Assembly (NCBI GenBank): GCA_048213135.1 | Contig: PS015067.1 | Location: 102,334-137,742, forward strand | Source of the DNA: Reclinomonas americana ATCC 50394 | Taxonomy: Eukaryota | Length of the DNA stretch: 35,409 nt | Direction: 5' to 3' | The notes under the pieces: generated by a model | Database searches by the model: none | The model's input: the letters and a program-made list of their open reading frames with translations, nothing else | Told to the model about the DNA's origin: nothing | Shown: one piece after another, positions 1-35,409 of the stretch | How positions within the stretch are numbered: position 1 is the first letter of the stretch | Layout: each line of letters starts with the position of its first letter | Made by a program: the position numbers and the translations under genes

Positions 1-77
1 CAAGGAGCAGGAGAGAAAACGTCACAGGACGCGACGCTTGGGCCCTTGGTTCTATTGTGTTGTGTGTTGAACGCAGG

Positions 78-1000
78 ATGTTTGGCGAAGACGAGTCCGA
101 CTATCCCTCCTTCAGTGGCGCACACGACGACATTCGCGCACACGCCGCCACCACCAACAACAAACCAGAGGTAACCCCCGCAAAAATGCGCGCGCACTCC
201 CCACACACCTCTGACACACACACACACACACGCACACACAGAAACCGCCTGCAGCTGCACCTCCATCTCCGCCTCCGCCGCCGCCTCCTCCGCCTCCACC
301 TCCGCCTCTCCCGCCTTCCATTGCAGAGAAGAGCGAGAGACCATCGGCATCGGCGTCGGCCTCGTCGGAGATGCAAATGGTGTTGCATGCCAATGTGCTG
401 CTGACACTCAAGCATCAGGTGCAGACTCTGCTCGAGGCAATGACCACCGTGCAGGGTCGAATCGACGCGCTGCAGCACGCAGTCATGCCGCGACTGGAGA
501 CACTGGAGAAGCGCACCTCGATCATGTGGAAGGCCTCCAACGCAGCAGCAGCAGCAGCAGCAGCAGCCGCAGCCGCAGGAGGACCGCCTCCGCTGCTTCC
601 CGCCTCACTGCCGCTTCCACCGCCTCCTGAGTTTCCACTGCCGAGCGAGTCGTCATCATCGCCGCCTGCACAGAAGCGACGGCGCATCGATGTGCATGAG
701 GTGCCGGCGCTGCTGTCCATGCCCATATCGATTGCACTGCCTCCGCCGCCGCCACCACCGCCCCCGCCGCCTCCGCTGTCCATCTCCGGCGAGGACGAGA
801 GAAGCGACGAGGGCGATTCTGCGGCTGTGAAGGCTGCGCGCATGGCGGCGGCGGCGGCGGCGGCCAACCGGCGACGCTCCGGCTTTCACCAGAATGAGGA
901 TCCGCACAATTGTTTGATCTTTGAGGCGTTGGCGCGCAAGTTGTCGCTGCCGTCGGTGCCGCAGAACTTTAGTGCGACGCAGTGGCTTAACTTTCGCGCG
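78..1000 (+). CDS. Hypothetical Pro/Ala-rich protein with a coiled-coil-like segment and a basic NLS-like motif; 3' end lost in an N gap, 5' end possibly further upstream
   Basis: Exon 78-170 (MFGEDESDY...NKPE) splices via a GT-AG intron (171-241) in frame into the exon containing ORF 371 (LKHQVQTLLEAMTTVQGRIDAL, QKRRR). It runs into the gap at 1001. Confidence 0.55.
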
Positions 1001-1494
1001 NNNNNNNNNNNNNNNNNNNNNNNNNNNNNNNNNNNNNNNNNNNNNNNNNNNNNNNNNNNNNNNNNNNNNNNNNNNNNNNNNNNNNNNNNNNNNNNNNNNN
1101 NNNNNNNNNNNNNNNNNNNNNNNNNNNNNNNNNNNNNNNNNNNNNNNNNNNNNNNNNNNNNNNNNNNNNNNNNNNNNNNNNNNNNNNNNNNNNNNNNNNN
1201 NNNNNNNNNNNNNNNNNNNNNNNNNNNNNNNNNNNNNNNNNNNNNNNNNNNNNNNNNNNNNNNNNNNNNNNNNNNNNNNNNNNNNNNNNNNNNNNNNNNN
1301 NNNNNNNNNNNNNNNNNNNNNNNNNNNNNNNNCGCGTTGCTGTGCCTCTCACGCGCGCACGTTGCATATATAGAGACACGTGGTGAGCTGTGTCGCTGCA
1401 GTGGAGTGGCGACTCGCCAGCTGAAGCCGGCAGCAAATGCCACGCGTCGCGTGTCCTGCAGTTATTTTCTCACACTTTTGCAGCGAGCGAAGAC

Positions 1495-4328
1495 ATGGTG
1501 AGTAACGGCGCACCACTTGCTTCCTCCGCACGTCCCTCCTCTCTCTCTCTCTCTTCTTTGCGCGTTTGCCGCGTCGTTTTCTTGTCTGTCTTTTTTTCCT
1601 TTCTTGTGTGAGATGTCACAGACAACGCGCGCACGATAGCCGAAACACAGCGCTGCCTTCTGTAAACAAATGACAGAGACACAATACACAAGAGAAGAGC
1701 GCACACACATGCACATCATGTCTCGAGAATTTCCCCGAGATGTGTTCGCACGCTGTCTCTCTCTCAACTCCGCCTGCCTCTCTCCCTCTCCCTTCCCTCT
1801 CTCTCTTAATGTGACAGGCCGACGACGGAGCTCTTGGACGCACTGAGTCACAGCGCATGGTCGCTGAGTACCTCGACACGGAGGATCCGTTGGCCTTTTT
1901 GGCGGCGGTGGCTCGCGACGGCAACGTGGAACTGGTGAGGCGCACACTCGCAAGCCACGATCACCAGTCGCAGCATCGATTAACTGTGTGCTTGTGCAGG
2001 AGGAGTTCCGCATGGTGGTCAACACGCCCATCAAGGTCTCCAACAAGCACTGCCTTGTGCTTGCTTGTTGTGCTCACTGTCTCTGTTGCACAGGCCATCA
2101 TTCGTGGCTCGATTCTGCAGGTCATGGGTCGCCTGCCGCCGGGTCTTCGAGGTAATATACCATCGAGGATATCATGTATTTTGTCTGCTGCGCCGTGTTA
2201 ATATGTGGTCCGGTTTTTCCCGTGTTGCAGGCCAAGCGCGGCTGGAGCAGGTGGTCGACGGTGCGATGCACGGACTGGAGATGCGCTCGAACTTGCTCAT
2301 CCCGCAACTCTTCAAGGTCTCCTCGCCCTTCTGTTGGCGGGTCGTGTGGATGGATGGTTGTCTTACTGATTGATTGTGTCGGCAGTTCTTTGACCGCAAC
2401 CGTGATGGACGCATCTCCGAGGCCGAGGTCCGCGAGGTGCTGGATCTGTTTGCGCGACAGGACTTGCCGTCTCTGCTGGCCATTCTCGACGTGGTGCGTG
2501 ATGATGTATATCCCTCGTGCTGTGTTGGTTTCGCTTCTCACCCGTAATGCAGAACGGCGATGGTGTGTTTGATGCTACGCTCGGCGACTTTCACATTTTT
2601 CTTATTCGTTTTCCTCGCAGGCCACCTGACAAAGGACTCGCTGACGGCGCTGCTGGCTGACCTGGTGCGCATCCTGTGTTACCTTGTGATGGTGGACATT
2701 TTTCGCGCAACTCACGCTGCATGTGCACAGTTCGAGACGGTCGTCATGTTCAGCGACCAGCTCATCGACTCGCTGTCGCAAGTGCTCCTGTTCGACTCGA
2801 CGCTGATTCACAACGCCCTCTCCCTGGCCTACATGTTTGTCGACCAGGACGGAGAGTTGCGTGCTGACACACGAGATCACCCGCGCGCGCGTGTGTCACT
2901 CTCTCACTCACTGCTCTCAATAGTGGCGCTGTGACTGTCGACGATCTGCTCGCGCTCATCCCGCCGGAGAGTTGCGTCACTAAGCTTGTGCTCTCACCTT
3001 CGAGAAATACTCATGCACTCGGGACTCCTTCAACAGTGCTGCAGATGGTGGAGATGCAGCTGAATGCGCTCGCCGACTCGCCGCAGTCGCCGTACGGAAT
3101 GATGATGGCACAGTACCACCGCACCCGTGAGGTTGGTGCTCTGTTCGTTTTGTGTGTCGCGGTGACTGGCACCAACCTGCTTCAATGCAGCAATTCGTGG
3201 AGGCCAGCTCCAAGTCCGACGACGGACAGGTGTCAGAGGCCACCATGTACCGCATGGCACACGGTAACATTCGTGAGGACTTCATGCAGGGAGTTGCGCA
3301 TCTGTTTGCTGAATTCCTCTCCCGCTGTCACTCTGCTCACTCGGCCTCACAGGTCAACCAAGGCATGCAGCAGGCTGCCGTCTTCAACCCGGGTGCCGCC
3401 GCCTTGCCGCCCGCCATTCTCGCCTGTGCGTGCTCTTTTTCGGTGCCACAACATCGCCTGCTGCTGACCCTCTCACTCTCCCTCTCTTCTCCCCTCAGTG
3501 CTGTCGGAGAATGTGCCGGCTGTCATGGAGCGCAAGTTCCCTGCTCTCTTCTCCGCCGTGTTCAAGCTGATTGACAAGAACGTGCGTCAATTTGTGTGTG
3601 TCTCTCACCGGCACTGCTGCAACAGCGATGCTCAAGAAATGGTGGTGCGCAGGGAGACGGCCGTGTGTCGCTCGCCGAGTTCGAGTCCATGTTCCGTGTG
3701 GCGGAGGCCTTTGCGCCGTCGGTGGCCGGTAACCCGCCGATCAACCGCGTCCGCACTCTGCTGGTCAGCCTGCTGTCGATATTTGACATCAACATGGTGT
3801 GTGTGAACGAGCGGCGAATCTCGCGGTGTGTTTTTGTGCACATTGTTCCTCACTGCGTGTTGCTGCGGCCAGGACGGACGCGTGACCATTGAGGAGGCCG
3901 AGATCATCACCAAGCGCATGCTGCGCCTGATCCTCGAGGTGTGTATCCCTGCTCCGCAGTAGCAATACTCGGGTGACACTCACGCATCTCACGGCATGGC
4001 TTGTCAGATCATCCACGTGTACCTGGCCATCATCAAGGAGGTGGGCCTGTTGCTCATCCGCACTGAGGCTCTCGATCCGATCTTCCAGATTCTGGACCCC
4101 GAGAACACTGGTCGCGTGAGGTGCGTGCTGAAAAACTACAAGAACACGCGTATGTGCGTCCTCACTCATTTTTCGTTCCTCAACCCGTTTTGTAGTCTGG
4201 CGCGCGCTGCCGAGGCCGTGCCGCAGATTCCGATGATGCTGGCCATGCGGCAACAGGGCATGCTGGCGGGTGCTGGCATGCCGCCGCCGCCAGTGGACAA
4301 TGATGGCGAAGGCAACTTCCCCGAGTGA
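1495..4328 (+). CDS. Multi-EF-hand calcium-binding protein (about 15 exons)
   Basis: ATG|gtgagt at 1495, acceptor at 1817, then a phase-consistent GT-AG chain. EF loops after splicing: DRNRDGRISEAE, DVNGDGHLTKDS, DQDGDGAVTVDD, DKNGDGRVSLAE, DINMDGRVTIEE, DPENTGRVSLAR. Stop TGA at 4326-4328. Confidence 0.85.
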
Positions 4329-4458
4329 GCATTCTCTTCGCTCTGTCTCTCTGCTTCGTTTGTCGCTCTCGTTCCCTCCTCACATCGTGGAATACAAAAA
4401 AAAACAAGAGAGAAATCACTAGTCGCAGTTTCAATAATGATGTCAACGCACCCACTCA

Positions 4459-6090
4459 CTATCCACCGCCCCTGCCAGGCAACAAGTTCGCCACCGACTG
4501 CAACGGCTGGCGCAGCCACTTGCCGAGCTCCACCGACACTGTGGTGACGAATTTCTGCATGTCGCGCTGCTCGCCGAGATAGCTCTCCACCAGATGCCGC
4601 ATCGTCATCGGGTAGATCCAGTGCGGCACTCCGTCGCCGGCGCGATCCACCATCAGCAGACCCAGGTCGTGCAAGCGAAAGAGGGTCTCGTTGAGCTGAT
4701 GACCACGCACATCGTCGGCTTGATTGCCGCGCTTCAGCAGCACCTCGGCAAACACGTCGCGAGCCTCGGGAAACGACAGTGGCGTAAAGCGCTTCTCCCA
4801 CGGTACCTCGGTGACACGCTCCACCGATAGCACCTTGGCGTCGGGCTCCACCATGAGGCTCTTCAGCAACTCCTCGTTCTTCTCGCGCATCGTCTCCAGC
4901 AGTTTCTGATAGAAGGCCGCCACCAAGTCGTCGCTCATGGCCAGCTGCGTGCTGTCGGTGCGATCCATGCTGTCCTCTCGCACACCGCCGTGAGCGGTGT
5001 AGAATGCCAGGTCGTGGAGGCCGCGCAGCACGCGGCGTGGAGTCGCTCCGTACGTGAACAGCACCAGTCGCGCCTTGTTCTCGTCGTCGAGCTGGAGCAT
5101 TTGTTGCACTAGCTTCAGGTCGTTCATCAAGCCGTTTGGCACCCGAAAGGTGGGAAAGCGACTGGAGGTGAGAGTCGGGCAGTCTTGCACCAGCGGGTAC
5201 TCGTTGCTCAGGTTGGAGTCGCGCACGGCCTGCCGGTTGATGAGCAGCGGGAGCGACGGAGACGAACTGCAGAGAACCACGGCAAATCGACCACTGGGAA
5301 ACCCATCGGCCAGGGCCGCCATCTCGCGAAGCAATCCGCGCGCCAGCTGCGCCTCCTCTAGTGTCGACTGCAACGCCTTGACAGTGTACAGCTGGTCCAC
5401 GTCGTCGACGAGGAAGAGAATGTGCCGATTGGTGGCGGCCAGCACCGAGTCGGCCACACGGAGGGCACTCCAGTTGTCGCCCTCGCGCTCATCCGCATTG
5501 TTGCTGCTGCTGCTGTTGCCGTTGCCGTTGCCGCTATTACCATTAATGGAGGAGGGTCGACTTGGCACGATAAAGCCGTGCCGCTCCAGTGCCTCGCAGG
5601 CGAGTTCGCCGAGCGGACGCACGCCGGCACTGAAACCGCGCCCGTCAATCTCACCAAGCATGCTGCTGACGCTGACGTACACTGGCACCACCGTCGGCGC
5701 CATCAGCGGACACACCTCGGCGAACACGCGCAGCACAGTCGACTTGCCGACGCCGTCAGCCCCGACAATTGCCACGCCATTCGCACCCCGTGTGTGCGCC
5801 AGCCGGTCTTCTGCCAGCAGTACCGCCATGCTGGCCAGCTTGCCGAGCATCACGCGATGCGTGGGCGTGTCGTACACTCGAGTGGAGACCGTTTGTAGCA
5901 GGTGCTCGTGGCCGAGAGCATTGAGTGCGTGCAGCAGCTCCAGCGGGTCCGGCGGCCTCTCCAGCGTGTACTTGAGGTTGACATGATTCCGCTGAAGGCA
6001 CGCGATCCGCTGCTGTGTCAGCGACGGCGACGACGACGGCACATGTGGGAGCGTGGAGGCGTGAACGGCTACGCATGAAAGACCGCCCAT
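4459..6090 (-). CDS. Intronless P-loop NTPase (AAA+/STAND-like), about 543 aa; start codon uncertain (open frame extends to 6234)
   Basis: Single uninterrupted ORF with Walker A AIVGADGVGKS (5763-5740), Walker B ILFLVDD (about 5421-5401), a sensor-like strand AVVLCSSS and a GATPR turn. The probable start is MGGLSC at 6090. Confidence 0.8.
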   Translation of the reverse strand: MGGLSCVAVHASTLPHVPSSSPSLTQQRIACLQRNHVNLKYTLERPPDPLELLHALNALGHEHLLQTVSTRVYDTPTHRVMLGKLASMAVLLAEDRLAHTRGANGVAIVGADGVGKSTVLRVFAEVCPLMAPTVVPVYVSVSSMLGEIDGRGFSAGVRPLGELACEALERHGFIVPSRPSSINGNSGNGNGNSSSSNNADEREGDNWSALRVADSVLAATNRHILFLVDDVDQLYTVKALQSTLEEAQLARGLLREMAALADGFPSGRFAVVLCSSSPSLPLLINRQAVRDSNLSNEYPLVQDCPTLTSSRFPTFRVPNGLMNDLKLVQQMLQLDDENKARLVLFTYGATPRRVLRGLHDLAFYTAHGGVREDSMDRTDSTQLAMSDDLVAAFYQKLLETMREKNEELLKSLMVEPDAKVLSVERVTEVPWEKRFTPLSFPEARDVFAEVLLKRGNQADDVRGHQLNETLFRLHDLGLLMVDRAGDGVPHWIYPMTMRHLVESYLGEQRDMQKFVTTVSVELGKWLRQPLQSVANLLPGRGGG

Positions 6091-6357
6091 TAGCGACACC
6101 AGGGCGCTGTCGCGGGGGGAGGAAACAGTGAAGTGAGGAGAGTGACGAAGAGCAGCAACTGGCGACCACAGCATAGAGTACCATCCACCGAGAATCCACA
6201 TTGCGAGCACAGTGTCAGGCGGGTAGGTGGGCAAGCAAGCAGGCAGGCGAAGGTGAACACTCAGTCACAGGAAGCGACGGAGATGAAGGAAAGACAAGAG
6301 AATCCAGTTTTTCATGGACAACATGAATGTGCCGGAGAAACAATCTACTTACTTCAC

Positions 6358-9300
6358 TCACGTGTCAAAGTACACCACACAAACACCGTCGGGATGCGTC
6401 TCCAGCAACCGCAAGAGCGCAACACGATTCTTCGAGGTGAGTCGGAAGAGTGTTCTTACCAGCGCCGGCTGACAGCACGGGTCTTCGCCAAAACCAAAGT
6501 CGGTCGCGTACTCGCCAAACAATCGGTGCAACAGCAGCTGCGCGAGCAGTGCGGTGAGGCTTAGACTGTCGTACATCGCGCGCAGTTCCAGATCATTGAC
6601 AAACCTCGCGCCGACCAATGTCCACAATAACTCCTTTTTCGCCGAATTTCTCCGCACACCGCTGCAACAAGTAATCGACTTTCTCTACCTGCGCCTCCGC
6701 GTGAGCAAATCCATCAAGTGGTGGACCCAAGCGCAAACACAAACACGCACTCTCATGGGCTTCAGGAACAGCTTGCCCTCGAGTCCAGACAACACAAAGT
6801 GCACTCGAACATCAGGCGCCTGCAGCACCAGACCCTGCACGCACGACACGGACAATGGTGATGAGAATGCGCTTCGCACACACATCAGTACATCACTATG
6901 AAACACACCATTCGTGGATCGCTCTTGGAGCGGAACGGTGGCAGGAGCTGATGCAAGCACGGTTTGTTGCCTGCAGGGCAGGGGGTGAGACGTGAGGGGG
7001 TAAAGCCACTGCACAAAGGAGGGGCGACACAGACCTCGCAGAATGCCGTCCTTGATGTCGTGTAGGGAGAAGCGCAAGCCACCAATGTCGTAGCACACGG
7101 CGTGCAAGAATCGCGGATGTACACTTGACGATTCGACGCCGAGTGCAATCAGCCCGTGAATGTACAGCAGGTTGTGGGCATTGACAAAGAACACTAGTCG
7201 TTCGCGCTCGTTCAGAGCAAACACATTCGACTGCAACGAGACAAGTCAAGTCAACACTCGCCGGAGAGCACAAGCGTGATTAACACAAGACACGTTACCC
7301 GCTGCAACTCGCCCGTCTCGGCGACAAACTCGGTGTACCCTTGACTCTCGATCACACTCTGCGACAAGGTGCAATGAGGAGCATGCTCTTCTTTTGCGAT
7401 TGCTTGCCGCCCACCGCACCTGATAATTCAAGCCCTTGCCAGTCATGTGTTGAGTGCACGTGTTGAGCATTTTCGCCGCCAGTGAGCGAATCACAGTGAC
7501 CGCAGCGCGACTCGGCTTGTCCCACACATCCGACAGGTTGAGCACATGCGGTTCCTCACCAGCCTTGCGAGCGCGCAATTGTCAGCGAAGCACCATAGAA
7601 ACGCAAATATTGGTTCACACACACGCACACACGCACCAAAAACTTGTACAGCGTAAAGTCGCCGTCAAACGTGGAGCCGCCGTCCAGCCGCGAAAACACA
7701 TTGCAGTTCGACATGTGCTGCAGCAGCACAATGGCATCGGCCGGCTCCGACACGCGGAACTCGTCGCACTCGAGCACCCACTTGATTGCGTCGAGGCCGG
7801 TGAAGCATCCGCGATGCAGCTCCTCGTGCATCAGCTTGGACAGAATGGAACGTGAGCTCTTGCTGGCGTGCCTCCTGGTGCGGTACACAATGTGCGGGCG
7901 ACGTGGAATACCACCCTCCTCTGGCGACGCCATCATCTTTTCCACAATGCGCCGCAGCACTTCGTCCAACTGATGACATTTGCGTGCGTGAGACAGACAC
8001 ACGCAAGGGCGGGCGGTGATAGACGGCGGCAGACATGTGCATACCAGCTCGTCGGTCAGCGCAAAGTCCTGCACGTAGCGCAGGAACGGAAGGAAGTAGT
8101 TCCACGGCGGATGAATCATGGTCTGCTCCTGTCGCGACATTTCCTCTGCCTCCTCGGCCAGCTTGCGTCGCCGCACGGCCGAGCGCACAGTGGCACCAAT
8201 CGATGACAGGTCCGTGACCGCACCTGTGAAGCAGCGGCAACTGGTGAGACACAGGATGCCAGCAAGCATGCACCACGATTTCGTTTCGCAACTCGGCTGC
8301 TTCGACGGTGAGCGTACACCAAAGCTGATGAGTGGACCGTCACCCTCCGGGGTAACCGTGACTGTGCGACGAGCGGCATCCAGCAGAGCGGACGGGGCTG
8401 CTGCGCCAGCTTCCGCGCGCCCTGCCGTCGACGGTCGCACATCTTGACTCGCATCACTTGCCGCACCGCCACTGCCACCTGCTCCACGCATGAGACACAG
8501 GCATCAACGCTCTGAGGCCGCACACTGTCTCGACAAACCCTTGCGTGTCGGAGCTGGGGCGGCCGCTGATTGCTCGAGGATCTCGTCGAGCACATGCGGT
8601 CGCCGCACGTCGGGGACTGCCTCCTCGATGCGCTCACTGCCTTCCTCGTCCTCTTCGTCGCTGTCGAGCACGGCCGTGGCGTGCGCCTGGAAAACAGCAG
8701 TGGCATGAGCTTCGGCGAGGCGAAGCACATGCAGGGGGGCGACTCACATCAGCAGCAGAGGATTGTACATCACGGGTGCCGACCGTGGACTCGTCTTCGT
8801 CGTCATCGCGCTCCTCGCCTGCACGGCGCACGCAAGTGTCAAACACCGTCACTGCGTAACACATTCGTCCCTGTAGGAAATACCGTACACAGCCAGCAGT
8901 CCGTCCTCGTAGAGCGTGGAGCTCGAGGCGCTGCTGGACAGGCCCACTCGGTAGTCGACAGCGGCCTCACGACGCAGGGTATCGAGTGTGTTCTGGAACT
9001 CACTGTACACCAGGTGGGATCAATAGGTAGAGAGGGGGGGTGACAATGAGAGGGTGGTGGGACGCACACTCCGACGCTGAGCGGCACTGTGCCCATGACA
9101 TATCGTCCGGCCTGGTCCGCACGGGCGTACGCGTCAAAGCGCTGTGTTGACACACGCACAACAGAAGGAGGAAAGAATGAGAGTCGTGGTCAAGGGCTGC
9201 AAGCACTCTCTCTCTCTCTCTCACACACACACGCGCACCTTGAGGTCGTCGATATCAGGGGACATCTCTGGCGCCAGGAACCGATCGTACATTTTCTGGT

Positions 9301-12300
9301 AGTACTCGCCCACCGCGTTCACGCCGCTGAACTGACTGGCTCCTTGCTGCGCGATGCACACAGCACAGGTCAGTGAGCAGGCTCCATCCAATCACCGCCA
9401 TACATACGACACGAACCACAGTGTGACCCAGCGACATGGCACCGGCAAGCACCGAGATGCCTCGACTCTGGCCACCAGTCTGCACACCAGAGTGAGAACA
9501 TCTCTATCAGCAAACTTTGTGAACGGGGACGCAACTGCCAGCATCGCAGTAGTGCGCGTGCCCGACAAAAAGTACTCGTACTCGGAGGACCGATTCACCG
9601 TCTCCACCATTTCGTGACGACTGGCGTGTGCGTACGTGCGATACTTTTCCATGCTGTCGTCTTCCGGTTCGTCGATAAACGACAACGAATCCTGCGAGGC
9701 ACGAACAACGGTGAGCATCAGTGCGCGCCACAGAATGCTGGCGTGGCGTGACGAAACATCATGAGCACTTGTCATCCTGTTCACAATGGCGAATCGCTGG
9801 CGAATGTCCTCGTCAATGACAGCAGGCATGATGGAGACGGCCGCCATGCGACCCTTGGTGCTGTGGTGCGATGCCAGTGAGGAGAGTACAACGGCAGCTG
9901 CAGTGCACCGGGGGGAAACGAAACGAAGATCGTGCATGATGCGCACTTGCCGCTCGACTGTCACGCGCCACCGACAGCCGCTTCTCGTAGGGCACCAGCA
10001 AGCGCCTGAGTGTGTACGTGAGTGAGTGGGTAAAGGAAAGTAGGCAGCTGTGTAGCTGAGGAACACAACTTGTAAAAGTTGGTCAGCTTGTGCGTCTGGT
10101 GCGCCTGCTCAAAGTACGTGTCGTCCTTGGGCCTGTCAAACAGCTGCTCTTCGGTGCATGTCGCCACGCCGGCGAGACCCTCCTCCTGATTGATGCGCGA
10201 AAAGAGCGATGCGTGCGGGTCCTCGAATTCCTCATTCGGCCGCACCCACCAGTCGTCACGGAGTCTGCGACACGAAATGAGCGCACATCCTTGCTGTGCC
10301 AACCCCGCTTCCGCTCCGACGCAACACTTGCATACTCTCCGATCCTTCGCCAAACTCGGTGGCAGTGTTGTGCAGATAGAAATCCGTGGGCAACTCCCAC
10401 AAGTGCGGCTTGCCAATCTCCGGCACGTAGTGTCCGAGGAACAAGTTGATGGCCTCTTGCTTCTCCGGATCCAAGAAGTTGTTGCTGTCGCACACGGCTG
10501 TCAGCTCAACGGATTATGCAAGGCGTGCGCAGCAACACACTCACCTGTAGAATCGTCGAATGTTGGACAGGATATCCCAGCTGACGCCACGGTGATGCAC
10601 ACCGGCACTGACAGTGCGTGAGCCGCCGTACTGCAGAGCAAAGTTGTCACCGGCCTCATCGTACAGATCCATCAGCGCCTGAATAATGTCCTCGTGGCCA
10701 ACGAACGAGGCGCGCGAGAAGGCGCCCAGTGCATGCAGCTACGCACAAGCGTCAAAGTGTAAGACGAAATGACTCGCACCCACAACCATAACACGCATGA
10801 ATGGTGGTGCGATCAAACCTGGTGCGCGAGCGCAGACTTGCCAAACAAAAACTGCGCAATGTTGGTGCGGTCGAGACAGTCCAGGCAGTTCGTGCGCAGC
10901 ACGCCACGCTGCAACGTGTATCCCTCGAATGGCTGCGAGGAGAAATCGTAGAGTCCGCTCTCCTCCAGCCAGTCCGCGCGCTCGACAATCACTTTGGAGC
11001 GGAAAATGTTGGTCTCCGAAATGGCTCCCTCACAAATGACGGCCATCGTAGTCAGTGCGCGACCGAGGTTGCGTTTGGCGGCGCCGCGGAAGTCCCACGA
11101 AATGTGCTGCAAATGGAGCAAGTGAGTGAGTCACGAGGAGCGGAGAAGTGGGTGAGAGAGTCGTGGTACAAGTCACCTGAATCTTCTTCTCGGCCGGCAG
11201 GAACTGGTTGAGATAATTGACCAGCTCGTCAAACTCGCGCACCAGCGGCATCTCTCGCGGCTTCTTCTCCTGTGGTTTTAGCAGATCGAGCAGAATCACT
11301 GGCATGCCGTAGCGTCGGAACAGATCCTGGAAGTGGAGACGCGCTGCCGTGCATTGCGGATCGTAGCGGCCCACTGTCGAAATGTAGAGTATGTGAGTGT
11401 CATCATCATCATCACCACCACCACATTGACTGCACGTTGTGTGCACGAAACTGATAATGGTGGGCTTGGGCGCCACAATGGCCTTCGATTGTGTATCGTG
11501 CGACCAGTAGACCGGCACCGAGCCACGCACTTGCACCACCGACGTGAACACGCCCTCGCGCTCGAATTCGTTCACCGACGACGAGTCGTACACAATCTGC
11601 TCGGTCTCCACCTCGTTGGCCACGTGGCCCTGATCGTTGATGCCACGCTTGAGGTACCGAGTACCGGCAAAGTAGCGCGAGCGGCGACCAATGAGCACAA
11701 TCGAGATGGANNNNNNNNNNNNNNNNNNNNNNNNNNNNNNNNNNNNNNNNNNNNNNNNNNNNNNNNNNNNNNNNAGTGTGGCAGTTGCTGTTATTGATCT
11801 TGATGTGCATCATGCAGGGTTCATTCGCTTCCTGCAAGGCTACTACATGATCCTGATCACGTCACGACGGTTGGTGGGCGCCATTGGGCCACACAAGATC
11901 TACGAGATCACCGACACGGAGCTGCTGCCGCTCTTCCACCCCGTGAAGCTGAAGAAGGGCTTGTTTTCGAAGGATCTCGAGCAGCGGTGAGAAGAAGCAG
12001 ACATGGGGAGAGAAGAAGAAAAACTCACGTTCTTGTATCCTCCTCGTCTCCGCAGCTACAAGGAGCTGTTCACGGGCTTTTCGCTGAACAAGAACTTCTA
12101 CTTTAGCTACACCTACGACCTCACACAGACGCTGCAGTACAACATGCAAATGTCGTCGTCGCCAACTGACGGCTCCGGTGGCAGGTATGTGAGCGCATCT
12201 CGCTTTTCATCTCTGGTGTGTTGCCTCACACCCTCCACCCTAGTTTTGCATCGCGCTTCCGTGGCCGTCCCGAGAGCAAGTTTGTGTGGAACACGTACCT

Positions 12301-13321
12301 GCTGCAGCCGCTGATTGCGTGTGTGGGCGAGTGCGAGTGGGTGCTTCGTGTGGTGCACGGCAATGTCGGCCACCGCAGTTGCGTCACCACTCACACTCCC
12401 CTCCGCTCTCCGCACTCCACGTTCTCACACACCCGAACAAGCGCAGCACTGAATATGTTTGGGCGCNNNNNNNNNNNNNNNNNNNNCTCTCTCTCATTTC
12501 TCAGCTCCTGCTCAGCTCCTGGTCAGCTGTGCATTGCTCTTCGTCACCCACTGTGCTTTTATCTCACGCTTTCTCACTCTCTCACACACAGGATCATGAA
12601 GCAGCCTAGCAGTAACTGAACAATCCCTGCATGATGGACATCAATAGCAGCAACTGCCACACACACACACACACTCTCTCTCTCTCTCCTTCTCAGCCTC
12701 CTGCTCAGCTGTGCATTGTCTACCTGCTTGTCTTTTCTCCCTTTCCCCTCTCCCTCTCCTCCCTTCCCCCCCTTCCTCTCCCCCAGCGCACCAAGGATTC
12801 CATAGGCCTTGGGCCCCCTCTGCAAGCCGCCGACATTGCGGCAGCCATGGTTGACCATCTCCATGAGATCACGCATCTCCTTGCGAGAGTACTCGCCCGG
12901 ATCCGCGACAATCTCCAGATCCGTGAGGTTGCCCGCACCCTCTCCCATCGTCGCATCTCCACTACCACTGCCACCAGCAGCCGCAGCTGCAGCACCAACA
13001 GCAGCCGCAGACGACGAACCGGAATCGCCCGCAGATTGCGGAAGATCTGTCTCCACAATGAGCACACATCGTCGCGCCACACTGTCATGCGCACACACGC
13101 ATAGACAAAGACCTGACTTGGCCACTACTCGCTCAATCTTGAGCACGCGAAACGTGCGTCGTGCATGTTCCGTTCCGACCAAGTAGTACCTCTGCACACA
13201 ACAGACATGATGATGAGCACACAATCACACACTTGCAACACACACACACACACACACTTACTTGTGGTGTCTCGTACAAGACAAACTTTTGCAGGCAAGA
13301 GGTGACTGGAGGCAAACGCAT
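6358..13321 (-). CDS. FIG4: FIG4/SAC3-type polyphosphoinositide phosphatase with C-terminal DEP and DUF547 domains (about 30 exons; internal block 11775-12466 inverted)
   Basis: FIG4-like N-terminus [26 protein letters not shown] motifs [34 protein letters not shown], catalytic [36 protein letters not shown] phase-consistent exon chain continues to DEP ([11 protein letters not shown]...[10 protein letters not shown]) and DUF547 ([44 protein letters not shown]). Stop at 6360-6358. Confidence 0.85.
11775..12466 (+). other. FIG4: Four FIG4 exons in the opposite orientation, bounded by N gaps (probably a mis-oriented contig)
   Basis: Encodes [15 protein letters not shown]...[16 protein letters not shown]...KFVWNTYLL...VVHGNV...LNMFGR. 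This is the SAC segment missing between the minus-strand exons ending AYGILG (about 12793) and starting [11 protein letters not shown] (11710). Confidence 0.9.
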
Positions 13322-13403
13322 TGTCGGAGTGAGATGAGTGAGGCGAAAGTGACTGCGAAATTTCCTTCAGTCACACTCATTGCAAACCTTCAACGAGCAC
13401 GCT
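13322..13403. promoter_or_regulatory. Putative bidirectional promoter between FIG4 and the ARM-kinase-HECT gene
   Basis: 82 bp between divergent ATGs (13321 and 13404). Contains the reverse-complement pairs GTGACTG/CAGTCAC and ATGAGTG/CACTCAT. Confidence 0.55.
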
Positions 13404-16400
13404 ATGAGTGCGCCTCACTTGCGGCGCCCGTCCATGCCCGGACTGAGTGCCGAAGACCTGCAGCAAGTGGCCACACAAGCGCGACCTCTGTTGCGCACAC
13501 AGAAAAAAGTCTCTCTGTCTCTCTCGGTTTGTGTGCCGACTCTCACACTCACGCACACACAGAAAGTTGAGTCGGAATGTGGAGGCTGCGCGAGTTGAGG
13601 CACTGGATGGCCGCGTGCATCCGCTCATCTCACTGGCGCGCTACTCCAATGTGGAGATACTGAAGGAGGTGGCGCTGGCCCTCGCCGATGTCACCAAGCA
13701 CGGTGCGTGTGTCACGAGCACACACACACACGCACACACACACACACACACNNNNNNNNNNNNNNNNNNNNNNNNNNNNNNNNNNNNNNNNNNNNNNNNN
13801 NNNNNNNNNNNNNNNNNNNNNNNNNNNNNNNNNNNNNNNNNNNNNNNNNNNNNNNNNNNNNNNNNNNNNNNNNNNNNNNNNNNNNNNNNNNNNNNNNNNN
13901 NNNNNNNNNNNNNNNNNNNNNNNNNNNNNNNNNNNNNNNNNNNNNNNNNNNNNNNNNNNNNNNNNNNNNNNNNNNNNNNNNNNNNNNNNNNNNNNNNNNN
14001 NNNNNNNNNNNNNNNNNNNNNNNNNNNNNNNNNNNNNNNNNNNNNNNNNNNNNNNNNNNNNNNNNNNNNNNNNNNNNNNNNNNNNNNNNNNNNNNNNNNN
14101 NNNNNNNNNNNNNNNNNNNNNNNNNNNNNNNNNNNNNNNNNNNNNNNNNNNNNNNNNNNNNNNNNNNNNNNNNNNNNNNNNNNNNNNNNNNNNNNNNNNN
14201 NNNNNNNNNNNNNNNNNNNNNNNNNNNNNNNNNNNNNNNNNNNNNNNNNNNNNNNNNNNNNNNNNNNNNNNNNNNNNNNNNNNNNNNNNNNNNNNNNNNN
14301 NNNNNNNNNNNNNNNNNNNNNNNNNNNNNNNNNNNNNNNNNNNNNNNNNNNNNNNNNNNNNNNNNNNNNNNNNNNNNNNNNNNNNNNNNNNNNNNNNNNN
14401 NNNNNNNNNNNNNNNNNNNNNNNNNNNNNNNNNNNNNNNNNNNNNNNNNNNNNNNNNNNNNNNNNNNNNNNNNNNNNNNNNNNNNNNNNNNNNNNNNNNN
14501 NNNNNNNNNNNNNNNNNNNNNNNNNNNNNNNNNNNNNNNNNNNNNNNNNNNNNNNNNNNNNNNNNNNNNNNNNNNNNNNNNNNNNNNNNNNNNNNNNNNN
14601 NNNNNNNNNNNNNNNNNNNCCGTCTCTCACTCTGTGATGCAGGCGGCGCATGCCTCAACTTGGTGGAGTTCGGGGGTGTGGAACCGATCGCGGCACTGTC
14701 GTTGCACGAGAATGTGGAGGTGAGACGCACGGCGATTTCGGCGCTCATCAACATGTCGAGTCAGGTCGGTCACTTTCGCACCGTGGGCGTGTCGGCTGCC
14801 AAGTCGCTGGTCAACATGATTCGTGAGGGCGATGACACGGCGATGCGCAAGACCGGTGTGCAGGCGTTGGCGCGAGTGGCGGAGAACGGTACTTCGTCGA
14901 TCCGCTCCTGTTTCTCCTCCTCCCTCTACCGATCGCTTTCTCACGTGCATGCATGCAGTCGACTGTCACGCCACGATTCTGAAAGTCGGTGGCCACGAGG
15001 CACTGCTGGCGGTGTGCGATGAGGAGACCGATGTGGAGATGCTGTTGTCGGCGGCGCACACCTTGTCGTACTTGTGCTGCACCGATGCGTGTGCCGATGC
15101 GCTCATGGCCTCGTCGGTGTCGGCGACTGCGGCGGCCGCGGGCGATATGCGCAGCGCGGAGCAGCATACGTGCGAGACGTTGACGTCGTTGCTCAGCAAC
15201 GCCATGCACAGTGATGAGTCGCATGCGGTACTCGTGGATCCGTCGCACTCTCTGAATGCCACCTCCTCGGCCCTCTCGCCGTCGTCGTCGTCGTCAGCGG
15301 CACCGCACGGAGTGCAGACGGCGAGCACGCCAAAGTTGCCGCAAAAGATACAACGCGCACTGCGGGATGCTGCGTCGCCAGAAATGGCCGCGCTCACTGG
15401 TATGCGTGAGGAGCCGCGTCGTCACACTGGCACGCCGAGTCGGTGCGTTGCCGCCAGTCGTGCCGCTCACTCTCACAATGGAGCGATCGCTTCTCTGACC
15501 ATATTCACATCATGCAGGCGCGAAGATCACATGGCCGAGGTGTGGCGCAGTTCAGAGGGTGCCGCTGCTGCCGTGGCGTCCATGCGCTCGCACACGGCTG
15601 CGTCGTCGCCACCGCCGTTGCCGACGTCGCCCACGTCGCCCGATTCGTTCATTCGTCGCGCCCCACCCACGGCCAGTGGTGTGTCTGTGGCCGGCACGGT
15701 GGGAGGGACGCTGGCTGGTCACGGTAGTACCGCCACCGCCAGCGTCGTAGGCAACGGTGCAGGTGATGACGAGAGTCTCGACAGTCGTGGTCTGAATCGC
15801 GCCGAGGCGTTTAGGGAACGCGAGCGCGCTGGTTTCCGTGTGCCGAGTGACTGGAGCGACGTGGAGGTCTCCTTCTTATTCGCTCTTTGTGCGTGTACAT
15901 GAGTTGCCGCTCACCGTGCTGTGCACTCGCAGACGTGCATGACGGATGCGCCCGAGTACCGCATCACGAGTGTGGTCGGCGAGACGGCCAAGTGCATTGC
16001 GAACTTGTCGGTGTCGGGTTTCAGTCGCACGCTGCTGGCCAAGGGTCTGTTCACGGCGCTGTGTGCGGCGGTGGAGTTTGCCAACGGCACGCCCACCATG
16101 CGTGAGCTGGCACGAGCGTTGTATGAAGTGACCCGGGAAGGTGTGACACATCGCGCACGAAGCGCATATTGCGTTGCATTCACCAGCTGACCCGTGTTGC
16201 AGATGTGTCGGGAGACCTGCCGTCGTCCACCCTCTCGCGACTGATGGGCGTCGACGACAGCAAGACCAAGGTGTTTGCCATGCGCGTCATTCTCAATTTC
16301 GTGGCCACTTGTTGCGTCGTTTGTTGCTCCTCCTCCGTTGCTTCTCATTTCCTCACTGTCATCCGGTAACAGCGGCGGGTCGACTGTATACGGCTCAATC

Positions 16401-19400
16401 GGGAACCGTGAATGCGTTGGTGAACGTGGCGCGCTTCACCGACATTCGTGTGCAGCGAGCTTCTGCCGCGGCCCTATGCTGCATCACTGACGGTGCGTGC
16501 GCATGCAACTGTCACGTGCACCGTCGATGCTAAATTTCGTCCACTCGACGCAGAATGCAACACATACTTGAAGGACATGGGTCGCGAAGCCGTCAACTCT
16601 CTCCTGCTCTTGCTCAACTGCAAGGACTCGGAGGTCGATCGGCAAGCCGTGCAAGCATTGTGCAACATTTCCGAGCGCAGTTGCGTGCGATTTACGCGGG
16701 TTGACATGCCTACAAGTGTGCGTCGCTCACTTTTCACGCCGTGCAGTGCCTTCGCTGCGGGCCTCCATTTGTTTGGACGAGAATTTCTCGCTGCTCTTGC
16801 GTCTGCTGCACAGCACCGAGAACACGATCCAGCTGCGCATGCTGGAGACACTGCGCAACATTGCGTTGGAACGTTGCGTCGTGGGTGGTTTTCTTTTGTG
16901 AAGAGAGAGAGAGAGGAGAGAGTTGCTGACGAATTGTGCAGCCGAGTGTGTACCGCTGCTGCGGTCGCTGCAAGTGGTGGAGAAGATTGCGCAATGCACC
17001 GCCCTGGTGATGGAGGACACGCAGCTGTTGGCCTGCCAAGTGGTCATGTTCTTGTTCCCCATGAGTGCGTCACTTAATGTCTTATTCTGCTGTGCTCCGA
17101 TGCTCGCCACTCATTGCCGTTCTCCTTTCCTGTGCTGCGCTACAGATGTCCACGAGCAACGTCTGGCTCCGTACGGACCCTTCTGGAGTGTGTTCCGACA
17201 ATTGTGCTACCACTCGGACGCATCTGCATCGCTCTCGCTGCGGTGGAACGAGGAGCTGGTGCGCAAGCTGTGCCTCCCGCTCGGCGTAGCGACGTACCCG
17301 ACCTGCGTGCATGCCCTTGCCGCGTGGTGCCTGGCGCATGTGTCATTCACTGGTATGGTTGTGTGACTGTGAGGTGCTGTGGTGCACGGTGCTCATTTGT
17401 CGGCATCTGCAGAAATGGAGTGCACCAAGTTGGTGGAGTGGATGGATCTGGGGTGCATTCGTGCCGGAGCCTCATCGTCGCACCTCTTGGTGCGTCACTT
17501 GTGCTCGCTCACACTACTCAATCTCGGCTACGAAGGTACGCGATGCGCTGCGTTCCTGTTGTGTAGCATTTACCTGATCCGAGTCTCGCAGAAATCAACG
17601 AGAGCTGCGCGCCGTCACAAACCGAGGACGAGTTGCCGGTCGGTGGCCTGGATGCATTGGGTCGCGAATTGTCGCTGCAGGAGGCAGAGATGCAGCGACA
17701 TCGCAGTCGCACCGACGCATTGTTTACATACCTGCAGTCGCACAAGGTGTGTGCATTTGTCACAAGTCTATGAGCAAGTAGGTACTCTGACTGACCGCCG
17801 AGGGGAGCGCAGACCATGCTGCACGAGATCGAGAGTCTGTTTGCGTTGAATGCACAACAGCAGGGTGATGCGGGTCGACCGGAAGACGTCCTTGCGCACT
17901 CGTATGAGCTGCGCGACAATCTGCGGCGCGATCTGCGCGAATTCCTGTTGTCGCCGTCGTCACAACCGACTCCACTCGGCTCGCCCGGCGAGTCCGCCCC
18001 GCTGAATGATGATTTCGAGGAACGCGATGAAGGTTTAGTTGTTTCGCTAAGTGCCATTTGCGCCTCTCAAGTTGTGCTCACCGTGTTTCATCGCGATAGT
18101 AGCGACTTTTGGTGTCCCCACCACACCCATGACTCCGCGTCCCATCGGCGAAGACAATCCACTGTACAACCGAGCCGTGGAAATCCAGGAGCTGAGGTGT
18201 GTATGTATCGCCATGCAGAAGAAGAGTCGTGTCAGCTGATGAAACTGTCGGCATCAAAAACAGGAGCGTTGGCCGTGAGCGACTCGGCGCTCTTGTCGCC
18301 CATTCGGACACAGCGGCGGCTGCATGCGGTGCTGTTCTCGAGCTGTGCTCCCTGCTTTCGTCGCAACACGCCGAGACACTGAGCAGGTGAGCTCGGGCGA
18401 ATGGTGGCGATGTTTCCGTCTTCGCTTTTCAGACTGACGTTGCGGAAGCAGTTCATCGGAATATCCGTCGTCGCTGCATGGCACCGCGGAGGAGCTGACA
18501 CACACGCTTAAGGTGTTCCAAGACTGGCTCACGGCGTGTGAAGAAGGTGTGGTGGTGATCTCCATTGTTCCTCACAGTCACACTCTTCTTTGTTCATCGT
18601 GATCCATGGCACAGAGCAACACCGAGCAGTGCAGCACACGATGCGCGAATACAAGAACCAACTCACCATCCAATGTGAGCGCTACGCAGCCTTGCAGAAG
18701 TGGGGTGCCAGCGCATTCGACATGTTGCTCTCAGTGTCGTACAAGTTGTGTCTCCGTTGACTCGTCTCTCCGTGTCGTGCATCTGCTGATCGGCCTCCGC
18801 GCAGGTACTTTGAGCATCGTCGTGAGGTGGTGTCGCTGGGCGACGTGTTTGCGCAGTACCGCAGCATGATGTGGTCGCTGGAGCGTGAGGACGTGGAGCG
18901 CACCGAGATTCTGACATTGATCAAGGACAAGGCTCGTCTCAAGGCGCAGTGGATCGACGAGCTTAAGCGTACCAATCGCATGGAGTACGAGCTGAAGGAG
19001 ATGGAGTTGAATGGTGCCGCGGCCAACACGCTGGCCGAGGTTTGTCTCGTGTCACCACCACTGTGGCGCGCATCATATTTGTTGCTTATTCACGAATGTG
19101 ACAGGCAAGTGCGCGAGTGGATGAGCAGCGCGACAAGGTCGCGGCGATTGCTCGCAAGCAGGAGAGGTACACAGTGCTTCCCGTTGACGCCTCCACATAG
19201 AAATGTGCTGCTGACACACACGTGTGCGCACTTGCAGCATTTCTACGCGCCTTCGCGCCCTCTCCATTTCCCATGCCGACACGGTGGTGCTGTGTGGAGC
19301 ACTGGAGGCCGATGCGGCAGCTGATGAGCGACTGGTGCGCTCAGGAGTTCTCGTGCGGCGGCGCATCTCCGAAGACTACGACATTATTCGTGAACTGCGA

Positions 19401-22400
19401 CGCGCTGTGGTGCGTTGGTTCTCCTGGCGTGTGATATTTATGACATGCTGAGCTCACATGAATGGCCGCTCGCAGTTCCTGGCCAAGCTCAAGGGCGATG
19501 GTCGACTAACGGTGCTGAAGGAGTTTTCGCGTTCCGAGGAGGCGCTGCTCGAGCACGAGGTTTGTGCCGATTCGACTGCATTCATGTGAAACACCGAGTT
19601 GTAACTCTGTGCGTGCAGGCCTGCGTCTTGTCGTCGCTGAAGCATCCGTTTGTGGTCAACATTGAGGCCGTCTTCAAGGATCGGCCAAAGGGCGGTCGCG
19701 ACTGGCAGAAAGCCTACATTCAGTTCCCGTACTACGAGGTGACGAAGTGGCACACATACTCGCTCTCTTTGTCACCCCAGCTCCGTCACTCATGCGCAAA
19801 TGCAGGGCGGAACGCTGCGCGAGTGGATGAGTTCCGGCGAACGTACTCCGTGGGAGCTGGAGTGTGTGTTCCGTCAGATTGTGCAGGGAGTCGGATACAT
19901 TCACAGTCAGCGCATCGTGCATCGGTTTGTGGAAGAGAGAGAGGGGAACGCGAGTGTGACGTGATCGGATGCTGACGGCAGTGGGTGGGTGCGCAGTGAT
20001 CTGAAGCCAGAAAATGTGTTCATGACACGATTGGGTACGCCGAAGATTGCCGACTTTGGATTCGCGCGCACCGAGAGTATCCTGCGCGACTCGCGCACCA
20101 GTTGCGTTCTCCCTGCTGTGCTGTCTTCACATCTCTATTGCGCCCCTGAAGACTCACTGTCGGCGGCAGGTGAATTCATTGGAACTCGTCCATTTGCGGC
20201 GCCAGAGGTCCTGCTGCCCATGTATGCGCGCTCGCTGTCGGGCTCCTCGAAGAAGGGCAAGCACATCCGCTCGTCGGCCGGGCGATCTCGAAGCGATGCC
20301 AGCAGCTCGCTGTCACCTTCGGTTCGTGCACTCTGCCTGTCTCCATTGCATTTCCCGTGCTCTGTCCTCATGCATCTCACAGAGCAAGTCGAATCCGTCG
20401 TCGTCTTCGTCATCGTCGTCGCCCATGTCGTCGTCGCGTGCCTCGTACAAGTCGGACATGTGGAGTCTCGGTGTGATGATTTTGGAGGCTCACTTCGGGC
20501 CGCTGGAGGATTCGTTGCGTCGATGCTGTGCTTCCGTTCATGGGACAGGGACTGACCCTTGCCTCGCCCGAAACAGACCACGTCCCAAGTCCGACGCACA
20601 CAGCGTCATTTATGCAACGCCACTGGCCGCCTCCAGTGTGTTTACCAACTACTTTACTCCGACCACGCCACCGCGGACCAAGGCACGTGTGCGGATCTCG
20701 CAGTTTCCTTGCTTTTTATCGTGGCAGTGCACTCACGCACCACAACACAGCAGAAGATCTCCCGTCGCTCCAGCTCGGGATCCCTTGGCAACCCGCCAGG
20801 CGCCGCCACTGGTCTGTTTGGCAAGATTGAGATCCCCGACAAGGATGCGCTGCGAGAGAACCTTCGCCGCGACATGACGGATGAGATGTTTGCGCAACTG
20901 AGGTGAGTCGGGCGTGTCGCACAAGAGTGCTGGTGTCACGCCTCGCTGATGTTTTCATACATCGTAGATCACTGCTTCGCCGCCTGCTGGCCATCGATCC
21001 GCGCCACCGCCCAAGTGCCATTGAGTTGCTGGCTCATCCGTACTTTTCCACCCCGCATGCGCACATGCTGCACCGCGATCGCTTCTTGATTCGCAGGTGC
21101 GGGCCCGTGCTTCAGTGTTCACGTGTGTCTGTCTGTCTGTGTGCACTCACGTGTCGGCACACAGCGACGACAAGATTCGACAGATCCGCGAGGTGTGCGA
21201 CGAAAAGTCCCGCGACATCCCGCCCATCGAGCTCACCGTGTCGCGGGCCCACATTGTCAATGACGTGGTGGAGGTGCGAACGCACACACGCGTGCGAGTC
21301 GGTTGTGCACTAATGTGTAATATCTAACAACCCTACTATTTTTCCACGCGCGGCAGGTCTTTAGCGCCATGACACTCGACGAAGACATGCTGGCACCGCT
21401 GCACACGCAGCTGCTGGAGGACAGTGGCGAGAGCGGCGAGGACATGGGTGCCGTGTCGGACGACATGTTTACCGAATTCTTCACGCGTGTTCTCGATCCG
21501 AAGCTGGGGTACGTCGGCGTGTGGAATGCGTTTATTATCCAAGCTTGGTGTGCTCATCTTGCGTTGTGTTGCAGCTTGTTCGAGGCGTCGTGCGGCATCA
21601 ACGGTGCCGACCCAGACAGCGAGTTGTATTTGCCGGTGCCAAACACCGATGCTGAGTTTGCGTACGAGAGTGTTGGTGCGGCGCTGCTCAAGTGCCTCAT
21701 TGACAACCGCCCGGTGCACGCGCGATTTGCGCCGTCGCTCTTCAAGTACTTGCTCGACATTGACCCGTCGTACACCGATCTAGAGGTTGGCTGCCGCGCG
21801 CATTGATATGTGTGTGTGTGCGCTCGACAGTAGCTGACCATTGCTCGCGTCGCAGTTGTACGATCCGCAGTACGCACACAACCTGCGCGAGTACGTGCTG
21901 CACAAGACGATCACGGAGCCGACGTATTTGCACTTTATCAGTGACACGGGTGAAGAGAAGGAGCTGAGCGAGGAGAACAAGTACGAGTACGTGAGGAAAC
22001 AGGTGCGGTTGCAGTTGCTTCTTGTGGAAGTCAAAGAAGTACGACCTCGCTCACTCTCCTCTGGTCCACAGATTTACGAAAAGTTGATTGGCTGCCGGAA
22101 ACAGCATCTGGAGGCCATCAAGCGCGGCTTCACACGCGTCAACATGTCGTTGTGGCTGAAGGGTCTCAACTGCACCGAGCTCATGTTGTTGCTGTGCGGC
22201 GAGGACTACTTGGACTCGGACATGGTGCTGCAGAATGTGGTCTTCTCGTCGTCCTTCCCCGAAGGGTCACCGACCCCGGACTATGCGCGGAGATTCCTGC
22301 GTGATTGCGATTCAACAGGTGTGCGGTTTGATTGGTGGGGCGCTGTTGCTCTTTGTCATAGTCGCACGACTCAACAGAGAGCGTCACTCACAGCTCTGCG

Positions 22401-22852
22401 ACGATTCCTCCGTCTGTGCACCTCGTTGATTGCCATTCCGTACGGTGGCTTCCAACAGAAGATCACCGTGTTCCCTTCGAGTTGCGTCCCTCGTGTTTCT
22501 CCAGGAAGCAGCCACTCGGCCTCACACGCGCTCTCCTCTCGTCCGAACAGGCCGTCTGTATGCGCAGACGTGCTTCCACCACTTGGAGGTGCCGGAGCTG
22601 CCGTCGTACGAGGACTTTGCGGCGGCAATGCTGGCCGCCATTGTGGCTGTCGACAGTGCAGGTATCATTGTCATGAGACTGTTTATTGGTGTCTATTCTC
22701 ATGTTCTTCTCATCACCTTCACCCCTTTCTCTCTCCCTGCACCAGGCATGGAGGAGGACGTGGAGTCGAACGACGGCGATTTTGAGTTGCAAGACGACCA
22801 GCAAATGGGACAGTTTGACCGATCGCCCTCTGGCCAGTCACTCGACAGTTGA
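13404..22852 (+). CDS. Armadillo-repeat + coiled-coil + Ser/Thr protein kinase + HECT E3 ubiquitin ligase fusion (more than 35 exons; one gap at 13752-14619)
   Basis: ARM-like repeats (GGVEPIAALS..VEVRRTAISALINMS; GTVNALVNVA..IRVQRASAAALCCI; EVDRQAVQALCNIS). Kinase motifs TVLKE, LKHPFVV, HRDLKPEN, KIADFG, GTRPFAAPE, SDMWSLGV, DPRHRPSA. HECT motifs GEDMGAV, FAPSLFKYLL, DLELYDP, EENKYEYV, LEAIKRGF, and AQTCFHHLEVP (Cys at 22571-22573). All junctions traced are GT-AG and in phase. Stop at 22850-22852. Confidence 0.8.
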
Positions 22853-22974
22853 GCCGACAGCTTCCAGTATTGCAGCTGGTCGGCGCGCGTGTACCACTAC
22901 GGGTTATATTGTTGTTGATGATGTTGTTGTAGAGCGGAATGGAATGCAGGGTCTCCACATAATGTACGCGATTT

Positions 22975-25696
22975 TCACCATACACCGCCCGTCCAGCCCT
23001 CCCACAAAAGGTGCGGCTGCGAACCGATCGGCACACCATCGCGATCGACGGGGATCGAGGCGCGCACTACAGACCGCATGGCGTGTTGCTGCATCATGGC
23101 TGGTGAGTTTCGCAAGGCGACAAGTGAGTGAGACAGAGGTGCCAAACCGGATCGTGCGCACTGGCCCGCAGCAAAGAGGCCAGACAGAGAGCCATTTTCT
23201 GCACACCGAGTGGGAACTTCAACTCACGCACGCTTGCTCGGAAGCCGCTGTCCACGGCACGAATGTACACGCTCGGTGTGCAGAACGGCGCCTCCACGCG
23301 CTCGCCGACGCCGAGCAGATCCGTGACCCCTTGTCCACACAAGTCTCGCATTCGTGACTCGGGCACACTTACACGCACGCATTCACCGTCAGCGTCGCGC
23401 AGTTCCAGCTGGGCACGGGTGGGAATGAGCGCGCGGGGTGGCAGGAGAAATGGAAAAGACAAGAGGAATGCACCTCGACTGGGCACATGTGCCACGCGAA
23501 TGGTGGCGCCGGAGAGGAACCACTGTCGGGTCGCAGTGCAGCCTGCAGCGCGCAATCTTCGGGGCACGACAGCACATCGTTACGATCGACTCGGGCGCGT
23601 TTGCCGCAGCACGTGCACACGTAGTCCAGGCAGACGCGAGCGGCCAGCAAACAGTCGGAGGAGAGGGAAGCCGCCGACGCCACCTTGTTGACCAAAAAAA
23701 GATGAGAAACGGTCGAGCAGGGAAACAGAGAGAAGAAGAAGGCGCACCGCATCGGCCGTCAGCACCACCCGTCCGATCGCCGACTCCAGAGTGATTGAGT
23801 GCACCCATGCGTCGGCCGTGCGCTGGTCTGTGCAGCATCCAACAATCAATTCCTGGGCACGAGGCACAGATGCAGGAGTTGCCCCACTTCCACCTTCGAC
23901 AACGAGGCCCCGCAGAGCGCGACACTGCTGCATCGGTGGCGCAGCAGACGACGAGGAGGATGAGGAGGGTCCAGCAGCAGCAGCAGCACCGCCGAACGAC
24001 ACCGCTTGTGGCACTATGCAAGAGGCAGTCAGCAGCAATCGAGCACAGTGGCCAAGAGTGGAGATGAACCATGTGCATGCAGCGACGGTGGAAATGGTGG
24101 TGCGCCCGTGGCAGAATAATACGCCGCTGACGCCACCAGTGTAGTCTTGTGCTTGCACATTCCTGCGGTGACTGGAAAGTGAGTCCGACACATAGCGATT
24201 GATGTCTCGGTGTGCTCGCGCAACTCTTGAAGAGGCCGACACACGGGGTCTTGAGGTTCTCCGGCACGCTGCTGAGCCACCGATTCATCTCCTTTTCTGT
24301 GAGCAAGCATGTGAACATCGTCGTTCGGGCTTGGAGTGTGCGACAAGGACTTACCACGCAGATTGCCCTCTGGCATCTCTACTAGCCGCATGATGATGCT
24401 CATCCACGACAGGCGCACAAAGTACGAGCCGTCCATCAGCAACACACGTGCACCTGCCACATGTCGTCGACTCAGCTCATCTGGCGAGCCACGGTGCAAT
24501 GATCTATACGCAACAGGCAATGTACACAATGTCGAACGGACGCAGGAGCTCCACCAGCGGAGCATCGCGGTCGCGGGCCAGCAGCGCCGGTACCGACGAC
24601 AGCGTGGTGTCGGAACGGGAGCTGATGGTGGACAANNNNNNNNNNNNNNNNNNNNNNNNNNNNNNNNNNNNNNNNNNNNNNNNNNNNNNNNNNNNNNNNN
24701 NNNNNNNNNNNNNNNNNNNNNNNNNNNNNNNNNNNNNNNNNNNNNNNNNNNNNNNNNNNNNNNNNNNNNNNNNNNNNNNNNNNNNNNNNNNNNNNNNNNN
24801 NNNNNNNNNNNNNNNNNNNNNNNNNCAGAGAAGACGACGTGGATGACTGATCTGCCGACGGGAAGCACGACTTGTCGGCCAGCACCAGCAGCGGCAACCC
24901 GTTGGCCGTCGCTCCAATCTGCGCACGACACACCCATGAACACCGCATCGCACGATAAAGAAAAGGCACGCATGCGAACGCGCACATGCAACACGGTGCA
25001 CATCAGCGACACAATGTCCATGTGGCGACACTCGCGAATGGGCACCGGTGGCAAGTAGCGAAACGATCGCATCTCCTGCGCCTCTGGCAGTCGATCGGTG
25101 AACGGCGCGATCAGCACGCGCGAACGCCGTCGCTTAACGGGCGTCACGGCATCGTCGGAGAGGGAGGCTGTCGCCGGTCGCTTCCGATCGCTCGCAAAGA
25201 GATCCAGCGACGGCTCCGGCTCCAGACTCGGACTCGACGCCACCGACGACGACAACGACGATGCAAACACGCCACCACCACTGGAGGACAACGGCGCAGA
25301 AGGCGACGACAATGAGGAGACTGTCGATCGCAGCGCAGATGATGACGACGGCGGTTCCTGCGACAGCGGATTCGTGGTNNNNNNNNNNNNNNNNNNNNNN
25401 NNNNNNNNNNNNNNNNNNNNNNNNNNNNNNNNNNNNNNNNNNNNNNNNNNNNNNNNNNNNNCGACTGCAGGCGATCGATGAGCGCGTTGACACACGCATG
25501 GATGGAGAGGGGTGGGGACACACACCTGCTCATGCTGTGCATCGCGCAACTGCTCCAGCAGCACTGCAGGCACCGCTTGCCCTCTTGCGATGAAGCTGTC
25601 GACCGTGCGACGTAGACGCTCCAGCGCGTGATCTGCGGAACGATGATTAGCTAGTAGTGAGGCAAGGCAGCGATATAACACTGTCTCACCACTCAT
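22975..25696 (-). CDS. OB-fold ssDNA-binding protein with a zinc ribbon, SHLD2/FAM35A-like (two internal gaps)
   Basis: ATG at 25696. OB-like strands IVSLMCTVLHIG..LLVLADKS..LRPFDIVYI. C-terminal CTCCG..DRND..CPEDC..PVELELRDADGECVRVSV..CLASLL..DP..PVDRDGVP, with the last exon ending at the stop 22977-22975. Family assignment is from remembered similarity. Confidence 0.55.
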
Positions 25697-25790
25697 GAAG
25701 TCGGAGCAACAGAGGAAAGTACGTCGCAGCGACGGAAGGGTGTCTGTCCTCCGACCATCCGACTGTTTTGTGTTGCTGAAAAGAGCAAAG

Positions 25791-26989
25791 ATGTCACGCA
25801 TTCTCGTCGTTGGCGCGGAGGCCTCCACAGTGACACACGCCGCACAGCAGCTGCGCGCACAGGGAGCAGAGGAGGTGGTGGAGATGTGCACACGAGGAGC
25901 TTATTTGGGTGCGACCTGGTCACCATCATCACTCTCTCTCTCTTCACACACACACACTCACTCACTGACACGCGAGAGACGCACAGAGCAACTGCCGTAC
26001 GGTGAAGACTCGTTTGATGTGGTTGTGTTTGAGGGCTGGCGACCAGAACGACGACTGTTGAGCTACACTCTGCGAGTGGTCAAAGCCGAAGGTCGTGTGG
26101 TGCTCAACAACAGTGGTGGCGACGATGATACTCTGGCCTCGGACTTGGTGTTGAGTGGGTATCAGAGTCCAGTGGTGCGAGGCACAACGGTGAGTCAGAG
26201 AGAGAGAGACACACAGAGAGAGAGAGAGGAAGAAGAAGAACAAGACTGAGCTCTCTCTCTCTCTCCCTCACTCACTCATCACATACCCACAGATCACTGC
26301 GTCGAGACCAACATGGAAGGTCGGTGAAGGCCGGCAGTTGCTGAGAAAGAAGAAGAAGACGGCGGCGCCGTTGGAGGGAGAAGGTCTGCTGTTCGGCCAA
26401 GTGGAGTTGTCACATCTGCAACGCTGTGGTGTCTCACGTAACGTAACGTGCGTGTTATGCAGCATTGGAGGCCAGCATCAATGCCTTCCGTGCGGCAGCT
26501 GCGGCGGCGGAGACGGCGAGTGTGGAGCTGGTGGACGAGGATGCGTTGTTGGAGGAGAGTGAGTTGACAGCACGGCCGACGTATGGAGGTGAGGCATCGC
26601 GCTCGTGCACAGACAGGTGAGGGAGGAGGAGTGGCTGATTGTCGCGCTGAACAGGTGAGCAAAAGAAGACCAAGGGCGCGTGCAAGAACTGCACGTGCGG
26701 TCGGGCCAAGCAGGAGGCGGAGGCGGAGACAGCGGCGGCGGCGAGTGCGCCGACACCGGTTCGCGTGTCGGCCATGGATGACATGCCCAAGTCGGCGTGT
26801 GGAAGTGTGCGTTTTTGCTTGTGTGTCTCTCTCCTTGTTTGATGTGTGGTCAACGAATTGACCGTGTTGTGACAGTGCTACCTGGGCGACGCCTTCCGCT
26901 GTGCTGCATGCCCGTTCATGGGACTGCCGCCGTTCAAGCCCGGTGAAAAGGTCACCATCAGCTCGACGTTCTTGGCGGACGACATCTGA
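25791..26989 (+). CDS. CIAPIN1: Anamorsin / Fe-S cluster assembly protein Dre2
   Basis: Methyltransferase-like N-terminal domain ([22 protein letters not shown]), acidic [16 protein letters not shown] and [32 protein letters not shown]. Stop at 26987-26989. Confidence 0.95.
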
Positions 26990-27088
26990 GGGACGCCCTT
27001 GGTGGCACGCAGCAGTAGTACTAGAGAGGCGGAGGGGAAAGAGGGACGGAGGGTGTGCAGAGTACATATGATACGTGTTGTTGTTTAC

Positions 27089-28827
27089 TTACTGCCAGAG
27101 GAGCACGCGGTGATCCCACGAGGCCGACGCTAGAGTGGAGGGCAGCAGAGGGTGGTACTGTGCATCGGTGCACGCCTCGGTGTGTGCCTGCGACACGAGT
27201 GAGTGCTCTGGATCGAGCGGTGTGCGACATGGAAACTCACTCTCCGGATCTGCTGGTGGACAGCGCAGCCAGGCTGCGGGTCCCACTCGTAAAAGTGCAA
27301 CGAGCCATCCGACGAACCGGTGCAAATGGTGGCGCCGTTCTGACTGAACGAGAACTGGATGTTGAAACCGGCGACACTGTGGCCCTCAAAGCGCTGACAA
27401 CGCGAGTTCAGTGACTTTTGAGAACCGGGGAGAGCTGGAGAACGAGAGACCACTCACCCGATACTTGTTGAGCTTGTGTGGCGGCTGCGCACCGATAATG
27501 GCAATGTAGTCTCCGTGTGACTGCAAGCAGAACTTGCGCCCGGCAGGATGCAACCGCACGCACGTACAGGTGAAGCCCTCCAAGTAAAACTGGTCGTGCA
27601 TGATGACGCCGGAGCCAAAGTCCCACGACACCACACCGCGATTCACCACGGTGGTGCGTGGCAAGTCTGCGCACGAGATCACAGTGCTGCCATCGGCGGT
27701 GAAATCGGCGCTGTGGAGCGTGCCAAAGTGGCCCTGTGTTGGTGGGGGAACAGTTTTCGGTGACGCAAACTCGTTCATCAATCACGTGAGAAGACAGCGA
27801 ACCGCGAATGGCCGCACGGGCTTTGTGGCGCTGGCCCGAGTGTCCCACAATAGCATGCCGTCTCGCATGTAACCGGCGAGGAAGAGGTGCGGATGCGTGT
27901 CGGAGCAGCGAAGTGCAGTGGCGGCCAGTGTCGACGACGCAGCCGCCGAGCGCGGGGCAAAGGACTGCAAATACACACAGGTGAGGGGCGAATCCAACCA
28001 GAAACGCGCAGGGCCTCATCTCGCACCTCCACCAGCACGCCCGTCTCCATGTCGGTCAACGACACCGCCGACTGCCCATGCAACACGGCCAGCAAACGCC
28101 GCGCCTCATCGCCCACCATCCACTCCACCGTTCGCACACCCACTGCACCCAGTTCCACCGTGACCAGCGGCCTAACTCGTCGCGTTTGCACACCCTCGTC
28201 AAACACATCCCACAATCGCACAGTGCCATCGTTGCCGGCCGAGGCCAACAGCCGCCCCGACTCGGGCGACCACAGCACGCGATTGACACCAGCCTTGTGT
28301 CCCACCAGCTCATGCACAGGCTCGTCGACATTCAGCGGAACACAGCTGGCCAGTCGACGCGCAAGAGATCGCGACACTTGTGCATGGTCGCCTTCTTGCT
28401 CCTCCTCGTCTGGCAGTGCGCTCTCCCACACGCGTTTCACCGAGTCCCATGCAGTTGCTTCTCCAGTGACAGCTCCAGTCGAAGACGAAGAGGAAGAAGA
28501 AGAAGAGGTCGTCGTCTTCTCTGCTTTGGACACGTATCGTCGATGACAAGCGCGTTTCTTGTCTTGCTGCTGCGACGACTGTTCCTCTGTGCGTACTGTG
28601 TGAGCAAGAGGAAAGAGAAAAAGGGTGGGAGCATGCGCTGGTGACCTCGTGCGCGTTTGCCCAGTGTCAGCAGTGCCTCGCGCTGTCCATGCACAGTGAG
28701 TGCGTGAGTGATGCCCAGAGAGTGAGAGAGAGAGAGAGAGAAGGCAAACCTCGTCGTCTCTTCCGTCACTGCTGCTGCTGCTGTCACTGTTACTGTCACT
28801 GCTGCTGTCATAGTCGAGGCCCAGCAT
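27089..28827 (-). CDS. WDR25: WD repeat protein 25-like (CDC40/PRP17-related WD40)
   Basis: Acidic N-terminus LDYDSSSD, RRYVSK, GHKAGVNRVLWSP..LLASAGNDGTVRLWD, FTCTCVRLHP..FCLQSHGDYI, KLNKYRRFEGHSVAGF, TGSSDGSLHFY, and C-terminal HPLLPSTLASASWD..W. Confidence 0.8.
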
Positions 28828-28899
28828 GTGCGTCGGTGCATGGTGGTGTTATGCTTGCAAGAGAGGGACACGACGAGTTGTCCTCCTCGTAACAACAGA

Positions 28900-29326
28900 A
28901 TGGTGAGAGCGCGCGCGTGTCTTCCTCTCTTCTCTTGTTTGTCTGCTCACTTCTCGCCTGTGCACAGTCGGACAAGAGAGCAGCCACTGGACTGGAGAGC
29001 TGGGCCACGGAGTTGCGTTGTGAACACACACACACACACACTTTCTCTCTCTCGCTCACTCACTCACTTGCATGTCACAGCTTCGTGTACCCTTCACGCT
29101 TCTCACTGCAGTCCAATCGCAAGGCGTTCCCCAAGGTAACCTCACTTCACAATCTCCCATTGTGTGCATGCATCATCATCATGTGATTGATTAGGATTCG
29201 ACTCTGAGTGAGTCGTGGGCCGGTTCGCGCAACTATCAGCACAGTGGATGGTGGATTGTGCTGGCACTTGTCTTGTTCCTGCTGGCATCAATGGTCTCGC
29301 GACGAGTGGGATCACTGGCCACGTAG
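28900..29326 (+). CDS. Small (77 aa) predicted tail-anchored membrane protein, 4 exons, not seen intact in the ORF track
   Basis: Exons 28900-28902 (ATG), 28968-29011, 29081-29135 and 29195-29326 joined by GT-AG introns of 59-69 nt. Translation: MSDKRAATGLESWATDFVYPSRFSLQSNRKAFPKDSTLSESWAGSRNYQHSGWWIVLALVLFLLASMVSRRVGSLAT. Confidence 0.65.
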
Positions 29327-29447
29327 TGAAGGCAACGACGGAAAATGCTTCCCGAGTTTACACACACACACAGAGTTCGCTGTTGGAGTCGCCGTAGAGA
29401 GGGTAGCCCCTAAAGGGACGGGGGGAGGCTTCGCGCTTTGGTGGCGC

Positions 29448-32404
29448 CTATCGAGCCTTCCAGCATTCCAGCAGAAACTCGGAGAACTCGTCTGGTTCGT
29501 CGGCGACGCCACCGGCCAGGTGCACCACGGCTTCCACTTGAGGATTCGAGGTGCTGATGCAGGGGGTGAGAGAAGGTGTGGAGCAGGAGCGAGGAAAGAG
29601 ACACGCACCGACGTAATCGTTGGACCAGCGCGGTGATGAACGCTTCGGTGAAGCCGGGATGGGCGCGCTCGACTTGCACCAGTTCGCGCTCCACTTCGTG
29701 TGTGTCGCAACCGGTCTGCCGGCGTGCAAACTCGTGAGTGACGCGTCGAATTCAACGCAACAAGTGAGCGAGACGAACCTCCTCGAGCGCCGGTAGAACG
29801 TAGTTGGTCAGCAGCGAATTAGACGTAGCAATGGTGGTCTCCGACCGGACTCTGCCGATCACGTACGAATCAGCCACACGGATGTCACCTCGCGCGCACA
29901 CCCCATCACTCACCGCTCAGGTCTCGGCACGGAGGACGACTCGCCGGGTGCCGGTGACATGCCACCACCATTAGCTCGCTGCTGCGGTGTGGGAGACATC
30001 TGACAAAGGGGGAGGTGAGTGGGGAAAGACACGGAAAACGAGTGGACGACCGGAACGCAACATCGACTTGTGCACCGCCCAGTGGACTGAACCGTGGCGG
30101 TGGAATGGGCGACGGCAGCTGCAACACCGACGGCGACGCGGATGGCGTCACAGAGGCTGTGGCCGACGAGACCACGGATGAAGCGGCCGCGGACAAGTGC
30201 GACGGCGGCTGCGGGGAGGGTGCCGGTGAGGCGGTGGCCGATGAGCCGCCAGACGCTGCGCCAGGCGTGTCGCGTGGTCGCATGGTGAAACTCCACCCCG
30301 GATCGGAGGAGTCGGCGCCCGAGGCCGAACCCGACGGTGGGTTGCTGGAGCGTGTGGTGAGTGATGAGGTGTGGGAACGGGACAAGGGAAGGAGACGAAA
30401 CAGACGTCCCGGATCGTCGTCGTCAGAGTCGCGATTGGCCTCGTACATCTCTCTCCGCTCAATGAGGTCCACCAGCAGGGAGGTTTTCTTGGCGCTTTTG
30501 ATGAAGCGGTGCTTCAGAAGCTCGCGGGCGGTTGGTCTCTGAGAGGGGGGAAGGAGGGAGAAAGAGAGCAGGGTCAGCGCGCAACGAGAGAAGGGAGGCG
30601 AGTGCAACGAGGGAGGCGAGTGCAACGAGGGAGACGAGTGCAACGAGGGAGGCGAGTGCAACGAGGGAGGCGAGTGCAACGAGGGAGGAGTGCAACGAGG
30701 GAGACGAGTGCAACGAGGGAGACGAGTGCAACGAGGGAGACGAGTGCAACGAGGGAGACGAGTGCAACGAGGGAGACGAGTGCAACGAGGGAGACGAGTG
30801 CAACGAGGGAGACGAGTGCAACGAGGGAGGAGTGCAACGAGGAAGGAGTGCAACGAAGAAGGCAAGCGCCGACGGACTGCATGATACGAAATCCGAAGTA
30901 TCACGGGGAAACGCAACTGCTTCTGGCTCCTTCTGCAGACAGGCCGCCACAAACTCCTTGAAGGAGCGCGAGAAGTTGCCCTCCAGCTGTGGCGGTTGCG
31001 ACTTGGGAATGACAAAGAGAGCACGCATCGGGTGGAGGTCCGAGTACGGCGGTGCGCCTTTGGCCATCTCAATCGCGGTGATGCCCAACGACCAAATGTC
31101 ACACTGTGCCGACACTGGTGAGGAAAAGGCCAGTGACAAGCACTCTCTGCAGCAAGCGAACCTTCTCATTGTAGCCCGACGTTTGACGGATGACCTCACT
31201 GCATGCCAATCGGTTAGAAGTCGCCAGGAGGGAGACTAGGGAAGGATCAGCAGTAACGCAACGCTGCGGAGGGAGGGAAGAGTGAGTGTGAGGTGAGACA
31301 AAGGAGAGGGGTGTAGTATTGCAGCAAAAAAACGCAACGAGCCATCCAGAACGGTGTGCCAACAAATGTGTGTCTCTTGGTGCGGTTTTCCGAGAGCTGC
31401 AGAGCGAGGGTGAGATCAACGGAGGGTACGAACCCGACAGATACACACGTTCACCTGCGCAGCGACACCAAAATCGGCAAGCTTCACGTCACCGTTGGAG
31501 GCCACGAGAATGTTGGCCGCTGCATGATTTTCCCCCCGACAATTCAGCATGCAGTGCAAGTTGCAAACACCCCGTGCTCCTGCATTTCGGAGGAGGAGCA
31601 AAAAACGTACGTACCCTTGATGTCGCGATGCAGCTTTTGTGACGAATGCAGGTACTCCAGCGCCTGGTGCGCAACAGTGAGCAAGGCGGACAGCGAGCAG
31701 CGCACGTGGAAGAACAATACCTTGAGCGTCTCGCGCAGGATCACGGCAATGTACATTTCCTGCAACGGGTTCCGAGTGAAACAGAATGCGGAGAGAGGGG
31801 TGGGAAAGGGAGGCAGAGAGGAGAGAGAGAGAGAGAGGAGAAGGAGGAGGAGAAGGAGGAGGAGGACGGTGGGAGACGAAGGGAANNNNNNNNNNNNNNN
31901 NNNNNCCTCTCGTGTGTGTGCCCCTCACCAAATCATGCACAGAACCCCCCTCCAAGTACTCCATAATGATCCACAAATGCTGACCGACCACCACCGAACC
32001 ATGAATGGCGACGACCAGTGGTGACGCACACTCCAACATGACATGAATCTCTCGTTGTATCTCCTCAATCTCCTCCTCCGCCTCCTCCAAGTCAATCACT
32101 TTGATGGCCACACTGGCGCCACTCTCCTTGTCGCGACTGTGCGCATGTGTGTGTGTAAGAGAGAGAGAGAGAAGAGGGGAAGGGGAGAGTGTGTGTGTGT
32201 GTAACGCAACGCGCGCCACACTTCGCCAAAGCTTCCCTGCCCAATCTTCTCCACGAGCTCAAATTGCTCAGCATGCACACTGCGATGTGCGCGCTGTGTG
32301 TGTGTCATGTGTGAGTTTCATAGAGTGTGTGTGCAAGTGTGTGTGAGAGAGAGTGTGAGAACCATGGCAGCGGAGGAGGCGCCGGAGGATTTCCGCTTCA
32401 GCAT
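29448..32404 (-). CDS. STE20-family GCK-III kinase (MST3/MST4/STK25/SvkA-like) with a C-terminal dimerisation-type helical region
   Basis: [126 protein letters not shown]-terminus [13 protein letters not shown]...FLLECWKAR. Confidence 0.93.
30600..30858. repeat. Intronic minisatellite, about 15 copies of an 18-bp unit GAGTGCAACGAGGGAG(A/G)C (a few 16-bp variants)
   Basis: Direct tandem copies start at about 30600, 30618, 30636 and so on to 30846, inside the 379-nt kinase intron 30917-30539. Confidence 0.95.
31263..31263 (-). other. Predicted single-nucleotide exon (C) in the GCK-III kinase gene
   Basis: Minus strand: ATG GCT C|gttgcg..75 nt..ccgcag|C|gttgcg..64 nt..catgcag|T GAG GTC. This restores MAPEV. 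Confidence 0.8.
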
Positions 32405-33041
32405 GATGGCGTGATTTTGTGTTGGCGGCCCCGGCCAGTCAATCGAATGGGCGGCCGGCCTTTACTTCGATTTCTCACGTGCCAAGTGCAGAACGGTGTA
32501 TGGCCGGCAGTAGCGCAGGTACTGAGAGCGATTAGATCCGAGTGCATCCGAGCAGAGTCTGCGTTCGAATAGCGAAATCGAATTCGAAGTACGTGTTCGC
32601 TTGTCGACGTCTGGGGCATCCGCAAGCGCCTGCACAAAGCCGAGGATATTGGAGACTATATACAAGGTGATTCCCTATGTCGTAGCGGAGCCTTTTCCAC
32701 CAGCCTCAGAACGGGATCGTCCTGGCATCGCAATCACCACAAATGAAATTCGAATTCCACGTTGCAATTCGGCATCCATCCAACCTGGCCGGTGAGCTTT
32801 GGTGGCGCGAGGCAGACCGCGAGCTGCATGCATTCACAGTTGCAAGAATAAAGAAAGGGGTTTTGATATGGCGACGTCGACGTCGACTTCAACAACAATT
32901 CATTCACCAACAAACAAGCAACAGCTGTCTTGATGACCAAGTTCAACCGTATCCAAAACATCAACACAGACACCAATCTTGAGGCAGCAGCAGGTTCCTT
33001 GTGTGTGTGTGTTTGATCATCACAAATTTTCTTCAACAGCA

Positions 33042-34158
33042 ATGACTGCGAAGGTCTGCTTGCTGCGCTGTTGCAGTAGCTACTGTCTCACCACGCATGC
33101 GATCATCGTAGGTCTTGGTTGGTCACACGGGTGCGGTCATGTCTGTTGTCGTCACTCCCGACGGTCTTCACGCAGTCAGCGGGAGTGCGGATAAGACAGT
33201 GCGGGTGTGGTCATTGGCGAGTGGGCAGGAGGTGCGACAGCTGGAGGGACACCTTGGGGAGGTGACGTGCGTTGCTGTCACCCCCAATGGCCAGCACGTT
33301 TTGAGTGGGAGTAAGGACGTCACGATCCGGGTTTGGTCGTTGGAGAGTGGCGAGGAGGTACGACGGTTGATGGGGAACATTGGCGGCGTGCTATGCGTGG
33401 CTGTAACACCCGACGGGCTGTGCTTGGTGAGTGGGATTGAGGATGAGGAAGAATGTGAGATGATGTGGGTTCGGTCTCTGGCGACTGGCGCCGAGTTGCG
33501 CCATTTCGACGGACACCCATGTGGAATGCTCGCTGTTGTGGCTGTTCCCGACAGTCTTTGCGTTTTGAGTGGTGGTTGGGACGGCACGGTGCGTGTGTGG
33601 TCGCTGGCGAGTGGCGAGGAGATGCGACGGTTGGAGGGCCACGGGCGCGAGGTGCGGTCTGTCGTCGTCACTGCCGACGGGCAGCACGTTGTGAGCGGAA
33701 GCGCAGATGGGACCGTTCGAGTGTGGTCACTGGCGAGTGGTGAGGAAACGAAACGGCTGGTGGGTCACACCCGGCCGGTGTGGACTGTCGCCGCGACCTC
33801 TGACGCTCAGCACATCGTGAGCGGGGGTTGTGACGAGACGGTGCGAGTGTGGTCGCGGGTGAGTGGCAAAGAAGAGCACCGATTGGAGGGGCACACTTCA
33901 TTCGTGTACTCTGTCGCTGTCACTCCTGATGATCAGCACGTAGTGAGTGGGAGTGGTGACAAGACCATTCGGGTTTGGTCCACGCCGTGCGGTCTCGCTC
34001 GGCGTGAACTGAACAGTGCTCGTCTGGCGGCTACTAGTGTGAACGAGATGCTGCTTGAAGCCGACCAGTACCACGAGTGGATTCTGGTCGATGTGGTGCT
34101 GCGGTGCTTCATCGTGGGTGAGGCTGAGGCTATCGAATACCGCGCGCCTGGATGGTAA
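33042..34158 (+). CDS. Seven-repeat WD40 beta-propeller protein with highly similar repeats
   Basis: MTAK|intron|VLVGHTG..., then seven ~42-aa repeats of consensus GH..V.SV.VTPDG..VVSGS.D.TVRVWSLASGEE.RRLE and a short helical tail. Only one intron. Stop at 34156-34158. Confidence 0.88.
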
Positions 34159-34599
34159 ATCTTATTGTGAAGTTGTGCCAAGAATTGTGTTTTCTCGTGT
34201 TCATGGATGACAGCGCGCTGCTGAACATTAATTCTTGTTGGTGTGCCAATGGTCATCGTCGGCAAGGGATTTGTGGACATTTGTCGCATTATTGGAATGT
34301 GGTGAATGAAGTGTTTTTCTGTTCATGTTGCAGCTGTGTTGCTGTTGATTAGAAAAGTTGTTGTTATGTTCGATATCATGAATGAAGTGTTTCCGCATAG
34401 TATCGCGAATTCGAATTCTCGTTCTGCAGGCCTGCTGCCCTCGATCCGGCTCTTCTGCGTATTCTATCCTCCCCTTGCAACCCTCCTCTTGCACCGTCAA
34501 CGCGCAGCAACGAAGCCGAGACAACTGCTCGCGCGTCCCGTTTTCATTTGTCCACACGAGAGAAAAGACGAGTAAGAGGCTCATTCTCACACAAACACA

Positions 34600-35409
34600 A
34601 TGCGCTATGACGGCGTGTTTGGTGTGTTCGCCTTTGTGACAGCAGGGTGCGTGGCGGCACGCCTGTCGCGCAAGGCGTTCGGACCGCCCTCCGATGACGA
34701 CAATGATGTCAATCCGTTTGAGGGTTCGCGCAAACGACACACACACACGTGCCTTCCATCCTCCACACTCACCACCTCTCTCTCTTTCTCTCTTTCCTCT
34801 TCTCTCATCGCAAACACACACACAGACATACAATCAGTGGCGGGTGGTGTTGGAGGACAGAGTCGGCCACGTGGTCAGTTGCCCTTCCAGCAGGCCTATT
34901 CGTGGGCATACTCGCTGTTCGCCTTCTCCGACTGGCTTCAGGGACCATACTCGTTCCTCGTCTACAACACAGTGTGGGCCTACTCGACACAGTCGATCGG
35001 AGCACTCTTCCTCACTGATTATGCCGCTGAGCTGCTGCTCGGATTGCCATTTGCCACGCTGCTGGCGGAGAGAATGTTGCGCTGTGTGACCGCGTACGTT
35101 GATGAGAGCAGGCATTGTTCTAAATCACTGGCTTGTGCACGCACAGAGGACGGAAGAAGAGTTGTCTGCTGTGCGGCATGTGTTACATTCTGTCGTGCTC
35201 GTCGGTGTGGAGCGCGTCGACATATGTACACGTGGCCGGTCGTGCGCTTGCCGGCTTTGCCTCGTCGATCTTGTACTCGGCGTTTGATGCGTGGGTGGCT
35301 GATGAGCATCGCAAGAATCGCCTGCCGCCAGAGGAGCTGACGTCGGTGTTGTCGTCGGCGGCGTTTGCCAACAGCATGTGTTCGGTGCTGGCCACCCTCA
35401 CAGGTGACT
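34600..35409 (+). CDS. MFSD5: MFSD5/MOT2-type molybdate-anion MFS transporter, 5' part (runs off the window)
   Basis: N-terminal hydrophobic segment, FQQAY..YSL..SDWLQGPY, IGALFL, then after the intron at 35076: GRKKSCL..YILSC..GRALAGFASSILYSAFDAWVADEH. Confidence 0.88.

Follow-up and report, generated by a model that had tools for sequence, protein, structure and literature searches.

The window analysed here, 35,409 nt of contig PS015067.1 from Reclinomonas americana ATCC 50394, is intron-dense, with about 120 introns in 35 kb and very diverse donors. Its plus strand includes genes for an EF-hand protein, an Arm-repeat protein, a protein kinase, a HECT-domain protein and an MFS_5 transporter, and its minus strand a Sac-domain gene and a kinase gene, the closest proteins to the latter two (about 49% and about 80% identity respectively) being spread across very diverse eukaryotes. 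Introns were catalogued in this one 35-kb window using our own gene finder and the catalogue is noisy: the 10544 junction was misplaced and the 11451 intron missed, both being corrected via homology, and the 31928 versus 31877 junction, which adjoins a run of N, was excluded from the counts. Neither snRNA genes (Rfam) nor tRNAs were found in the window. The only Rfam matches were weak and microRNA-like; they lie in a hairpin of (GA)n/(CT)n, and 8 of 200 shuffles fold at least as well.

The first-pass annotation of the window listed 21 introns starting with GTTGCG, and all 21 coordinates do carry this hexamer (12 on the plus strand and 9 on the minus strand, where a site is given by the coordinate of the G at +1). 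As intron starts 18 of the 21 are supported, whilst 30061 is tentative, 24224 weak and 29012 unsupported (Table 1). Nine were recovered unaided by a donor-neutral gene finder, whose sole splice requirement is GT...AG (so marked in Table 1), and for six homology or a motif fixed the position irrespective of donor sequence (32210, 31338, 31262, 30917, 35076 and 2856), with 2856 the sole site common to both sets. Four further sites (8292, 12378, 16873 and 22481) came solely from a self-trained run, which gave GTTGCG donors in 15 of 117 introns and is partly circular as support for these sites. In the donor-neutral run GTTGCG was the commonest donor hexamer, at 9 of 117 introns compared with 1.0 expected if random GTs served as donors (binomial p = 9e-7). 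The bare hexamer is at chance level in the window (the two strands together hold 40 copies, dinucleotide shuffles 36.3 +/- 6.1, and 32 of 100 shuffles have at least 40); the signal is positional. The heptamer GTTGCGT is itself enriched, with 20 copies against 9.0 +/- 2.6 and none of 100 shuffles reaching 20, and the listed donors account for 17 of these copies. The share of GTTGCG(T) donors among the introns of the window is roughly 15-17%, or about 1/6.

Table 1. Candidate donors of the GTTGCG class and related sites in the window, with the evidence for each. A caret marks the proposed cut, with exon bases in lower case.
Position	Strand	Feature	Donor	Support
2856..2923	+	68-nt intron, EF-hand protein gene	aga^GTTGCGTG	donor-neutral gene finder
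2971..3036	+	66-nt intron	aga^GTTGCGTC	donor-neutral gene finder; high-confidence flanks
3293..3352	+	60-nt intron	gga^GTTGCGCA	donor-neutral gene finder; high-confidence flanks
12378..12383	+	donor	gca^GTTGCGTC	self-trained run only; acceptor not determinable
16311..16372	+	62-nt intron, Arm-repeat gene	ctt^GTTGCGTC	donor-neutral gene finder; high-confidence flanks
16680..16746	+	67-nt intron	gca^GTTGCGTG	donor-neutral gene finder; high-confidence flanks
16873..16941	+	69-nt intron	aac^GTTGCGTC	self-trained run
20101..20151	+	51-nt intron, protein kinase activation loop	cca^GTTGCGTT	donor-neutral gene finder; high-confidence flanks
20514..20603	+	90-nt intron	ttc^GTTGCGTC	donor-neutral gene finder; high-confidence flanks
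22481..22550	+	70-nt intron, HECT domain	cga^GTTGCGTC	self-trained run; high-confidence flanks
29012..29017	+	listed donor	gga^GTTGCGTT	unsupported: upstream coding score -2.3, no plus-strand gene model
35076..35146	+	71-nt intron, MFS_5 transporter gene	aat^GTTGCGCT	Pfam coordinates
8224..8292	-	69-nt intron	cga^GTTGCGAA	self-trained gene finder only; flanking coding scores 7.4, 9.5
9480..9535	-	56-nt intron	gca^GTTGCGTC	donor-neutral gene finder; high-confidence flanks
10265..10325	-	61-nt intron, Sac domain end	agt^GTTGCGTC	donor-neutral gene finder; high-confidence flanks
11374..11451	-	78-nt in-frame intron, second motif of shifted type	tca^GTTTCGTG	Sac-domain profile
24219..24224	-	listed donor	aga^GTTGCGCG	weak; possible 62-nt intron to 24163, flanking coding scores 2.5, 0.5
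30000..30061	-	tentative 62-nt intron	gat^GTTGCGTT	upstream coding score 15.0; several possible acceptors
30345..30401	-	57-nt intron, related shifted-type motif	tct^GTTTCGTC	high-confidence flanks
30539..30917	-	379-nt intron	gca^GTTGCGTT	kinase profile, best of 60 donor/acceptor options
31199..31262	-	64-nt intron	c^GTTGCGTT	ranked first of 2 in-frame options, 6.8 bits above GTT^GC
31263..31263	-	one-nucleotide exon (C), middle base of proline codon in conserved kinase motif WMAPEV		sequence reading
31264..31338	-	75-nt intron	ctc^GTTGCGTT	best of 6 options
32137..32210	-	74-nt intron, kinase glycine-loop region	cgc^GTTGCGTT	ranked first of 34 options, 4.7 bits above GTT^GC

At several junctions the encoded protein identifies the cut. 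The exons neighbouring the 2856 intron have EF-hand Pfam matches, and splicing at 2856 yields DQDGDGAVTVDDL, which fits the EF-hand loop pattern, whilst the alternative GTT^GC abolishes the fit. In the transporter gene the Pfam MFS_5 positions are gapless (E94 R95 I96 G97) only with the donor at 35076 and the acceptor at 35146. For the minus-strand kinase gene all local combinations of an AG acceptor with an in-frame GT or GC donor were scored against a profile of 68 homologues. The donor at 30917 scored 484.4 bits, compared with 478.4 for GTT^GC and 443.2 for an alternative two-intron model, and its junction gives a 15-residue protein stretch gapless against homologues; the junction at 32210 preserves the 11-residue spacing of three homologues, and the donor at 31338 beat GTT^GC by 10.5 bits and intron retention by 24.5. 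The GTTGCG donors at 31338 and 31262 flank the one-nucleotide exon at 31263, which the gene finder recovered at low intron penalty, and the model containing it scored highest in the profile test. Where this kinase gene is not conserved the profile choice was uninformative, with differences below 1 bit, and 30061 lies in the unconserved tail of this gene. The junction at 10325 has no residue-level check because the Sac homologue alignment ends 13 residues before it. On the plus strand the exon end VVHGNVGHR before the 12378 donor aligns with Sac homologues, the intron itself entering an assembly gap (12467-12486), and at 16873 the donor-neutral run preferred an in-frame GT 12 nt downstream.

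Related GTTTCG and GTTGTG donors had also been reported. GTTTCG donors were confirmed at 30401 and at 11451, the latter using a Sac-domain profile of 103 homologues against which this intron ranked first among 464 extra-intron options, 23.8 bits above a model without an intron and 10.8 above the runner-up. The GTTGTG donors at 18745 (plus strand) and 10069 (minus strand), by contrast, cannot be told apart from a cut at the in-frame GT lying three bases further downstream. The description of G-preceded donors as mostly GTGCGT, GTGTGT, GTTTGT or GTGAG applies to about 17 of 49, the remainder being very diverse.

The base at -1 of the 21 listed sites is indeed never G (A 12, C 5, T 4, G 0). Among high-confidence donors G occupies -1 in 0/17 of the GTTGCG class and 49/74 of the others (p = 2e-7) and A in 9/17 and 1/74 respectively (p = 3e-7), and in a motif-blind run the corresponding values were 0/9 against 51/107 for G (p = 0.005) and 6/9 against 9/107 for A (p = 1e-4). 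Given codon-position composition, the probability of finding no G at -1 in the 18 catalogue donors of known phase is 9e-4, and A is present in 10 of these 18 compared with 20% expected (p = 1e-3). Across 12 profile-only junctions all five non-G-preceded donors read GTT(G/T)CGT and none of the seven G-preceded donors does so (p = 0.0013). Four copies of GGTTGCG occur in the window and none is a donor, three being antisense to exons and one within an exon. A second motif pair follows the same rule, H^GTTTCGT (H being A, C or T) standing alongside G^GTTCG(T/C). Since H^GTGCGT donors also occur (four in the high-confidence set; that at 3582 fits an EF-hand loop), non-G-preceded donors are not all of the shifted type.

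The proposal that ^GTTGCGT is G^GTGCGT slid by one base is statistically supported by the dependence on -1, by the fit of the exon ends to a shifted canonical profile and by pair counts with a generic U1 end. Positions +4 to +7 of the class (G, C, G and, in 14/17, T) equal the local consensus at +3 to +6. For the 21 donors, exon triplets have a log2 likelihood of -116.5 under the shifted profile, -174.3 under the unshifted profile and -128.5 under coding background, the shifted profile being better by 58 and 12 bits respectively, and in exon-side preference, taken as a test of membership, -1 of GTTGCG donors behaves like canonical -2. With G at canonical -2 in 11-19% of donors, a pure shift predicts 2-4 G at -1 in 21 sites, with a probability of about 0.01-0.09 for 0/21; the absence of G thus somewhat exceeds the pure-shift prediction, and an extra G-excluding factor may be at work. 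Against the generic U1 5' end as given in PMC4856993, which may not be the host's U1, the GTTGCG class forms 5.53 pairs in the +1 register and 3.65 in the canonical one (17 donors), the other donors 3.41 and 5.84, and the GTTTCG donor at 30401 6 and 2.5. Because the +1 register leaves U+2 opposite C8 and C+5 opposite position 5 mismatched, the helix would be weak by base pairing alone. A branch-like motif, CT[ACG]A[CT], is present in 12/16 GTTGCG introns and 57/74 others at a median distance of 16 and 17 nt respectively, CAG ends the intron in 14/16 and 64/74, and median intron length is 68 and 66.5 nt.

We lean, on balance, towards GTTGCG(T) being a genuine and abundant major-type 5' splice-site class that is cut before the G and read +1 out of register. 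As far as the letters of the window can establish it, the junctions are demonstrably real, with a shifted exon context and ordinary 3' halves; the RNA that reads them and its register we infer. The site would be the host consensus (G/C)AG^GUGCGU with the intron +1 G changed to U, so that the sole usable GU would lie one base upstream, (G/C)A^GUUGCGU. Early recognition by the U1 snRNA 5' end would then pair one nucleotide off the usual register, with +1 G replacing -1 G, -1 A replacing -2 A, and U+3, G+4, G+6 and U+7 replacing +2, +3, +5 and +6; the later contact with the U6 ACAGA box would probably be out of register too, and splicing chemistry would still occur at the true GU. The intron ends with a normal branch motif and then CAG. 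More tentatively, the spliceosome might routinely work +1 out of register, with U1 and then U6, at at least 1/6 of introns (^GUUGCGU and ^GUUUCGU), G being barred from -1 since it would draw U1 back into the unproductive normal register, and an intron-borne signal might define the introns around the one-nucleotide exon.

A lineage-specific snRNA directly complementary to GUUGCGU, be it a U1 whose 5' end has diverged or grown longer, a second U1 paralogue or a U6 with an altered ACAGA box, could instead read the class in the normal register, although we think this unlikely; the exon pattern may then reflect the bases that come next in that RNA, or selection to avoid too stable a helix. The motif shows the high uniformity expected of a dedicated partner, T at +7 included, and the canonical +4 pyrimidine of 39/49 G-preceded donors is unpaired by generic U1, so that the local U1 may differ anyway. 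Such an RNA, however, leaves unexplained the enrichment of A at -1 (12/21), the exon profile moved by one base and the +1 relation of the second pair GTTTCGT/GTTCGT, and the intron 3' halves are identical to those of other introns.

Recognition mainly without U1 pairing, by U6, U5, Prp8 or a protein factor and with the exon bias stemming from phase or codon context, appears improbable. Intron phase is biased, phase 0 occurring in 3/17 GTTGCG introns compared with 38/74 others (p = 0.015), the introns are so short that intron-wide definition with a strong intron-side signal is plausible, and the one-nucleotide exon between two such donors offers no exon-side pairing. Yet the codon-position composition leaves both the lack of G and the excess of A in place, and chance would have to account for the exact one-base match to the canonical consensus in exon and intron alike.

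We consider very unlikely a bulged register, in which G+1 and U+2 pair normally, one U of +2/+3 bulges and GCGU pairs as +3 to +6. It would retain the G+1:C8 and U+2:A7 pairs, and PMC4856993 presents bulged registers as experimentally validated in human cells. In this register -1 would still lie opposite C9, so that a G there should be an advantage or at worst make no difference, whereas G is found in 0/21 sites compared with about 30-40% from coding composition (P = 9e-4, 18 donors), and the unshifted exon model falls 58 bits below the shifted one; a +2/+3 bulge class, with normal exon-side pairing and a favoured -1 G, was therefore rejected.

That the sites are not donors, are cut at GTT^GCG or are mobile introner copies that bring their own end and have a target-site preference is scarcely credible and already largely refuted, for although GTT^GC is in frame and was chosen by a gene-finder run without a GC-donor penalty, and the bare hexamer count is at chance, GTTGCG donors are 9-fold enriched over random GT. 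A GC-AG cut loses 4.7, 10.5, 6.8 and 6.0 bits at 32210, 31338, 31262 and 30917 respectively and destroys the EF-hand loop at 2856. An introner origin was rejected on the mean local score of 7.89 for 120 within-class pairs compared with 7.78 for 2701 other pairs (Mann-Whitney p = 0.81). The U12 type, marked by a matching branch site and an extended, conserved donor resembling RTATCCTT, was rejected given the GTTGCGT donor and a branch-like motif, distance and CAG end as in other introns.

At ordinary donors the exon and intron sides of the 5' splice site compensate for each other, and a G at -1 is neutral or welcome. The window shows such compensation in that AG^-preceded donors are degenerate (GTATTG, GTGAAC, GTCTCC) and donors without -1 G carry the full intron-side signal; unlike ordinary compensation, -1 G is here excluded, A is enriched and the strong intron motif is offset by one base. 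In humans, donors read in a shifted register are few and have A-rich sequences of the GUUAAGU type; Roca and Krainer are said to have described them in 2009. PMC4856993, which refers to such sites through its reference 10, gives the shifted register as experimentally established in human cells. As in those sites, the donor here is GU and the downstream bases fit the consensus one position late and, with generic U1, +1 G would lie opposite U1 C9, U+2 would be mismatched and complementarity would be greater in the +1 register. Unlike the human sites, ours are GUUGCGU, which is the local GUGCGU consensus shifted, in about 1/6 of introns, with a second member GUUUCGU and total avoidance of -1 G, and the U1 pairing is here a predicted one. 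Bulged-nucleotide and asymmetric-loop U1 registers, as covered in PMC4856993 and its reference 16, likewise align U1 non-canonically, and a +2/+3 bulge would fit GUUGCGU, but they retain normal exon-side pairing, from which the exon ends here depart. With Ostreococcus and other constrained-intron genomes, whose donors are reported to be strictly GTGCG(T/C) (cf. PMC2483917), the window shares GC-richness, a GTGCGT-type canonical donor, short introns and a clear branch motif; unlike those genomes, intron-poor and uniform in their signals, it is intron-dense with diverse donors and an offset class. In full-text literature drawn mostly from outside subscription journals, no description of a GTTGCG or GTTGCGT donor class was found, the sequence matches being primers, aptamers and similar, and the shifted register together with U1 snRNA appeared in human and tunicate work only. 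The 80 loci (401 kb) returned by a metagenome scan include no close relative, identity reaching no more than 84% across a portion of a single exon, and GTTGCG was not enriched in those loci (107 copies against 122.8 expected).

Only a few human splice sites are known to use shifted or bulged U1 registers, and the evidence for these came minigene by minigene. If the +1 reading of GTTGCG(T) is true, a rare human oddity would be routine intron marking in this organism, and a genome with a shifted site as a major uniform class would offer a natural experiment both in uncoupling cleavage position from U1 pairing and in how U1 passes a 5' splice site on to U6 despite a one-base difference between their registers. 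Gene finders trained on GTRAGT-like donors, or permitting GC donors, would misplace such junctions by three bases and overlook in-frame introns and micro-exons, as here at 11451 and 31263. The kinase-gene intron at 30539..30917 also holds an 18-nt x 15 tandem repeat.

The first-pass annotation had listed 21 introns starting with GTTGCG (12 on the plus strand and nine on the minus strand) and held that this donor, or 5' splice site, never follows an exonic G. The hexamer is indeed present at 21 of 21 coordinates, with a last exon base (position -1) of A in 12, C in five, T in four and G in none. GTTGCG itself is not over-represented in the window (40 copies versus 36.3 +/- 6.1 in dinucleotide shuffles); the heptamer GTTGCGT occurs 20 times against 9.0 +/- 2.6 expected, with at least 20 copies in 0 of 100 shuffles. 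Since the hexamer is at chance level and 17 of the 20 heptamers coincide with listed donors, what distinguishes the motif is its location rather than its frequency. Four copies of GGTTGCG occur in the window, none of them a donor.

The 35,409 bases are eukaryotic nuclear DNA of ~58% G+C with seven N gaps and densely present short introns, and no snRNA genes were found within them. Genes were identified from Pfam matches on open frames and subsequent homology searches, the nearest proteins, from very diverse eukaryotes, showing ~80% identity for a kinase exon and ~49% for a Sac exon. The Sac domain is that of a Fig4-like phosphoinositide phosphatase, and the Sac, DEP and DUF547 architecture is shared by several proteins from protists and metagenomes, among them a Euglena gracilis transcript. 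Between the N runs 11711-11774 and 12467-12486 lies a small contig (11775-12466) that is inverted inside the scaffold: Sac homologue residues 96-229 align to its plus strand, and the flanking parts of the gene are on the minus strand. In the Arm-repeat gene five successive plus-strand exons of 108-126 nt (16203-17064) encode about one repeat each and are separated by introns that are all phase-1.

Genes in the window and splice junctions scored against the kinase profile (^ marks the cut)
Feature	Position	Strand	Basis or score
EF-hand protein gene	~1.8-4.3 kb	plus	Pfam/homology
STAND-type NTPase exon	4.5-6.1 kb	minus	Pfam/homology
Sac-DEP-DUF547 gene, large	~13.6-6.4 kb (about 6360-13620)	minus	Pfam/homology
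Arm-repeat gene, protein kinase and HECT ligase	14.7-22.9 kb	plus	Pfam/homology
WD40 gene	26.9-28.8 kb	minus	Pfam/homology
GCK-III/MST-type kinase gene	32.8-29.4 kb	minus	Pfam/homology
WD40 gene, single exon	33.1-34.2 kb	plus	Pfam/homology
MFS_5 transporter gene, start only	from 34.6 kb	plus	Pfam/homology
Junction	32210	minus	best of 34 options; +4.7 bits over GTT^GC
Junction	31338	minus	best of 6 options; +10.5 bits over GTT^GC
Junction	31262	minus	best of 2 options; +6.8 bits over GTT^GC
Junction	30917 (to 30539)	minus	best of 60 options; +6.0 bits over GTT^GC

For intron prediction we wrote a semi-Markov gene finder that combined three-periodic coding log-odds with explicit GT...AG introns, a learned profile for acceptors and a broad prior on length. 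When only GT...AG was required (the neutral run), GTTGCG was the top donor hexamer among 117 predicted introns, with nine cases versus 1.0 expected for donors drawn from GT dinucleotides at random (GTTGCG in 40 of 4,639 GTs; p = 9e-7), and this rose to 15 of 117 in the self-trained run, which uses a learned donor table and is partly circular. In an earlier run, which put no penalty on GC donors, the cut frequently fell in frame three bases further on, at GTT^GCG, so that an independent test of the exact cut was needed. We therefore took the GT or GC donors and the AG acceptors in the vicinity and scored all their in-frame pairings against a profile of 68 full-length GCK-III kinase homologues. 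The GTT^GC cut lost by 4.7-10.5 bits at all four kinase junctions, and it destroyed the EF-hand match at 2856. At 32210, 31338, 31262 and 30917 the downstream exon begins with T, C, T and A respectively, so that none of these junctions can slide by one base without altering the mRNA. At 2856 the spliced peptide DQDGDGAVTVDDL fits an EF-hand loop pattern of the PROSITE type, the adjoining exons giving sub-threshold EF-hand Pfam matches, and at 35076 a gapless run of MFS_5 profile positions was obtained only with the ^GTTGCG donor and the acceptor 35146. Residue-level evidence thus backs six of the 21 listed donors, the neutral run eight more and the self-trained run alone a further four; 30061 is tentative, 24224 weak and 29012 without support.

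Donors 31338 and 31262 flank a predicted exon of a single nucleotide, the C at 31263 on the minus strand, which supplies the middle base of a CCT (proline) codon within WMAPEV, a conserved kinase motif. Both adjacent introns, of 75 and 64 nt, begin GTTGCGT, and every single-intron model across 31199-31338 gave a frameshift. Exons of one nucleotide are on record, though very rare (PMC4674806, PMC12940212).

The dependence on the -1 base was assessed in a catalogue of 121 introns, drawn from the self-trained models together with the kinase gene as corrected by the profile and the corrected MFS_5 intron, using the 91 that were high-confidence or homology-placed. G was found at -1 in 0/17 GTTGCG donors versus 49/74 others (p = 2e-7), and A in 9/17 versus 1/74 (p = 3e-7); in the motif-blind run the corresponding values were 0/9 versus 51/107 for G (p = 0.005) and 6/9 versus 9/107 for A (p = 1e-4). 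Codon-position composition fails to explain this bias, giving a probability of 9e-4 for zero G among the 18 catalogue GTTGCG donors and ~3.6 expected A where 10 were seen (p = 1e-3). The cleanest sample was the 12 junctions whose position came from a protein profile only (eight kinase, four Sac domain), in which all five donors lacking G at -1 were GTT(G/T)CGT and none of the seven following G were (p = 0.0013), the latter reading GTATTG, GTACGT, GTGAAC, GTTCGC, GTGACT, GTTTGA and GTGAGT. The converse is not absolute: H^GTGCGT donors (H being A, C or T) occur, four of them in the high-confidence set, and the plus-strand donor 3582, of this type, fits an EF-hand loop. Across the window the intron side of canonical donors shows unusual degeneracy after AG^ (GTCTCC, GTATTG, GTGAAC), with a preference for a pyrimidine at +4 (39/49 donors following G), whilst A is usual there in most eukaryotes.

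The local consensus of the other donors is (G/C/A)-A-G^G-T-(G/T)-(T/C)-G-(T/C), and GTTGCGT read one base late matches it: +1 G takes the place of -1 G, +3 T that of +2 T, and +4 G, +5 C, +6 G and +7 T those of +3 to +6, leaving +2 T at the position of +1 G as the sole mismatch. The exon side lies outside the definition of the class and so allows a fair test of register; there, the terminal exon triplets of the 21 donors had a log2 likelihood of -116.5 when the canonical exon profile was shifted by one position, versus -174.3 when it was left in place and -128.5 for coding background. Counted against a generic U1 5' end (from PMC4856993), which may not be that of this organism, GTTGCG donors formed 3.65 pairs in the normal register versus 5.53 in the +1 register, and other donors 5.84 versus 3.41. 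A second motif behaves alike, H^GTTTCGT (11451, 30401) occurring beside canonical G^GTTCG(T/C). Of 464 options scored with a profile built from 103 Sac homologues, the 11451 junction came first; its 78-nt minus-strand intron (11374-11451) was seen only via the homologue profile (+23.8 bits) since, being in frame and stop-free, it was read through by both gene-finder runs.

Shifted-register recognition, as read by the first-pass annotation, is the most economical account of the class. Early recognition of ^GTTGCGT sites would involve pairing one base out of register, whilst the chemistry would use the sole available GU, and we infer that both U1 and U6 may pair out of register at these donors. 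Human 5' splice sites with this pairing mode are described in PMC4856993. Two features fit the shift imperfectly: the helix with generic U1 in the +1 register retains two internal mismatches, and the complete lack of G at -1 exceeds prediction, canonical -2 being G in 11-19% of donors. A live rival is that a dedicated or divergent snRNA reads the GTTGCG class. The lack of G at -1 contradicts a bulged register, since exon contacts in that register would stay normal. Our literature search found no description of a GTTGCG/GUUGCG donor class, and shifted registers appeared there in human and tunicate work only (cf. PMC13326754, PMC11162779). Judged from one window, the shifted register, a known but rare pairing mode, may here serve a major donor class.

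The introns are neither copies of a mobile intron (mean local score of intron bodies 7.89 versus 7.78 for other introns, p = 0.81) nor a separate kind, the branch motif, its distance, the CAG end, G+C content and length all being alike. A CT[ACG]A[CT] branch-like motif was present in 12/16 GTTGCG introns versus 57/74 others, lying 16 versus 17 nt from the 3' end, and lengths were 68 versus 66.5 nt. One further difference was phase, with phase 0 in 3/17 versus 38/74 (p = 0.015).

In one plus-strand gene, introns (2856, 3582, 3797) interrupt each of three EF-hand calcium-binding loops, inside the loop DG or just ahead of it (DQDG^DG, DKN^GDG, DINM^DG), and these like positions suggest that the introns are older than the duplication of the EF-hand unit. 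Weak microRNA-family matches at 26185-26285 coincide with a low-complexity hairpin of (GA)n/(CT)n (fold z = -1.9; 8/200 shuffles fold equally well) and are probably meaningless. One intron of the kinase gene, unusually long at 379 nt, contains 15 copies of an 18-nt unit (30592-30856, 95% matches), one frame of which translates to SSPSLH repeats.

What the first reader, a model, noticed from the sequence alone, without database searches (positions are those of the whole stretch)
6358..10100. FIG4 phosphatase fused to a DEP + DUF547 module
Seen: after the SAC domain and the FIG4-typical PHLWEL/DDWW/TNFYK region, I traced phase-consistent GT-AG junctions with no stop through an acidic low-complexity linker into a DEP domain (about 7920-7637) and DUF547 (about 7570-6358). 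Established: FIG4 is the PI(3,5)P2 5-phosphatase of the Fab1/PIKfyve-Vac14 complex and normally lacks such domains, while DEP+DUF547 is typically seen with glutaredoxin domains. Inference: the fusion links the uncharacterised DUF547 to endolysosomal phosphoinositide signalling. I cannot confirm novelty without a search.
Basis: partly seen in the sequence, partly recalled or inferred. Interest (0 to 1): 0.75.

Follow-up and report, generated by a model that had tools for sequence, protein, structure and literature searches.

The report
FIG4 lipid phosphatase with DEP-DUF547 tail
A protist gene most likely encodes the endolysosomal lipid phosphatase FIG4 joined to a DEP plus DUF547 tail, an arrangement that its closest relatives share but that I found described in no paper.

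Summary
The gene runs from about 13321 to 6358, well beyond the flagged span.

A stop-free GT-AG path joins FIG4 to DEP through 12 introns of 56-97 nt. Such a path also exists in 28 of 30 shuffles, so it proves little. The 504-residue linker matches no relative. Its support is codon usage: 0.31 bits per codon in frame against -0.45 and -0.63 out of frame.

The decisive evidence is comparative. Of the 120 nearest FIG4 relatives listed, 12 carry DEP and/or DUF547 behind the SAC domain. These include Naegleria gruberi, Diplonema papillatum, a Euglena gracilis transcript and three Trinity transcripts. The window's FIG4 part falls inside their clade (support 99). So the fusion is very probably real here (about 0.8), but it is not unique.

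My searches found no paper describing it. DEP-DUF547 is a movable tail also found behind glutaredoxin, DENN, RasGAP, RGS and kinase domains. A confident DUF547 model has no neighbour in the PDB. No transcript from this organism was available, and a contig inside the gene is inverted between assembly gaps.

The parts
13262..13321 (-). First coding exon of the FIG4-like gene, starting at ATG 13321 ([20 protein letters not shown])
   Evidence: Matches positions 7-27 of the fused-family profile only weakly (E 0.04). The donor at 13261 (GTAAGT) starts a 70-nt intron. Translation.
12787..13191 (-). FIG4 N-terminal exons ([21 protein letters not shown] ... [13 protein letters not shown] ... AYGILG). 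One intron inside is not resolved.
   Evidence: Canonical FIG4 profile positions 32-102, E 2.3e-13. Fused-family profile positions 26-98.
11775..12466 (+). Contig between two N gaps that carries the next SAC exons (about 11817-11986, 12056-12184, 12244-12376) in the opposite orientation. Most likely a scaffolding error.
   Evidence: N runs at 11711-11774 and 12467-12486. Syja_N profile positions 4-144 match on the plus strand. The exons are colinear with the relatives only if the piece is turned round. An 80-nt inverted repeat, 11776-11855 against 12589-12668, is 76% complementary.
10356..11713 (-). SAC catalytic half and the conserved FIG4 region in five exons: 11713-11452, 11373-11177, 11106-10819 (holds the CLDCLDRT active-site motif), 10738-10545 and 10484-10356 (holds [10 protein letters not shown] and [13 protein letters not shown]).
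   Evidence: Syja_N E 7.7e-43. Profile matches at E 1e-16 to 1e-47. Introns of 60-80 nt are fixed by homology. CX5R[ST] motif found.
8045..10264 (-). Lineage-specific linker of about 504 residues in 11 proposed exons. It includes Y-x-x-Y motifs, the acidic stretch (8818-8748 and 8686-8539) and a Gly/Ala/Ser-rich stretch (8481-8320). Exon borders are provisional.
   Evidence: Stop-free model with introns of 56-97 nt. In-frame codon usage is 0.31 bits per codon over 498 codons, against -0.45 and -0.63 out of frame. The weakest exon, 8481-8320, scores -0.04. No significant similarity to any of 120 relatives.
8479..8538 (-). Critical proposed intron (donor GTTTGT at 8538; acceptor giving exon start 8481 or 8478). 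It removes the only stop in that frame, TGA 8506-8504, between two long open stretches (8743-8504 and 8503-7556).
   Evidence: The splice-site scores lie at the 81st and 82nd percentile of all GT and AG sites and within the range of the 14 confident introns. No transcript evidence.
7637..7969 (-). DEP-domain exon
   Evidence: Pfam DEP E 7.5e-6, 26.2 bits, below the cut-off of 32.7. Fused-family profile positions 822-943, E 2e-8. The relatives carry DEP at the same place; 6 of the 12 reach Pfam's cut-off.
6358..7563 (-). DUF547-containing C-terminal region in seven exons: 7563-7420, 7358-7299, 7230-7035, 6970-6909, 6834-6751, 6688-6605 and 6537-6358 (stop TGA 6360-6358).
   Evidence: Pfam DUF547 E 1e-14. 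Fused-family profile positions 1023-1128, E 1.7e-19. Introns of 61-74 nt. The family's conserved core residues are kept. The last two exon joins were chosen among several options.

Best explanation
The window holds one intron-rich nuclear gene of a microbial eukaryote, on the minus strand from about 13321 to 6358. It would encode roughly 1,500 residues.

**What it is.** The protein is a member of a distinct clade of FIG4 (Sac3-type) phosphoinositide phosphatases. In that clade the complete FIG4 body is followed on the same polypeptide by a DEP domain and a DUF547 domain.

**Shown.**
- The FIG4 body keeps the CX5R(T) active site.
- The window's FIG4 part sits in the clade of fused proteins.
- The DUF547 part keeps that family's conserved core residues.

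**Inferred.**
- The head removes the 5-phosphate of PI(3,5)P2, as FIG4 does in the Fab1/PIKfyve-Vac14-Fig4 system.
- The C-terminal DEP-DUF547 part is a movable cassette that sets where or when the head acts. DEP would give membrane or receptor-tail association. DUF547 would bind a ligand or partner that is still unknown.
- The same cassette sits behind glutaredoxin, DENN (a Rab exchange factor fold), RasGAP, RGS and protein-kinase heads. I therefore read it as a shared targeting or regulatory tail, not as part of the phosphatase chemistry.

The exact exon borders of the 504-residue linker, and its continuity in this genome, are also inferred.
For: - **Domains and order.**
- **Active site.** CLDCLDRT is present.
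- **Relatives with the same architecture.** 12 of the 120 nearest FIG4 relatives carry DEP and/or DUF547. My own Pfam scan places SAC at the N-terminus, then DEP, then DUF547 in 9 of the 12. Two lack a DEP match and one lacks DUF547.
- **Independence from gene prediction.** Four of the 12 are transcript-derived open reading frames (an EG_transcript and three Trinity contigs, names as given). The fusion is therefore not a gene-prediction artefact.
- **Colinearity.** The relatives map colinearly onto the window.
- **Trees.** The window's FIG4 part sits in a clade of 15 rows: the window, the 12 fused proteins, and two short proteins of 444 and 776 aa. Support is 99 in FastTree on 121 rows. It is also 99 (SH-aLRT) in IQ-TREE LG+C20 on 34 rows.
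- **Gene model.** A stop-free model needs only introns of 56-97 nt, like the 14 homology-fixed introns of 59-80 nt. Linker exons show in-frame codon bias.
- **DUF547 tree.** The ten fused DUF547 domains form one group (support 92). The window's DUF547 falls in the smallest clade that holds them.
- **Cassette behaviour.** Of 56 DUF547 proteins scanned, 26 have glutaredoxin, 12 have DEP only, 4 RasGAP, 3 a protein kinase, and 1 each DENN/GRAM, RGS, TPR39 and GH15.
- **Literature.** Class IV plant glutaredoxins are GRX+DEP+DUF547 and remain uncharacterised (PMC13621322, section 19, passage read). Human PIKfyve has a DEP domain that Fab1p lacks (PMC3017826, section 6, passage read).
Against: - No transcript or protein from this organism was available.
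- The linker between 10356 and 8045 has no detectable homology to any relative.
- A stop-free GT-AG path is found in 28 of 30 shuffles, so it is not evidence by itself.
- The exon 8481-8320 has neutral codon usage, -0.04 bits per codon.
- ATG codons at 8864, 8491, 8269 and 8140 could start a separate DEP-DUF547 gene.
- The next gene downstream starts about 160 nt after this gene's stop, so very short intergenic spacers do occur here.
- The window's DUF547 joins the fused group with support of only 26, on a long branch.
- None of the 56 best DUF547 matches that I scanned carries a SAC domain. The 94 shorter ones were not scanned.
- DEP is below Pfam's cut-off.
- The SAC N-lobe lies inverted between gaps. 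If that inversion is real, the gene is broken.
- The function of the tail is pure inference. The DUF547 model has no structural neighbour in the PDB.
Confidence: 0.7

Rival explanations
1. Two neighbouring genes. A FIG4 gene ends at TGA 8853-8851 or at TGA 8506-8504. A separate DEP-DUF547 gene starts at ATG 8864, 8491, 8269 or 8140. This would be a fission of the ancestral fusion, or a lineage that never fused the two.
For: - Candidate stops and starts exist.
- Intergenic spacers in this window can be about 160 nt.
- The join region 8560-8260 has the weakest coding signal.
- No homology bridges the two halves.
- The window is sister to all other clade members, so a split form at the base cannot be excluded by the tree.
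Against: - All 12 clade members long enough to tell carry DEP and/or DUF547 behind the SAC domain.
- The two halves are adjacent, on the same strand and colinear.
- The acidic exons have in-frame coding bias, and their only possible own start is an ATG lying inside FIG4 coding sequence at 8864.
- ATG 8491 lies only 12 nt after the stop at 8504.
- Starting at 8140 would leave the strongly coding stretch 8223-8141 untranslated.
- All introns needed for one gene are of the usual size.
Confidence: 0.15
2. The gene is a pseudogene, or is broken in this genome. On this reading the 692-bp piece 11775-12466 is really inverted, and the weak spots of the model are decay rather than assembly problems.
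For: - SAC exons lie on the opposite strand between the flanking exons.
- An 80-nt inverted repeat, 76% complementary, sits at the borders.
- About 10-15 residues of the SAC domain are missing at the gaps.
Against: - The inverted piece is bounded exactly by runs of N on both sides, as expected for a contig placed in the wrong orientation.
- Its exons are intact, in frame and well conserved, at E 5.6e-17 and 1.3e-15.
- The active site and all conserved blocks are kept.
- No in-frame stops occur inside any homology-supported exon.
Confidence: 0.07
3. The tail is not a passive targeting device. DUF547 would be an enzyme or a lipid or nucleotide sensor that acts on the same pathway. Alternatively, the DEP-DUF547 tail folds back on the SAC domain as an autoinhibitor.
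For: - DUF547 has invariant or nearly invariant polar residues (N, N, Y, R, N, D, R, H) across bacteria and eukaryotes, and the window keeps them.
- Stand-alone bacterial proteins consist of this domain alone.
- The domain folds confidently into a compact globule: pLDDT 93, pTM 0.91.
- A PTEN homologue of Entamoeba histolytica is drawn with a DUF547 (PMC9122207, Fig 1 legend read). The text of that paper writes DUF457 for the same region, so this is unverified.
Against: - No structural neighbour hints at a chemistry: 0 of 158 PDB matches at E <= 0.001, best TM-score 0.25.
- No lead came from the protein atlas.
- The cysteines of the bacterial C-G-A-x-S-C-P motif are not kept in the window.
- The heads fused to the cassette are chemically unrelated, which fits a shared address or switch better than a shared reaction.
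Confidence: 0.2

Closest known systems
Canonical FIG4 / Sac3 (yeast Fig4p, human FIG4), the PI(3,5)P2 5-phosphatase of the Fab1/PIKfyve-Vac14-Fig4 complex
   Same: - SAC domain with the CX5R(T) active site.
- The N-terminal LYET...YLVG...LKIDR block.
- The KQxAINLFLG and LWELxTDYYLH blocks.
- Aligns to a profile of 54 canonical FIG4 proteins from position 14 to 597 of 861.
- The named best hits are 'polyphosphoinositide phosphatase' or 'phosphatidylinositol-3,5-bisphosphate 5-phosphatase'.
   Different: - Roughly 1,500 residues by my model, against 800-1000.
- The C-terminal third of canonical FIG4 is not detectable here, apart from Y-x-x-Y-like motifs. In yeast, loss of the last 113 residues goes with impaired complex association (PMC12594618, Fig 2 legend and section 2.1 passages read).
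- A DEP and a DUF547 domain follow.
- It forms a separate clade from fungal, animal, plant and Acytostelium FIG4.
FIG4-DEP-DUF547 proteins in public databases: Naegleria gruberi 'phosphoinositide polyphosphatase domain protein' (P0112, 1567 aa), Diplonema papillatum 'Polyphosphoinositide phosphatase' (P0042, 1704 aa), a Euglena gracilis transcript (P0010, 1349 aa) and nine unnamed or transcriptome entries
   Same: - Same domain order.
- Same clade for the FIG4 part (support 99).
- The same variant DUF547 motifs: DIK/R-x-GILRGN and RVHFxL without the cysteine pair.
- Linker length within their range: 197-566 residues between the LWEL block and DEP in the relatives, about 450 here.
   Different: - At most 52% identical over the FIG4 part.
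- The window branches outside all of them.
- The linker sequence is unrelated.
- In the window, continuity is inferred and not read from a transcript.
Class IV glutaredoxins (GRX + DEP + DUF547; Arabidopsis GRXlike1 and GRXlike2) and other DEP-DUF547 proteins
   Same: The same C-terminal DEP then DUF547 cassette, with about 140-150 residues between the two domains.
   Different: - The head is a SAC phosphatase, not a glutaredoxin. No glutaredoxin match was found in any piece scanned.
- The function of the plant proteins is itself unknown (PMC13621322, section 19).
Metazoan PIKfyve (FYVE-DEP-CCT-kinase)
   Same: A DEP domain attached to an enzyme of PI(3,5)P2 metabolism (PMC3017826, section 6: the human enzyme has an extra DEP domain compared with Fab1p and ppk-3).
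   Different: There the DEP is on the kinase; here it is on the opposing phosphatase. PIKfyve has no DUF547. This is an analogy, not a shown homology of the DEP domains.

Membership tests
FIG4 / Sac3-type SAC-domain phosphatase | SacI homology domain (Pfam PF02383) | tested here: met
   E 7.7e-43 for 11030-11704(-). Further pieces at E 2.3e-7, 2.8e-6 and 1.1e-5 lie on the inverted contig.
FIG4 / Sac3-type SAC-domain phosphatase | Catalytic CX5R(T/S) motif | tested here: met
   CLDCLDRT in exon 11106-10819.
FIG4 / Sac3-type SAC-domain phosphatase | Groups with FIG4 rather than other SAC proteins (Sac1, synaptojanin, INPP5F) | tested here: inconclusive
   All named top hits are FIG4-type proteins. 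One plant entry is named 'SAC1' by its source. The canonical FIG4 profile aligns over positions 14-597. No Sac1 or synaptojanin outgroup was put in the trees.
FIG4 / Sac3-type SAC-domain phosphatase | FIG4 C-terminal region needed for association with the Vac14 scaffold | tested here: inconclusive
   No significant match beyond profile position 597. Only Y-x-x-Y-like motifs resemble the canonical and fused-family consensus.
FIG4 / Sac3-type SAC-domain phosphatase | PI(3,5)P2 5-phosphatase activity and presence in a Fab1-Vac14-Fig4 complex | not testable with these tools
   Needs enzyme assays and pull-downs. The rest of the genome, where Fab1 and Vac14 genes would lie, is not in the window.
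FIG4-DEP-DUF547 fusion clade | FIG4 part branches inside the clade of fused proteins | tested here: met
   The clade of 15 rows has support 99 in FastTree (121 rows) and SH-aLRT 99 in IQ-TREE (34 rows).
FIG4-DEP-DUF547 fusion clade | SAC, DEP and DUF547 on one polypeptide | tested here: inconclusive
   A stop-free spliced model exists with coding bias. There is no transcript, and paths also arise in shuffles.
FIG4-DEP-DUF547 fusion clade | DUF547 part related to the DUF547 of the fused proteins | tested here: inconclusive
   It falls in the smallest clade holding all ten fused DUF547 domains, but with support of only 26. It shares their motif variants.
DEP domain (PF00610) | Match to the Pfam model at its gathering score | tested here: not met
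   26.2 bits against a cut-off of 32.7, E 7.5e-6. The relatives have DEP at the homologous place, and 6 of the 12 reach the cut-off. The fused-family profile matches at E 2e-8. It is therefore a divergent DEP by position and family, not by the Pfam cut-off.
DUF547 (PF04784) | Match to the Pfam model at its gathering score, and the conserved core residues | tested here: met
   55.1 bits against 27 for one exon alone. The core residues F, N, N, Y, G, G, L, R, N, D, R, H, F and L are kept; a Y is replaced by H at one position.
Class IV glutaredoxin (GRX-DEP-DUF547) | N-terminal glutaredoxin domain | tested here: not met
   No glutaredoxin match in any of the 16 pieces scanned. A SAC domain occupies the head position.

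The most novel reading that the evidence does not exclude
In this clade of protists the DEP-DUF547 tail replaces or supplements Vac14-dependent recruitment of FIG4. DUF547, a fold with no solved relative, would be a new membrane-lipid or small-GTPase-binding (or catalytic) module. It would serve as a common address tag for regulators of endomembrane signalling: FIG4, perhaps PTEN, DENN, RasGAP, RGS, kinases and glutaredoxins. Studying the FIG4 fusion would then reveal the function of the whole DUF547 family, including the uncharacterised class IV glutaredoxins of plants.
Probability: 0.2. Interest if true: 0.7.

Novelty: new variant of a known kind. Interest (0 to 1): 0.45.

Why it matters
FIG4 is a conserved regulator of endolysosomal PI(3,5)P2, and its loss causes human neurological disease. 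Its recruitment and regulation are thought to depend on Vac14. A whole clade of FIG4 proteins with a built-in DEP-DUF547 tail points to another way of placing or switching this phosphatase.

It also gives DUF547 a concrete biochemical neighbourhood in which to test it. DUF547 is widespread from bacteria to plants, folds confidently, and has neither a solved structure nor a known function.

The practical value lies less in this window than in the family. Naegleria, Euglena and Diplonema carry the same architecture and can be grown. For the window itself, the result corrects an assembly or annotation problem: one gene of about 7 kb with an inverted contig inside it.

Tried and rejected
- **Word-index search with the DEP exon** among longer proteins: nothing found, which is weak evidence.
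- **PDB sequence searches** with the two open frames after the SAC domain and with the DUF547 frame: only chance-level hits, E 0.24-0.47.
- **The listing of cluster members** for the unnamed relatives: the service was switched off and the call was not repeated. The organisms of 9 of the 12 fused proteins therefore stay unknown to me.
- **Last word-index search, on a WD40 gene (33112-34158),** to place the organism: only generic WD40 proteins came back, with no taxonomic clue. The source lineage of the window stays undetermined.
- **Automatic exon-chain search:** it gives stop-free paths, but its choices change with the rules and it skipped the TNFYK stretch. I do not trust its exon borders.
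- **A 34-nt and a 39-nt intron** were considered and dropped as too short compared with the 59-80 nt of the confirmed introns.
- **'DUF547 is a dead enzyme in the fused proteins':** rejected. The glutamate and the cysteine pair that looked conserved in bacterial proteins are not conserved in other eukaryotic DUF547 proteins either, and the true core is kept.
- **Fold search of a confident DUF547 model against the PDB:** no neighbour.
- **Protein atlas:** no lead; best score 0.76, below the level of a lead.
- **Complex prediction** of the FIG4 body against the DEP-DUF547 tail of P0013: no verdict, score 0.00. I do not use it either way.
The same model was then built from coordinates only.
- **Paper searches that found nothing:** Fig4 + 'DEP domain' + 'Sac domain'; Fig4 + Vac14 + Naegleria; 'polyphosphoinositide phosphatase' + Diplonema; PIKfyve + 'DEP domain' + Fig4 + Vac14.

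Full report
**What is in the sequence**

The window is eukaryotic nuclear DNA. It is about 58% G+C and has seven runs of N. Pfam scans of stop-to-stop frames on the minus strand gave three domains:
- A SacI homology domain at 11030-11704, E 7.7e-43.
- A DEP domain in 7556-8503. The match lies at about 7831-7640, E 7.5e-6, 26.2 bits, below Pfam's cut-off of 32.7.
- DUF547 in 6685-7245. The match lies at 7215-7030, E 1e-14, 55.1 bits against a cut-off of 27.

The first 144 profile positions of the SAC domain lie on the plus strand at 11805-12460. That piece is bounded exactly by N runs at 11711-11774 and 12467-12486. Its first 80 nt are 76% complementary to 12589-12668. I read it as a contig placed in the wrong orientation in the scaffold. 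If it is turned round, the exons are colinear with every relative.

The gene starts near ATG 13321 and ends at TGA 6360-6358. The flagged span 6358-10100 is therefore only its C-terminal half.

**The FIG4 part**

A spliced FIG4 part was assembled from coordinates with homology-fixed introns of 59-80 nt. It has the N-terminal LYET...YLVG...LKIER block and the active-site motif CLDCLDRT (CX5R[T]). It also has the [10 protein letters not shown] and [13 protein letters not shown] blocks.

A profile of 54 canonical FIG4 proteins of 800-1000 aa matches the window from position 14 to position 597 of 861, ending at 10349. Beyond that point I found no significant similarity:
- tblastn with 15 relatives gave nothing.
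- The two profiles gave nothing.
- phmmer of my 504-residue linker model against all 120 relatives gave a best E of 1.2.

They resemble the consensus '...SYTKWF...' and '...LTSLEKLF...' of canonical FIG4. That is a resemblance by eye and not a test.

**The DEP-DUF547 part**

From the DEP exon (7969-7637) to the stop, the model has eight exons separated by introns of 73, 61, 68, 64, 74, 62 and 67 nt. It follows the consensus of the fused relatives block by block. The last two joins were chosen among several open options.

Aligned to a profile of 30 stand-alone DUF547 proteins, the window keeps the conserved core of the family: F..N..N, Y..GG, D-I-x-x-G-I-L-R-G-N, DxR-x-H-F-x-L. It shares with the fused relatives the lack of the C-G-A-x-S-C-P cysteine pair. 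Other eukaryotic DUF547 proteins lack that pair too.

**Is it one gene?**

By coordinates I built a stop-free model from 10484 to 7637 with 12 introns of 91, 64, 67, 56, 70, 97, 77, 65, 61, 57 (or 60), 96 and 75 nt.

The existence of such a path is not evidence. With loose rules, 28 of 30 dinucleotide shuffles of 10350-8050 also gave one. With introns of 50-100 nt, 14 of 30 did. With 45-120 nt, 5 of 30 did.

The coding content along the path does exceed chance:
- Path scores are 170.3, 134.8 and 138.0, against shuffle maxima of 91, 11 and 27.
- In-frame codon usage is 0.31 bits per codon over 498 linker codons, against -0.45 and -0.63 in the other frames. Introns score -0.11 in their best frame. 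Exons held out of training but supported by homology score 0.14-0.31.
- Splice-site scores of the linker introns lie within the range of the 14 confident introns, at the 44th to 99th percentile of all GT and AG sites.

The weak point is 8560-8260:
- One TGA (8506-8504) separates two long open stretches of the same frame. A proposed 57- or 60-nt intron (8538 to 8482 or 8479) removes it.
- The following Gly/Ala/Ser-rich exon has neutral codon usage, -0.04.
- ATGs at 8864, 8491, 8269 and 8140 could in principle start a separate gene.
- The next gene downstream (4459-6264, weak AAA_16/STAND matches) begins only about 160 nt after this gene's stop. Sequence alone therefore cannot exclude two genes.

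**Comparative evidence**

A search with the SAC exon among longer proteins listed 120 relatives. Twelve of them carry DEP and/or DUF547 according to the precomputed Pfam column. My own scan puts SAC at the N-terminus, DEP 200-570 residues after the LWEL block, and DUF547 near the C-terminus. Nine have all three domains, two lack a DEP match at E <= 0.001, and one lacks DUF547.

The named ones are:
- Naegleria gruberi (1567 aa).
- Diplonema papillatum (1704 aa).
- A Euglena gracilis transcript (1349 aa).

Three more are Trinity transcript ORFs. The architecture is thus seen in assembled mRNAs and not only in gene predictions.

In a FastTree of all 120 relatives plus the window, a clade with support 99 holds the window, the 12 fused proteins and two short entries. 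Those two, of 444 and 776 aa, are too short to reach a DEP domain. An IQ-TREE run (LG+C20+F+G4, 34 rows) gives the same 15-row clade with SH-aLRT 99. The window is sister to the rest.

In a tree of 138 DUF547 domains, the ten fused ones form one group (support 92). The window's domain falls in the smallest clade that contains them, but with support of only 26 and on a long branch.

Taken together, I put the probability that the window encodes one fused protein at about 0.8.

**What the tail is**

An exhaustive HMMER search with the DUF547 frame found 396 proteins at E <= 0.001. I scanned the 56 of the best 150 that are 400 aa or longer; the 94 shorter ones were not scanned. The result was:
- 26 with glutaredoxin, of which 20 also have DEP.
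- 12 with DEP only.
- 7 with DUF547 only.
- 4 with RasGAP.
- 3 with a protein kinase, two of them also with a receiver domain.
- 1 each with DENN/uDENN/GRAM, RGS, TPR39 plus DEP, and glycoside hydrolase 15.
- None with a SAC domain.

DEP-DUF547 therefore behaves as a movable C-terminal cassette behind unrelated signalling and trafficking heads.

A stand-alone DUF547 protein (P0132, with 30 aligned sequences) folds with pLDDT 93 and pTM 0.91. It has no neighbour among PDB structures: 0 of 158 matches at E <= 0.001, best TM-score 0.25. The protein atlas gave no lead.

**Literature**

'DUF547' occurs in 28 papers of the library. I saw the listing of 26. By title, none concerns FIG4 or SAC phosphatases. 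I read passages of two of them and of two further papers:
- PMC13621322 (section 19) describes class IV plant glutaredoxins as GRX+DEP+DUF547, uncharacterised because full-length protein could not be purified.
- PMC9122207 draws a DUF547 in Entamoeba PTEN in its Fig 1 legend. Its text calls the region of EhPTEN1 (aa 550-680) 'DUF457', so this second phosphoinositide-phosphatase fusion is unverified.
- PMC3017826 (section 6) notes that human PIKfyve has a DEP domain that Fab1p lacks.
- PMC12594618 (abstract and passages) gives the current view that Fig4 acts in the Fab1-Vac14-Fig4 complex. It also reports that a C-terminal truncation is among the variants with impaired association.

Four combined searches for a description of the fused architecture found nothing. 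Subscription journals and supplements were not searched.

**Mechanism, with its status**

Shown:
- An intact FIG4-type catalytic head.
- A DUF547 with the family core.
- Membership of the fused clade.

Inferred from the family (established knowledge of FIG4): the head dephosphorylates PI(3,5)P2 at the 5 position on endolysosomal membranes.

Inferred from architecture only: the DEP-DUF547 tail addresses or switches the head. DEP would act as a membrane or receptor-tail binding module, as in other DEP proteins (recalled knowledge). DUF547 would bind an unknown ligand or partner. Whether the tail replaces Vac14-dependent recruitment is open. The canonical C-terminal region is not detectable in the window. 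It is aligned over most of its length in some fused relatives: P0002 to profile position 854, P0006 to 851, P0112 to 850.

**Verdict**

The fusion reading is probably right. The architecture is not unique to this genome. It defines an undescribed clade-wide variant of FIG4 that is already present, unremarked, in public protein sets. I rate it a new variant of a known kind, of moderate interest.

Noticed in passing
window 11711-12486: A 692-bp contig (11775-12466) carrying three SAC-domain exons lies in the opposite orientation between two N runs. An 80-nt inverted repeat (11776-11855 against 12589-12668, 76% complementary) sits at its borders. This is probably a scaffolding error, and it would split any automatic gene model.
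   Followed up: partly
window 4459-6264 (-): A 601-residue open frame lies immediately downstream on the same strand, with weak AAA_16 (E 9.5e-5) and nSTAND1 (E 5.5e-4) matches. Its first ATG is only about 160 nt after the FIG4 gene's stop, so intergenic spacers here are very short.
   Followed up: no
window 8478-8484 (-): Two acceptor AGs 3 nt apart (exon start 8481 or 8478) both keep the frame. This is a tandem-acceptor arrangement that would add or drop one residue.
   Followed up: no
window 9142-9238 (-) and elsewhere: Proposed introns hold GT/GA and CA microsatellite runs. They appear as 'CVCVCV' or 'ERERER' in frame translations (for example 9232-9205, 13255-13225 and 7630-7615).
   Followed up: no
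window 19965-20555 (+), 21838-22785 (+), 27778-28848 (-), 30459-32258 (-), 33112-34158 (+), 34576-35340 (+): Other genes in the window: protein-kinase fragments, a HECT domain, WD40 proteins (one uninterrupted 348-residue frame with six WD40 repeats) and an MFS_5 transporter piece. A search with the WD40 frame gave only generic WD40 hits and no clue to the organism.
   Followed up: partly
relatives P0121-P0270 (no window coordinates): DUF547 is fused to DENN/GRAM (P0128), RasGAP (P0173, P0174, P0181, P0231), RGS (P0184), receiver-kinase (P0161, P0263), kinase-DEP (P0257), TPR39-DEP (P0204) and GH15 (P0127). Three of the RasGAP proteins (P0173, P0174, P0231) carry two DUF547 stretches.
   Followed up: partly
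model mc2771b553b58 (protein P0132): A stand-alone DUF547 protein folds with very high confidence (pLDDT 93), yet it has no structural neighbour in the PDB.
   Followed up: yes
PMC9122207, section 6 and Fig 1 legend: The paper's text names the extra domain of Entamoeba PTEN1 (aa 550-680) DUF457, while the figure legend names it DUF547. One of the two is a misprint.
   Followed up: no
window 13752-14619: An 868-nt run of N lies just upstream of the gene, flanked by CA repeats. The promoter side of the FIG4 gene is therefore only about 430 nt of known sequence.
   Followed up: no

What the first reader, a model, noticed from the sequence alone, without database searches (positions are those of the whole stretch)
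13404..22852. Single gene combining ARM repeats, a coiled coil, a protein kinase and a HECT E3 ligase
Seen: a continuous, phase-consistent exon chain (also phase-compatible across the gap). The kinase end (LLAHPYF) runs via about 35 aa into the HECT N-lobe (IELTVSRAHIVND). Kinase Lys/HRD/DFG/APE and the HECT Cys are retained. Established: ARM+HECT (TRIP12/Ufd4 type) and ARM+kinase (Fused/ULK4 type) exist separately. Inference: a dual phosphorylation-ubiquitination enzyme with an ARM adaptor, an architecture I do not recognise from model organisms.
Basis: partly seen in the sequence, partly recalled or inferred. Interest (0 to 1): 0.75.

Follow-up and report, generated by a model that had tools for sequence, protein, structure and literature searches.

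The report
Armadillo-headed kinase-HECT ubiquitin ligase gene
One intron-rich gene of an unidentified microbial eukaryote very probably encodes armadillo repeats, a helical stalk, a protein kinase and a HECT ubiquitin ligase in one chain; the kinase-ligase core is a known protist module studied in Leishmania, so only the armadillo head and an unusually long acidic tail look new.

Summary
A 39-exon model (13404-22852, +) gives one 2002-aa frame: ARM repeats, helical stalk, kinase, HECT. A second copy in the same assembly keeps the frame and all 37 testable splice sites, with 97 synonymous and 5 non-synonymous changes. Kinase Lys/Glu/HRD/DFG/APE and the HECT Cys are intact. The claim of an unrecognised architecture holds only for the head. 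The stalk-kinase-HECT part is collinear with Leishmania TKUL/HECT12 and with about 100 protist proteins carrying TPR, ankyrin, LRR, RCC1, Kelch, NZF or WD40 heads; both catalytic domains group with that family. No ARM head was seen in 67 relatives with Pfam data. Likely mechanism, by homology: ARM recruits targets and kinase autophosphorylation switches on the ligase. One caveat: the C-terminus has Met where relatives have the '-4' Phe, plus a 33-aa acidic extension, so ligase output may be restrained. No RNA was available, and an 868-N gap may hide more ARM exons. The scan has noted an ARM-kinase-HECT gene before on another piece of this genome, probably the second copy, and other heads on the same core. 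Verdict: new variant of a known kind.

The parts
13404..22852 (+). Whole gene model, 39 exons, 2002 aa (a minimum if the gap hides exons)
13404..13702 (+). Exons 1-2 (13404-13489, 13563-13702): N-terminus and first ARM-like repeat; lie on a small contig before the gap; intron 1 donor chosen by frame, weak score
   Evidence: no Pfam hit on exon 2 alone
13752..14619 (.). 868-N scaffold gap inside intron 2; could hide whole ARM exons; not filled by the second copy
14643..15086 (+). ARM repeats, first block (aa 76-200)
   Evidence: Pfam Arm/HEAT, Vac8 E 7e-9, atlas 0.95
15099..15866 (+). Ser/Ala/Pro-rich low-complexity insert splitting the ARM array (aa ~205-435); intron 4 is in frame and stop-free, so its use is uncertain
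   Evidence: sequence
15933..17534 (+). ARM repeats, second block (aa 436-815); three one-repeat exons have Pfam Arm hits, the rest is ARM-like by inference
17592..19376 (+). Helical stalk (aa ~816-1234), homologous to the pre-kinase region of relatives from aa 974 (P0046) or 1126 (TKUL orthologue); 23 synonymous and 0 non-synonymous changes between copies
19377..21046 (+). Protein kinase (aa 1235-1596): K1260 at 19518, E1273 at 19557, HRD split by intron 25, DFG at 20052, APE at 20199; no GxGxxG loop (family trait); two Ser/Pro-rich inserts in the C-lobe
21047..21222 (+). Kinase-HECT linker, about 37 aa, with family-like length and sequence
21223..22750 (+). HECT domain (aa 1633-1969); catalytic Cys1938 at 22571-22573; Met1969 at the position of the family's -4 Phe
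22751..22852 (+). 33-aa acidic C-terminal extension and stop; unchanged in protein in the second copy (2 synonymous changes in the last exon)

Best explanation
One gene encodes a TKUL-type kinase-HECT ubiquitin ligase whose target-binding head is an armadillo solenoid instead of TPRs. Shown from DNA: the exon chain, the domains, intact catalytic residues, purifying selection and descent of both catalytic domains from the protist kinase-HECT family. Inferred from TKUL: the kinase acts mainly as a built-in switch, and its autophosphorylation turns on the adjacent HECT, which takes ubiquitin on Cys1938 and passes it to proteins held by the ARM head. Inferred only: the helical stalk spaces or dimerises the enzyme, and the acidic tail modulates the last transfer step.
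For: Single frame kept in two copies, 97:5 synonymous to non-synonymous, none non-synonymous from aa 816 on. Introns 12-18 joining ARM to stalk have donors in the top 7% of GT sites and all have a branch-like motif. BLASTP of the model to the L. martiniquensis TKUL orthologue P0012 covers aa 1126-1952 at E 1.6e-54, and to Physarum P0014 at E 1.4e-51 and 2.1e-29; P0012 matches PDB 9GMP, the TKUL kinase domain, at E 8.9e-163. HECT tree: 59 kinase-HECT proteins, this one included, split from 10 kinase-less HECTs at 0.999. Kinase tree: 61 family kinases plus 1 other split from 29 other kinases at 0.982. Heads vary freely in the family. Kinase control of TKUL ligase is stated in two secondary sources.
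Against: No transcript links the exons. The tail departs from the family: 65 residues from the Cys to the end against 8-47 in 69 relatives, and Phe at -4 in 54 of 69 but not here; Phe-to-Leu change and C-terminal tags impair other HECTs (PMC3738095). Identity to TKUL is only 25%, and the position within the family is unresolved (support 0.78 and 0.30). The TKUL mechanism is known to me second-hand. No ARM-headed orthologue was found, so the head rests on one genome.
Confidence: 0.58

Rival explanations
1. Same single protein, but the HECT is restrained or weak as a ligase: it loads ubiquitin, and the Met-for-Phe change plus the acidic extension block or gate transfer, so it works mostly as an ARM-scaffolded kinase or as a ligase released only by modification or cleavage of the tail.
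For: Longest post-Cys tail of 70 aligned proteins; no Phe at -4; tail kept in both copies and intron 38 shown to be real by a 2-nt indel; the C-terminus is part of the HECT active site.
Against: No amino-acid change in the linker, HECT or tail between copies (18 synonymous, 0 non-synonymous). Some relatives also end in Met plus acidic residues (P0145, P0155). An acidic side chain can supply the carboxyl group. Phe1980 sits in a motif like the family's terminal one and may substitute.
Confidence: 0.2
2. The kinase phosphorylates ARM-bound substrates in trans and the HECT then ubiquitinates them (self-contained phospho-degron writer and reader), without an allosteric switch.
For: Complete catalytic set including the RD motif, which only 29 of 69 relatives keep; one chain holds both activities.
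Against: The only studied homologue is reported to need autophosphorylation for ligase activity; kinase and HECT are joined by a short conserved linker; many relatives have degenerate kinases, which fits a switch or scaffold role.
Confidence: 0.12
3. Two adjacent genes: an ARM protein ending near exon 13-14, and a headless stalk-kinase-HECT gene starting at exon 15; or exons 1-2 do not belong.
For: Headless relatives exist (32 of 52 scanned had no Pfam head); intron 14 has an in-frame stop and an ATG follows its acceptor; exons 1-2 are joined only across a gap and are inverted in the other scaffold.
Against: No spacer above 84 nt between 14643 and 22852; all junction introns have strong sites and are kept in both copies. 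The window's orientation of exons 1-2 agrees with the neighbouring SacI-domain gene.
Confidence: 0.08
4. A TRIP12/Ufd4/UPL3-type ARM-HECT ligase that gained a kinase, or a Fused/ULK4-type kinase-ARM protein that gained a HECT.
For: Those domain pairs exist (PMC3673628; PMC1266030).
Against: The HECT groups away from four TRIP12-type HECTs; the kinase groups with the kinase-HECT family; in Fused/ULK4 the kinase is N-terminal (recalled).
Confidence: 0.02

Closest known systems
Leishmania mexicana TKUL / HECT12 (LmxM.34.4000; L. major LmjF35.4000; PDB 9GMP; Fokkens et al. 2025 Mol Cell 85:3711, not held, known from citations)
   Same: Collinear helical stalk, kinase without a canonical Gly-rich loop, ~35-aa linker, compact HECT with catalytic Cys; repeat head at the N-terminus.
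   Different: ARM instead of TPR head; about 2000 against about 1420 aa; HRD instead of HAD (orthologue P0012); P-loop 4 residues shorter; Ser/Pro-rich kinase inserts; Met for the -4 Phe and a 33-aa acidic extension; 38 introns.
Other protist kinase-HECT proteins: Physarum and Tieghemostelium (RCC1 head), Anaeramoeba (LRR-filamin), Naegleria and Soliformovum (ankyrin), Rhodelphis (WD40), Cymbomonas (beta-helix), Gloeochaete, Spironema; includes or overlaps the kinase-bearing 'GL-Bikonta' HECTs of PMC3673628
   Same: Same stalk-kinase-HECT core, found with E<1e-58 by one profile.
   Different: None of 67 with Pfam data has an ARM head; none of 69 aligned has so long a tail. Identity with GL-Bikonta was not tested directly.
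TRIP12 / Ufd4 / UPL3 ARM-HECT ligases
   Same: ARM repeats N-terminal to a HECT; in TRIP12 the ARM repeats position ubiquitin chains.
   Different: No kinase; HECT in a separate clade.
Yeast Vac8 and other ARM adaptors
   Same: Best natural match of exon 3 among solved structures (E 7e-9).
   Different: Only repeat-level likeness; orthology not shown; no catalytic domains.

Membership tests
TKUL-type kinase-HECT module | Kinase directly upstream of a C-terminal HECT with a short conserved linker | tested here: met
   Linker 37 aa; 31-37 in the 15 first relatives; alignment
TKUL-type kinase-HECT module | HECT and kinase share ancestry with the family | tested here: met
   HECT split 0.999 against 10 outgroups; kinase split 0.982 against 29 of 30; FastTree supports, limited outgroups
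TKUL-type kinase-HECT module | Homologous helical region before the kinase | tested here: met
   BLASTP alignments start 100-260 aa before the kinase
TKUL-type kinase-HECT module | Autophosphorylation required for ligase activity | not testable with these tools
   Reported for TKUL; needs biochemistry
TKUL proper (Leishmania orthologous group) | N-terminal TPR repeats | tested here: not met
   Head is ARM; no BLASTP hit of aa 1-970 to any of 180 proteins; not in the euglenozoan TPR clade
Active HECT E3 ligase | Catalytic Cys in the C-lobe | tested here: met
   C1938 in the column where 64 of 69 relatives have Cys
Active HECT E3 ligase | Phe about four residues from the C-terminus | tested here: not met
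   Met1969 at that position, Phe only at -23 and -12; 54 of 69 relatives have Phe at -4. This lowers confidence in activity, not in the fold
Active eukaryotic protein kinase | beta3 Lys, alphaC Glu, HRD-K-N, DFG, APE, subdomain IX Asp | tested here: met
Active eukaryotic protein kinase | GxGxxG loop | tested here: not met
   Absent here and in 69 of 70 aligned members, the TKUL orthologue included, so not diagnostic in this family
TRIP12/Ufd4/UPL3 | HECT in the TRIP12 clade | tested here: not met
Fused/ULK4 | N-terminal ULK-type kinase followed by ARM/HEAT repeats (recalled) | tested here: not met
   Order is ARM then kinase; no ULK sequence was placed in the tree

The most novel reading that the evidence does not exclude
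This organism has expanded the kinase-HECT module into a set of sensor-switch-ligase proteins with swappable heads (at least 5 loci seen here; earlier notes add LRR, UEV, macro, Kelch and Ubl heads), and this ARM member uses its acidic C-terminal extension as a built-in lock or as a substitute for the canonical HECT end, released by its own kinase: a mode of HECT control not found in my searches.
Probability: 0.15. Interest if true: 0.7.

Novelty: new variant of a known kind. Interest (0 to 1): 0.36.

Why it matters
It adds an ARM head to the list of adaptors on a kinase-HECT module that has one studied member. That supports the view that the module is a general switchable ligase whose target choice is set by the head. 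The extended acidic tail is a natural variant at a position held essential in HECT catalysis, so it offers a direct test of that rule. It does not establish a new enzyme class.

Tried and rejected
RNA: the look-up of sequencing runs listed no RNA holder; none was listed, which is no evidence either way, so no reads were laid. The first homologue search with a HECT stretch gave 1 protein among 1075 candidates; no database protein encoded by this window appeared. The atlas search with a stalk exon gave only weak generic helical hits, recognition below threshold. An ARM profile built from this protein's own repeats found nothing in 180 proteins, but it also missed the TRIP12 proteins in the set, so it is not used as evidence. 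Fold searches of the relative P0046 were filled by HECT and kinase matches and did not test the stalk. The spliced protein could not be folded with the tools. A first impression that the Met-plus-acidic end places the gene with P0104/P0145/P0155 was not supported by the HECT tree. Hidden micro-exons as the cause of the short P-loop were rejected: intron 22 is 66 nt and relative P0046 has the same loop length. Paper searches: 'TKUL', kinase-HECT phrases including 'armadillo repeat kinase HECT' (15 of 25 listed, none with that phrase), HECT architecture with armadillo, Dictyostelium kinome with HECT and RCC1 (0 papers): none showed an ARM-kinase-HECT protein. Fokkens 2025 is not held; its figures and supplements may list ARM-headed members. 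A look-up of earlier findings by the exon 3 sequence returned nothing.

Full report
Gene model. The window is eukaryotic DNA with short introns. From three-frame reading and candidate splice sites I built a 39-exon model from 13404 to 22852 on the + strand. It gives 2002 aa without an internal stop. Thirty-seven introns are 56-84 nt (mean 68); intron 2 holds an 868-N gap. A branch-like motif precedes 34 of 38 acceptors, against 25% of 432 AG sites. Scored with a matrix trained on introns 22-38, the donors of introns 12-18, which join the ARM part to the stalk, lie at the 93rd-100th percentile. Donors of introns 1, 3, 5, 7, 19, 21 and 28 are weaker, so some boundaries may shift by a few codons.

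Independent check. The assembly holds a second copy on C552, probably the other allele. Over 6009 exon bases it has 102 substitutions, no indel, 97 synonymous and 5 non-synonymous codon changes, all five in the ARM part. Introns differ at 6.4% plus 72 indel bases, and all 37 testable GT/AG pairs are kept. dN/dS is about 0.02. This shows that the frames are right and under selection from head to tail. It does not prove a single transcript. The window's orientation is the one that fits the neighbouring SacI-domain gene, whose 5' part lies on the same contig (inference). ARM exons 8-11 are 120-126 nt between phase-1 introns, so whole repeats could hide in the gap without breaking the frame.

Domains. 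Pfam on 24 exon-level pieces found Arm/HEAT on 4, Pkinase on 4 and HECT on 3; 2 had weak unrelated hits and 11 had none. Exon 3 matches Vac8 (E 7e-9) and designed ARM proteins and Arm clusters at 0.95. The ARM array is split by a low-complexity insert of about 230 aa. The kinase keeps K1260, E1273, HRD-K-N, DFG, APE and the subdomain IX Asp; it lacks GxGxxG, as do 69 of 70 aligned family members. C1938 aligns with the catalytic Cys of 64 of 69 relatives. The region between ARM and kinase is helical by homology: a relative folds there into long helices over residues 112-419 (pLDDT mixed, pTM 0.48). Heptad signal in this protein was weak (4 of 30 windows).

Relatives. A HECT stretch found one protein, a TPR-kinase-HECT, collinear with the model over stalk, kinase and HECT. 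Searching with it gave 31 proteins, 15 with both domains: 11 with TPR, 2 with no listed head, 1 RCC1 (Physarum), 1 Kelch. A profile search of 1.84 billion representatives listed its best 150. Among the 180 proteins then held, 100 had a kinase segment upstream of a HECT. I scanned 52 of these 100 with Pfam, chosen for long N-termini; 15 had precomputed Pfam, 5 were near-duplicates or a fragment of them, and 28, mostly fragments, were not scanned. Heads in the 52: ankyrin 9, LRR 3, RanBP-type zinc finger 3, Kelch 2, RCC1 1, WD40 1, beta-helix 1, none 32, ARM 0 at E<=1e-5. Named members come from Leishmania, Phytomonas, Naegleria, Anaeramoeba, Physarum, Tieghemostelium, Soliformovum, Gloeochaete, Rhodelphis, Cymbomonas and Spironema (30 looked up, 13 without any name). 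In a FastTree of 69 HECT domains (331 columns; 9 redundant euglenozoan-type and 2 short rows dropped) the 59 kinase-HECT proteins split from 10 kinase-less HECTs at 0.999, and the model's sister group was weak (0.78). In a tree of 91 kinases (225 columns) 29 of 30 HECT-less kinases split off at 0.982. The own genome has more such loci: of 6 regions fetched, 4 showed kinase exons upstream of HECT exons, 1 only HECT and 1 only kinase.

Literature. PMC1266030 (passages) describes LmjF35.4000 as a kinase with three TPRs and a HECT. PMC3673628 (passages and section 16) notes kinase domains in divergent HECTs of Naegleria and Ectocarpus. PMC7647121 (passages and one supplement row) lists LmxM.34.4000 as HECT12 with fitness defects on deletion. 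bioRxiv 10.64898/2026.05.08.723729 (passages) names it TKUL and says autophosphorylation is required for ligase activity. PMC13196369 (passages) cites Fokkens et al. 2025 for allosteric inhibition by a kinase inhibitor. That paper is not held; I recall that it calls the module widespread in unicellular eukaryotes, which I could not check, and its supplements may list ARM-headed forms. bioRxiv 10.64898/2026.09.15.751656 (one passage) only lists the gene. PDB 9GMP is titled the TKUL kinase domain and matches P0012 at E 8.9e-163. Searches showed no ARM-kinase-HECT protein.

From the catalytic Cys to the end the model has 65 residues; 69 relatives have 8-47, mostly 32-37, and 54 have Phe at -4. 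Here Met1969 takes that place and a 33-aa acidic extension follows, with Phe at -23 in a motif that resembles the family's terminal one. The last intron is real (2-nt indel between copies) and the last exon has only synonymous changes. In Rsp5, Phe-to-Leu impairs ligation and C-terminal tags hinder HECT activity (PMC3738095, passages); an acidic side chain can stand in for the terminal carboxyl. So ligase activity is likely but less certain than the retained Cys suggests.

Mechanism. Most likely (0.58): the ARM head binds targets or partners, the kinase autophosphorylates and switches on the HECT, and ubiquitin passes through C1938 to the target. The architecture itself I put at about 0.9; the switch is borrowed from TKUL at 25% identity. 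Rivals: a restrained or weak ligase (0.20), substrate phosphorylation in trans (0.12), two genes (0.08), TRIP12- or Fused-derived origin (0.02).

Earlier notes. The scan already holds a note on an ARM-kinase-HECT gene of 8180 letters on another piece of this genome, close to the span from exon 3 to the stop, so probably the C552 copy; I did not confirm this. Other notes list LRR, UEV, macro, Kelch and Ubl heads. They prompted my paralogue check; I did not test their heads. I had reached the TKUL link before reading them.

Verdict. Real and well supported as a gene; the core is known; the ARM head and the tail are unstudied variations. New variant of a known kind, interest 0.36.

Noticed in passing
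window 11775-12466: This small contig carries SacI-domain (FIG4-like) exons on the + strand, while the rest of that gene is on the - strand: probably inverted in the scaffold. In C552 a different piece is inverted.
   Followed up: partly
window 11776-11855 and 12589-12662: An 80-nt inverted look-alike pair at 79% identity; one copy looks like a degraded duplicate of a SacI-gene exon end, perhaps an assembly artefact.
   Followed up: no
window ~13200-13404: The SacI-domain gene and this gene start head to head about 200 bp apart, so they may share a promoter.
   Followed up: no
window 4459-6264 (-): A 601-codon uninterrupted frame with weak AAA_16/nSTAND1 hits (E 1e-4, 5e-4), apparently intronless in an intron-rich genome.
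   Followed up: partly
window 33112-34158 (+): A 348-codon uninterrupted WD40 frame with very regular repeats.
   Followed up: partly
window 30459-32258 (-): A Ste20/MST-like kinase gene (family label recalled; Pkinase hits) with a tandem repeat inside an intron near 30600-30900.
   Followed up: no
G000:C80, C379, C365, C4533 (L020, L021, L022, L025): Four more kinase-plus-HECT loci in the same genome; some kinases show altered catalytic motifs. Three have a likely second copy (C4283, C75, C4421).
   Followed up: partly
window 16554-17064: Exons 9-11 and introns 10 show no or few differences between the two copies (0 substitutions in 375 exon bases), a possible short tract of homozygosity or collapsed assembly.
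   Followed up: no
P0050, P0059 (Anaeramoeba): These LRR-filamin-kinase-HECT relatives lack the catalytic Cys and the terminal Phe, so dead ligases occur in the family.
   Followed up: no

Follow-up and report, generated by a model that had tools for sequence, protein, structure and literature searches.

The locus and the APE-motif junction

The minus strand of the window (the whole 35,409-nt stretch of Reclinomonas americana DNA analysed here, numbered from its first base) carries a gene for a STE20 protein kinase, probably of the MST/GCK-III type, recognized from its reading frames and by homology. As modelled, the gene extends from an ATG at 32404 to a TAG at 29450–29448 and comprises at least 15 exons. 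The features that bear on the site are listed in order of transcription, after the gene itself.

29448–32404, minus strand: STE20 protein kinase gene, probable MST/GCK-III type
31339–31396, minus strand: exon E7, 19 residues plus C, base 1 of a Pro codon
31264–31338, minus strand: intron S7, 75 nt, phase 1, GTTGCGTT...CTCAC...CCGCAG
31263, minus strand: putative one-nucleotide exon, C, middle base of the Pro codon C-C-T of the APE motif
31199–31262, minus strand: intron S8, 64 nt, phase 2, GTTGCGTT...CTAAC...ATGCAG
31162–31198, minus strand: exon E9, T, base 3 of the Pro codon, then 12 residues
30918–31103, minus strand: exon E10, CDIWSLG...QKEPEA, the downstream frame anchor

A previous, sequence-only reading had placed a one-nucleotide exon between two complete introns at this site. 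All of its coordinates proved correct base for base when the sequence, reading frames and translations were rechecked. The 3′ end of E7 reads TGG ATG GCT C, with its last base at 31339, and E9 opens with T GAG GTC ATC from 31198. S7 has its GTTGCGTT donor at 31338–31331, its CAG acceptor at 31266–31264 and a CTCAC branch-like motif whose A, at 31283, lies 19 nt before the 3′ end; it is 76% pyrimidine and contains no AG other than the terminal one. S8 has the same donor at 31262–31255, a CAG acceptor at 31201–31199 and a CTAAC branch-like motif with its A at 31214, 15 nt before the 3′ end, and is 64% pyrimidine. The two introns meet in CAG-C-GTTGCGTT, which spans 31266–31255 of the minus strand. 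Direct joining of E7 to E9 shifts the frame, as that reading had stated. Translation then meets its first stop only in a later exon. Inclusion of C31263 yields a CCT codon and restores GTPFWMAPEV, from which reading continues into CDIWSLG.

The assignment to the MST/GCK-III type is a probable one. The Pkinase profile matches the kinase exons (E values of 2.5e-11 and 3e-07). A search of the protein collection with E10 returned 710 relatives, none of them identical to it and the best with 82% identity, and many of the top relatives carry the names serine/threonine-protein kinase 24, 25 or MST4 (STK24/25/MST4). The GCK-III group (MST3, MST4 and STK25) combines a kinase domain with a C-terminal dimerisation domain that is common with PDCD10. 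The C-terminal exon of the present gene gives a weak match to PF20929 (PDCD10_N type), with an E value of 0.0027 and a score of 17.7 bits, short of the 19.8 cut-off.

The locus might be a broken or decaying copy, or the C might usually be skipped with the productive form as the minor one, so that we would be looking at a pseudogene or a regulated unproductive splice. A transcript that skips the C would indeed read on out of frame for a long way before a late stop, splice sites placed side by side are expected to compete, and about 8 residues expected between ...SVHDL and EMYIAVIL... are missing from the assembled gene. However, each of the 13 remaining modelled junctions preserves the frame, none of the catalytic motifs (G-loop, VAIK, HRD and DFG) is damaged, and identity to active homologues reaches 82% over E10. 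Because a run of N in intron S3 falls just where the residues are missing, an assembly gap is the simplest account of them. We regard a broken or unproductive locus as improbable.

The single base and the conserved motif

The need for C31263 was assessed by enumerating splice solutions from the start of E7 to the end of E9, allowing GT or GC donors, AG acceptors and either one intron or two, each 20 nt long or more. This permissive enumeration gave 73 in-frame, stop-free solutions, of which just one, the removal of 31338–31264 and 31262–31199, restores GTPFWMAPEV, in agreement with the proposed role of C31263 as the middle base of the Pro codon. The other solutions delete FWMA, insert 1–39 residues or replace the Pro. 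Were one intron of 139 nt removed and a border base kept, the codon would be CGT (Arg) instead of one for Pro. Among the 120 homologous matches listed, 16 are fragments without the APE region and were left out of the count; W-M-[A/S]-P-E is found in all 104 that cover the site, with Pro in every one. Homology anchors both frames up to the junction, WMA closing E7 and EV opening E9. Compared with uninterrupted homologues, the two exons are out of phase by exactly 1 nt, with no residue added or missing.

A comparison of intron positions in orthologues, which had been suggested as a check, could be made with 80 metagenome loci, all at most 80% identical over the full exon and without a close relative among them. 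Of the 59 loci that could be resolved, 58 have the motif contiguous and one has it interrupted, right after the Met codon. Interruption of the Pro codon is thus absent from these 59 loci, none of which is a close relative.

Other in-frame splicing could involve translation of S7, extension of E7 to a GC donor or removal of a 154-nt intron, all three of which are among the 73 enumerated solutions. The length of S7 (75 nt) is a multiple of three and the intron is stop-free in frame, so that removal of S8 alone would insert 25 residues and replace the Pro by Ala. Use of the GC donor 3 nt downstream of E7 would give APFEV, and the 154-nt intron would cost FWMA. Each of these products, however, disrupts a motif found in 104 of the 104 site-covering homologues listed, and no insertion at the site occurs in any of the 58 metagenome loci with a contiguous motif. 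Moreover, S7 has a donor, a branch motif and an acceptor, and its pyrimidine content lies beyond the range of the exons (see below). Productive splicing by any of these routes is very unlikely.

A repair outside ordinary splicing, by base-inserting RNA editing, by translational frameshifting or by a single intron with borders other than GT-AG, has nothing direct in its favour, although the lineage is unsampled. The 139-nt intron with a border base gives Arg, and all 25 introns curated in the window have GT-AG borders. Since a ready-made AG-C-GT with full signals is present, such extra mechanisms are unnecessary, and we find them hardly credible.

Comparison with local introns

For comparison, 25 introns were curated from the MST-type kinase gene and from a second kinase gene at approximately 19.0–21.4 kb on the plus strand. 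All 25 have GT-AG borders, and 23 are 55–95 nt long (median 66 nt). The two length outliers, of 169 nt (which holds a run of N) and 379 nt, are both in the MST-type gene; the 379-nt intron contains a tandem repeat of 15 copies of 18 nt each. S7 and S8 fall within the main length mode, and a single intron of 140 nt would be about twice the median. A YTNAY motif is located 12–23 nt from the 3′ end in most of the curated introns. The octamer GTTGCGTT heads 6 of the 25, spread over the two kinase genes, and the branch motifs of S7 and S8 (CTCAC and CTAAC) do not differ from those of the other 19. The pyrimidine fraction is 0.76 in S7 and 0.64 in S8, compared to a mean of 0.60 in the other introns and a range of 0.41–0.57 in the exons. 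The window as a whole has short introns and a GC content of approximately 0.44–0.61 in 2-kb windows.

Chance expectation and sequence quality

A scan for AG-N-GT between short introns, another check proposed earlier, was made within the window and gave a divided answer: the tight class of intron pairs is above chance and consists of this pair, while the bare 10-mer is at the chance level. YAGNGTTGCG has one match against 0.98 expected (both strands, ~70.8 kb) and occurs at least once in 62 of 100 shuffles; being expected about once per window, the 10-mer proves nothing on its own. It is the position of the match that exceeds chance: it falls within the 140 nt that separate two exons differing in phase, and a full set of intron signals lies to either side of it. 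Scaled to a 140-nt stretch, its expectation is ~0.002. The window contains 15 intron-like units that open with a GTTGCGT donor, compared to 1.14 on average in shuffles, and the one adjacent pair of such units, S7/S8, has no counterpart in 100 shuffles. With a looser donor (G/GT[ATG], the slash marking the exon–intron border), two pairs were obtained against a mean of 0.53, which is not above chance (at least one pair in 38 of 100 shuffles). The second loose pair (21714–21783 / AG / 21786–21855, plus strand) was rejected as a false positive, its first unit being HECT-domain coding sequence.

The main rival explanation is an error in the assembly, by which a true C at the end of E7 or at the start of E9 has been lost, the interruption being one intron of ~140 nt in which CAG-C-GTTGCGTT is coincidental. 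The assembly is a gapped draft with seven runs of N in 35 kb, one of which (31886–31905, inside S3) is 550 nt away, and between two other such runs a block of the neighbouring Sac-domain gene points the opposite way from the remainder of its gene. The MST-type kinase gene itself has introns as long as 169 and 379 nt, and GTTGCGTT may sit unused inside an intron, as it does in S13. However, the runs of N and the misoriented block are faults at the level of the scaffold, and two independent coincidences would be needed. One is the loss of a base at either of just two positions, neither of them homopolymeric (the C lies between T and G at the end of E7, and the T between G and G at the start of E9), so that a miscounted base is unlikely there. 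The other is a chance YAG-N-GTTGCGTT that divides the gap into two halves of modal length with properly spaced branch motifs, and with an N that gives Pro, itself a matter of 1 in 4; the ~0.002 expected per 140 nt and the lack of adjacent pairs in 100 shuffles apply here. An assembly error is therefore an unlikely explanation.

Proposed splicing and origin of the introns

We conclude, from the anatomy of the genomic sequence, that C31263 is probably a real one-nucleotide exon, with S7 and S8 flanking the middle base of the Pro codon and being removed sequentially by intron definition. S7 and S8 would be independent, ordinary short introns of the U2 type. Each would be recognized across its own length by intronic signals, namely the GTTGCGTT donor, the CTNAC branch 15–19 nt from the 3′ end and the terminal CAG. 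Sequential removal is most likely, because the footprint of the S8 donor on its exon side takes in the CAG that ends S7, and the intron definition proposed in the sequence-only reading may reasonably be inferred. Either order would lead to the same product, because the intron that remains then adjoins an exon of normal size. The spliced mRNA would read GCT C-C-T GAG (A-P-E). Joining of the S7 donor to the S8 acceptor would skip the C and give a frameshifted, presumably unproductive transcript. Simultaneous assembly of spliceosomes on sites 1 nt apart is implausible, and efficiency may thus be low. The anatomy of the sequence, the single motif-restoring solution and the conserved Pro are observations; from these we infer the splicing path, which intron leaves first and what becomes of a transcript that skips the C.

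The two introns are unlikely to belong to the minor class. The U12-type consensus comprises an RTATCCTT donor and a TCCTTAAC-like branch site. S7 and S8 have GTTGCGTT as their donor and branch motifs of the kind found in the other 19 introns, and a U12-type identity was rejected.

The identical donors had been taken as a hint that one of the introns arose from the other, a suggestion that the comparison does not sustain. Outside the donor octamer and the CAG, the similarity of S7 to S8 ranks 144th among 253 intron pairs and is equalled in 54% of shuffles. As GTTGCGTT is a common donor class, identical donors are no sign of duplication. An origin of the GTTGCGTT introns from an introner or repeat family was likewise rejected, the intron pairs compared having no similarity beyond the octamer. 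Target-site duplication of a repeated C plus GTTGCGTT was rejected by inspection because it implies an out-of-frame ancestor. The simplest scenarios would be that each intron was gained independently, 1 nt from the other, or that one was gained beside an intron already present.

Comparison with known one-nucleotide exons

The statement of the sequence-only reading that one-nucleotide exons are known but very rare agrees with the available portions of three reports (PMC4674806, PMC8831610, PMC12940212). The known nuclear cases in these reports are plant APC11, plant VPS55 and Fusarium CYP621A.

The closest parallel is the exon of Fusarium CYP621A, called the second example by its authors, which is kept in 20 orthologues and confirmed by SRA reads (PMC12940212). 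In both genes, a base between AG and GT occupies the second position of a codon from a highly conserved motif, that for the Gly of PKG in CYP621A and that for the Pro of APE in the kinase, and the flanking exons join in phase 1 and phase 2 (PMC12940212). The span is 139 nt in CYP621A and 140 nt in the kinase, about twice the median intron in each of these short-intron hosts (PMC12940212). The differences concern the base and the state of the evidence. The G of CYP621A fits both consensuses (AG-G-GT), whereas the kinase base is a C and its donors are of a kind never preceded by G; the Fusarium exon is confirmed by reads and conserved in orthologues (PMC12940212), whereas the kinase exon is predicted from the genome. 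Additionally, the kinase has an 8-nt donor class on both introns and belongs to a different host lineage.

The constitutive exon of land-plant APC11 was demonstrated by cDNA sequencing and mutagenesis (PMC4674806, PMC8831610). The identity of its base is irrelevant to splicing and the signals are all intronic; its authors favour intron definition with sequential removal (PMC4674806). It resembles the kinase exon in being required for the reading frame and in its intronic signals. In contrast, the flanking introns of APC11 are longer and unequal, the base lying 333 nt into a 422-nt span, and the exon belongs to the N-terminal region, not to a motif of a catalytic domain (PMC4674806). In the parts of the VPS55 account that were available, a one-nucleotide exon is followed by a well-conserved 6-nt donor, as in the kinase; that microexon is partly alternative (with an intron-retention isoform), conserved in land plants and verified by RNA (PMC8831610).

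Recursive splice sites and stwintrons also have juxtaposed 3′ and 5′ splice sites that are used in consecutive reactions, according to the portions available of the reports on them (PMC4674806, PMC5639578, PMC5587772). Neither describes the kinase site. Recursive sites keep no nucleotide (PMC4674806), whereas one base is retained between S7 and S8, and a zero-nucleotide site was rejected. In a stwintron, as far as the same partial accounts go, an internal intron splits a splice signal of the outer one (PMC5639578, PMC5587772). The signals of S7 and S8 are complete and uninterrupted, and either order of removal would give one product; this candidate was rejected as well.

If confirmed, the kinase exon would join a very small number of nuclear one-nucleotide exons, as the first from a protein kinase and also from a protist lineage without a close sequenced relative. 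It would also indicate that splice-site recognition can be wholly intronic, even where the exonic base, a C, fits neither consensus. Gene finders would misannotate this kinase as frameshifted or truncated. A signature to search for is a pair of exons that disagree in phase and lie about two modal intron lengths apart. With regard to the lineage, the neighbouring DEP-Sac-DUF547 gene has a best match of 49% identity, and its architecture is also found in proteins of Euglena, Diplonema and Naegleria, among others.

Two classes of donor

The window has 9 copies of GTTGCGTT where 1.44 are expected, a count that none of 100 shuffles reaches. On the transcribed strand of the two curated kinase genes the octamer is present seven times, and six of these copies are donors consistent with the frame. 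The seventh is inside intron S13, at a non-productive position 17 nt downstream of the homology-supported donor; as this copy is unused, the octamer is not always a used donor. The last exonic base (position −1) is C, A or T before 6 of 6 GTTGCGTT donors and G before 19 of 19 other donors, which are GTKNGT-like (Fisher p = 5.6e-6 for the contrast between the classes). As the donors fall into two classes, a single donor position weight matrix is uninformative. As these GTTGCGTT donors never have G at −1, their class would not depend on exon sequence, which is what a one-nucleotide exon needs.

A tentative suggestion, more doubtful than the exon itself, is that 5′ splice sites of the form H/GTTGCGTT make up a second class in this lineage, beside G/GTKNGT, and are chosen without regard to the exon. 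One-nucleotide and other ultra-short exons would then be recurrent in it, and S7 and S8 would represent two independent gains. The octamer presumably pairs poorly with the canonical 5′ end of U1. Recognition of H/GTTGCGTT might involve a variant U1, a bulged register or a mechanism driven by U6 and U5. No literature linking GTTGCG or GUUGCG to splicing was found among titles and the opening lines of abstracts. A scan of the window against Rfam gave no match, and hence no snRNA gene to set against the donors, and a tRNA scan gave no gene. If the class is read in one of these ways, introns in this lineage would be free of exon context, with S7/S8, gained 1 nt apart, as the extreme case. The two donor classes offer a way into the recognition of 5′ splice sites by Reclinomonas americana.

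Other GTTGCGT sites in the window also lack a G at −1, with one exception that is antisense to an exon. Two of these sites are located just beyond the ends of tblastn matches, as expected of donors.

Two classes of splice donor

Both introns flanking the proposed one-nucleotide exon, S7 and S8, begin with the octamer GTTGCGTT, and comparison of 25 curated introns from 29448–32404 (minus strand; the MST/GCK-III-type STE20 kinase gene) and 19040–21356 (plus strand) of the window reveals two donor classes. The base at exon position −1 is C, A or T at all six GTTGCGTT donors, and G at each of the 19 remaining, GTKNGT-like donors (Fisher p = 5.6e-6 for −1 base versus donor type). Base pairing between GTTGCGTT and the canonical 5′ end of U1 is poor, and a literature search did not find this octamer described as a splice motif.

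Reading frame across S7 and S8

S7 is 75 nt long and contains no stop in the frame of the upstream exon E7; the single C, S8 and the first T of the downstream exon E9 together span 66 nt, likewise free of stops in the E9 frame (31199–31338, minus strand). Given these lengths and stop-free frames, retention of either intron singly would keep the frame on one side. It probably arises by chance, as a by-product of the high GC and pyrimidine content here.

Other introns of the kinase gene

Three further introns of this gene are of note:

31760–31928, minus strand: intron S3, containing an assembly gap (N run 31886–31905)
30592–30856: 18-nt tandem repeat in intron S10 (15.1 copies, 95% matches)
29716–29778, minus strand: intron S13, with donor GTTCGT preceded by G

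About eight residues expected from homology between ...GGSVHDL and EMYIAVIL... are missing from the gene model at the position of S3, and, since the assembly gap also falls here, a small exon may be hidden inside the N run. S13 carries a second, unused GTTGCGTT at 29754–29761, 17 nt downstream of GTTCGT, which could act as a tandem or alternative donor; splicing from it would move the frame off the weak PDCD10_N-type match of the next exon. Most of the 379-nt S10 is occupied by the 18-nt repeat, whose unit on the transcribed strand includes CGTTGCAC, a near-match to the donor octamer.

Neighbouring genes

Homologue alignment of the DEP-Sac-DUF547 gene switches strand: residues ~96–231 align on the plus strand (11814–12361), and those from ~237 onward on the minus strand (11707 to 7021). 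A block flanked by two N runs is therefore in reverse orientation to its gene, most likely through scaffold misorientation.

11711–12486: site of the block, bounded by N runs 11711–11774 and 12467–12486
19000–21400, plus strand: second, divergent gene for a protein kinase, interrupted by 11 or more short introns (59–83 nt)
33112–34155, plus strand: uninterrupted ORF of 348 residues whose product is a WD40 beta-propeller (match to WD40, E = 2.8e-64)

The activation segment of the second kinase, ...GTRPFAAPEV, is unbroken within one exon. The WD40 ORF and the STE20 kinase gene are arranged head-to-head.
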